From: Moniliella sp. 'wahieum'
Lineage: Eukaryota
Direction: 5' to 3'
DNA: 64,000 bases
Assembly: GCA_003971905.1 (NCBI GenBank)
Contig: RSEE01000030.1
Location: forward strand, 372,001-436,000
The position numbers and the translations under genes were made by a program. A model generated the notes under the pieces. That model had not been told where the DNA came from. It worked only from the letters and a program-made list of their open reading frames with translations, and made no database searches. Positions 1 through 64,000 of this stretch are shown here, one piece after another (the first letter of the stretch is position 1; every line of letters begins with the position of its first letter).

Positions 1-1977
1 CACTTTGCGTCCCAGCCTCGACTTTGTGTCGCGCTGGCCAACCCAGCCTACATTGCCCATCTCGCCCAGCAGGGCTTTCTCCGCGACACCCGCTTCGTCC
101 GCTACCCGCCCCACCTGGACACCACGTGGCACACCCCGGAGTATGCGCGTTTCGTGCGCTACCCCTACGCTCTCTTGTTCCTCTCTGCGCTCCAAACCCA
201 GAGTTCCGCGCTGCCGCTGAGCGCGAGGGCTGGGCCGCCATGGCCCGCAGCCAGATGCTGGCCACTGGGCCGTATGGTTCGTTCCTGTCTCCCCCTTGCG
301 CCCACCGCCCCTGCTTGCTGACCCTAGCCGCCGCTCCTGTTGCCCCTGCACAGGCGCATGCCGGCGGAAGAAGACCAGCCCGAGGGGTCGTCGGCGCCGC
401 CGCCTGCCCTCGTCCCACCGGCGCCTAGTGAACACTGAGCTGAGTCTCACGTGCTGGGCGCGAATGCTGATGAGCTTCATCGCTGCGCGCAGCCCAAGGG
501 CCTGGCGTCGGGCGCTATCGGGCCGAGCGTTGTGGTAGATGGATGCCGGTCTAATAGGATGGTCACCAACAATCGATAACCCGAACGGCGCTCCGAGCCC
601 AAACCCGGTCTTCCCGCCTTCCGCGCTCTTGCACATGTGATGGCAGCACGTGGGGGGCGCGCCAAGGCACTGCGACTCAGGCGTCGTACTCACTAACACG
701 CCGTCCGTCGCACACCCGTCCGCTGTGCGCCAGCACGGGTGACGCTCACCCATGTCGGCCGAGTAGGGAATATCGGCCGGGGCTCAACTCACTAATTCAT
801 CAGTGAGCGATCCCAGAAGCGTCGCAGCCAAGGCTGAAGCTGGGCACGGGAAGGTTAGCCCAGCATTGGCCTGTCTTCTACTCTGCGTCTCGGCCGCTCA
901 TGGCCAGCAGCCGTCGCATGCTTGCTGACTCACGTGTTCCTTGCCTCCCTCAGGCCCCAGGCCGCACTAGTCACTACCTCACGCCGCTCCCTCTCTGGCC
1001 CCTCCCGCCCCCTCCCCTGCTCCTCCCCCGCCTCTCCACCCCTCAGCCTCGCCACTGCCACGCTGCCGGTGGCTCTCCCCGCGGTGCCGAGACATGGAAG
1101 CCGCCTGTCATGCTGTCAGAAGCTCAGCGCTGAGTCGCAGCAGCATGCTGGGGTGCCTCGACCTGAGGTCAGGTGCCTCTCTTGCCCAATCCTTTGCCCT
1201 GTCGTCATGTCGCCCTCACTGGCCACGCCGCAGAGCATCTACCAGCTAGCAGGATGAATTCATATTGGCCTTGAAGCTTGAAGCTTGAAGCTTGAATATT
1301 GAGTAGCTAGAAACTTGATCGACTTGATGTTGGACCCACTCTCGTGGGTCCTCGTCACCGGCCACTCTCGCTTCCCACAATCTTCGGCTATTTCTCTCTG
1401 GGCGCCTAGCGGAGGGGCTGGAGTGCAACTGCCCCTCTCTCCCCCCCCACCCTTGTTCCTGTCCATGGCCCAGGGAAAAAGCATGATGCATGAGGCGTGG
1501 CCATTGCTACTGTCACACTGCGCCCTCGGCGCCGGTCACATACACACCTTGCGCCCAGGCAGAGCAAAGCTCCTGCAACTGTCACTGTTGTCACTACAAT
1601 CCTCGCTGAGACAGTCTCCCGCGGCTCAGTCTAGGTCTGTGCCATAGTCATGGTTCCTTGAAGGGTAATGTAGGTTTTGAAGTACCTTTTCGTGCGCCAG
1701 GTCTTTGCTCCCAACAAAAGTCTCTGCTCCTCTTGGCACAACCACACCACCATTGCCATTTCCACTCCTCTGCAGGTCATGGAGAATCTTTGGCCTTTGG
1801 CAGGTACGCCTCTCCTCCCTCCAGGGAGCACGACGGGTGCAGAGGGTGAGGCGAGCTGTGTCCTCTCTCCTTGCGAGAATAACGCTGCTTTCGCCACCCC
1901 CTCCTTTCATCTTGGGCTCAACGGTGAAGACCCTCTTGGATCGCTGCACACCCGTCGCACCCAGACCCCTATCTTTC

Positions 1978-3745
1978 ATGGCCTTAGCGTCACCTGTTCC
2001 ATCGGCAGAGCTCTGGGACCCCAACAATGCCTTGGCCACGGGTGGGTTTCCGTCTCTTTCTCCTCTCTTTCAGCAGGAGCCACTTCAAGAGGTCGGAGGC
2101 ATCATGCCCTTCTCATCCGTCGAGAAGGAACAATTTCCTTCTCTCAGTGTCGGCTTAAGCCCTCCGAACTCGGCGACTTTGAAACTGTTTCCCCCGACAT
2201 CATCCGTTGGTCTCCCCTGCCTCCTATGCCGTGCAAGCTCCGCGCTCCCACCGATCGCACTTTACTCTCCCCACATTCCATCCCTATGATCACAAGGGCG
2301 CTCGGCGCCCCAAGTCTGCCTCGCCCTTTTCTCGGGTGATTGAATTGGCAGAGGGAAACCAACCGCTACAACCCCGAAATGCAGCCCCTCTTGGCGAAGC
2401 AAGTTCAAGTTCCTCGCCCGCCACCTTCGTCGGGCTGGACACTGCAGAGTCCCACATCGTTTCCGTCGATGTGCCGTTTCCCCTCTCGGCTGCTGATTCA
2501 AGAACCGCATTTGGGCCCGCCTCCGTACCTGTTGCGCTTGCCCCTACACTTGATATCGCAACCCTGCCGCTACCCCTGGCTGCCAAGTTGCCCTGTCCTC
2601 CTCCCAGGTCCCGCTGAAGGTACGAAGGACCCAAACACGTACAAACCTGGCACCAGTACTCGCGGCAATGGCTCAGTGCGTCCTCCTCCCTCCATCCAGG
2701 TAACTAGAAAGATGCAGAATATACTAACGTTTGTGTGGGCAATTCAAAAGGCGCTTATCAGTGACGCTGTCCCTCTGCTGCAAAACGGGGTACACTATAA
2801 CCTAGGGATCACAGAATTGAGTGATACATTCGTCAAGGTGTATTACACGGACGATGGGTGTGAGCCGCGTCTGGAGAACGGAATCAGTGACGACCCGTCA
2901 ATGGGTAAAGTCTACCTTGCCCCTGTGCCGTCGCGACGGGTACACTTTGCCCAGCAGCAACTCGACAATTTGTTGAGAACACTGCTCTTCTGTCGGGGGG
3001 CAAGCAAGGATTTGTGTTGGAGGACGTGTCGGATTGGGAAGAGCTAAAGGAAGAGTTGACGGCTTCTGGACCGTTCAAGACGGACCGTATTTGGGAAAAA
3101 GTGGTGGTCGCTAAGAAACGATGGGATGAGCAGAAGAATACTCATCGTGTCTGACCTGCTGCCGCTCGCGCGACTCGGCACCGTTGGTGGCGCATTCTTC
3201 CTCCTCTCCGACCGCATCTGCACCGCTCACGTCGTCGGCTCGGATCCTTCCCGATCTACGCCGCTTCCCTCGTGCCTGGGAGCACCGTGGGCAACACACT
3301 TGCCTTCAACTCTGCATCCTCCTGCCCGTCACGTACTGGTGCTCGGTATGAGGAACAGAGGGCCTACAGGCCTCAACTTGCCTCTTCTCCGAGCGTTGGC
3401 TGAGCGGTGTACCTGCCGTACCCGTGTCACGGCCAAGGTGCGTACGGACCGGCGTGGGGTCTTGGTTTCCGTCACAGATCGGCAGGTAGGATGTGCACCG
3501 CGCCCACGGATCGCAAACAGAGAGCCATGGTAAGCAAGTTTGTGCATCAGTTGGCCGCCGATCAACTCGATCTCGCCGAAGTCCAAGCCGTCATCAAGGT
3601 CATCCTTTCTTCCCCGCTGCTCTCGGCCATGACCGGCACTACTACTCGGAGTGGCTCTCGTCTTCCCGCTATGCGCAAGTCCTACGTGCAGCGCAGGTGC
3701 GCAAACAACACACTGCTAGCGCCTGATCTCATACCGACATTATAG
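1978..3745 (+). CDS. Hypothetical multi-exon orphan protein; boundaries approximate
   Basis: Chain of + strand ORF segments (1705-2289, 2207-2617, 2340-3047, 3126-3533, 3407-3745) with protein-like composition, e.g. ELSDTFVKVYYTDDGCEPRLENG. A GTAACT..CTAAC..AAG intron candidate lies at ~2700-2749. No family recognised. Confidence 0.4.
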
Positions 3746-4285
3746 ACCATCGAATCGTGCACTTACAAACGGGCAACATGGTACCCCAAATTCTCATTCT
3801 CCAAGTCGCATCTCCATCATCGATAGCTGTTGGGACGGCGAGGGGCGATGCTCTTCTTTCCGCTCTTATAGGTCCCTTCGTCTGTAGTGCTCGTCCTTCT
3901 CATTAGCTCTCTCCTCGCATATACTCTCCCATCAAAATGCTTTGGATGTTTGCCCACGGCAACGGCCCTCTCTCTCTCCTTCCGTTGGTCCCACCGTACT
4001 ATGCGCGCATACACGTATACACGCAGAACAAACGTGAAAGACAAACATCTACTTCTCTCAGGCACGTTGGATTTTTGATTCAACTTTTGCCATGGGCGTC
4101 CTCAAAGTGGCGTGTGTGCAATTTATGAGGGGGATAAATAGTTCTACAAATAGTATTAGTCTTTGTGCTGAGTGTTATTGCTCTAGGCCACGTATGTCTT
4201 CTGCCCACGGTCGGGATGGGTGGCCCGACTTCGGAAGCGACAACGGATCGTAACTGAAAATGCCTCTGCGAGGAAGTGTGTACAT

Positions 4286-7200
4286 TCAATTTCCTGGCTG
4301 GTGCAACACCGTCGACTCCGCTGCATAAGCGGCAAGCCCATCGACCCTCATCCCTCCTTCCTGCGCCTGAGAAGGCTCGGTCCTCTCCATCGCGCCAAAT
4401 GCCTTTAGACGGAGACGGGCCTGGGCCTTATCCTCCTCCGGCGCCGATACGTCAGCAAGGATCTTTTGGGCCCGTTCAATCTCTTGGTCACGTTGGCGCT
4501 GCTGAGCGGTCTGCCGCTTGCGCATATCCTCTTCGAGTAACCGCTGGGAATGCTGCTGATATGCCAGCGCCGACGCGGTCTGGCGTGCCGTCTCCCCTTT
4601 CCCTTTCACCAGGGCCTGGAGAGCTTGGATCTGCTGAGAAGTTCGGCAGCCGCCTTTGTTTCGATGCCATCACCGTCGCGTGGTTCCGGTTCAACTCTGC
4701 CAGCTTGGCGAAATGGGTAGAACGAAGACTAGGCCCCTCGTTACGGATGGCCTCCAGCTCATTCTTGGCCCGGACCAAGCGCTTCTCCGTTCGAGCCACT
4801 TTGGCTTCGACTTGTTCAATTTCACGCAAGCCGGCGTGGCGGTCGTGTGTTGACGGAGTGTCTCTTCCTGGCCTCGCAGGGACGCTTGCATCTTAGGCAC
4901 CTTTCCCTCGGCTGTTGTAGCCACCTTGCTTTCCTTCTCGTACACAGACCACATTTGCGCCAACTGGGAGGGGGAACAGTCGAACTCGGATGGCTCGAAC
5001 AGGTTACCACGGTTATCCACCTGATGGCCGTCGCAATCGAACCATGGCGAAAGACGAATATCGTTGAGAAGCAAGTGGCTCACGAGTGGGTCTGCCCGTA
5101 CGACCAAAATCTCCCTCTCCGAGTCATTCACATGCACCGAGAGCAACACCTTATCTCTTGAACCGTCGAGCGCAACGTTAGCACTGCTTTGGGGCGATTG
5201 AACCATCCCAAATCGCAGACCCAGTCACTCTTGGTACGTAAAAGTGCATCCGGAGGGGGCGAGGTACCCAAGATGAGACTTGACAGTTGGCTCTTCAGAA
5301 AAGAAGGCACTTGCGCCGCCTTGTCCACCCGGTCGGCAATGAAGTGTCGTGCAACTTGGGAAGATTGGCTATATAGGCGTTTCGAAGAATTGAGACGGTA
5401 GGGAAGAAGGGCCGTCGGCATTGGAAAGACAGGGGGGAGGGATGCCGCTGCAAATCAACGTCAGTATATCATGGGCGGGCCAGAATGGGAAGAGGCAAAA
5501 CTCACGTGGCCGAAGAAGTGCAGCCTGCTCTTGTTGTCCTTTTAGTACCAAATCCAGCTCGTCTCCACTCTCCAATCCCTCAGCGAGTGCCTGGGAATCA
5601 AAGCCATCAGGTACCCTGAGGAGGGATATCTTAGTCTCGGGCGAAGGCGTAGGTAAGATCCAGGTACCCACACGGGGGTACATTCACTGGTCTTCCCGCA
5701 TATGGCGCACCAGTGTGAGCAACCGGTGGGTCGGCAACACCAGGAAAGGTAGGATCGAATGTAAATTTGCCCGCAGAGGGTATAAATATATCCGACCAAG
5801 TAAGCTTCCGAACTAGCTGGGCCACAGACGAAGAGTCCGCGTCCTTGCGGAACTTTAGGTGTTGTTCTAGCGGCGTGGTCTTGTGGGTCTCATTCCAACT
5901 CACCAGTTTCGGAGAGCGAGAAGGTTTGGGGCATTGGGGGGATCAACAGGCGTAGATGAGCCTGTCGATGGGTGGGGGTCTAGGGGAATGAGATGCCCCA
6001 TTCTGAGTTGCCAGGTTTGGCACCTTCGGTGGCGCTGTGGCGGAGGCCAAATTCGTCCCCGGATGGGAGACAGTGCTGTTCTGGGCTTTGGTTGGTGGGG
6101 CTGAGACTGAACCGGCAGAGCTGGAGGAAGCTGCTCCTTCAGACCTTGAGGCACCAGTCTTGGCGGGGGGTGGGATTGCCGATGAAATCTGAGGTTTAAT
6201 ATCCAAATGTGTAGAGGATGGCCTCGGTTTCACAGACCGCGAGTCGCTAGTTTCTTGCTGCTGAGGCCGCTGGCAAGATGGGTTTGACATCCCGTGATGC
6301 AGTAGCTTGATTCGCGTTCTGAAGCGTAGGGCGAGCTTGGGCACGGAGGCTGCCAGTGAAGTCTTGTCTGTGGTGGGTGTGGGCTTGATATCCGAGGGCT
6401 GAGCTGAAGGCCCTGCAAGTACAAGCTTTGAGCTCAATCCTCCGGTTGAGTGGCGGGCTGCTGGCTTAGCAGATGTGGCAGGTGGTGGGCCAGAAACACG
6501 TGCCGCCTCCGACGTGCTCATGGAGGCACGCTGATGAGTAGGATTAGAGCTAGAAGCTGGTGCGAGGGGTGAGGGTAGAACTTTCTTCTGGAGGTCGGGT
6601 GGACGGAGGGAAGGGTGTTTCCTTTCGTAGAATGGGGGAGTGAAGGGCCAGACCGATTTAGTGTACCTGATCCCAAAGATCGACGAGTGCCGGGAACCTC
6701 GACGTGAGGGCGGTTGACAGGGGCCGTCCGATTGATTTGCCGTTTAGGGATAAACGCAGCAGCCCGAGCGGGGTTCGTATAGGGCTTACGGGGCGGAAGA
6801 TCCTGGTTTGAATTTGACGAGGACTGCTCTGTTGCCACGGGAGGACGTGTTGGGGGAGGGACTGTTTTGTCTTTACCAGCGGCCGGATTGGATGAGGGCT
6901 GCCCCGCCGCCACGGGAGGGCGGGATGGGGGAGGGGCGGGCCCTTTATCTTTCGCAGGGGTTGGATTGGACGAGGGCTGCTCCGCCGTCACGGGAGGGTG
7001 TGGTGAGGGGGGTGCGACTGCTTTGTCTTTTTTCCGTATGGGTGGCTCTAGGCTGGCGCCACCATTCGAGGAGCTGGGCTCAGACGAGCGAGGAGGGACA
7101 GTCGCAGCCAAAGGCGTGGCACTTGGCCGTGGGTGGTCCGGAGCTGTACTGCTTCGAGTTGGTTGGGTTGGCGGCTCGGTGTTGGGCGTCGATGACGGCC

Positions 7201-8296
7201 TGCCTTTCGATGGGGGGGCTGAGAAGATAGTGCAAGGCTGACGGATCCCGTAAGAGCGCGAGATGGAGGCATCGAATGCTGAGTAGCCGAACCAGTTGAT
7301 ATGCTCCCTTCCGCGGGGCGACCAGTTTTTCCTGGTGGCTCCGGAGCGGAAGGGGGCTGCTCGGTCGAATTTGAAGGGCGAACGGTACCTGTGAGGTGGC
7401 GGCCGAAGTGGTACCCTTTGAGGCGATTGGAGGCGGCGCAACAGACCCAGTACTCGTCCGCGAGGAAAGGTGGCGCGAGCTCGAAAGTTTAGAAGAGCGT
7501 GGCCTGGGGGGTTGTGGTTCAGTGACGGAATGGGTTCGAGGCGGGGAGCGGTACCTCTTTTCCTCAGAAGAAGGCATAGGCGCCCTGGAGGAATTAGAAG
7601 GTCGTGATCGGTCGTCCGAATATGGTAGGGTGGGTGTAGCAGAAGTATCGCTTTTTCTGGGTGGCTGAGGGAGGACGGTCAAATTGGGACGAATTCTGAG
7701 TAAATCGCGATACATACCTTTTCGCGTCCCCAGCGAGTAGAGACGACGCGAGGCGCTGTGGCAGAGCTCCGATCAGATGGTGTTGCCGCTGTAGTGCCTG
7801 AATTGGTGTTCGCGGTTAATGGCGCGGCAGGCCCCTTTGCCGAGTCCAGGGTAGCGGATGCAGGCTCTTTTGGCTTGAGAGAGCGGCTGGGCGAACCCGT
7901 GGCTCTCGGCGGTGTCCGCGGTGGCTGAGATTGCTGGCTGTAGGACACAAATACGACGCTGTGGTCCGATTCGGAACCGTAATCGAGCTCTCCAGTATCA
8001 CCCTGGGAAAGGCCAAGGCGCGCTGAGATGTCGTCGGCTGCGCGATTGATAGACGCTGCGCCACGACGTGATTTTTTTCTCGCCCTGCCATCCCGCCTAG
8101 GGATATTCGGGGGGGTACGGGGGGTAGTCAGGATGGGCGGGGCGAGTGTGGGTCGCGAACGTAGGCTCGCGTCGCTTCTTGGCCGGCGGGCGGAGGGGTC
8201 GCTGAACGCGTCAGTGGAGGTGGGGGCGGGATCGCTGTCATAGCGAGGGCGCTTCGTTGCGGGGGGCGCTGGGAAGAGGCGATGTCGCAGGGGCAT
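4286..8296 (-). CDS. Large orphan protein: P/S/T/R-rich disordered N-terminal half, ordered middle, C-terminal coiled coil
   Basis: Consecutive - strand ORF segments 7679-8443 (ATG 8296), 7080-7715, 6518-7441, 5943-6521, 5369-5903, 4691-5421 and 4286-4829. Intron candidates: GTATGT 7717..CAG 7665, and GTGAGT at ~5505..CTGAC..CAG. Coiled-coil-like segments REIEQVEAKVARTEKRLVRAKNELEAIR and QQRQRDQEIERAQKIL. Confidence 0.55.
6815..7035 (-). repeat. Three ~26-aa coding repeats (KDK..PPP..PPV..EQPSSN) inside the orphan gene
   Basis: ORF 6518-7441 translates KDKAVAPPSPHPPVTAEQPSSNPTPA / KDKGPAPPPSRPPVAAGQPSSNPAAG / KDKTVPPPTRPPVATEQSSSN. Confidence 0.8.
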
Positions 8297-9808
8297 GGTG
8301 ACTACAGCGTCGCCGACGCCGATCCCGAGGCGAAGGGCAGCGACGCGATGGTGGTCGCTGTGCTCCGGCCAAGTCCCAAGCCAGCCAGCAGCCGACGCGT
8401 GACGGCGGCGTGCACCACCGCTGGACATCCTGCATCCCGCCAATTCCGCCTTCGCTGCTTACGTCAGTATCGATCCCCCCCCCCCTCCATGATGCATGAG
8501 GTGTCGCCCCAATTTCGGCAGCCACCGTCTACTGCCTCGTCGTGCCATGCGAATACGCTAATCAAGGTACTGCAACATCACATGGGGCAAGATGAAGCTT
8601 GAAGCTTGGAGTAGAGCTTGACGTTTTCAAAGTCCCATGTTGCTGTCCCATGTTGCTCGTCTCCACGAAAACAGTCAAAAAGATGCCAGGGTGCTGTAAA
8701 AACAGGATGAGATCGATGAGAGGGAACAATGTGTTGGGACCCGTGGTCCCGTACTTAGGCCAAGGTGCCTCATCACCCTTCACCCCGATTTGTCCTCCCA
8801 AGCTCCACGTGTATACTCAGGCTTGTTTGAACCCTGTCTCTAGGTGTGGACAAGGCTTATTAGACCTCCACCACGACCACCGCGATTGCATTGCTCTACA
8901 CTTCAGAGGTTCTTCGCCCAATCCCTTGGGCTCCTCCGGTCTTACACAATGATCGTGGCGTGGGGTGTTATATATAGGTTGAGGCTACACTCGCTCTCAT
9001 TGGGAATTTCGCTACCTCTCGCGCGCGTCGCCTTCCCCTCCGCCTGTCTGCCTTGCTCCATGTGCCCTCGGTATTCTTTTTACATCTTTCCCCAACGGTG
9101 ACGACTATATTTTCCGCCCTTGTCTACTCAATAACGAGCTGAATGGGCCTGCAATGGATTTGCGTCTGTAAGTCTCTGTATAGCAACCGCTAGGTGTCTC
9201 TTCGAGTTGAACATTGAAGCTAATACCACTACTTGAGGAAAGAGAATTACACCCATCTCTTCTGAGAGTGTGGCATGAAGAAGGGGCCCGAGTAGGAGTA
9301 CCACATCATGTGCATCATGAGGGTAACCGCGAGTACCGAGTGCTTTAGCTCCTGTATAGTAGACCTGTATACGAGTGCATATATATCTTGCTAGCGAGCG
9401 GTGCATGGGACAGTGTTCCACACAACGTGCCTTTCTTCCGCCGCTCGTAACACGTAGACACTGGCCTGGTGCATATATAGGCGGTCCCCGCTGCGCCGAC
9501 AACACTACCGTGGCGCAAAGCCCTTGCGCCCTTTAGTTTGTGGCCTTGCGCCCTTTCGCAATGTACCGCCGCCGGACGGCTGAGCTTCCTGGTTCTCGGC
9601 GGCTGCCCTAGCTGTCGGACTCGATATTCTCTGCTTTCCCCACCACCGCCACCCCCTCTTCTTGTCTCCCGCGTCTGGCACGCTGTCCCTGCCCCTTCGC
9701 CCATATTGTATCCACAACTCTCAATCCTATCCCCTGTACCCCTTTCTATCGTCCGTGCCCCATTCCCTCTAATCGCAGCCTGGTACTATCCCATACCAAG
9801 CATAAAAG

Positions 9809-10811
9809 ATGCGCATCAGCTTCTTCCTTCTATGCCTCTTCTCCCCTGCTGTGTGGGCACACAACAGCCCCTTCGTCCTCGGTCACCTTCCCTCATGGTC
9901 CCCGCCGCTGCTTCGTCCATCGCCGCTGAAGCCTCGGCTTCACTCGCGAGTGAAGCATCGGCATGGCGTGCTCACGCTGCATCATACAAGGCCTCCCACT
10001 ACCGCCAGTGCTTCAGGTGCGGTGCCCTCTGATGATCCCGTCAAGTCGTGGTGGGCCCACGCTTCTTCCTACAAGGCTGAACATTATCCTTCCAGCGCCC
10101 CAGCTGCCGCTTCCTCGCTCGACCCGGTCAAGTCGTGGTGGGACCACGCCAGGTCTCACTCGAGGAGTCTGGCACACAAGTCAGCGGCCTCGGCGCTGCG
10201 TGCATCGAAATCGCAGCAACTTGCCTCCCTCTCGTCAAAAAAGGCAATGGAAACCGTCCCTCACATTGAGGAACATTCGGATGCTGCACAACGGTTTCTG
10301 TGCCCAATCGCAAGAAGCCTTCCTCCTCATTTGTTGATGACCAACCCACCACAGTTGGTCCTTTGCATAGCCGGAAGAGGCCTTCATCTTCTTTTGTCGT
10401 TGACCCCCCCACCACTGTTGGCCCTCTGCACTCGCGCAAAAAGCCTTCCTCCTCCACTGTCGATGACCCACCCAACCACAGTTGGCCCTGTTCCCTCCCG
10501 GAAGAAACCCAATTCATACGTGGTCCATGACGCTCCCACCACGGTTGGTCCTTTGTCCTCCTCCCGCAGCCTACACACGACTTCGTTAACGACCCCGCGA
10601 CAACGGTTGGCCCGCGTCCTACTGAGCCCGCCAAGGTCGATCCAAGCGTGACGGACCCAGCCAAGATCTCTTGGCTTTCCCATGCTGCCTCCGTCTCCTT
10701 CTCCCGGCCCTCAAGTCGGCTGACGCAGCCGCTTCTGCGTGGCGTGCGCATGCGTCCAAAGCCCGTCTGTCGGCAAGCGAAGCCGCCAAGTCGCTCGCAC
10801 CTTCGGTGTAG
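9809..10811 (+). CDS. Predicted secreted, repeat-containing Ser/Ala/Pro-rich protein (frameshifted in this assembly)
   Basis: Signal-peptide-like start MRISFFLLCLFSPAVWA-H. Repeats of type (S/K)xW(R/W)xHA and 21-aa RK(K/R)PSSS..D.PTTVGP are spread across frames. The last segment ALKSADAAASAWRAHASKARLSASEAAKSLAPSV ends at TAG 10809-10811. Confidence 0.7.
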
Positions 10812-12162
10812 AGCGTACTGCCTCATGGGCCAGGTGGATGTCCCCCCGTCTCTCTCGGTTACATTACATTTCTGTCATGCGTTTTTCTTCTTTTTCCGGT
10901 CATGTCAGAAGCGGAGCGGAGGCTCCGCCCAGCGACACTTCTCGCTCAATTGCTCCTTTTCTATCGCTGTGCGGAGGAGAGCCCGACACATCGCCCCCCT
11001 CCCGCCTCACATGCACGCAACTTGCTGTCATCACCCCCTATACGCTTTCATCCCAATCCCACCAACAGAGGTTCATTTTGGCTCCGATCATCACTTTTTT
11101 CATTTTATCGTCACTTGAGTTGGTTCTTTGGTCGACAGGTCTTCTGCTCTGGCAGCAAAAGTCTCACCATTCTGCGCGTGGCTCCCTGCTCAAAGTCAGG
11201 TTCACAAATCACCGAGATGTCCATTGTGTGTTGTGCGTGGATGCGGGTGGAGTGTCAGTTGAGCGCCAGACGCGGTGTTGGTTGAGGTTGAGTGTAGAGG
11301 GTGCTGCGCGCGGCCCGTTTGAAACGATTGGGCGGGCAGGCACTAGGCACGGCAGGCACAGGCAGGCGCCTTGCCAGCAGCGGCCGCCCGATAGCTGGAA
11401 ACAATTCAGGCGCTGAAGCGCGCAAGTGGGATGACGTGAATGGCGGGTGGCGCGTGACGGCTGGCGCGATGGGTGACGGGTGCTAGTGTTGGCCAGATGG
11501 GGCCGAGGAACAGGGCGAGTGTGCGGTGCAGCAGGCGCGGGGCCAGTGTGGGCGATGCGTCATGGGCGTTGGCTCAGCGCTCCGCCTGGGCGCGACCAGG
11601 CAGCTGCGCGTGTGCTGAGCTCAGCCGCAGACAGCACTCGTGCCGCGCCCAGGCGCTTGCACCGCGTCCCAGGCCCAGGGCGCCGGAGCAGACTGCTGTC
11701 CTCCCCTGGTCCTTCTCCCCCGGCCCTCCTTTCCGCTTCCTCCTCCATCCAGCACCTTCCTCCCCCCTCCCCCCTCCCTCCCCATGCCGTCTCCTCCTGC
11801 TGCCGACACCAGTCTTGACCTCGCCGACGAGTGGCACGAAGCGGATGAGATGGAGCGTTCGCCGGCGCCTGCGACTGCGACTGCGTCTGCCCCCGCCACC
11901 GCCTCCGCCACCACAACCCCCCTCCTGCTTATGCCCCAGCTTCTGCGTCTCCACCTACCGCACCCCCCACCCAGGGGCCCCGGAACCTTCTGTAACTATT
12001 GACGCCACCATCCAGGGCACAAGGCTGACCCGCGGTACTACGCCTTGTGGGGCGCTCCCGTGGGCACGAGACGAGCGGGCCCCCTCACGCCGGCCCCGGC
12101 TCCATCTACCGCACAGCTCGCACCATAGTGTCTCCAGTGCATTCCTACCGCAAGCGTCGCAC

Positions 12163-13920
12163 ATGGACCTCTCCGGCTCTGCTCCTGCGCACGGCGAGGC
12201 CGATGCCGCACCGACGGGATCGGAGCCGATCCGGCCCTATGTCCACCGCCACGACGCGGCAGTGGATCTGCCAGCATCGCACCCATCCAACCGCCCCAGT
12301 TGTTCAGGAAGAAACCAGTTCACCGACTTGCCCGGCAACGTGACCATTGGTCCGCAGGCGCAAGTGGTCACCCACAACCTGCGTCGCCGTTTGTTTGTGC
12401 CCTACCCGCAGATGGAGGTGGTGCTAGGGAAGGAAGGTGAATTGCTGAATGCCGACGAGGAGGCTGAGGAGGCCCCCCGCGTCGCCTTCGAAGAAGATAC
12501 GATGCGGGCCCGGCCGGGTCGGAACCGGTCGTACGATTTTGTCCGGGCCATTGTCCTGGCTCGCCGGCGCAGGGTGGAGGCCGATGTGGCTGGCGCCGCG
12601 GACGCTGCGCGGGCCCGCCGACGGGGCCGCACGGCGGGAAGCGGGCCAGGCTGGCGAGGCCAACCCAGCCCTTGCCCAGCCAGTGTCGGGCTGTACAATG
12701 CCTCGGACATGGCGGGCGCCGAGGCGAGTGGGGTGGGTGTTGTTTGACGATGCAGCGTTGGACTTGCCCGACGTGAGCCCCGCTGCGTCGGAGGATGAAG
12801 ACGAACCGGTTCCTGACCCAACCAATGTAGCTGCGCAGGCAACGGGCCAGCGAGGCGGACAAGGCGCTGGAACAGTCGTTGCGGTCTGTTGGTCTGGTGG
12901 CGCCCGTGGCAGGGGCAGGACACAAACTGGCCTCCGAACTGCACCCGGACGATTTGTTCCTCCCGGACCCACGGCCTTGGAAACCGTTGCGTTGGGTGCG
13001 CCGGACCAACCCTCGTCAGCTGCTGGTCTACGTGGCGGGCACGGTCCTGCCCCACACGAGCCCGTGCCCGGGAGCGCGGCAAGGGATACCTGCCCAAAGG
13101 CGGGGAACCGAGGTGGCATTGGCGTTGTCTTTTCGCCTTCGGCCGAGGTGGACCCCTGGGCCAACTGTCAGGGAGCGTCAAGCGGCGAGCTCGTCGGATT
13201 CCGCCACGCCCCTGGTTCAGGTCCGCGCCCAATGGGGACGAGGCGGATCTGCTGGACGTTGTGCCTGCGATCCATGACCGGCGCGAGGGCGACTTGGCTC
13301 GGCGCCTGGAAGCCGTACCGTCAGGGGCGGGTCACGCCGCAAAGGGCTGTCCTGCGTGCCGCGTTGGCCGCACTGGAGTGGATGGATTGGTGGCGTCCCG
13401 CGCCCGGTGGGGCCGGGGCAAAGGCGGTGGTGCTGGCGGTGGCGGAAACCGGGTGGCCAGTGGCATCAGCGATTGGATCCATGGGTGGCGTCGGACGGAT
13501 GATTTGTCGGGTGCCGAAGGCCAGCGCGAGCTAGGTCCTGCCGGATCGCGTGTGCCAGACCGGGACCTGTGGGAACTGTTGGAGGCCGTGGTGGCGCAGT
13601 ACGAAGAGGCGGGATGTGGAGTCTTGTTCTGGGCCTTGCCCGAGTCGACGCCGGGTCTGGTCACGGCGCGCTTGGCCGCGGCCGAGGGGGCAGCTCGGAC
13701 CAAGCAGCAGCCGGCGCTGGTGCGGTGGCGCAAAAAGGAAGCCCAAAACACGGGGAGCCAGCCGCTGAAGAAGCTGGCTTCGAGCAAGCCCAAGCCCAAG
13801 AAGGCCAGTGGCGTTTCCGCCCCCGCTCAATGCTCGGGTTCTGTCCCAAGGCATTGGCTTGGCACTGAGCGCGTCAATTGTCAAAACAACCCGCGCGCTG
13901 CCAAGTACATGTTCAGCTGA
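12163..13920 (+). CDS. Stand-alone fungal RNase H1-like fold protein (Dikarya-like), probably catalytically dead
   Basis: Joining frames gives LLVYVAGT..GGIGVVF..RRLE..TPQRAVLRAALAAL..VVLAVAE..VASGISDWIHGW..VPDRDLWELLEAVVAQYEEAGCGVLFWALP. This matches the motif order of fungal RNase H-like domains. Start uncertain. Confidence 0.75.
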
Positions 13921-14229
13921 ATGGGCCCCTATCCCTGCCTCCCCCACCTTTTTGCCGCATTGCCCCTGTACCTCGCACTCCTGCCTGTCTCTCAAGTATT
14001 GCATACAGACCCCCCCCCCCACCTGTTAGATCTGGATCGGATTAGAACAGGTCTTCCACTCGCCTGGGCATCTCATATCTCATCGCTGAAAAACGAGCGC
14101 AACAAGTCAGTTTCGGCTGATAGAAGCAAGGAACAAGAGAAACCCGTACTTATACCCTTCCACCCCCTAACATCTGCTCGAGTAGTACTGTTCAATATCA
14201 ATGGCCGCATACGATCTTTTTGACATCAC

Positions 14230-15819
14230 AAGTCGATCGCCATAACCTTTTCGATGCAGATGGTTCTCCCGGTTGTTGGGCAGGTTGTAATTGATGCCAC
14301 ACCCATACGTTTGGGGTATCAAACCCACGTGCTCATACCCATACGTCGGTGCATGGTGATCAATACCCGGGCTCCGTTGATGAAATGAGAACTGAGATAC
14401 TAGTATCGCGTCGCGCTCCTTTTGCGCACATGTCGCAGTGCGTACATATGGTGGAGACTTGCAAGTTGTTTTCGCGCATCTTGTCGGTGAGCCAGTCGAC
14501 GTGTGGCATATGCGCCAAAGATGAGACGGCTTGAGTGACGGCCAACGTATCGAACAGACCGTCCACGGCCACGTCACCTTCCCCTCCTCCTTTTCGCGAC
14601 CGGGACAAAAAAACTATCGGAACCCCCGCCTCCAGTACCAACTCTCATCGCACTTCTGACCAAATGCGGATTGGGTCGCTCATCTTGACTTGCTCGTCTC
14701 ATCTCCAGAACGTGTGTGTATGGTAACCGGATCGACAGCAGAGCTCTACGCCCCAGAGGTAACCAATTAGTCATGTGCGCGGGGCACCAACCACAGAGCA
14801 GTACCTACATTTGGGTAGCCGGGGGGGAAAAGTAGCGGTAAATACATATTGGAATGTTAGATCTGGCCTTTGAACTCTAGAATCGAGCAGCGTATCTCGC
14901 TTTCGTCCTACTACGTTCTTGGCCTTGAGAAAGCGGCGGCGAGAATCATATCGAAGACACAGCCGGGTCCTGGTGACGACTTGCACGCCCGCCCCTAGCA
15001 TACCAATGTCCTCGCCGACCGAAGCAGCGCCAATGCCAGCATGGCACAATACGTTCTTGTACACCGAGAGGGTGGGATGTCCGACTGGTTTTTGTGTTGC
15101 CAACTGGCGAGTGGGGGTAATAGGATCAGGACCTGGGGATCTCGGAGGAGAGTACTGATGGAGACTGGAGCATGGCCACTGAAAACCCTCGCGGGTTGAT
15201 CCGTCCCGCTCGAGCCCGGACAACCACACCACGGTCACGGACGATGGTAGAATGGCGTGTGGTTTCAATTGGATGTGGCCGAGGGCGTTGCCCACAAGGT
15301 GTATAGTAGGCAACACATCATAATAGATGCCGCGTCCCAGGCCGCCCTTTCAGCCAAGCGAATGGAAGGCGCGGGGACGATTTGATTTCGCAAGACGACT
15401 CAAAAACGCGCGTGCCATCGTATACATGGCGCGTTGAGGCCGCTCACGGTGGAGAGGAGAGAAGGAGAAGGCGAAGGCGAAGGAAGGAGAAGGAGACGAT
15501 GGCGGTGCGGCCGGGGCGAAAGGACGGTTGGCGGGATATATGGGTGCTGTGGGGCAAACCAACCCAGTGGCTTGGGATCTTTGTCAGCATTGTCATATTC
15601 ATATGCCCCCGGAATTTGAAACTTGTGTTTCAAATGGCGCCAAGGACGAAGCGGGCGGAACCGAGCGGAACGGTGAAGGCGCATTGGTGCGGCCCCGTGG
15701 CAGGGGGGCGGAATGATCACACTGGCGCTGTGCGCTGCGCTCGTTCGCTGGCGTCGTGGCGGCCCACGCCGACGTGGTAGCAGCTTGGCATGGCAGCTGG
15801 CTGGCCGTAGGCATCGCAT
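14230..15819 (-). CDS. Possible hypothetical gene divergent from DBP2
   Basis: Successive - strand ORF fragments 15400-15819, 14771-15316, 14574-14774 and 14360-14641 with protein-like text. No family recognised. Confidence 0.3.
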
Positions 15820-15912
15820 CTCGTCTTGCGCGCCTCGGCCCCACCTGCCCCTTGTCCTGTCCCATCATCCACATTGTCCCATCTGGACGTGCTTGCAACT
15901 GCCAGATTGAAC

Positions 15913-18452
<2,540 letters not shown>

Positions 18453-19538
18453 GGCGCATCTTCCCCCCTCTGTAGTAGCTGCTTGCTGGCTTCCTGGCCG
18501 CCATGTGCCGGGGTGAGGCGGCGTAGTGGAGGGTGCTGTATGCGATCTGTATGGGGATCCTCTGTGGCCGTTGCTCCACTGATGAAGTTTTCTTTCTTTG
18601 TTTGCTTAGGCTGGGATGGGATGGGGTGTGCGACGCAAGGCAGAGACTAAGGATGGCAGAGAGCGAGGGGGGGCGATCGGGCGACAGGATGATGGATGGG
18701 ATGATGTGCACTACATGCACGTGGCTCCACACGCGCATGCAGCTTTGCGTGTGCTGCAGCTGCATTTGCGCTCGCTCGGCAGGCTGCACTGGCGCGGTGG
18801 CTGGGCGGCGGCGGCGGCCCAAGTAGGACAGGCGGCTGGCGTGCGTGCTCCGCATGCCCCTGGCATGCGACAGCTGTCGGGCCACAGTGGCCGCGGGGGG
18901 CGCATGCGCATGCGCAGCCGCCGCTGCCTGCCGCCGCCCGCGCGAGGGGAGCGCCGGTAGCACTGGCGTCGCCGGTAGGGCCACCTGCTCGCGGCTGGGT
19001 CCTGCGCTAGGCCTTCCTCTGCCCTCTGCGCAGCTCGGCGGCAGTGCGTGTCCGTCGGCGCACACAGGCGCAGACACGCCGCCCCGCCACCCCCCCGCAG
19101 TGGGTGCTGCGGGCACTCGGGCGCACGTGCCACCACACCAACCCAACACCAGCGCGCGAGCACCGCCAGGGCGCGCCACAATGCCCCCCCTCCATGGCCC
19201 AATCCAAGGGGGCGCGGGGCGCAGCACCACCCCATCCTGCATCCACGCTGCCGCTGCCACGTCACACGGCCCACATCACCCCTCGCGCGCCCCTCACGCG
19301 TCGCCTGTCGCCCCCACTCCGTCACGCGCCGTGGGTGGATGCTTCCCCAGGCATCACACAGCAAACAGCATCCTCACGCTCACGCGTCACCCACCCCACC
19401 CCCTCCGCCGCCGCTGCGGTGAGCGTCAGCCTTCAGCACGGCGTCTCGCGCGGCCCCTGCGCCGCCAGCCGCCCTTTTCAGCCCGCCTCTGGCCACCGCC
19501 TGCGTCTCTGCTCCACCACCCCTCCCCCCCACACCACC

Positions 19539-21202
<1,664 letters not shown>

Positions 21203-22115
21203 GCTACCTGTCACGGATGCCACTGGCCGCTCCGGATCCGGATCTGGGTCGTGGTGGTGCTGTGTGGTTTGGACCAGGTTGGTGGGATAGCTTGGGATTG
21301 GCGCTTGGCGCGCGCGCTCGTTTTGCTTTGATGGATCGTATGGGATTCTGGCACGTGTAGGATGGTTCCACGTCGGGCGCGATGCGCATGGTTGGTTCTA
21401 CGATCTCCGCCCCCAACTGGATGTTTCCACGTTCGTTGACGTGCCTCTTATTTGTCGCCCGGGAACTGGGTGGGTGTATGGATAGTCTAGTTTGGCGTGG
21501 TTGGTTTCAAGCGGGCGGACACAGGTCGGTTCGGCTTGTCTGTCTGAGCCCACGCAGTGGGTGGGGCATGGGCGCTCGCCGGCGGGCAGGCTGGTACTGG
21601 TCCCAAAAGCCTGCTGCGTCCGTCGTCGAGAATAAGGGGATTTGGAGTGCATGTATGACAGTGGTGCCGTGAGAGCTTCGAACATAGACCTCGGCAGACA
21701 ACTTCCCTTCGCTATTCTGTAACACTCTTCCATCCCCCGTTGCATTCTATACGGCCTCAAGTGCGGTTTGTACTTTGTACGTTCGGTGTACGAAGGGGGA
21801 CTGGAAGATGGCCGCTATCAAACTTAAAGCTGAAACCTGGAACCGGCCTTTGGCATCAAGGAGGATACAGAGAGCGTATACAGCCTGCGATACCCAATGA
21901 TCTTGATGATCGTTGAGGCATCAAATGCGTCTTCAAGGAGCATCGAAACAGAGGGGACCGTGCACCTCTTGGTGCATTTCCATTTCCGCCCTGCCGGCTG
22001 GACGGGCGTAGAGTAGAACATTTCATCTCATTTTGTCCGTCGCAGCGCTTTCTTTCCCGTTCCACCGCCACCTCGCTCTTCTCCCTTGCCACCGCCTTGC
22101 CACCGCCTTGCCACC

Positions 22116-23978
22116 ATGGATTCACGCACTGTTGGCCTTCTGGGGGGCGGCCAGCTGGGCGCATGTTCGGCTGCGCACAGCGCCTCAATGTGCGGGTACT
22201 TTTTCCCGATGTGGGAACCAGGCGCCTGCCAAGCAGGTTGCCTATGAGCCCGGCCCTCCCGGCCAGCTCTTGGCGCATGTCGATGGCTCCTTTGCTGACC
22301 CAGCCAAGATCGAAGAGCTGGCGAGCAAGGTGGACGTGCTGACGGTTGAGATTGAACATGTCGATGCGGATCATCTGCAACGTGTTCTGGATCAGGGCCT
22401 GGTGCAGGCTGTGCATCCTTCCCCCCAGACGCTCAAGACGATTCAAGACAAGTACCAGCAAAAGATCCACCTTTCCTCTCAGGGTATCCCGGTCGCTGAC
22501 TACCTTGCCATTGATCCGGATGTCCCCAAGGGTCAAACGCCCGACCCGATTCGGCTCGAGGAGAGCACCCGCGATGCCGCCGACGCATTTGGCTTGCCTC
22601 TTCTGCTCAAGTCCCGTCGTCAGGCCTACGATGGCAAGGGCAACTTTGTTCTGCGTACGATTGAGGAAATTCCTCGGGCGATTGCCGCCTTGAGTGCGGG
22701 AAAGGCGGGGCTGTATGCGGAGAAGATGGTGGACTTTGTTGCTGAAGTGGCTGTGATGGTCGTGCGTGGTGAACAGGGCGAGGTGGTGAGCTACTCTGCT
22801 GTTGAAACGGTGCACCGGGACAACATTTGCCACACCGTCTTTGCGCCCTACGAAGCGAGGACCCGGATGTGGAGCCCCGTGCCAGGGCGATCGCGGAGCG
22901 GGCGGTGGCCACCTTTTCAGGTGCCGGCGTGTTTGGCGTCGAGATGTTCTTACTGGCTGATGGCGAGCTGCTGGTCAACGAGATTGCGCCCCGCCCCCAT
23001 AACTCGGGCCACTACACGATCGAAGCGTGCGAAACGTCACAGTACGAGAACCACCTGCGTGCCGTGCTGGGTCTCCCCCTTGGCTCCACTGCCCTCGCCG
23101 TCCCAGCGGCCGGGATGATCAACATTCTGGGGCTGGCGGATCTGGACAAGGATCCAGCGGCGCTTCAACGCACCTACCTTTCCGCTCGCGCGAGCTTGCA
23201 TGTGCCTGGGGCCAGCTTGCACCTGTATGGAAAGACAGGCTGTCGCAAGGGACGGAAAATGGGCCACATCACCGTCGTGGGTCCAACGGATGCGGCGGTA
23301 CATGCGCGCATCAGTGCGCTGGACACGATGCAAGAGGCAGGCCGGACGGTTCCCAGTCACGAACTGGAAAACCGGCTGCTGGTATCGCGTACGGCGTTGG
23401 AAGAGGCTGGCGATGCGGCACCCGAATCGATTTACCAACCCAAGTCGGCAGCGGACTTCCAGCACCCGGAGCCACTGGTGGGCATCGTCATGGGCTCCGA
23501 CTCGGACTTGCCAGTGATGCTGGCCGCGGCCGAGGTGATGAAGGATTTTGGTGTGCCGTTTGAACTGACCATTACCTCGGCGCATCGGACGCCGGACCGG
23601 ATGCGGGACTATGCGCGGGGCGCTGCGCCGCGCGGGCTGCGGGTGATCATTGCCGGTGCTGGTGGCGCGGCGCATTTGCCTGGCATGGTGGCTGCGCAGA
23701 CGGCGTTGCCGGTGATTGGTGTGCCGGTCAAGGGATCGACGTTGGGCGGGGTAGACTCGCTGCATAGTATTGTGCAGATGCCGCGCGGCATCCCGGTCGC
23801 CACGGTGGCAATCAACAATGCCATGAACGCTGGCTTGCTCGCCGTGCGCATCTTGGCCGCCTCCAACCCCGTCTTTCTCGCCCGCATGCAAAAGTACATG
23901 GACGATATGTGCCAGGGCGTGTACGACAAGGTGTCCCGGCTCGAGGATCTGGGCTGGAACTACACGGCTAAGAAGTGA
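22116..23978 (+). CDS. ADE2: Phosphoribosylaminoimidazole carboxylase (fungal PurK-PurE fusion)
   Basis: Motifs [81 protein letters not shown] and [18 protein letters not shown]. Confidence 0.97.
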
Positions 23979-23980
23979 AG

Positions 23981-24063
23981 CCAACCAAACCACTCCAAAC
24001 CAACCCAAACCAACCCAACCCAAAGCCAAACCAAACCAAAGCAACGCAACGCAACGCAAACCA
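23981..24063 (+). repeat. Compound pentanucleotide microsatellite (CCAAA/CCAAC/GCAAC)n in the ADE2 3' region
   Basis: Sequence ccaaccaaaccactccaaaccaacccaaaccaacccaacccaaagccaaaccaaaccaaagcaacgcaacgcaacgcaaacca. Confidence 0.85.
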
Positions 24064-24917
24064 AGTACATACAGGACAGATGCGGCTTTTCGGGACACGG
24101 TGTTGTGCTTGTCTTCGTGATCAATACTATACTTGTCCTACTAGATGGATGAAGCTGAAGAACGGTGAACTGATATGATCCACCAGTCAAATCGCATTTC
24201 TTGCATCGCACGTACTACGCTCGCCGTCCGAGTCATCAGCTTGCAGCGCTGGGATCTGTATCTGAACAAGAGGGGCAGGGTACCTGGTCAGCTTACGCCT
24301 AATTTAACGTAGTAGTGTAGCGTGTATTCCACAATCTGCTCGTGACCGCCCCCCCCCGGTGGGTCCTCGAGGGCACATGATCGCATCCCCCACCTTCTTG
24401 GAGTCGATCACGAAACGGTGCGGAATCCGCATCCTGTGGCTACAATCCGCCTGGGGCGCAGGCGCGTCGCGAACAGTCGAGCGTACGCATGGATAGGATG
24501 CACGAGAGAGACCGAGGAGAGAAGGAACACTGGTGAATGGAATGTCGACTATAGTACCTGTAGTCCTCCCATCAATCAACCAATCAAAGTTCTCCACACC
24601 CATACCCCAATCGAATCGGAGCACCGTCGGCTCGAGACGCCCAGTCCCAGCCGCAGCGCACGCCGGCTCGTCGAGGACCATGATGCATGAGGAGTCAAGT
24701 GGCTAGAGACTGCGTTGCCCGTGACGGTTTGTTCTGCTAGCAATGCCTGGGCTATTCTCTTGCTCGCCCGCGGCGGAGCGTGAGTGGTTAAGGAATGGCC
24801 TGTCGCTGGGGTGCACGGCTGGCAGTCAGCGTGGTAGGAGGGAGTAATGTGGACTCAGAGGAGTACTCAGACCAAGTACCGATGCACCGATGCAGATGCA
24901 TAGGGTTGAACGTTGGT

Positions 24918-24962
24918 TGAACGTTGAACGTTAAACGTTAAATTTTAAACGTTAACCGGTAA
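24918..24962 (+). repeat. 7-nt-phased TRA-N4 array with 7 units
   Basis: TGA ACGT TGA ACGT TAA ACGT TAA ATTT TAA ACGT TAA CCGG TAA. Confidence 0.9.
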
Positions 24963-25387
24963 CCCTATCCGGCCGCCGGGGGTTTGCCACCCTGGCACTG
25001 AGCGTCAGCGGCGTGGGGCGGGGCAGGGGGCGAGTGTAGCAGCCCAGCTGAGCTCAGCGCTCGGCTGCTCACTGAGCGTTTTTTGTGTGACGGGTGACGG
25101 GTGACGCATGAGGTGGACAACGCCACCCGCTTAGCGGAGCGCTTACTCGCTTACGCAAGCAGCCGGGCAGGCGCGGGCGCATGCGTGGCCGCGCGCCCCA
25201 CTCGTCTACACTGGCTCCCCGCCGCCTGCTGCTGCGTCGGCTGGCCGACGTGTCGCCCCGCCGCCTTGCCTCCGCCTCGCCTCTGCCCCACCACTCGTGC
25301 TGCCTCTGCCCGCTGCCCGTCTCCCCTGCTGGTGCGTCCCGCCCCCGCTCCCTGTCCGCTGCCCCGCTGACCCTCCGTCTGCCAGCC

Positions 25388-26186
25388 ATGTCCGCCCCCG
25401 CGAAGACTCTGTCTACCTCGCCAAGCTCGCCGAGCAGGCGGAGCGCTACGATGAGATGGTCGAGCAGATGAAGGCCGTTGCCTCCACCGACCAGGAACTC
25501 ACCGTCGAGGAGCGCAACCTCCTCTCGGTTGCCTACAAGAACGTCATTGGTGCCCGCCGTGCCTCGTGGCGCATTGCCTCCTCCATCGAGCAGAAGGAGG
25601 AGAGCAAGGGCAACGAGCACCACGTCGCCATGATCAAGACCTACCGCGAGAAGATCGAGGCTGAGCTGGCCAAGATCTGCGAGGACATTCTTGCTGTGCT
25701 CGACAAGCACCTCATCCCCTCGGCCCAGTCGGGCGAGAGCAAAGTCTTCTACCACAAGATGAAGGGCGACTACTACCGCTACCTTGCCGAGTTTGCCACG
25801 GGCGAGCGGAGGAAGGAAGCGGCCGACAAGTCGCTGGAGGCCTACCAAGCTGCCTCGGACGTTGCCGTGACCGACTTGCCGCCCACCCACCCCATCCCCT
25901 CGGCCTGGCTCTCAACTTCTCGGTGTTCTACTATGAGATTCTCAACTCGCCCGATCGCGCCTGCCACCTTGCCAAGCAGGCGTTTGATGATGCCATTGCC
26001 GAGCTCGACACGCTGTCGGAGGAGTCCTACAAGGACTCGACGCTCATCATGCAGCTCTTGCGCGACAACCTTACCCTCTGGACTTCGGACATGCAGAGAA
26101 CGAGCAGCGGGCGCCCGAAGCTGAGGCCGCTCCTGCGCCAGAGGCCTCTGCCCCTGAAGAGGCACCCAGCCCAGGAGACGGCCTAA
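25388..26186 (+). CDS. BMH1: 14-3-3 protein; probable 5'UTR intron 25332-25385
   Basis: Motifs [69 protein letters not shown] and [24 protein letters not shown]. Confidence 0.98.
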
Positions 26187-26599
26187 GGCCTCCGTTCATG
26201 CATCCTTTTTTCCTGCTTGATAACGGATCTGGCCGGCATGCACCTTTCTTCACCTTCTCTTTTCCCTCTTGGCCGCAGTGGGGGCGGGTGCACAGCCGCC
26301 CGTTCCTGGCCCCCTTGACCTCACTCTCCTGATCCTGTTGCTACAAAGCCACTTGTTTGTGTGTGTGTCCGTGTGTTTTTTTTTCTAGTCCTCCTTTGGG
26401 TTTTTGCCAGCCTCGTTCCTCATGTGTCTCTCTGGATGAAAATCGGTGAGCATGGGAACCACTCGAGCCATCCAGACCAGCCCGCCAGGATTGATTGTGC
26501 TGCTTCCCTAGCCACGGACCCACCCCCATCCTTACCCCCCGCCCCTTCTCAGTCTTCATAGTTATCAGCTCCCATTCGCCATCCCGTCGTGAACTCCGA

Positions 26600-27647
26600 T
26601 GGCTCATAGATCTACCACTTCGCGCCGCTTGGTGCGGCCGTGCGGCCTAGCGCGACGCGCCGTTCGATAAAGCCATCGCCTGGACTCCAAAAACCCGCAA
26701 GTCGAGGCTACCATCTTGGAGGGGAAGTAGAGCCAGGCAGTCGCAAAAGGGGGTGGGGGGGGGCGAGAGTGGATGCGGACCAAATATCCAAGCACGTAAC
26801 GACAGAGGGCCAGCATGACATGACTATAGTAGTAGGACAAACCAGCCCGAACCCGCACGAACAGCATGAACAATCACAGTACGAACACTGGTCCTACCCC
26901 AGGCGTTCTGGCCCACACACTGCGGAGGGATACTACTGCCCTGGTGAGCAGCAAGGTTGCGTCGACGGGCGGTTGGCGCACTTGTCTGCTGGGGGTGTTG
27001 CTGTTCTGCCCGGACGGGAGGCGAGGATTGGTGCCCGTGCTCGGCCGTACTTGCCATGCCATCGGTAGCTGCACCCGGCCCCCAACGCCAGGGGGTCGTA
27101 CTACCGCCACGGCTATGGCTCCTTCTTGTGCCCGAGGGGTGCACTGTATGTGCTTTGCACAGTCAAGGTGGGGGATAGGCGCGGAGAGGGGGGCAGGAGA
27201 GAACGAGAAGATGGAGGGTGTTGCACCCGCAGCAAACGTCTGCATCAGGGTAAAACAAAAACAAAGGGCCGACATCAGGTACTGTATACGCACCCCTGCC
27301 AATCCAGAGCAAAGAGCTCCAGCTCCATCAAGGGGGAGAACCCCCCTCCTGCTCCCTAACGCTGTGCATGGGATGCCCGAGGGATCAAAGGGTGACCACC
27401 AAGGAAGGGTACTATATCCCACCCCGCACGACAAGCATCTCTTTGCATCTCTCCGTGCCGGTTCCACGCGCTCGCATCTACCTTCCTCGTGCCTCGGGAT
27501 CGCTATGGCCAAACGTCCCACGCTCAACAATAGCAATGTCCAGCGCTCAGTGCTCAGCTCGGCGCTCACGAACGAGGGCCCAGCAAAACGAGCTCCTATC
27601 TTAACGGTCCATAGTAGCCAGTGTGGTTGTCGCAGGCCCATATGCAT
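26600..27647 (-). CDS. Hypothetical, possibly membrane protein
   Basis: 257-aa ORF 26874-27647 with hydrophobic segments (WTLLLLSVGRLAIAIP; QYLMSALCFCFTLMQTFAAG), continued by the hydrophobic ORF 26604-26873. Confidence 0.35.
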
Positions 27648-27899
27648 TACAAGGAGACGGTGAGGTGTGGGCGGAGGACGGGGTAAGGGTAGCGGTAGAT
27701 CTTAGATCTACATCGTACTAGGAGAAGGAAAGAGCTCGTGTAAAAAGCGGCGGGGGTCAAGCTCAAGACTGCGGGCCGGGACGGGGACAGGGACAAGCAA
27801 AAAGAATAAGGCGGGACCAAAGGGAAAGGGAGACAACATAGGGCCCAACCGAGTCCCAAAGGGAAACTCGGTTGGTCTGCAAGCTCGGCACTCAACGGT

Positions 27900-29496
27900 C
27901 CAACGTGCTCAGCACGCAGGCCCAGCCAGCAAGAAGACGAACAAAACCGGAATAAGAACTGTCTGCGATCGCGGGTAAAAAAATGGTGGGATCAAGATCG
28001 AGAACAGAACAGGAAAGAAAACAGGAACAAAAACAAGAGCAGGAGGAGCGTATCGTGGGTCGTTGGCAGGGTGGGCGTCATGGGGGGTATGGGACGAAAC
28101 GGGCAAGGTGGGCGGGCCAGGAGATCGGCGCGGGGGACGGTACATGCCCAAGGACAGATCTCCCATGGGCAACGCGATGGGATTGATCATACTGCGGTGC
28201 GGATGATGATGACTTGCGCTGCTCCGCCCCAACACATTGTAGGAGCGCATCGAGGCCAATCGGGCTTGCGTGCTGAGCATCTCGGGCACCTGGGGCAGCG
28301 GATCGGGGGTTGTGCGGACCCGCGGGGACAGCTCGTCCGAGTCCCTTGACTGTTCAAAGCAAATGGCAGGTCGGACCTATACAAAACGATCGGCTGGGTC
28401 AGTCCTACAGCACCAAGATAGCAAGTGCAATCAAGACAACGTACCAAAGCCAAAGGCTCTATCTTGCTCACTACCGCACACCGTTCTTCGCCCTGCCCGA
28501 TCGAGTAGTGGTACAGACCAAGGCGCTGAGCGACGAGGTACACTTGGCGCCGTTCGGCCGGCGTGAGTGACTTGGAGAATGTCAATTCGTCCCGCAGTCG
28601 GTCGTCCCGAAACAGGAGAACACGGGAGTAAATGTCGAGCGTGATGGGGTTGTTGAGATTGAGTTCGTCCCGGGGTACCTTATCGCACGCGCTGGGGAAT
28701 TGCTCTGTTCCGATCAAAGGCGGGAAAAAGGTGCCGCTCATAGGAGTGGTAGGGGAGGCGACGCTGGCCGAAGAGGGTGTCGGAGGTGCCGAACCGTCCT
28801 GGACCGACGAGACGACCGACTGCAAACGACGATGCCGCTCGCGCTGCTTCTCGATCTGGAGCGATTGCATTCGCTTGAGTGCTTTGGCCTTCTCGATCCG
28901 CTCCCTTTCTCCCTGCTGCAGCACGCGTTTGTGCTCGGCGCGCAGCTTGCGACCGGAAACGTCAAACCCATTCAGAGCGGCCACCGCTTGGTCCGCGTCC
29001 TCGGCAGCATGGAAATTGGCAAAGGCCAGCCCACGGAACTGGCCTTGATCGTAGTGGTAGTTGAACGCATAGGGCAATGGCAGATCCAGCTCGGCCATCA
29101 ACGAAGTGAGAGCTTCCTGGGGCAAGCTAAAGGGGATGTTCTTAATCACGATCGCGTTGGGAATCACGTCGGTCGGCTCTGGAGCCGGAGGAAGGGGAGC
29201 GGAATAGGAAGGCGATGCCAGCTGCCCCAGTGTATTGGCGGAGACCCTTGGAGGCGGCTGGGGCAGGCCCGTTCGAGAGGGGTGCGGGGCGGGGGGGCGA
29301 CGTAGTTGGTGCGTGTCGGGGCCGGCGCCCACATCGAACCGCGGGAAGCGGGGGCGGTGGAAGGAGGAGAGGGGAACGCCGTCGCTGAAGATGGGGATGG
29401 GGCGGGGACGGGAGATGTACGAGACGGAGGCGAACCCGTCCGTGTGCTGCTGCTGCAGCGGGGGCCGAGGGAGGGAGAAAGACTGGGGGTGGACAT
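27900..29496 (-). CDS. PIN4: RRM + R3H RNA-binding protein (Pin4/Cip1-like); intron 28444-28377; ends approximate
   Basis: RRM: IPNAIVIKNIPF..LPYAFNYHYDQGQFRGLAFANF..LNGFDVSGRKLRAEHKRVL. R3H: LNLNNPITLDIYSRVLLF..LTPAERRQVYLVAQRLGLYHYSIGQGEER. Confidence 0.88.
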
Positions 29497-31050
29497 GAGG
29501 GGTCGGTAGAAGAGGGGAGGTCGTCGGCGTGGCCGTTGTCGTAGCTCGTGGAAGTCGTCGTGGTCGTAAAGGGGGGGGGGGGGGTAGGGAAGGGCAGGGC
29601 AGACGGCCACAGCAGCAGCAGCAGCAGCAGGATGGTGGTGGGCGAAAGCCAAAGGCAGGCTGGGCAGACAGGTGGTGAGTTTGGGAGTTGGAGCAGGATG
29701 GAGCCGATGCGCGGTGCACCGAATAAGCTTTTGCCTGTGGCCCTCAGGCCTCCGTGCCTCAGGACTGGGCCTCAGGGCCGCAGTGAATCAGCGCACCATG
29801 TCGACAGCGCGACGCAGCAGGAGCCGCACCGTGCGGACGCTCCCCCCGTGCGGGGGCAGGGGCTTGCTTGGCGGCGGCAGGGGGCGGTGTGGAAGCCCCT
29901 GGCGATTGCGTTCTGCCCTGTGACTGCCTGCTGCTGCCCCGATGCCGAATTCGCTGCTGCTGCTGCTCGGCTGCCCCACCCGCGGCGCTGCAGCGGGGCA
30001 GTCCCCCCAGCGCCCCCGCCCCTGGCATGGTCACCGAGTACTGACTACGCTGAGCGGTGACCGGTGAGTACCTGAGTACTCCGACTCAGTCCGAAGCTTG
30101 AAGTATAGCTTGTCTCAGCGCCTCTCCGCCCTCGACCATCTCCGCCCCAAAGGGGCGGCCAAGGCGAACACTGCAATGATCGTGTCCTCAGGACTTGTAT
30201 ACACCCACCAGGACTCAGTACCAATACGGGTACGCTCAGTCTGGCCGCCTGATGGGTACGGGGCTGCGGCCTCCGTCTTCAGCTTGAGATGGCATTGACG
30301 GCGAACGTCGCGTTCTCCGCGGCCGTGGCACTGTTTTGTACCTTAAAAGGCTTGAAGCTATAGAGTACTGAGTACACAGAGTCCTGAGCTCAGGCGCTCA
30401 CGTCTCGGACTGAGCACCAGGTGCTGGGTAGCCCAATACTTGGGCCATGCAACGCCATGGTGCATGGACCGAGCGCCGAGGACCTGTTTGCAGGTCACCT
30501 GATCACCTGCATTGTCGATCCTGGATATACTACGGGCAGATGGGCCGACAGAGAATAGCAGAGCTGAGTCCCATATCCCAGCTGGCACAGAGGAAAAATG
30601 AGGGGAAAGGGCGGAGTAGGGCCTGAGCTGCAGTCCAGGGGGGGCACCAGGGCCTACCTGGGCCTATACTCGGACCTCTCAGAGCTCAACAGACGGAGAG
30701 TGCTAGTGTCGGTCCTGCTGAGCTTGCTCGGTGCTCCTGGCGATGGTCAGGTTGAGCCGGAGGCTAGGAGGGGGATGACCGATCGATGGTCAAGTTGAGA
30801 CTGGATATTGATGGATGAAGCCATGAAGTGGAGGCAAGCTTGAAGGAAGGAGAAGCTGCTGTCGAGAAAGAGTCGGCAGAGAGAAACGCAGTGGCGTGAC
30901 CTGGTGCGAGAATGTGGCATGCTGCCACGTGGCGCGCGCGTGACATCGTGTGATGTTGCATGTGATGTGCGATGTGCGATACAGGTGATGTTGAGGCACG
31001 CAGGCGGCGGTGGTGGCGTGTTGATACGTTGATACGGAGAGCGGGGAACG

Positions 31051-31114
31051 TGAACATTGAACGTTGAACATTGAACTTGAACGTTGAACGTTGAACTTCA
31101 ACATTGAACGTTCA
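31051..31114 (+). repeat. TGA-AC(G/A)T heptad tandem array in the PIN4/VCX1 divergent intergenic region
   Basis: TGA ACAT TGA ACGT TGA ACAT TGA ACT TGA ACGT TGA ACGT TGA ACT TCA ACAT TGA ACGT TCA. Confidence 0.9.
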
Positions 31115-31981
31115 GTTGAACCGTTGAAGTTGGATGCGGTGGATGACGTTGGTGGTGGATGATGCTGATGGGTGATGCATGTGTGGCATGTGGCCAGGGA
31201 GATGCGTGGGGGCTGATCGAACTGATCGATGAGCGCAGGGCTGAGCAGGGGGTGACATGTGATGGGTGTGATGGGCGCCGATGGATGGCGCGTGGGCGGT
31301 GGATACACGACCCAGGCAGGGCTGGCCCAGGTGGCCCAGGCACCGCAGATAGCAGCGCCCGCCAGCAGCCAGGCAGGCCACCCACGCGGCCGCAAGCACG
31401 GCATGTCCGGCATGGCATGGCCCTCGGGCTTTCTGCTCTCAGCCATCGGCCACCGGCCACCTGCATGCTGCCCTGCCCCCTGCTGCGCAACTGCGGCCTG
31501 CTGCCCCTCTTCCTGCCAGCCAATGCAAGGGCCATTCCCAGCCCACCCCCCCCGCACTTGCGCAGTGCAACCGTCCGTGCTCGCACTCAGCCAGGCGCGC
31601 TGGCGAGCGCCCACCGAAGCGAGCGACCCGGCGCAGCGCAGAGCTGCGGCCACGCGGCTGCGGCCCACTAGCACTGCGCCCGACGCTGAGGCTGAGCGCT
31701 GACTAGCTGACTGACTAGACTGCAGCGCACGCTGGCTCGCGCCCCCGCCTTCTCGTGCCTCGCTGGGCACCAGGCGCATCACTCTCTCCCCGTCACGCGT
31801 CACACCACCCTGCCCTCGCCCGCCACCATCTTCCCCATCCGCTTGCCTCCCTCCTCCTTCCTGCTGCTGCTGCTGCTGCCGCCTCTGCCCCTTCCCCCCC
31901 GCCCGCCCGCCCCCCCCCCATCCGGCACCATGCCGCTGCCTGCGCTTGCGGATGTCTTCCACCGCAGCCGCCCTGCCCGCC

Positions 31982-33539
31982 ATGCCACTGCCGACCCAAC
32001 AAACCGATGTCGAGAACCATGCTGCCGCCTCTCCCGCCATCCCCGTTCCCGCGCTCGGCAGCAACAACCCGTACCACCACATCGCCTCTCCACCTCTGTG
32101 CCCGCCGGTGCTTCTGACCTCCCCGCCCCCACCCGCCACCCCACGGCGACAGCATCTTGGCCAGCCACCGCTTGGGTCGCACTGTCACCGAGCTCCTCAC
32201 CCCCGATCGCCCCATCGCCCCTCCCCCTGGCCATTGGGACAGCATCAAGCACGTCATCTTCAGTAGCTGGCTCAACCTCCTCCTCCTTTGCATCCCCATC
32301 TCTTGGGCCCTCCACTTTGTCTTTGACTCCCAGGACAAGGGCTGCCGGATACCGACTCGACAAAAGAACCATGGCATCGCTGTCTTTGTCGTTTCTTTTT
32401 TGGCCATCATACCCCTGGCACAGCTCTTGTCGTTTGGCACCGAGGAGATTGCCTCCGGGTTGGTGACACACTTGGTGGTTTGATCAACGCCACCCTTGGC
32501 AACGCTGTTGAACTCATCACGGCCATCATTGCCCTATTCAGTGCCAGCTGGGCATTGTCCAAACATCGCTCGTGGGAAGTGTGTTGTCGAACCTGCTCCT
32601 TGTACTGGGTATGTGCTTCTTTGCCGGTGGCATCAAGTACAAAGAGCAACGCTTCCACTCCACCGCCGCCCAGCTCAACTCGAGTCTGCTTGTCATGGCT
32701 ACCCTCTCCGTCCTAACTCCAGCTGGGTACCATGCCATCTTAGGCCCAACATCCCCGATCCCTCTGAACGCCCCAAGGTACTGCAGTTTTCTCGTGGCGT
32801 CAGCGTAATTCTCCTTACCGTCTACATTGCCTACCTCTTTTTCACCCTCTCTTCGCACAAGTACATGTTCGAAGCGGGCTTCTCCCCTGAACCGATTCGA
32901 CGCTCGTCGGTTCCGATATACCGTCCAAAAAAATCGTCGAGGGAGAAGGTGAGTCGCACGCTCACACGCCCCGCTCGCTTCTGTCATGCATGACCCAGGC
33001 GAGGACGAGGACGAGGAGACGCCCAAATATCCGCTTGGGTTGCATTCGGCACACTCTGCGTTTCAACAGCCTTGGTGGGAGTAACGTGCGAGTGGCTCGT
33101 CGACTCAATCGATGCGGTGGCTGCGTCCGGCGCTCCCGCACCTGGATTGGGCTCATCATTCTGCCCATCGTTTCGAACGCGACGGAACATGTGACCGCCG
33201 TGACTGTGGCAGTCAAAAACAAAATGGACCTCTCCATGGGCGTGGCCGTTGGTTCCTCGATCCAGATCTCCATTTTCGTCATCCCTCTGTGTGTGGTGAT
33301 TGCATGGTGCGGGGACAAACCTCTGAGTCTTTTCTTTGATCCCTTTGTTTCCATCTTCCTCTTCCTCTCGGTTCTGATTGTCAACTCGGCCATTTCGGAC
33401 GGAAGGGCGAATTGGTTATCGGGGTACATCCTCATGTGCCTGGGTCATTGCCGCGGTCGTCTTTTGGTATGTACCCGACAACACGGATAATTATGGACTC
33501 TTTCCCGACTCGGGCCCTTTGTCGGTGTGCCACCACTAG
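31982..33539 (+). CDS. VCX1: Vacuolar Ca2+/H+ exchanger (CAX family)
   Basis: Motifs SWLNLLLLCIP, FLAIIPLAQLLSFGTEE, alpha-1 LINATLGNAVELI, GSVLSNLLLVLGMCFFAGG, SRGVSVILLTVYIAYLFF and alpha-2 ILPIVSNATEHVTAV..KNKMDLSMGVAVGSSIQIS. Confidence 0.93.
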
Positions 33540-34890
33540 CGCCCTCGGAATAACTCCCGCGCTGGTGTGCTATTCTTCAAGGACAATTTCTTCAATGGAC
33601 ACTGGTGGTGGGTGGATTCCCCTCCTTTGGAGGCCCACCTCTCCCTCCCTCTCTTTCGTCTGGTGGAAACTTCGCTTGCATTTGTTCTTACCCTTGCGTT
33701 TCCATACGCCCCTCTTCTGCGGACCTTTCTTATCTGTAATTGTACATTTCCCTCTCTCTCTCGTTTTCTGCATCTGCCCTCGGTGCACAAACAGAAGACG
33801 ATCTATACCTACTCTGCTGCATTGCTCCTTTCCTGGCAAATGCAACGAACAAGGTGAGGGGCACATATGCCGTTTCTTCACCTTCCTTGGGTCATACGGT
33901 CATTATGCATGCATTATGCGTTTTCACATCAAAGCGTGCACATATCCCCTTTCCGCGCCTCAGACTCATACACCGTAAGCCTCAGGACGATTGCGCGCCG
34001 GGACAAGGATCTCTGCCCCTTGATCCGAATGCATAATCCATGGCCCACAGATGAAAATGGGAGGCGCGTTTCCCGGCGTATATACGGTTTTATGTCGCCG
34101 GTAGGGGGAGTGATGTAGCGTGGCAGTTGGCACAAGGTAACGGAAACCCAGGAGTGCACAGGCGCACGGACCAAAAGCCAAGAAGTAGGAGGGCCGTTGA
34201 ATGTTGAACAGGCCAGGTCTGGGTTGGAGGAAGCTGGAGGGCGTACATACATATCAGCTGCAGGCCTGCAATCATGGATCAGATCTCAGATCTAGGGCCT
34301 CGGCCTGCTTCGGTCTGCTTGGTTCTGTGAAAGAAACGAGACGGTGTAGTACGCCTTTTTGGACGAGGCCGACGAGGCCATGAGAGTGGGGCAAAAAGCA
34401 TCGCCGGCAAAGCTTAACTACGCGGTGGGGGGTGGTGAGAGGTACTGAGAGGCACTGAGAGGCACTGGGGCCGAGGCCTGAGGGAGGCCTCTGCGAATTG
34501 GAATGGGCACGCCGCGCCCCCCGGTTGGTATTACTTACAACTGGGGCAGCCGAGTGTGTGCCCCCCAAACAGAAGAGAGAGTCAGCTGACTTGGTCTCTT
34601 TCATTCACGCCAAGTCGCAAGTGTGAGCCAATTATTGATTACCCCGCCCGCATTCAGAAAAAGTGGCGCTTTTGGGACCGCACTAGTGGGGTGTCCTTAT
34701 GTCCTTTGGCGTTAGGCCTGTGCGGCGGGTGACCCCCGTCGGTTACCCCGCCTTGGAGATTGAATATTGAGCTCGCTGTGGCGTTTAATGTTTTTAATCC
34801 CCACACCCCGCTCATCACGTCCTCCTTCACCACTACCCACACACACCACTACCCATCACCATCACCAGCAATACCCCTTTCCCACACCGC

Positions 34891-36524
34891 ATGGCAACCC
34901 CACCAGCCAGTTGGAGCGCATCATCCCAAGGATGGGTGCGCCCGTTAACACATGGCGAGCACCTGCTTTCCCTTCAGAGCGACGCCGAGCAGGGCGCCCT
35001 CGACTTTGTCCTTTCTCTCGCTGTGGCCCTACCGCCGCGCAGCGAAGAAGAGGTGCGCAACGCCTGGATTGACACCGTTTCCGTCTGCCCATCTTGGGTG
35101 TCAAGCTGACGGTACGCTTCTTCCCCTCCCCTTCCACTAAACGACGACGGTGAACCGAGCTCATGACCTATACTAATGGTATGTTTGCAGACCTCGGAGT
35201 ATAACACTCTCCAGTGGCTCTACCCACTACCACTCCGGCCCAGATCGATGCCTGGGCCGCGGACACCCTCACTTCGCTGTGTCTCCTACCTCTGAGGAAG
35301 CTACTCAGCAGGCTCGACAGGCTACTAACCAAGCTCTGGACCACAAGTCCACTACCCCTTTGGCGTGTCTCTCACTTTCATTTCATTGGCGACGGCAGCC
35401 GGGCCCACCTCGTGTTCCATGCCCGCCACGCTTGGTACGACGTTCAAGGAGTAGGTACGTTGTCCCTCAATCCACCTTGTTATGAGCTGGCACGATGGCT
35501 GACGCGCTGACGCGGCGTGGGCCATGCTATGGATTTTCATAACAGCTCCTTGGCAGGTGCCTTCCTTACATCTCTTACGTCCACATCTCCTCTCTCCCCC
35601 ATCTTTGGGGGGAGGAACTTACGCGGCTGCCCATTTCGGCCCAGCAAGCCCTGGACGAAGACATTGGTCCGGCCTCGCCCAAGCAGCGGGAGGAAGTCGA
35701 ATGTCGATGGGTTCCTTCTGACCATGGCCAACCAGTCGCATTACGGCTTACCGCTGCGCTCCTCGAGCGAGTGGAGTACGGTAGGAGACAACCGCTCGGT
35801 GCGACGCGTGGATCTAACTGCGGCCCAGACGCAAGAGTGATACAGGCAGCGGAAAAGCTCGAGATGAGCGTCACACCGCTCGTGGTGGCCTGTGCCTGCA
35901 TGCCTTGCAAGGACTCAACGAGCACGGAGAAGGGCACGTGATGTTGTCACTGTTAAATGCGCGACGCTGGTTGCCCCAGCGTGCTGTGGGGACAACAGGA
36001 TGCCCTCATGGCCTCCATGGGCCCGTCTTTCTTGGCTCTACCGACCTGGCGGATCAACCGGAGGAGACGGGCAAGAAGGCCGAGCTAGCTGGCCCCATGG
36101 GCCAGATCCTGCATACCGCACGCGAGTTGTCAGACAACCAAACTGAATTGCTTAATGGACCGAGGCCTGCGCCGCTGTGGGGCGCAGAGGAAGTGGTAAC
36201 GCGTCTCGAGGAAAGCAGCACGCCCCTCAATGTCGCTGCCCCGCCCCCCGATCCGCAACGGATCGTGTGTGTTCGAGCCTCGGCGTGATGGACAAGGGAG
36301 TCCAAGCGGTCCTGCCCACATTGGCGGATGTCACCGTGACTGGGTTCAGCGTCGATGTACGTCTCACGGCCGGGGTGTCGATGTTGCATATTTGGACTTG
36401 GGACGGGCGGATGACGGTGCAGGTGACGGCACCCAAGTGGTTTGATCCGCTCGCGACAGAGCGTGAAGCGGAAGAGACCGTTCGCCTCCTGCTTGCACTG
36501 TGTCATGATGTGCTAGGCCAGTAA
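34891..36524 (+). CDS. Probable CoA-dependent acyltransferase-fold protein (HxxxD)
   Basis: Collinear + strand fragments: GWVRPL..GEHLL at the N-terminus, HLVFHARHAWYDVQG (HxxxD), SSLGVMD, and MLHIWTWDGRMTVQV at the C-terminus. The family assignment is inferred. Confidence 0.55.
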
Positions 36525-36771
36525 GGGCGGCTGCAATGCCTTTTTTGCTACAGCCGCGGGAGTGTGTTGCGTTGGGCCACTGCTGGTCCGTTGAGAACAC
36601 ACTGTAATATGTGGAAACCTAGTATTTGTTCTAGAACAAGCAAGTGGAGGTTGGGGACGGCGGCGGTGACGGGAGTCTATTAGAGGGAATGCCAAGGGAA
36701 TAGAAGCACGGCCATCCATTAGGCATTTCCACAGCACAACGCATACAGAGGGCCCAGATGCAGAGTGGGTC

Positions 36772-39430
36772 TCAAGAGTCCGAAACATACCCCAGTGACA
36801 CGTCCTGCTCCTCTGCTGGGGGAACCTCCAGCGGACCGATATCAGCCTCGCCCGAGGCGAGGAGGCGGGCCCGCTCCATCTCCCATATATTAGCCAAGGA
36901 ACGAGTAAGGTTGAGCAGGCCCCAGAGGTAGCCCGAATCGGGTCCGTCCGGATGGGAGGGTGGGAAACAAACGACGGGGCGAGCGAGCCAAGCTGCTCGG
37001 GCCGCCACATCCGTAGGTCCAGGATCGTCAGGGTACCGCACATCCTGGCCAGTGGAGGAATGGGCAAAATCAATGATGCGGATCCTAATCTGCCCCCGGC
37101 CTGGATTCGACGGTGGGACCTCAAACGTCCAGCTGTGCTCATTGAGACACGGTGGTCAAACGCCTCTGAAGCCGATCCTGGACAGTGGAGTGGCCATCGT
37201 AGAGAAACAGAAGCGACGAGGCGTAAAAGCGGTAGCCATGGAGGGAACGCACGACCCTGGTTAGATCTCGAAGCTGCGACACCAGAGAAGGGATGTGATA
37301 AAGAAGAAGGCATTGGCCGTTGTGCAAAAACTTGGACAAGGCGTTGTCAAATTCGTTGGGGCGCCTTTCGGCCATAGTATTTGTCTTGGAAGGTGTAGAC
37401 CTCAGTCGCTGGGTGATAGACTTGCATGCCACAGATCCTCACCCCATGCGACGCGATGTGGTAGCCTCCACCTTGGCCGATTGCGAGGCCCGCTTGGCCT
37501 GAGTGGCATTCAGTCCGTACTGCCTCGTTCCCATCTTGAGGTCCAGAACGCACGGCGCGCGTAGCCGCCCCGTCAGGTCCTCCAATAACAAAAAACAGTC
37601 CGTTCGCTTCATACGGGGCCATGCCCCAGGTACCGTAGAGTCTTCCATGGGAAACACTTCACCGGACCGAGTGGGGTAGAGAGGGGCTCGCACTTGGTCA
37701 CGGGGCTTCCTCCAGCAGGGTAACAGGCGCAGACGTTTGGATGGTCTCGTCGTGACGGGTAGGGTGTTGGGCTCGGTCAGAGGAGTGAGCACGTAAGGGA
37801 GAAGGGCTGCGATGGGTACGGGCATGACGATGGTTACGTTGGTATGGGCCGGAAAACACCTCTCGAAGGACTTGCTCTTGTAATCGCAAGTTGACCGCCG
37901 TTTGCCCACGACCAAAACCAGAAGACTTCTCGGAGAAACTGAAAGGCCCCGCTGGCCCTAACGCTGCTGCAACATCCGAACGGTTACTTTTGATCCCAGG
38001 AGGCAACGGGGGCAATAAACAGGGAGTGGTGTGCTGATTGGGCCGAACATGCGCATCCTCACGGCTCTAATGGAGGGCCTTCACTGTTAATCAGAGGGAG
38101 AGAAAACATCGAAGGTGGCAAAAGGTGACGATTATTCTCGACAGCAACCAGGGGAATCTCCTCATCGTCCTTCTGCCCTTTGAATACCTTTCGTCGAGGT
38201 AGAGACGTGTGAGTTTGATGGGGGCGAGACGAAGTGATGTTCGTCATCGACACGGGGGTGGTAGGGTCATTTTGGAACACAGGACGGTAGGAGACGTTGA
38301 GAACGCCCAAGTAGCGTGGGACAAACTTGAGAAGCTGGCGACTTTCTTGTTCGAGAGCTTCATAAAAATGGTTTTCCTGGGAGACCAAGGCTTGCAGACT
38401 GCGTACTGAGAAACTGGAAGATGGAGCTATGCCCCCCAACTTGGTTGTGAAACGGCTGAAGTTCAATCACCGTGGGAGTAGACTCGGTCATCTCCCTCTC
38501 AGAATCCGAAAGGAGGGAAGAGGTGGTCGCCTCTGAAGGAGCCTTGTGGCCGTGGGATTGATCACACACGCTTCCTCGATCGGCCACGCGGTGATGAAGA
38601 GCCAGAGTCATGACTTTCAGAGTTTTCATCCCATTTGGGAAGGGAGAAACTCCAATTTGAATCCGAAAATGGGTCCTCTCGGTTCGGCGAGATGGGCCCA
38701 GGGTCGACTTCTGTTGCACTCCAAGAACTTGGACGATGAAGGGTTAGGCCGCAGTCAGAGTTTCGGACAGGCTAGAGGTCGCGATGCTAGAGGAAGGGGC
38801 GTATAAAGGTGATACGAGAGATTCTGAGTCCCGATTTGTCGTCCCCCAAAATGTGGATGCAGCTAGTGAAGCCTGGAGATTTGGGGAAGACAGACCCTGG
38901 GCTCCAGAGGATTCCGAAAAGCTGAAGGCTGACCGAGGCTTTGCGACCCGAGGCTTGGGGAATTGGTTGCGTCGGTTGTTCCGAGTACCGTCATAACTGT
39001 TAATGTCGCCACGTACACTGAAACGGTGGATCCTCTCCTATGAACCTCCGATCTGGGATGGAGCTGCGGAGGCTCAGACTGCAGCCGTAGGCACAGGTCA
39101 GAAGGAGTATACTAGCCAAGGGATGACACCTACCTTCTTCGGTGGATCAGTTGCAAGTGGTGCGAAAGGATCGCTGGGTAAAGAAACGTCCAATATTGTG
39201 CTCGGCATGCACGCCTGCAGAGACTTGGAGGGTGGAGGTTGCAGGCAGTGCGTCGCAGAGGCCGTCGACGAGCCCGAATTAGCACTGGAGTGGACACCGT
39301 CGCTCGGGTCGGTGCTAGTGCTGAGTCTAGCGGTGTCGAAAAGTGGACTGGCGTGGAAATCAGGCATAATAGTAGGGTCAGTCGGCTTAAGGGGATTGTC
39401 CTTCTGGCCTGAAGTGTACAAGGGCGCCAT
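36772..39430 (-). CDS. KCS1: Inositol polyphosphate (IP6) kinase, IPK family, with a long low-complexity N-terminus
   Basis: Motifs ELQPFHNQVGGH, ENHFYE..KFVPRYLGVLNV, FLLLEDLTGRLRAPCVLDLKMGTRQYG (PxxxDxKxG), YRFYASSLLFLYDG, LRIIDFAH and DSGYLWGLLNL. Confidence 0.92.
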
Positions 39431-40290
39431 GACGCTGCGCGTGCATCCCGTGTTGGGAGACAGTTGGATGAGGAGGAGTGGGTGGTTCGGATTTCAGTGG
39501 TACTCTTCGTGGTGACGGCGATGGAGGGCCGTTTTGAGAAGAGAACAGTGAGCGGAGATGATGATGATGAGGGGGTGGAAGAAAAAGCTTATTGTACAGT
39601 CGGAACCTGATATATACACAGCAATGCCCCTAATACAGGGCGGAGGCAATTTTGATGTTTTGTTGATGGCTATTATGTGACGTTTTCATTCTCTTGCGCT
39701 AGTAGTATCAAGCTTCCAAGCAAAATCCAGCCGCTGAGTGTTAGCCCATCGCATGTACGACTCGTACTGGGCGTACTGATATTGCTCGTTTTGAACGAGA
39801 ACGTTCGCACCTGAGATGCGCAAACGAAAGGGATTATAATGATAAGCACCCCCCCCTTCTCGTTCCACCCAGTACGAAGTGTACAGACCTGTCTGAGAAA
39901 TGGTTGCTTAAGGGGGAGATGGGGGCGGCTGAGCGTTGAGAAGGGATTGTGCCCAGCACTGCCTCTCCACACACCCTTTTTTGTCCTCAGCATGTTTGGC
40001 CGGACCCTCGGGGTGCGCCACAGCTACCGCTGTACGCGTTGCGGTGCCCGCGCAGCCTAACCCAGCACAACCCACTGTACAATCAGCACGTGGCCTATAT
40101 GTACGGTGACGAGGTGACCGATGTTCATTCAGTCCATCGAGTAAGTTCAGCACGTTCATCGAGTGTTTATCGATCACCATCCCCCCCGCAGCTCTCAATT
40201 CTTCTAGTGCGGGATGCCCACACTGCCGAACGTGCCCTCCGCAGAGGCACCGATCATCCAAGCAGGATGTATGACTAGTGTGACCTAGTG

Positions 40291-40318
40291 CTAGTGACCG
40301 GTGACCGGTGACCGGTGA
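40291..40318 (+). repeat. (TGACCGG)n heptad array
   Basis: CTAG TGA CCGG TGA CCGG TGA CCGG TGA. Confidence 0.9.
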
Positions 40319-41203
40319 CCCCGCACGTTTAATAAACTCGTGCTTCTTATCGCGTACCACGCCGCGCGATGATCGGTATCGGTGACGCGGATGATGCATG
40401 ATGAGATCGATGACGGATGGCCGATGTCATCCCTGCGAGCTGTTGCATAGCTGAGATACCTGTGCGACATCAATGGGAGCATTCGTAGGCTGTCCCCCTG
40501 CTGCCCTAGCGCTTCGTCACTGCCCTGCCCTGCCTCCTCCTGGCTGCGCAACTTTCTTTGGCTCCGCTCTCTTCGCTTCCTGTTGGCTTCTCCCAACCAC
40601 CTCAGCTGCTCCTGTATGTTTCATAGCTTCATCCCCCTGTGTAGTCGAGAGGACGGCTCCGTCTCTCCCTACTCATGGTACTGAGTACTCACTGAGTCCC
40701 GCTCATCGGCCAACCAGTTAATTAACAGCCCGAGCACCTGACCCCCACTGCTGCGGGTGTGAGCTGTTGGAAGCGCGGAAATGCACATCATTCTTTTTTC
40801 GTTTTCATACTTCTCTTCCAACAATCTCTCTTAGTCATTGTGGAAAAAGGCGCAACTGCCAAGATCGTATGTCTCTGTCCGCGCGCCTAGGCATGTCTTG
40901 GCCAGCAATAAAACCTGGCGAGGCTGCAATTGCGCCCAGGCTGAGCGAAACAAGTGCCCGGAGTGATCAGCTAGTGATCTCGAAGCAGCCCTGGAATCAA
41001 GTTCGGCCTGCTTGACCACTGATCTAAAAGCAATGCGCCAAAGAGAGTCTTCATTCGATCTAGCTATGTTCGATAGAACGGATGACACCATTGCCCCTAC
41101 AGAGTGCCGTGTGCATTATTACTAGGATATAAAATGATGAGAGTACAGCGAAGCATCGTGTTGGAGCTTTGGGGGTCCGTAAACGCGGATTATGGGGGCG
41201 AAA

Positions 41204-43055
<1,852 letters not shown>

Positions 43056-46000
43056 ACTTGGTACAGGGCTTCAGGGAGAGAGGAGTCCTGAGTCGCGTGG
43101 AAAGGCGGGGGTGGTACTGTAACTCCTGGTGAAGATGGGGTGGCGAGGTGGTGGAGGGAAGCGGAGAGAAAAACAAGGAAACGATGAGGGGAGGGGGCTA
43201 AAGGGTTGCTGAGGATGGACAGGGCTGTCCTGGCTTGCTTATGGGGCGCCGTATCGGCAGCTTACACGCTTACGCATCTGGAGTGACTAGTCACAATGAC
43301 TAGAGTGAGCGAGCGCTGAGCGAGCACCGCTCCAACCCGAAACAGAAATCGGCATTGGGGACCTGAATCGTTTGAGGCCATCTGGGCGAAGACGGGCACG
43401 GGGGAGGTGGGCCGCATCTGGCGGGACCAGCAAGGCCGCGGGGCACTGCTCTGCACGGGACCTGTCTTCCCCGGCCACCCCAGCTTCTGGATATCAATGT
43501 CCGGTGACCGCTGACCGGTGACCTCATCGAAGCAGTGCTGCCGCTACTTGTCATCATGCATCATGCATCATGTTTCCCGCGGGGGGAACACCCTGCGTAG
43601 CGGGCAGCAGCAGGCATGCCGCCTGTGTTCGGCCATGCCAGTCCAGACCCTTGGGGCCACGGTGCAGGTGTGACACATCCGCTCTGCGCCCGGCACTCCC
43701 CCCTGCGTGTTGAAGCACTGGCCGCAGACGGATTGGGAATTGTGACTCCGGAGGATTTGAGAACGTCATCGTGGCAGCTGCAGACTGCGGGGGGTGGCGC
43801 TTGTGCGCATCGCGCAAGATCAATTCACTCAAACTGCCTCATCGATCATCGTCATCGATCAGCGGTCACTCATCGATCTCATCTCGGACCAGGCCAGTTC
43901 TAGTTCAGTGTTCAGCTGTTCAGCTCTCCCCTTGGCCTTAGGCTTAGGCTGCCTTATCGATGAGATCAACGATCGATGACTGTCTTTGTCTGAGATCTGA
44001 CGATGTTGTGACGATGCCGCCGGGTAGCTTCAAGTGCATCATGCATCGAGGTCATCAGCTCTCAGCGAGTGTGCTCAGCATGGCCCACCAGGCCCCAGGG
44101 CCCACCTAGTCCCCTGCTGGTCTGCTCACATGTCACACATGTCACACCGGTCCGACTCGTGCGCCTCTCGCTACAGGCCCGTGTCTCCACATGGACACGT
44201 CTCCGTTTTCTGTCGTCGGAAGGTCTGAGATCTGGTGCGTTAACCTACCAGCAACTAGTAACCGGCAACTGGTCAGCCCGTGACATCATTGATCATCATC
44301 ATCCATCATTAATCATTCAGAGAGAAGAATGCCCCCACGGTGTTACTTGTTAAACAGGTTAGCCTGGTATACCTTCCTTTTTCTTTTCATCAGTACTAAA
44401 ACAATACCCCTCTCCTAGCACTACACTATTATGATCATTGTCGGTAAGCGAGTGACCAGTGCCCTCTGTGAACGTTGAACGAACGTTGTTTTGAACGTTT
44501 TGAGAGAACCAACTCATGATTCATTCAGCATGGTCCCTGCTGTTGCACGATAGATGAATGTCGATGATGATGCATGATGCCATACTCGGTTCAGAGTCGG
44601 TACTCCCGGAGCTCAGGCCCTTCAAGCATGAATCTTTTGAAGTTTAAGTAAACTCAATGTAAGCTTGCCACGTAAAGCCACCTGGGACCATTTTCGCCAC
44701 AGAAGAGGTTTAGCCCCCCCACACCCGCCCAGAACAGTGGTTCAAATTGACGGCGACCTCCGATCACCGTCGGCCTCCTGAAATAAGGCCTCTCATCAGT
44801 ACTCAGTGCATCCGATCTCGCTTCTCACCGATTTCCCTCACTGGCTTCACCACATCCCCGATCCCGACGGGCCGTGTGTGGAGGTTGAACTTCAAACTTC
44901 AACGTTGAACGTCGTGAGACGTTGAGCTCGTTGAGAAGGCTTGTAAAATGTAAAAGGCCACTTGAGTTTTCGCGGACATTTTCTAAGGCCTAAACGTACT
45001 AAGTTTTTAAGCCACAGAGAAGACTGAGATCTGAGACTGATTAAGTGGACCGGGGAGGGTACCTAGAAAGGTCGTTGCTGACGCAAATTTGCGTGCGAGC
45101 TTTTGCTTCAGACTTCGTCAGTGGTGTGGGTCCTCTTCCGTTAATATTCATCCGCACACTATCGTTGGACGTTGGACGTTTGCCTGCCACCACCGTTGGG
45201 GCCACGAGCCCATGCAGGGCCTCGTTCCTCCCCAGCAATTCAAATCTGGGGGTGGAAGTTATGTCCATCTTCTGTGAGCCGTTGGGACTGTCAAAACTAT
45301 AGTAACTGGTGCCCCACCATTGGAAGACGTCCTGATGGGGCTATTGTTGTATCCGAGCCCAGGTCTCTAAAGCGCGTGAGCCTGACAGGCTAATGACTCT
45401 CCAATACGGGGCGCAATCATACTGTGTATAACATACTGTGTATAATATTCAGTGTTGTCGTGGTGGTCGTAACCATGTAACCGGTAAACCCACAAGCAGG
45501 AACCCCCTAGAGGGATATCGGCACGGGTCGTGGGCCGTCTGGCTGATGAATAATAGATGGCTAAACAAAGTGAGAAAATTGGATCTCTGTCATAAGTATG
45601 TAGATCGGGGAGAGATGAGTGAAGCTTGTGATGTGCGCGACTGCATATATGAAGCTTGAAGCTTGAAGCTGAAGAAGGAGGGGGAACTAACGTTACGTTT
45701 TTTACGAAGAAGCTTTAGGAGAGAGGGTGCGAAAAGAGAGATAAAAACTTTGGTTTTTTGGGGCTTTGGGTTTTCAAAACTCTCTAGGAGAGGGCTAGGT
45801 CGCACAGCACTAATGAGCCGCTCAAGTGTTCAAGCTATATGGGAGCCCATCTTGGACCTGAGCGATGAGAGCCTGGGTCGGCTGAGCGCTTTATAGCAGC
45901 TGATCCGATGGATATGTTGTTGGTCGAACTAACAAGCCTAAAATGTATGTAGGTAGTATGGTACATAACAACGTGTAGGCATGTACAGTGTTCCTAACCA

Positions 46001-46593
46001 GACGTCAAACCAGGCGTCAAAAAGTGTTAATCATCTCAATGCAGTAGCAGTGTGGTGGGGGTGACATGTTCCGTTTGCGGATGCGGTGATACTGAGACAT
46101 GTCTCAGCGAACGCGAGGAACAGTAATAAAAAAGCGAAGTGCGTTATAATACTCCCGAGAATACGTACCAAGTTCTCTGCAGCACCTACCAATGCTCATC
46201 GACATCAGCATCTTAGCGTGTGCGCTTAGGGGTATAGGTGGGCGTAGCACTTGCTGGCACCGCTGCGACGTCGATTAGCTTGTTCAAAGAGACTGTGGGG
46301 CAGTGGAGTGAGTAGGTGACTGTGGCGGGAACACGTGGTCACACTGCGGTCACCGGAGCAATCACCGGTCACCGGTCACTAGGTCACTGTGGAAGTTGTC
46401 CGTTGCAGGTTGTTCCTAGTGTTATTCCTTTCTTCCAGAGAGAGAGTAAATACCCCCCATGGTTCGTACACGGCGCCAGAGTTCAAGCTTAAGCTTTAAG
46501 CTTCAAGAGACAGTGTCCGTGTATTGTAATAAGGACACCATTACAGTACAGGGACACGAGAAAAAACGTCACAGCAGAAGCGACTCAAGAGCC

Positions 46594-47160
46594 TCAATGG
46601 AGGTGGATGGCCGCAATGAGGTCGAGCACTGCGCTCTTGAGTGCCCTTGACCTTGATTGCTTGACTCTCGTTACGTTGTCCATTCTTGATAGCTCCTGTA
46701 TGTGTGTGGCCCTTGTACCCCCTGTCCTTTCCCTAGTGCCAGGATGCCGTCTTTTCATCTTCATCTTCGTATCAACATCCTCTTTAAGTGCTGCAAAGAA
46801 CTTCCATCTGCTGCGCTTTCTCTTCTCGACTTTCAAGTCGTAGACAAGGGCGTGGAGGTGTTCTTGTATACTACGGGGCGGTGCAATCGATTGGTGCTTT
46901 TCATCTATCCGGTTTCCATATACAGACTTGTTTGCGGGCGCTGCTCTCCCTTCAGCCTTCAGCTTCAGCTCCGACCTGTTCAACAAGTTGGCATACGCCA
47001 CACGGCCTCATCTTCGGCTTGAGTCCCACTAACGCGACTGATTGATCTCCTCTACGTGATTTCTCAAAGAGCTGCGCCAAGATTACTGGCAATGTTGGCC
47101 TCACCACACAGCCGCCTTGAGCCAAGGCCCGGAGCGTACAAGAAAGAGAGTAGGCATAGA
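46594..47160 (-). CDS. Possible small basic orphan protein
   Basis: 135-aa K/R-rich ORF 46594-47001, with a hydrophobic upstream fragment in another frame. No homology recognised. Confidence 0.25.
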
Positions 47161-47205
47161 TGATTCCGGCATGCGAAGACAGCAATAGTAAAATCCGCCT
47201 CGCGC

Positions 47206-48954
47206 TTACGGCTCCAGACGCTTGGGGTCACGGGGGAACATGGAGGCAAGACGGATGTTGCCAAGGCCGAGGTAGAACTCAACGACACGCTCCAGTCCAA
47301 TACCACCACCGGCATGGGGCGGAGCGCCAAGCTTGAAGGCATCCACGTAAGGCTGGAGCGACTCGGGGGGAACGCCCAGTTCCTTCATGCGACTGACGAG
47401 TAGATCCGCGTCGTGGATACGTTGGGCACCCGACAAAACCTCCTGTCCGCGCATAAACATGTCGAAGGAGTTGGAGTAGCGAGGGTCGGCTGCGTTGGGC
47501 ATGGTGTAGAAAGGACGAACGGCGGAAGGGAACTGGTCCAAAACGTAGAAGTCGGTCTGGTATTTTTCCCGGACCAACGCACCGAGCTTCTTTTCGGTGG
47601 CGTGTCCAAGTCCTCAAAGTCCGGCCATCAATACCGTTCTCCCGCAGCAGCTTGATGCCGTCAGCCCAGTGGAGGATGACAGGCTTCTCCGGGACGAGGA
47701 ACTCTTCCACGGGGTACTGACGCTTGACAATGTCAATCTGCTTGGCGTAGCGCTTAGGCAGCTCGAGGAAGATGTGGTGGAAAAGACCAGCAATGAGCTC
47801 GAGCGCCTCATGGTAATGTTCCTTGAAAGCCATCTCGAGATCCAGACCAATAAACTCAGTCAGATGGCGCGCTGTATTCGAGTTCTCGGCACGGAAAACA
47901 GGGCCAATCTCGTAGACACGGTCAAAGTCAGCAGCAATGGCCATCTGCTTGCCCAGCTGCGGGGACTGGGCCAGGAAAGCTTTGCCGTTGAAGTACTTAA
48001 CCTCAAACACGGTCGCTCCGACTCTGTCGCACCACCTTGGAGCTTGGCTGTGTGAATTTCAACAAAGTTCTCGTTGGTCAAGTACTCGCGGAAGAGGTTG
48101 CCAACAGCCGCCTGCACCTGGAAGATGGCCTGGTTGGTGGGGGTACGCAGGTCCAACACACGGTTGTCAAGGCGCGTGTCCAGACCAATGATGGGCATGG
48201 GCTGAGCCGTCGACTGCGACGCCTGCACCTCGGCGTCAGAACGAGTCGCATCCTGCACCGAGAATTTTTGTTCCAGCGTAGGGATGACCTTGGTCATCGA
48301 ATGGATCTGCTCGATCTTGATTTCGGCATCCTTGACCGTAATAGCGGCCGAGCTGATAGGCGTGTTGACCTTGTTCACCACACCCTGAACAATGACAAGC
48401 GTCTCGTTGGGCAGACTGCAGGCCCACTTGATCATCTTGCGCGAAACCTTCTCGGGCGTCTCCGCGAGGACAGCCTGGGCAACATCCAGGCGGTCACGAA
48501 GGACCAGGAACCCGAGCTTGGCACTGGTCAGACGCGCTGACTGGACACGCACCTGGAGGTGTACGCGCTGGCCATCCTTGCTGGCGTCGATCTCGTGCAG
48601 TTGGCCCACTGGAGACGGGGGCGCTCTTGGGATTGGTTGAGCGGGGCTTGGCCGTAGTACTGCGACGCAAAGTCGGCCTCGTTCTCACGGGCAGCCTTCT
48701 CAGCAGCCAGTTTGGCGGCGCGCTCTTCCTTCTGGCGCTGCTTCTCAGCCTTCTCGGCACGCTTGCGCTTCTGCTTGTCAGAGAGGGGGGTGCCATCGGG
48801 GCTGGATTGCAAGTGGTAGGGGGGTTAGCATGAGCGAGGCATGGCGATGGAAGGGACACACTTGACCTCCTCGCCGGCGGCGGGAGCAGCAGCGGGAGCA
48901 GCAGCGGCAGGCTGCTCGGCGGCAGGGACGGTGGGCTTAATTTCCATCGGCCAT
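47206..48954 (-). CDS. DPS1: Cytoplasmic aspartyl-tRNA synthetase; one intron near 48860-48807
   Basis: Motifs [83 protein letters not shown] and [23 protein letters not shown]. Confidence 0.97.
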
Positions 48955-49678
48955 GGTTGTGTGTTGCAGAGAGAAAGGAAGCGCAAGTGCTCTAATGCGC
49001 GTCAGGCCAGGCAAAAAGATACAGGGCGGAACTGGCGATGACTCGATCCAATTTGAATCTTCGCAGCGCACGGACTCACACCCACGCACTGGCGCCGTGC
49101 CTGCGGGGCCCATGGAGGCGGAACCATCGGCAGGGGCAAGCTCCAGGATCTAAGAAAGCTGATACGCCGCGAGAGCCACACGAATCAGCAGGCAAGCATC
49201 AGCACAGTGACCAGATCAGCAATTTGGTTCTTCTGAGCAAGCACCGACGCAGTTGCGTTGAGCGCTCGCTGAAGGGGAGCGTATCAGGCTGGCCTTCCGC
49301 CCCAAATGGAGCCGCAAGGACTAAGCGCGAGCCCTTGATGGCGTCCCGCATCGGGTCTGGAATAGCTGGAAAGCCCCCTGGGCAAACGCTTCTCGCTGCT
49401 CGCCATGCCCGCTGCGTCCATCCGCACTCCCTCGGGCCATGCATCCGATTGGACACGGCGACGGGTGCGCTGCTGGCGATGCCACCAGCCATTCAATGGG
49501 TCTGCCCAGCGATCATCCAACGCAGGAGGACGTGGCAGGGAGACGGCGATGCCCATTACGTAACCCCGTGCTCCCCCGTGCCAGTGCCTCCCAATTCAAG
49601 GGGTTGCGGGCTTCTGGCGAGAAGCAGCGGTCGCAGCCAGCCGAGGTGCGCAGACGCCACCACCACAGGATCGCCGCC

Positions 49679-51200
49679 ATGTCTGCTGCTGCCGCTGCTG
49701 CTGCGCCTGGCCCCGGCCAGTTCATTGGCCAGTGGATCTCGCTCACCAGCAAGTCTGAGCACCGCTACAAGGGCCTCCTCGCCGCCATCAACCCCACCGA
49801 TGCCACCATCTCTCTCGAGAAAGTCCGCAGCTACGGCACCGAGGGCCGCCTCGCTGCCAAGGGCCGTCCCGCCGAGGAGTTGCCGCCCAACGACAGGGCC
49901 TTTGACCTTGTGGTATTCCGTGCTTCCGACGTACAGGACCTTAAGATCGAAGATCCCTCTCCGGCACCCCAGCCCGCCATGCCTTTGACTGACCCGCCAT
50001 CCTCAACGTGCGTGTTCGCCTCCTCCGCCGTCTCTCCTCTCCTCTTGTCTCTCGGTACATGCAGAGTGTTAACCCTGGTTTTCGTATGACCTTACAGCAG
50101 AGCGGTGGCCCACTCCCGCCCGCCCGGGATCATGGGGGGTTCCGCCACCGGCTGGTGCTCCCGGGCCGTTCCCCGGGTACGAAGCGCCTTATGGCTTCCC
50201 CCTCCGCCTGGGTTTGGAGCGCCAGGTGGGTTCAATGCATTTGTGCCTTGGGGTCCACCCCCGGGGCCATATGGAATGCCCCCTCCCGGCCAATCGTTCA
50301 TGTCGCCCCAAGCGCCGGCCCAGCCTCCCGCTGCAGCCCCGCCAACGGACCCGCAGCCGGTGTCGGGCGCTCCCAAGCCAACCAGCTCGGTGCCGGCACC
50401 AGCACCAGCTCCAGTTCCAGCACCAGCACCAGCTCCAGTTCCAGTTCCAGCTCCAGCTGCAGCTCCAGAGACTGCTTCCACGCCCGTACCGCCGAAGCCT
50501 ACTGGACCTCAGGCTCCCGCCAAGGCTGGGCTTCCTAGCAAGCCTGCGACCCAGAGACCTGCCCTGTCGCTACTCCTGCTTTCAAGCCGCCTGAGAGCAC
50601 AACAAGTACCCAGGACGCCAAAGCACGCAATGCCGGCGCGGCGGCAGCGGACGAGTTGGTGAACGATTTGATGGGCCTGTCGGTGGCTCCTGCTCCGACT
50701 GCTGTACCGACCAAACCGACGGCGCCAGCCCCCGCGGCCCCGAGTGCCCCGCATGGCCTGCCGCCCGTTCCTCATGCAGCTACCGCGGCGGCTAGTTTGG
50801 CACGGCACGTTCCTGCCCCGCGGCGTGCGGCTGCGGCTCCCAAGCCCGACACGGACTTGACGACCGACTTGACTTTGAGAAGGCCAATGCCAAGTTCAGT
50901 AAGGACAAACTGGACGGGGAGGTGCCTGCGGCTCCCTCGGCGGTGCTCACCTCCATCCCAGTGGCGGAGGAGAAGCATTCGTTCTATGATAAAAAGAGCG
51001 GCTTTTTTGATGACATTTCGTCCGAGATCAAGGAGCGCCATGCGGCGCCTGAAGACCGTCGCGGATTCCGCCAGCAGGAGGCAGCCCGGAACATGGCACC
51101 TTTGGTGATGCGGGGCATGCGCATGGCTATGGCCGGGGACGGGGGCGTGGAAGGGGCCGTGGTCGTGGCCGTGGGGGGGGCGCGGGCCTCGCGGGGCTGA
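49679..51200 (+). CDS. SCD6: Scd6/Lsm14/RAP55 mRNA decay and translation repressor; intron ~50008-50097
   Basis: LSm14 domain FIGQWISLTSKSEHRYKGLL..VRSYGTEGR..VVFRASDVQDLKI, FDF motif (DFEKANAKFSK), FFD box YDKKSGFFDDISSE, TFG box and RGG tail. Confidence 0.93.
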
Positions 51201-51743
51201 TGACGCATTTGGTGCTTACCCTGCTCAGCCCGGTGCGTGAAGTGAGGGGATTCCAAATGATCTCTCCATTGCGTTGCGTCCTTGAAACTGGATTTCAGGT
51301 TCGCCCCCTCTCCATTCCGCCTTTCGCTGTGCCTCCTTTACAATGTTCTGTCCCGACCCCCCCCCCCCACCTCTCACCCCTCCTCTCAGCTTCGTATGAA
51401 TGCACGCTCCGTCCCATTTCTGCTCTATGGATTGCTTTTTTTGGTTCGCTCGTCTATGTGCTCGCCAAGAAGGGGTTAAGCCAGTCGGAAACGAATGGAT
51501 TCTACCTCTTGGCTTGGCACGTGAATGAATCCTTCAACCGCCTCATCCAAAACAATGGACAAGCAGTGTAGGCCCTATCAACGCACGCGCCGATGGAGGC
51601 ATGCATAGATGATCCAAGGAAATGATGTAAAACGATAATGCGGCCAGTGGAAGTGTGCGAGAAGAGAGGGAGCGGGAGGGAAAAAACATTGCCTCTCTCC
51701 GCCCCACCAAAAGAAGGGAACCCCCCACGGCAGGGGAGCGGAC

Positions 51744-54480
51744 TTAGGACCGCTTGAAGAATTTCTTGATCTTTTGCCTTTCCTTTTCTCGTCGTGATAT
51801 GCTGGACGACCCCGAGTAGTCCGACTGGACCGAACCCGGCGTGCTGGGATGCGCCCCGAGGGCCCCCTGGCAACATTTGCGGGTGAAGACCTGCGCCGTG
51901 CATAGTGTGCGAAGCAGGGGCCATGTAGCCTTGGTGAGACATCGAAACAGTCGAAGGGGATGGACTGGGCAGAGGGGACAGGCGAGGGCTCCTACCACCG
52001 GGTGGGTTGAACATGGGGGACGAAGCGGGCGCAGGGCGCGGCGCAGATGGGGGTGACGGGCAGAAGGAGAGGCCGAGGCAACAGGTTGCAGGGCGCTTGA
52101 GCCAAACGCCCCCCCGTCCTCCCCCTCCACGCGGACCATCAAGGGGTTTCGCCAACGTCCGCAGCTGGTCGACAAAGGCAGAGGGTGTCCAGATCGAATC
52201 AGAGGCAATGTACATGTCCCGATGGTTTCCTCTCCAATTTGGTAGATTGCCCGCATCTCTGAATAGGTCATGCCCCCTACCACGTAGCACAAGATACGCT
52301 GCTGCGTACTTTCCCCCCCGCCATGGCTGTTAGCTCCTGACGCCTGCCTCGCGCCCGACTGCCGGGCCGTGGGCGCGACGAGTTGGTTCGCCCATTTGCC
52401 CACGTGGGTCGCTGGCTGCGGAGCGACGTGGCTTGTCCCCCAGCGGAGGCCTTTGTGGGGCCCTGGAGGAGGACACTGAGTTCATCCCCAGGTTGGCTAG
52501 CATGGTGGATGTGGCGGATGCGTTGACAGAGTTGTCACCATGCCCCTCGACATAAGGGAAGGAGATCGTGTCGAGCTTGTTGGCCAAAAAGTCCTTGAGC
52601 ATATACTGCAGCAAGGGCTTGAAGCGAGATGTGTCGTACTCACCGGGCACATACTCTTGATCTCGCTTCCACCCCCGCGCCCGACTTGGACAAAAAGGTG
52701 GTAAACGCCGCCAAAGCCCGCTCAGCCGAGGAGTGGGAGTTGGTCTGACGCACGACCTTGCTCCCCAAGAACGTCATGTTGTTGATCGCTTCCATCTCCG
52801 AGAGACCCAATCGAGCATGCTGAAAGAGACGTTTCCGGTCCTCATCGACAACGCCATCGGAAAATTGGAGAATATAGAGAGCAATGATGCGGACCTTGTC
52901 ATCGTTGGAGATTTTAGGATCATCCAGTAAGCCCACCATGTCCACAATAATGTCCTTGGGCTTAGATCCGTCAGGAGCCAGGCCTGTGGCGCAACACTGC
53001 TCCACCTGAGACTGCTGGGCAGCTTGGAGTTTTGGAAGATGTCCATGCACTGCTGGGCCAGGGTAAGGTGAAGACTAAGTCGTTCCTTGGTCTCCTGCAT
53101 TTGTGGCAGATTGGCCACATGTCGCATGTCGTTCAAGCTCTTGCCCGTCTGATACTTGCCCGCCTTGCCCATATGCTCCTCAAACTCTGAACTAAGCTTT
53201 TGCGAAGCCACGGCAATGTGCAAATGACGATGTCCGTCCAGACCGAATCGGAATCGTTGAGCACCGCATCTTTCTCCTCGTCTGGCCGGCACCGTTCTTA
53301 AATCGGTAGTGGTAGTTCACCCCGTCACGGATGGGGAGGAGGTCATTGAGCATGGCCTGGTAAGTAAACTCGTGCACCAGAGGCGCCCGCACGTCCATGG
53401 TCCGGTCCGTAATGAAAAGCACACCGCGAGGGCGGTGAGGATCCATCTTAGGTTGATTTTCTTGGACGTAGGCATCGAGCGCCTGCGCTGCCCGGTCGGC
53501 CAGCAACTTGGTAAAGTGCACGCCGCCTGTACTGATACTCCTCCCGTGTCCCCGTTGCTCGAACCAACAGGTGGAATGGTGGGCTGGTCATTCAGCCGGT
53601 TACGCCCATTGGCGGAGTGACATGGGCTGAGGAGAAGCTCCACGGTGCGGGGTTCCGGCGTCGAGCCAGGAGCAGGTTGCAAGGACCCAGGGAGGGTGAG
53701 ACGGGGTTGTAGTACCGCACAATAGGGAATTCGTTGAGCATGACACACGTGTTAACGATTGAGTTGGTGGCGCGTTCCAGTCGGCTTCGAGCACCTTTCG
53801 CGCATGCTCGGTTTCCAGCTCATCCTGGGTGGGCTGGAACAGGGTGTGAAACACTTGTGGACGCCGAGCCGTCGTGACTTGGCCCTCGGTGGCTGGAAGT
53901 GACGGCGGGTCAGTATTGATCTGGCACCAGCACAAAGAACACATACCCCATACATCCAAGAAGAGCTCCACCAGGCCACGCAAGCGCGGGCCAGCAGCTG
54001 ACGACGCCAGCTGGTTGACCGTAGTTTGAGGTACCCCTAGGCGATGCAAGTTATGACTGAGGAGCGCAAGAACGGGGGGAGGTACGCACCATCAACAAAG
54101 AAGACGTGGCCACCGGGATAAACCTGGGGCCCTCCACCAAGCTGGGAAAGGTCCTCGATGATGCGGCGCACATTATGCTCGAAGGAGTGAGGATGTAGCA
54201 GGCCTCAAACTCATTGGGGTCGCGACGGCGTTCGATGAGTTCGTTCGATGTTGGTTGCGTTGAGGTGAAGAAGGTCGTCCAGTTTCATGCAGTTCTCGAT
54301 GAGCTTGAGGGTGTTTTCATCGAGGACGATGACTTTCCACTTGTTTGGAGGGCGCACCGATTCGACCGCCTGGATGATGCCTGGGGCAGAGGGCAAGCAC
54401 ACAGTCAGTGGGCCGCGGGCAGCAGCGTGGGCGAGTGTGCACGTACGGTCGCGCTGGATGTCGAGCAGGCTCTTGGTCAT
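51744..54480 (-). CDS. SEC1: Sec1/Munc18-family vesicle fusion regulator; several short introns, first 54446-54381
   Basis: Motifs WKVIVLDENTLKLI, LFITDRTMDVRAPLVHEFTYQAMLNDLL, LSLHLTLAQQCM, EQCCATG, DKVRIIALYI, YDTSRFKPLL and ILCYVVGGMTYSEMRAIY. Confidence 0.93.
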
Positions 54481-55371
54481 GGTGGAGGCAGCGCCGGGGA
54501 TGGCGGGAGCAGACGCAGACGCAGACGCAGAACAGCCAGCAACCGCAGCGGCGATGGTGGCTGTGGAGCAAGGCAGGCGCCCCAGCCGGTGGATCGCTGG
54601 GCGGCGTGAATACCCCGGGGCCGCCTGCAGTCGCCCCACCCGAGGCCCACGCGCACCGCCCAGCACAGCCCCCCTGCTGGGCGCCACTTGGCGCCTCGCC
54701 ACGTCGACAGTCCAAATGCCCAGCCACCGCTGATTCGATCACATGACCTCGATTATCCCCTGCCATCTGGCGATCTGCCGAGCTAATCATGCTGGATCGA
54801 CCCATCCAATTTCATGTCCAGTCGGTGCGCGGCCTCATCGCCTCATCCGCCGCATCGCCCCCCTCCAACGTCGCACGTCGTCCTGCTCCACCTGAGGATC
54901 ATCGGCCACTCACAACAGCAGCACCACATTCTACCGCATCGTTGCTGCTTAACGGCCCAAGGCCTCAAAGGGATCCATTGTCGTCTCCCTGCAGCTGGCG
55001 GCTTTAAGAGGGGCGCAATCAACACACAGCCCATGGAGGCGCTCATCCCTACACTCGGTGGCCCACCGTCTCAAGAGAAAAAATACTGGTGAAGAAGTGA
55101 GGCCGTAGTGGCCGCCGGTGAGGGTCTTATAAAATGGCTAGAAAATGGCACAAAGCAACGATTGGCCTCCATCTTCGTTTGGCAGGGGCAGTCACTAATG
55201 AAGCTAGTAACCGGTGAGCCAAGAACGCGCTCCACATCCCTCAGGTCATCCCGACTCAGCCCAGGGCAGCCCATTGGAGCACTAGGCCATTGTTCAAGTG
55301 GGGCAGGCGGCGGAATAATAGCTGGGGCAAGGCGCGGCAGTGTAACCCTACTTCCAACCCTAGTTTTATGC

Positions 55372-55378
55372 TATAAAA
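55372..55378 (+). promoter_or_regulatory. TATA-like box upstream of RACK1
   Basis: TATAAAA about 200 nt upstream of the RACK1 ATG and ahead of a GTAAGA..GCTGAC..CAG 5'UTR intron candidate (55473-55567). Confidence 0.45.
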
Positions 55379-55577
55379 CTGCTGCGGATTTGCTCTTGCG
55401 TGGGGTTGGCTGGAGAAGCACAGGTCGAAGCTAGTTGGAGCAGCAACTCTTGGTTGACCCCATATCGAACCTGTAAGAACATCCCCTGGTTCCCTGCTGT
55501 GCTTGCGCTTGGCGATGGCCACGCAGTACTTGTGGCGATCGATGCGGATGCTGACTTTTACGCCCAGATTACCCAAC

Positions 55578-56510
55578 ATGAGTGAATCTCTGCAATTCAA
55601 GGGCAGCCTTGTCGGCCACAAGGGCTGGGTCACGGCCATCGCGACTTCGAGCGAGAACCCTGACCTGCTCGTCTCCGCCTCGCGCGACAAGCACGTCATT
55701 GTGTGGAACCTCAAGCGGGGTGAGGACGACATTGGCTACCCCAAGAAGATCCTTCACGGCCACAACCACTTCGTTTCGGATGTTGTCCTTTCGTCGGACG
55801 GCCAGTTTGCGCTGTCGTCGTCGTGGGACAAGACGCTGCGTCTGTGGGACCTCAACTCGGGCAACACTGTCCACCGCTTCGTCGGTCACACGTCGGACGT
55901 TCTGTCAGTCTCCTTCTCGGCTGACAACCGCCAGATCGTGTCGGCTTCGCGCGACAAGACGATCAAGCTGTGGAACACGCTTGGCGAGTGCAAGTTCAAC
56001 CTGACCGACAAGGGCCACACCGAGTGGGTCAGCACGGTCAAGTTCTCTCCCAACCCGCAGACGCCCATCATTGTGTCGGGCGGCTGGGACAAGGCTGTCA
56101 AGGTGTGGGACCTGTCGCAGATGCGTCTCAAGGCCAACAACTATGGCCACACGGGCTACGTCAACACGGTCACCATCTCGCCCGACGGTTCGCTCTGCGC
56201 CTCGGGCGGCAAGGAGGGTTCGGTGATGCTTTGGGAGCTGTCGGTTGACAGGCACCTGTACTCGCTCGAGGCTGGTGACAATGTCAACGCGCTCGTCTTC
56301 TCGCCCAACCGCTACTGGCTGTGTGCGGCGACGTCGTCCTGCATCAAGGTCTTTGACCTCGAGTCGCAGTCGGTTGTCGACACGCTTGTGCCCGAGATGG
56401 AGGGCAACGGCAAGGCCCCCGAGGCTCTCTCGCTGGCCTGGTCGGCGGACGGCCAGACGCTCTTTGCTGGCTACTCTGACGACGTGATTCGCGTCTACTC
56501 GGTTCTCTAA
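55578..56510 (+). CDS. ASC1: RACK1/Asc1/Cpc2 G-beta-like WD40 ribosomal protein, 310 aa, uninterrupted CDS
   Basis: Motifs [78 protein letters not shown] and [11 protein letters not shown]. Confidence 0.98.
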
Positions 56511-57362
56511 AGCAAGGACGGATGAGAAGCTCTCCATGTCTCGCTGTCGACGCTGTGCTCCGAGCGGAGCAACGCCAACTTGTTTTGATCCGCCCCGCCC
56601 CGGTCTGCATCCTCAGGATGTGTTGCTTTCAAGTCGAGCCGTCCCGGTGTGCGGCCCGGTGGGCGTGTGACTCAAAAGGCGCAGGCACTCTGTGAGCCTG
56701 CGGTGGGTCGACCGTGACCGGTGACCCCTCTCAATTGCATCGATTGATCACTCTCACTCTGCTTTGGGCGGTGGATGCGCGACGCGTACTAGGGCATGCT
56801 AGGCTAGGTGCGGTGGGCGGGATGGGTAACGGAAGTGGCACGATAGCGACAGGGTATAGCGCGGCAGGTATGACGTCGTCGCGGCGCGTCACGTGAGGCA
56901 TAACGTGCATAACGCGAACGAAGGAGCTGTGGCGTTGCGGCGGGGAATTGGCCCCGGAGGTGCGACGACACGCCAAAAAAGACGGCAAGACGCAGCCAAG
57001 TCCGCCCCCAGTGCTCGCTCCCCGCAAGGCTGGGCACTGTCGTGCCGGAACGGGTTGCGGTTGTACGTAGGACACAGCAAACCCCGCCTGCCGAGAGCAG
57101 CTGATCAACGAGCCTGGGAGCGAGTGTAGGCCTGGGGGAACTGGGGGCTCAGCGCTTCGCATGTCCCCGCATAAGCTTTGCCAACGTTATGATGCGTTGG
57201 GGGAGGAACTATGCACACTATGTGGCTCAGGGGGCTGTGTGTCGCCTCGTGCTTGTCGCTCTGCCACGTACCCTCTCGGGGGTTCTCGGAAGACCGTAGG
57301 CCTGCCAAGGCATATTCTGTTTCGCTTCTGTATGGCGTCCATCTGAAGTGGTAGATCCCCCT

Positions 57363-58635
57363 ATGTATACTGTGCGCGTTAGAACCCCAACGCCACAGCA
57401 GCAAAAGGCCCCAACACAGCCGTGCTTTCGCACATCCCTTGCGAGTGATATAAGAGAGGCCAAACTAAGCAACATTTCTGCGGCCCTACCACCCTACCAC
57501 CCTACCACACTGCCCAGCTCCATCCCACCAACCTATTCCTACTTCTGATTGCGTCTTTCACTCTCACCGCACCGTCATTGCCACCGGCAGCGTCAACATG
57601 TACTACCATCCCACCAGTGGCATTATCGCCTGGCTTGTGCTCTACAGTATGTAACCCCCATCCCCACCCCTCCGATCCTCTTGTCCGCACCCCAGGAAGC
57701 CCCCCACTCACCTCTTGATGCCGTCCACAGGTCTCGCCATGGCTGCCATCATTTTCCTCCTGGTTGCTCGGGTCTCGCACATGGCCTGGCGATGGTTGTA
57801 CCTGCTACTCGCCCTAGGCCTCAACTTGGCCAACATCGTGCTGGCTGAAGAGCCAGATGTTACTTCGTACACTCCGTCCTACGCCACTGATGGTACCGCT
57901 CTTCCCTTTCGCACCATGGCTCCATCCTCTTTCTCATTCACTTTGACCGCGATTTCTTGGGTGGTCTCGTTGGGACCCCATTCCCCTGGACGAAGAACGC
58001 CTTGCCCCGCGAGGTGGGGGGCACGAGCAACGTACGTGCATCTGGCATTACTGGCAGAAGGACTGGCCGTAACTGCATTTCCGTGACTTTAAGGCGCAGC
58101 GATGGTACTCGTCTCCTTCGATGGAAGGCACTTGCAGGAGCGCTTTGCATTCCCGCCGCTGGCCTGGTGGTCTCTGGAAGCATCATTATGGGTTTGAGCA
58201 ATGTTGATCATGTTGGCTCTCCCTACTCCGAATTTTTGGATTCTGATTCCGGTGGTGAGACGACACTCGGGCATATATTTGGGAAGTGGGTACATGCTTG
58301 TCTGCTTTCGCTACGCTCATGGCGTCAATTGGTGTTTATTGGTCCTACTTCCAAGTCAACCGTCAGCGCAAACGCCCGCATCCCCAAGAAAACAACCGGT
58401 TGCCATCGTTTGCCTGGTGGCGGCTACCCCCTTTTTCTTGATCGACGCGGCATGGCTTATTACGTGCAGCTTTCTGCAATTGAGTCCCACAAGTGTGGTA
58501 GCATTGACATTTGGCAACATCCCGGCTTTCTTTGCGACTGTGCTGCTTATCGCTACGGCGGTTGCGGAACACTACCAAGGAAGCTACGGCTTCGGTATGA
58601 ATGTTAAGCCGAGAGCATGGAAGCTTGGCATCTAG
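57363..58635 (+). CDS. Hypothetical multi-pass membrane protein
   Basis: Collinear hydrophobic fragments MAAIIFLLVARV, WRWLYLLLALGLNLANIVLA, ALCIPAAGLVVSGSIIMG and VAIVCLVAATPFFLIDAAWLI..FFATVLLIATAVA. Confidence 0.5.
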
Positions 58636-60502
58636 ACGAAGAAGTGGGAACTGTATCCAGTCACCACCACCACACTGAGTCGGACTCTTTCCCCCCTCCC
58701 TTGCTCAAGAACCTCTTCTCCATCAAGACTCCGTCGACAATCTGCCGCAGTGGCGCAACGCGTGAACGACGCATCAGTGCATGACATGCTGGTATGGATA
58801 CCTGACGAACTGATGTTTCCTGTGTGCTGTTTCATCGCCCCATCAGAGCACCCTCTGAACACACAACACCGCTGTTTGATGATTGGTTTTGAGAACTCAG
58901 CGATGTGGACTCTGCATACGCACATATATTTGATGGTGGGCATGTGCAGCCCCCAACACACGGACTTTTTGAAGGGCATATGATATGCCCATGCACATGA
59001 TGCAGAGGAGCACGTACACCCTCTGCCGCCTTGAATATACCCTCTTTCCCATGTCCCATTGATGTTCTTCATGACCGCCGCCCGAACGTACTATAGTACT
59101 ATTGGAAAATAAGTGTGAACAGAACCCCATGTATAGTGTTTTGGTGGTACGCGCCACATTGGGCGTCGGTACGTCAGTACATATATGAGTCTGTTTGCCA
59201 CGGGTGAAGACGGGCCGAGGAACCGAGGAACCCTCCTGAGTTCATGCGCTTCATTTTTCTTCCTTTCGCCTCGAACGGGTCCATCCTGGTCCCCCTCAGG
59301 ACCCCCCCTCCCGATTCTGTGATCCTAGTCGGGCTGAGGAGCCCATGCCAAATGGCGTGTGGCCACGACGGCCGCGATCGAGGCTTGCCTACATTTTTGT
59401 ATCATAATCGCCCCTGCACAGCAGCAATATTCCCCCCCTCTGTTGTTGACCGCCGGTTCCCCAATCATCCCCGTTGTTTCCCTTTTCAGTTCAGGAGTTA
59501 AGCTGCAAGAAAGTCTGGAACAGGGTCATATGATAGACACAGCTGGTGGACATATGATATGTATCTAACCCGTCACAAGAGTGATGCCGAGAAGACGAGT
59601 GTTTGCTCTCAGCGCCACAGAGGGCGGGATGATGCGATGACGTTCACTGCACTATGCGGCATTCTTATCATCTACAGAACTTAAGGCTAGGACAGACGAA
59701 GACCTATTCACATATACCAACCTTATCATGTCTATCGGGCTCGCTCATCGGGCTCTCATTGAGCCGGCGTGTGCTGCTTTTTTGCTCTCCAACGGCACTG
59801 GTTCAAAGAAAAGTGACTATACACACTTCTCTTTCCTTTCAAAATCCAACTTCCTCCTCCGTTTCAGCCACAGGTTTCTTTTCCACCAGCTGTCCGGTTG
59901 CCGAAATGTGCCATGGGCGCAAGAAGACGCCACGCATTACCTATCGGTTGTATCCATGGCCTCCGCCGACGCGTGCTCCTAGGATCCTCAAGTGGGGGCG
60001 TATTAGGTTGGCGTTTTCAATCTTCGAAGCTCCAGGTCTAAGGTTCAAGTGGGTGAGGTAAGACAGAGGTGCCCCGGTGGGTCACGTGGTGCGGCGTGCG
60101 GCCAGTGTCGGCGGGGGGCGTGTGACGCGTGCGTATGAAATTACGGAACCTGCGAGTGACATCGCAGGCTGAGATCTGCGAGGCATGCACAGACACTCGC
60201 CGTCCAGTGCTGGGAAGCTTAGACCAAAGCGCTAAGCATCGATGATTGCTGGCTGAACCAGTGATCAAAGCTGAGGCGCAGCGCCGCCGGCTAATAATGG
60301 ACTAATTGCTGTTGTCCTCAGTTCACGACGTGCACGCTCCCCCTTTCGACTTGGGCTCAAGAGGTCCGTCGAGCTCACTCCTCTACTCGCCGTCCCACCC
60401 ACCAACCCTCCGGATCCGCTCTCCTTTCATCCGCATCTCTCTTACCTCTGGCTGCAACCCTCCCGCCTCCCCCCTGCTCCCATCCTGGTCCGCACCTCGG
60501 CC

Positions 60503-63500
60503 ATGTACTGGGACTGTGGGTCCGACCCAGCCACATTCGCCGCCATCGACGCGCTCCTGGGCCAGCCCAATGTGACCGTTGAGCAACTGCTGGATGAACC
60601 GGACGTGCTTCTAGCGACCAAGAACCAGCACCCACAGCTCGTCGCCTTCTGGTCCCAACCTGCCATCGCCGCTCGCCTCCTCGAGCACGTCCTTGGACGT
60701 GCCCCTCTCCCTCCACCCCCGGATCCCTCCCAGAGGGCAGGAAAAAGTCTTCTTCCGCTATCCTTACCTCGCCACCGAGATCCTTACCGCCGACGTGCCC
60801 CAATTTCCGCTGCACTCCTCGCCCACCCCGCCACCACCCTGCAGCCATTCTTTTCCGCAGCCTTGCCCTTCCGCCCACCCCCTGTAACCTCACCGCTGCC
60901 GTACCACAGCCACCCTTTTTTCCCAGCAGGTCCTGCCGCCGCAACGGCCTTCATCTCGTCCTCTTTCCCCTCACGTTTCCCCATCCCTCACTCCCCATTC
61001 TCCAAAATTCCAGGAGCTGGGCCCGGGATGGAACGTCCTACTCTCCTATGGAGCCCGCGTCATTGCCCACCTTTGGACACAATCGCACAGAAGTTCGTAT
61101 GGAGTTGTGTGCCCTACAGTCCTCGGTCGCTAACGTTATTTCGGTGTGAAGACTACTGAATTCCTTCAAGCTCAGCCATACCTTGTGCAGCGTCTGGCAG
61201 CCAACGCTGAATCGCCCGTAGTGGCCGACTTGATTTTTCGCATCATCGAGGTCGACTCGGACCTTACTGTTGAAGGAGCGAGCGGAGACATGATTCGGTG
61301 GTTCTCGCAGCACCGTGGTGCCCACTTTGGTTGCGCTCCTATCCTCTGCTCACAGTTGCACAGTGCACAACAATGTTGCTGGGTTACTCAGGAACATTAT
61401 CGATTGCTGTGGGCCCGGCTTGGCGGCCATGCAGCAAGAGGGGTTGTCCCCGACAGTGAATCGGACCTACGCCCGGTTCCGTCCGGCGAAATCAATGCGT
61501 TGGTGCGTGATCTGGCCTCGCCCGAGGTAGCCGACATGCTCGTATTGGTTATGCTTGACGAGTTTTCGGATGAGGATGCTCCCCATACGTTGTCCCCAAC
61601 GCCTGAAGTCCCAGAGAAAAGTACTGCCAAGCCAGCCCTGCAATCGGAGGAATCCTCCCTTCAAACAACAACTGCTCAGATTGACTCGCCCTCTGAACAG
61701 GAGGAGGCGCCTCCACCGAGGGCTCCCCGAGTGCCCAAGACCCCGCAGACGATATCCAGCGCGCTTGTATCTTCGGTGGAGATTCTGATTGAGCTCATTC
61801 GCAAGAACAACTCGGACTACTTTGAACAGAACTTGTTCCAATTTCTCCGCCAGACCATTATCGTTCACCAGCAAACCCTGGCACCGTCGATCAGAACGTC
61901 CGGTACAGACACCTTCTTGTGATTCATCTCCAGCGTTTCCTCCATACGCGGCTCCCTCGTCTACATCGGCCGATTCGGACGACTTATCGCCCGAGGAGGT
62001 AATAGAAATGGACCAGGTGGTGCGGCAGGCAGCTCAAGAGATGGGGATCGTGCACTTCGGGCCTCTCTTGCGCTCCGTCTCACTCCGCCTCCATGATTTG
62101 CAGAGAATTGTGCTCCTTCCTCATCAGAGGGTGGGCCTGGAGGAATCCTCGTCTACGGAGGGCATGGGTGACCAAGCCGAGTCTACCTCTCCCACGGCTG
62201 GGGTGCTGACGATACCCTGCTCTTGAAGGCGAGTGCCACTACGCCTTTGACGATGGAGCGATACCGGGTGCGAACTTTACGCCGAGCTTCTGCACTGCTC
62301 CAACATGGCTCTCCTCAATCGTCCCCCCGGTTCCGGACCGCAGTATGATCCCATCACGGGTGCTCTGCAGGGCGGCCTTGATGGGTTCCAGTCCTTGACC
62401 GATGCTCTCAACATGGCCCACTCTGACTCGGACGTTCAAATTGAGGAAGCGCCTTCAATGCTTCAAGAAGATAGTTTGACTTTCGTCGAGGCGACCACAC
62501 CTCTGATGCGCACTACCGACCTAGCATCTCCCTCGTCTTCGGTTGCCCGAGGCACCTCCTTCTCGACCGATGGCCCATCATCTCCGAGAGTGTGGGAAGA
62601 ATCGACGGTTGGAACGACTGCCCCGCCAGGTACTGAAGAGACCAAACCAGTTTCGTATGAGGGGCTTATCTGGGACCACCGCCTAGCTCTCCGGGCACGG
62701 CTCAAATCCATTTCGGTCCCTGTGCCCGACGGGTTGGTTGTTGGGGATTTGCTCAAGGAGCGCTTCATTTCCTTGGGCGTGCCCAATACGCTTCTTGATC
62801 TCTTCTTCATTTACCCGTGGAACAATCTGCTGCACAACGTGGTATATGACGTCGTGCAGCAGTGCTTCAATACGCGTTTGACTGCCAGCCCGGTGGACCA
62901 GGGGGACGGGGACCCCCCCAAGCCCCTTGAGAACGAGCAGCCAACATCCTCGAATGGGTTTGGCCATTTTGGCCCGGACCTGAGGCCTATTCCGCACGGC
63001 CAGTACAACCGTGCCCTGGCCTTGGAACTTTTAGGCAAAGCAGACCTTTGTGGGCTAATCGTGCATGGCCACAAGGTCAATGACATTTCTGAAGCGGGGC
63101 CCCGCAGAATGCGGTTAGGCTTTATGGGGCACCTCAACTTGATCGCCGACGAAGTGGTCAAGGCGTTGCAAAAGTATCCCCGTTCGCTGGGTGTGCCATT
63201 GAGGGAGGAATATGGCATCACCCGTCATTCTTCCGAGTGGCATTCTCTGGTGGAGAAGCTTCGTATGGCCCAAGGACCCGCAGAATTAGCCGGCCCATGT
63301 CCCACGGTCCCTTGCTCAATGTCGAGTGACTTTGAGGAAGATGAGCTGGAGCACTCATCCCAGGTTATTGGCTCCTTTGATGATTACGACGAAGCTGACG
63401 ATGGCGTCGCATGGGCCGCTAACGTTCGTCGACAACATTCGCCGCGACTGCTTGGCGTTCCCGTCGTACGGAGGGTGAGGCCGATGGAGCAGAGGGCTAC

Positions 63501-64000
63501 CGAGACCCCTTCTCCGACCCCATGACCGCGGCAGACTGGGACGCCGAATTTCAACAACAAACGCAAGAACAAGATGAACGTAATGCTGCCTTCCAAAACC
63601 GTATTTCTTCCGATGGATCGACGAGCGAAAGCGAGGAGAGCCTGTCGGACGACAGTTCGTCCGATTCGGATGAGGATGGCTATGCCCCGTTTGTCGACCT
63701 CCTAAACCCTCGTGCTCGGGCCAGTGTCTTGCTCCGCCAACAGCGTCAATCGCACATGGCCCCTGAACCGGCTCCTCGTCCCCTCTCGCCCGTGGGCACC
63801 TCCCCCATCTTGATTCCTCGCCCCCACCGTCGTCGGTCGTCAGCGACCAGTTCGTCGGGTTCGAGTCTTGAGTTGGTGGCTGATCCTCATTCCCCACTGG
63901 GGCCAGGGGTGGACCGCGAATCTACTGTGGATGTATGTGCGGGACCCCCTTGCCACCTGACCAAAGCTGACATTTTGTTACAGGACCACGGTGCTTTAGT
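60503..64000 (+). CDS. SAPS-domain SIT4/PP6 phosphatase-associated protein (Sap155/185/190 family); C-terminus probably beyond the window
   Basis: Motifs IDALL..TVEQLLDEPDVL, FRYPYLATEILTADV, VADLIFRII, IELIRKNNSDY, ELYAELLHCSNMALLN, LLDLFFIYPWNNLLHNVVYDVVQQ and RLGFMGHLNLIADEV. Confidence 0.93.

Follow-up and report, generated by a model that had tools for sequence, protein, structure and literature searches.

Across the 64-kb window (the whole stretch of DNA analysed), T(G/A)A triplets lying exactly 7 nt apart enclose self-complementary tetramers far more often than chance predicts, and the best explanation, which we give about an even chance of being right, is that a hairpin-forming transposon, one that makes 7-bp target duplications, left these motifs behind as excision scars. 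On both strands, 122 matches to TRA-N4-TRA were found, 53 of them with a palindromic spacer, compared with 56.6 +/- 7.0 matches and 3.3 +/- 1.7 palindromic ones (maximum 8) in 200 dinucleotide-preserving shuffles. These counts confirm that the pattern is real and strong. An earlier note on this DNA had listed 32 coordinates for it, and the 10-mer given was present at 32/32: as a direct T(G/A)A...T(G/A)A at 30, minus-strand motifs reading as TCA...TCA, and as an inverted TGA...TCA forming a perfect 10-bp palindrome at two (40682, TGAGTACTCA; 43284, TGACTAGTCA). It had counted 12 of the 16 palindromic tetramers; in the strict form used here 14 occur, only CTAG and TATA being missing. When any trinucleotide W was allowed in W-pal4-W, enrichment was seen for TGA/TCA (41 vs 1.6 expected) and TAA/TTA (7 vs 0.17) and for no other, and TGA-TGA pairs at distance 7 numbered 86 vs 31 (z = 9.1).

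Joining only same-strand matches exactly 7 nt apart gave 40 loci, and merging matches at most 25 bp apart gave 36. According to a crude codon-usage map made for this analysis, 35/40 loci are non-coding, and the palindromic fraction was 48/97 in non-coding and 5/25 in 'coding' DNA. The loci are clustered, half of them (20/40) lying between 40 and 48 kb in the window. In a control set of 80 loci around ADE2 relatives from other metagenome contigs (640,328 bp), 74/1087 spacers were palindromic (6.8% vs 6.25% by chance), indicating no enrichment.

Motif grammar and loci

The grammar is narrower than the earlier note had reported. The palindromic tetramer consists of the reverse complement plus the direct copy of the dinucleotide flanking one T-N-A. 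The resulting core 11-mer, xyT-N-Ay'x'-xyT-N, occurs 65 times vs 1.55 expected, and replacing T by A, C or G brings it to chance level (3, 3 and 3). The base after it is A in 49/65 cases, and 10/65 lack both this A and a flank extension. At the centre the base is a copy and not a complement (TGA..TGA 29 and TCA..TCA 12, vs 3 and 3 for the inverted forms), identical pairs numbering 57 for GG (17.7 expected), 34 for CC (15.6), 16 for TT (4.5) and 12 for AA (4.9). The earlier description as A-N4-T palindromes separated by one purine was incomplete, since the separator can be any base and is identical on both sides. The period extends by at least 2 nt into one flank at 30/40 loci (17 left, 14 right, 1 both), vs about 5/40 by chance; the flank match is absent from 10/40, more than the ~14% estimated from decay. 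The loci and related variants are as follows.

1272..1302, plus: array TGA-AGCT x3, then TGA-ATAT-TGA; period-7 run 1270-1296
1484..1493, plus: scar, full form CATGA-tg-CATGAGG from 1482; fits k=2
8490..8499, plus: scar CATGA-tg-CATGAGG from 8488
8593..8602, plus: scar TGA-AGCT-TGA-ag, right-flank type
8706..8721, plus: variant GATGAGA-tc-GATGAGA, both 7-mers intact plus 2 P-like bases
9304..9319, plus: variant CATCATG-tg-CATCATG
19380..19389, minus: TGA-CGCG-TGA, no 2-nt flank match, in low-scoring 'coding' segment
24681..24690, plus: scar CATGA-tg-CATGAGG from 24679
24918..24962, plus: mixed TGA/TAA array, spacers ACGT, ACGT, ACGT, ATTT, ACGT, CCGG; last unit (CCGG) matches right flank cc
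30058..30067, plus: scar GGTGA-cc-GGTGAGT from 30056
31058..31094, plus: degenerate TGAACGT array with CpG-decayed ACAT units
31223..31232, plus: TGA-TCGA-TGA, no flank match
31253..31262, plus: TGA-CATG-TGA, flank match 1 nt only
31693..31702, plus: scar GCTGA-gc-GCTGACT from 31691
31698..31712, plus: variant GCTGACT-a-GCTGACT, 1 P-like base
31793..31802, minus: scar CGTCA-cg-CGTCACA from 31791
33901..33918, plus: variant CATTATG-catg-CATTATG, 2+2 P-like bases
34279..34288, minus: scar TCTGA-ga-TCTGATC (minus strand), from 34277
34761..34770, plus: scar ATTGA-at-ATTGAGC from 34759
40167..40176, minus: TGA-TCGA-TAA, no flank match
40295..40318, plus: array TGACCGG x3; period-7 run 40294-40320
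40392..40401, plus: scar TGA-TGCA-TGA-tg
40680..40697, plus: ACTGAGT-actc-ACTGAGT, holds inverted form TGAGTACTCA; fits k=4
43282..43295, plus: inverted form AGTGACTAGTCACA; fits k=4
43512..43521, plus: scar TGA-CCGG-TGA-cc
43554..43570, minus: array TGATGCA; period-7 run 43552-43572
43839..43861, minus: two TGA-TCGA-TGA units within degenerate TCA-phased array
43991..44000, plus: scar TCTGA-ga-TCTGACG from 43989
44126..44146, minus: scar TGTGA-ca-TGTGAGC (minus strand), overlaps variant TGTCACA-ca-TGTCACA
44306..44315, minus: scar AATGA-tt-AATGATG (minus strand)
44469..44478, plus: scar TGA-ACGT-TGA-ac
44568..44577, plus: scar TGA-TGCA-TGA-tg
44796..44805, minus: scar ACTGA-gt-ACTGATG (minus strand)
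44984..44993, plus: TAA-GGCC-TAA, flank match 1 nt
45025..45034, plus: scar TGA-GATC-TGA-ga
45141..45150, minus: TGA-ATAT-TAA, no flank match
45478..45487, plus: TAA-CCGG-TAA, flank match 1 nt
45650..45666, plus: array TGAAGCT; period-7 run 45650-45670
46362..46388, minus: array TGACCGG (minus strand), then variant GGTCACT-a-GGTCACT
46489..46505, minus: array TGA/TAA-AGCT (minus strand)
55208..55217, plus: TAA-CCGG-TGA, flank match 1 nt
56715..56724, plus: scar TGA-CCGG-TGA-cc
56899..56914, plus: variant CATAACG-tg-CATAACG

The exact 14-nt pattern with k = 2 had 49 matches in 28 loci vs 0.2 expected matches; with k = 0, both copies intact, there were 10 loci vs 0.4 expected matches, and with k = 4, 4 loci vs 0.28. 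Repeats of nnTNAnn 7-mers with gaps of 1, 2 and 4 nt numbered 6, 6 and 4 (0.17, 0.2 and 0.07 expected), the spacer being reverse-complementary to the end of the copy beside it in 5, 4 and 2 of them, respectively, and a T-N-A centre was found in 9/53 exact 7-nt repeats with gaps of 1-5 nt, vs a chance estimate of ~4% (roughly 2/53). The support from these variant classes rests on small numbers, because short gapped repeats with P-like spacers are in general 2- to 5-fold commoner than expected. T-N-A-centred odd palindromes outside the motif were at chance level (178 vs 175), with no half products.

These data show that the founding event adds 7 bp at nnT-N-Ann, the centre usually being G or C, and that its product is [x y T N A][y' x'][x y T N A z w] or the mirror form [x y T N A z w][w' z'][T N A z w].

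Excision scars as the preferred explanation

The earlier note had left two readings side by side, a symmetry-read cis-element and a lineage-specific mutational process. The latter is favoured, because the spacer is flank-templated at 30/40 loci, both motif orientations occur within one intergenic region, decayed variants (including ACGT to ACAT, with spacer decay of roughly 7% per site) are in excess, and the other contigs tested lack the pattern. A spacer that copies the flanking dinucleotide is what templated insertion produces, whereas no binding site would require one.

In the mechanism we propose, a symmetric cut with a 7-bp stagger around the central N of an empty site nnTNAnn would create a 7-bp target-site duplication, and excision of the element would leave both flanks hairpin-ended, as hAT, MULE, Transib and RAG do. 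Opening of these hairpins by a host nuclease, at about 2 nt from their tips, would then give 4-nt self-complementary overhangs, of which end joining would retain one and drop the other, so that 2 bases are lost, 2 P-nucleotides are gained and length is conserved. Losing 2 and gaining 2 would set the spacing of the T-N-A triplets at exactly 7 nt and leave a palindromic tetramer in between. Moreover, every scar would recreate two T-N-A targets; new events at an array edge would append units with a spacer mirroring the flank beside it, replication slippage would duplicate existing units, and together they could yield short arrays, some with mixed spacers. The other outcomes that the scar model predicts, intact 7-mers plus 1, 2 or 4 P-like bases, are present, and inferred empty sites have no base preference at positions 1, 2, 6 and 7, as expected for a loose transposon target.

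A transposase domain was found in none of the 181 ORFs scanned in the window, which also yielded no dispersed repeats and no terminal-inverted-repeat element flanked by an nnTNAnn duplication (3 matches among 1187 pairs were the arrays themselves). With about 1 scar per 0.9 kb of non-coding sequence, the number of events would have to be very large. This counts against the scar model, as do the missing element and transposase, the loci lacking a flank match and the core 11-mers with neither trailing A nor extension.

Competing explanations

The same scar geometry could arise without a transposon if a host nuclease, such as a domesticated transposase or another symmetric enzyme, cut nnTNAnn sites where intergenic chromatin is open and the breaks, 7-nt staggered or hairpin-capped, were repaired by end joining. 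All the evidence from the scar grammar fits this reading equally, and the window without element or transposase and the concentration of loci in few intergenic regions also speak for it. Nevertheless, we consider it unlikely: insertion followed by excision classically leaves a 7-bp duplication whose copies are retained, a staggered break alone would usually reseal with no scar, and we know of no such fungal enzyme.

Hairpin-prone heptamer microsatellites, in which chance proto-repeats expand and contract by slippage and template switching keeps the symmetry, would fit arrays of up to 3.9 copies, units self-complementary apart from the centre, and a 4- to 8-fold excess of short tandem repeats of all periods over shuffles. 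However, 44/57 period-7 runs are just 11 to 13 nt long, less than two copies, and 13/57 reach two full copies, a shortness that does not come from decay because ~7% per spacer site is too low. No preference for palindromic units is seen at period 5 (23/99), 6 (4/62), 8 (0/10) or 9 (0/4), only T beside the centre works, not A, C or G, A-N-T centres show no enrichment, and TGA or TCA occurs in 5/19 non-palindromic heptamer repeats, about chance. Ordinary slippage is therefore insufficient, as the earlier note had argued, and the microsatellite explanation is quite improbable.

We regard as very unlikely a cis-regulatory or chromatin element bound by a dimeric factor that recognises T-N-A half-sites at a 7-bp distance and reads the spacer by its shape. 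In its favour, the loci fall in non-coding DNA and cluster upstream of genes, with 17 in the 43.2-46.6 kb gap adjoining a C2H2 zinc-finger gene, and some longer words recur (CATGATGCATGAGG, for example, at 3 loci). Against such an element, 14/16 palindromic spacers are in use, the flank predicts the spacer, orientation is random within one region, decayed copies are common and 640 kb of other contigs lack enrichment; to our knowledge, no factor reads an arbitrary palindrome. The Ustilago bE/bW site, which the earlier note cited as TGA-N9-TGA, resembles the motif as a direct TGA repeat in non-coding DNA of a smut-like fungus but differs in spacing and has no spacer symmetry rule; TGA-TGA pairs at its distance of 12 did not stand out in the window (41 vs 29.9, like other multiples of 3).

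An assembly or base-calling artefact is barely credible: the pattern is odd and lineage-specific, but the motifs lie in unique sequence, occur in many variants that have decayed by ordinary point mutations (CpG-type changes among them), follow flanking bases and avoid coding DNA, and we are aware of no mode of sequencing error that behaves in this way.

Comparison with known systems

The hAT, MULE, Transib and RAG systems form hairpins on flanking DNA that the host opens, and end joining leaves footprints (PMC5499845, in part); those of Ac/Ds are palindromic copies of flanking DNA (PMC4561436, in part). As far as these sources extend, hairpin-transposon footprints (hAT such as Ac/Ds, MULE, Transib) and V(D)J coding joints with P-nucleotides resemble the scars in their retained duplication copies and few flank-templated palindromic bases, with one side trimmed and the other extended. 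The scars differ in that one outcome (lose 2, gain 2) dominates and that ~40 loci occupy 64 kb with no element in sight. The hAT target-site duplication is 8 bp, nTnnnnAn and not nnTNAnn, and from hAT cleavage as in Hermes one would expect a palindrome with a single base at its centre. In contrast, the duplication here is inferred to be 7 bp and T-N-A-centred, and the palindrome has an even length, its centre lying between x' and x and not on a complemented base, which counts against the scar model.

PIF/Harbinger elements (Tourist, mPing) duplicate T-N-A with any middle base, as at the scars, but they duplicate 3 bp and normally excise precisely via complementary duplication-derived overhangs. 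From 3 duplicated bases one would not predict that bases beyond them template the spacer. Footprints of Tc1/mariner and Stowaway, a duplication plus a few bases per inverted terminal repeat, also read duplication-palindrome-duplication, the two ends of the element being inverted copies of each other. In that case the element ends would fix the spacer, which here takes 14/16 palindromes and tracks the local flank.

Among basidiomycete DNA transposons, 7-bp duplications like those of the inferred agent are described for hAT7 in Pucciniales, a member of a hairpin-forming superfamily, and for Kyakuja/KDZ in Agaricomycotina (PMC12730594, in part). The available parts of that paper and its supplement give no target consensus for hAT7 or Kyakuja and report neither from Ustilaginomycotina, and no such element or transposase is in the window. 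For the scars described here, the likeliest agent would be a cut-and-paste transposon family with 7-bp target-site duplications, not seen in the window and preferring certain intergenic regions.

Enrichment and distribution of the T-N-A motif

All 32 positions at which the earlier note had placed two T(G/A)A triplets around a palindromic tetramer carry the 10-mer it gave, and in 30 of them the triplets form the direct repeat it described; the other two, at 40682 and 43284, are inverted (TGA...TCA). The excess of palindromic spacers is equally real: on both strands, 53 of the 122 matches to T(G/A)A-N4-T(G/A)A (TRA-N4-TRA) have a palindromic spacer, against 3.3 ± 1.7 in 200 dinucleotide-preserving shuffles, used as the null. 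These palindromic matches group into 40 loci, and 14 of the 16 palindromic tetramers are in use as spacers. When a trinucleotide is placed on both sides of a palindromic tetramer, TGA/TCA occurs 41 times (1.6 expected) and TAA/TTA 7 times (0.17 expected), while all other trinucleotides, and other combinations of word and spacer length, are without enrichment. The enrichment thus belongs to T-N-A alone. Pairs of TGA at distance 7 number 86 against 31 expected, and those at distance 3 are weakly raised (43 against 29.6).

The preference for intergenic DNA also stood, in that 35 of the 40 loci are non-coding on a crude coding map, for which ten ORFs with Pfam support had served as training set, and the remaining five all lie in low-scoring segments of that map. 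The loci are clumped, with 20 of the 40 at 40-48 kb, most of them in a gene-free stretch beside a zinc-finger gene, and several other non-coding stretches of the window hold none. G+C is 0.49-0.51 at 44-47 kb versus 0.59 overall.

Gene-free stretch rich in motif loci
43200-47200, about 4 kb, flanked by the minus-strand C2H2 zinc-finger gene and the gene for the aminoacyl-tRNA synthetase; 17 of the 40 loci fall here

The window is eukaryotic DNA with a G+C content of 58.8%. It contains housekeeping genes for a DEAD-box helicase, UDP-glucose pyrophosphorylase, a fused PurK-PurE (ADE2), a 14-3-3 protein, an R3H/RRM protein, a Na/Ca exchanger, an inositol polyphosphate kinase, the C2H2 zinc-finger protein, the class II aminoacyl-tRNA synthetase, LSM14, Sec1, RACK1 and SAPS. 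The top named relatives of RACK1 are from Sporisorium, Moesziomyces, Malassezia and Ustilago (77-78% identity), and that of ADE2, in a search limited to longer proteins, is from Tilletia horrida (59%). Therefore, judged by these protein comparisons, the source organism is placed as a basidiomycete near Ustilaginomycotina, without a close named relative. Among metagenome fungal loci related to the window, ADE2 identity reached 61% at best, and none was closer.

The analysis drew on the 64-kb window, on 80 unrelated control loci and on published work. The control loci, 640 kb of DNA surrounding ADE2 relatives on 80 other metagenome contigs, had a palindromic spacer in 74 of 1087 matches, which is the chance level; the palindromic-spacer motif is therefore specific to this lineage. 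No description of a grammar of T-N-A triplets with a palindromic spacer was found in the literature, and two of six 14-letter repeat words were found there, both in unrelated papers. Repeats of other kinds were also seen in the window, and the long ORFs that contain the first two listed may encode repeat-containing proteins.

Other repeats in the window
6808-7030, 78-bp tandem repeat, 2.9 copies, within a long ORF without a Pfam match
10309-10552, 63/127-bp tandem repeat, 2.9/1.9 copies, within a long ORF without a Pfam match
23981-24064, CCAAC/CCAAACC-type repeat of period 5/10, about 8 to 12 copies, directly following the ADE2 reading frame
19872-19886, 29571-29584 and 31894-31919, long tracts of near-homopolymeric C or G, 14 to 26 nt each

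Dependence of the spacer on its flanks

The grammar proposed in the earlier note was confirmed, and it is tighter than had been stated: the two triplets share their centre base, T is required beside the centre, and the flank is matched in most loci. Indeed, the bases flanking A-N4-T hexamers with a palindromic tetramer are identical far above expectation (GG 57 against 17.7, CC 34 against 15.6, TT 16 against 4.5, AA 12 against 4.9), complementary flanking bases are at chance level, and direct forms (TGA..TGA or TCA..TCA) outnumber inverted ones by 41 to 6. The core 11-mer xyT-N-Ay'x'-xyT-N, in which primes denote complements, occurs 65 times against 1.55 expected; with A, C or G in place of T it occurs 3, 3 and 3 times, as by chance. 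The base after the core is A in 49 of the 65, and the centres comprise 31 C, 28 G, 4 A and 2 T.

Beyond the core, the period-7 match runs at least 2 nt further on exactly one side in 30 of the 40 loci (17 left, 14 right, 1 both), where about 5 of 40 would be expected by chance, and the flanks past 2 nt are at background level, so that most loci are 11 to 13 nt long. Correspondingly, period-7 runs with a palindromic hexamer reach at least 14 nt in 13 of 57 and are shorter in 44. Spacer decay is roughly 7% per site, with full palindromes at 53 against 3.4, the inner pair alone at 16 against 9.8 and the outer pair alone at 24 against 11.2. Odd palindromes centred on T-N-A outside the motif are at chance (178 against 175), half products being absent, and those centred on A-N-T show no enrichment.

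Some longer words recur, and one stretch is peculiar in composition. The recurrence of the first word listed may mean either that a site CATGAGG was struck three times alike or that the word has a function of its own. The second word parses as the 7-mer GATGAGA, two bases complementary in reverse to the adjoining copy end (P-like bases) and GATGAGA again, the second copy being changed at two loci.

Recurrent words and a strand-asymmetric stretch
1482-1495, 8488-8501 and 24679-24692, the same 14-mer, CATGATGCATGAGG, at three unrelated intergenic places
8706-8721, 40400-40415 and 43868-43883 (minus strand), GATGAGATCGATGA
30940-31300, G/T-rich and strand-asymmetric, with plus-strand TGA triplets at intervals of 7 to 12 nt and many short degenerate local repeats; adjoins, upstream, plus-strand coding segments that start at about 31.7 kb on the crude coding map

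A proposed model of hairpin-type excision scars

The earlier note had offered a mutational process as one of its two readings, and this is the one that our results support. The best explanation, to which we give about an even chance, is that the loci were left as scars when a cut-and-paste element, one that forms hairpins and duplicates 7 bp centred on T-N-A, was excised. In this model, an empty site x y T N A z w (nnTNAnn) would be cut with a 7-bp stagger symmetric about N and thereby duplicated; both flanks would be left as hairpins, and a nick k nt from each tip would give a self-complementary overhang of 2k nt. End joining that retained one overhang and lost the other would then yield [p1..p(7-k)] + reverse complement (p1..pk) + [p1..p7], or its mirror, with a constant total length of 14. 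For k = 2 the product would be [xyTNA][y'x'][xyTNAzw], and k = 3 would give identical letters: the T-N-A triplets would then share their centre base at a distance of 7 nt, enclose a palindromic tetramer and extend into a matching flank on a single side. By our own reasoning, among symmetric duplication lengths of 3, 5, 7 and 9, only 7 reproduces these letters.

The exact k = 2 pattern has 49 matches in 28 loci, with 0.2 matches expected. A nick at k = 4 or 5 would make the first centre complementary, giving the inverted form; the k = 4 pattern is found at 4 loci (0.28 matches expected), with the inverted form at 40680 and 43282. With k = 0 both 7-mers would be directly adjacent, as at 10 loci (0.4 matches expected). 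Repeats of an nnTNAnn 7-mer with gaps of 0 to 4 number 14, 6, 6, 1 and 4, where 0.07 to 0.2 are expected per class (0.17 for gap 1, 0.2 for gap 2, 0.07 for gap 4), and their spacers are the reverse complement of the adjoining copy end in 5 of 6 at gap 1, 4 of 6 at gap 2 and 2 of 4 at gap 4. Of the 53 exact repeats of 7 nt whose gap is 1 to 5, 9 are centred on T-N-A, against an estimated 4% or so by chance. These variant classes are suggestive only, because the general background of short gapped repeats with P-like spacers is also raised.

Length-changing variants (spacer in lower case)
8706, GATGAGA-tc-GATGAGA
9304, CATCATG-tg-CATCATG
33901, CATTATG-catg-CATTATG
40680, ACTGAGT-actc-ACTGAGT

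Outside T-N-A, no base is preferred in the 28 inferred empty sites; at the centre, 26 of them have G or C, although A or T centres make up 24% of intergenic T-N-A sites. An event striking the end of an existing array would copy the neighbouring flank in mirror and so give differing palindromes within one array, as may have happened at 24946, where the last unit of an array, TAA-CCGG-TAA, is followed by cc. Identical units may come from slippage. Flank match is lacking in 10 of the 40 loci. Of the 65 core 11-mers, 10 lack the trailing A as well as any extension into the flank; these numbers somewhat exceed the expectation from decay and chance.

According to passages of PMC5499845, hAT, MULE and Transib transposases and RAG form hairpins on the flanking DNA, which host enzymes such as Artemis open before end joining leaves footprints. 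Passages of PMC4561436 describe Ac/Ds footprints as palindromic copies of flanking DNA. The scars behave like footprints of this hairpin type: the target-site duplication is kept as a direct repeat (nnTNAnn repeats with identical centre bases), and the bases gained repeat the adjoining flank as a palindrome (30 of 40 loci; 28 exact k = 2 loci). Membership of hAT itself is doubtful. Elements of hAT proper duplicate 8 bp at nTnnnnAn targets and leave footprints centred on a complemented base; neither trait is seen here, where the scars fit 7-bp nnTNAnn with an even palindrome. An 8-bp footprint of the form [t2..t7]-N-[t2..t7] was rejected, since two hexamers would then flank a single T-N-A without a palindrome, a phase found in only 5 of 57 runs. 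Duplications of 7 bp are reported in two basidiomycete lineages, as hAT7 in rust fungi and Kyakuja in Agaricomycotina, and the relevant passages and the supplement of PMC12730594 state no target consensus for them. A 7-bp duplication is the best parse of the scars, and no element of either lineage was seen in the window.

Other transposon-based models were less satisfactory. The passages of PMC4561436 on mariner state that its footprints retain element-end bases; here, by contrast, 14 of 16 tetramers are used and the spacer tracks the local flank, and a mariner-like 3-bp T-N-A duplication with 2+2 element-end bases was rejected because the spacers follow the flanks and use nearly all dinucleotides. 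PIF/Harbinger elements make a 3-bp T-N-A duplication and, according to the same passages on mPing, excise precisely (PMC4561436), which does not predict a spacer; that of the scars is templated from outside T-N-A. A 5-bp duplication (TNAnn) with two P-nucleotides is less likely but possible, as it would give the same main-class letters as the symmetric 7-bp parse. We prefer the latter because the 5-bp parse calls for an asymmetric site whose P-nucleotides fall at the same end every time; P-nucleotides were never found at the T-N-A end.

Variants of the repair step were rejected as well. One P-nucleotide with 1 base trimmed predicts many inner-pair-only spacers with 6-nt repeats, and of the 16 such spacers (9.8 expected) one is structured as required. 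Two hairpins joined tip to tip, like paired topoisomerase-I-like nicks, predict complementary centres, against the 41 identical to 6 complementary observed. For a plain 7-bp tandem duplication with erosion, the run lengths demand far more decay than the spacers show. A large element between the inverted TGACCGG arrays at 40.28 and 46.39 kb was also discarded, the two having about 21 nt in common only. These inverted copies (CTAGTGACCGGTGACCGGTGA, 40283-40320 and 46355-46400) lie 6 kb apart on either side of the densest region; because similarity stops at about 21 nt, they are probably two independent arrays and not element ends.

Within the window, no transposase domain was found in the 181 ORFs scanned, and no inverted-repeat element bounded by an nnTNAnn duplication and no dispersed repeats were detected. 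A host nuclease or other host enzyme of identical geometry would produce identical scars, and we consider this origin unlikely but worth keeping in mind.

Other readings and biological meaning

An assembly or base-calling artefact is unlikely because the motif depends on its flanks, shows ordinary decay and avoids coding DNA. The symmetry 'code' of the earlier note, a binding site read by its symmetry, was not supported. Some longer words do recur, as such a site might; the spacer, however, is dictated by the flank, orientation is mixed and decayed copies are abundant, none of which a binding site explains, and there is no base consensus in spacer or flanks. Hairpin-driven slippage of heptamer repeats fails, since it explains neither the T specificity, nor the absence of a palindrome bias at other periods, nor run lengths under two copies: an ordinary heptanucleotide microsatellite has at least two full copies of any unit, in contrast to the 44 of 57 runs below 14 nt and a unit of T-N-A plus palindrome.

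For the excision-scar reading, a wider and still more doubtful extension can be imagined, in which a transposase that forms hairpins and remains active, or a host enzyme descended from such a transposase, would cut recurrently at nnTSAnn in nucleosome-free intergenic DNA. Since each scar would recreate two targets, one scar would lead to the next, and the enzyme would act as a lineage-specific maker of non-coding sequence, including T-N-A-phased promoter stretches (30.9-31.3 kb and 43.2-46.6 kb), and some recurrent words such as CATGATGCATGAGG may now serve as regulatory sites.

If the excision-scar reading is true, a single 64-kb window would hold dozens of readable repair scars of one fixed geometry, a natural record of hairpin opening about 2 nt from the tip and of joining with one overhang kept. 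With 28 to 40 loci for 1070 intergenic TGA/TCA sites, about 3-4% of these sites would bear a scar, and excision scars would be a measurable fraction of intergenic sequence. For motif searches, it would be a caution that promoters may owe a highly enriched 'symmetric code' to mutation. Moreover, a fungal lineage considered transposon-poor would prove to have a transposon family (or nuclease) whose target is 7 bp long and centred on T-N-A.
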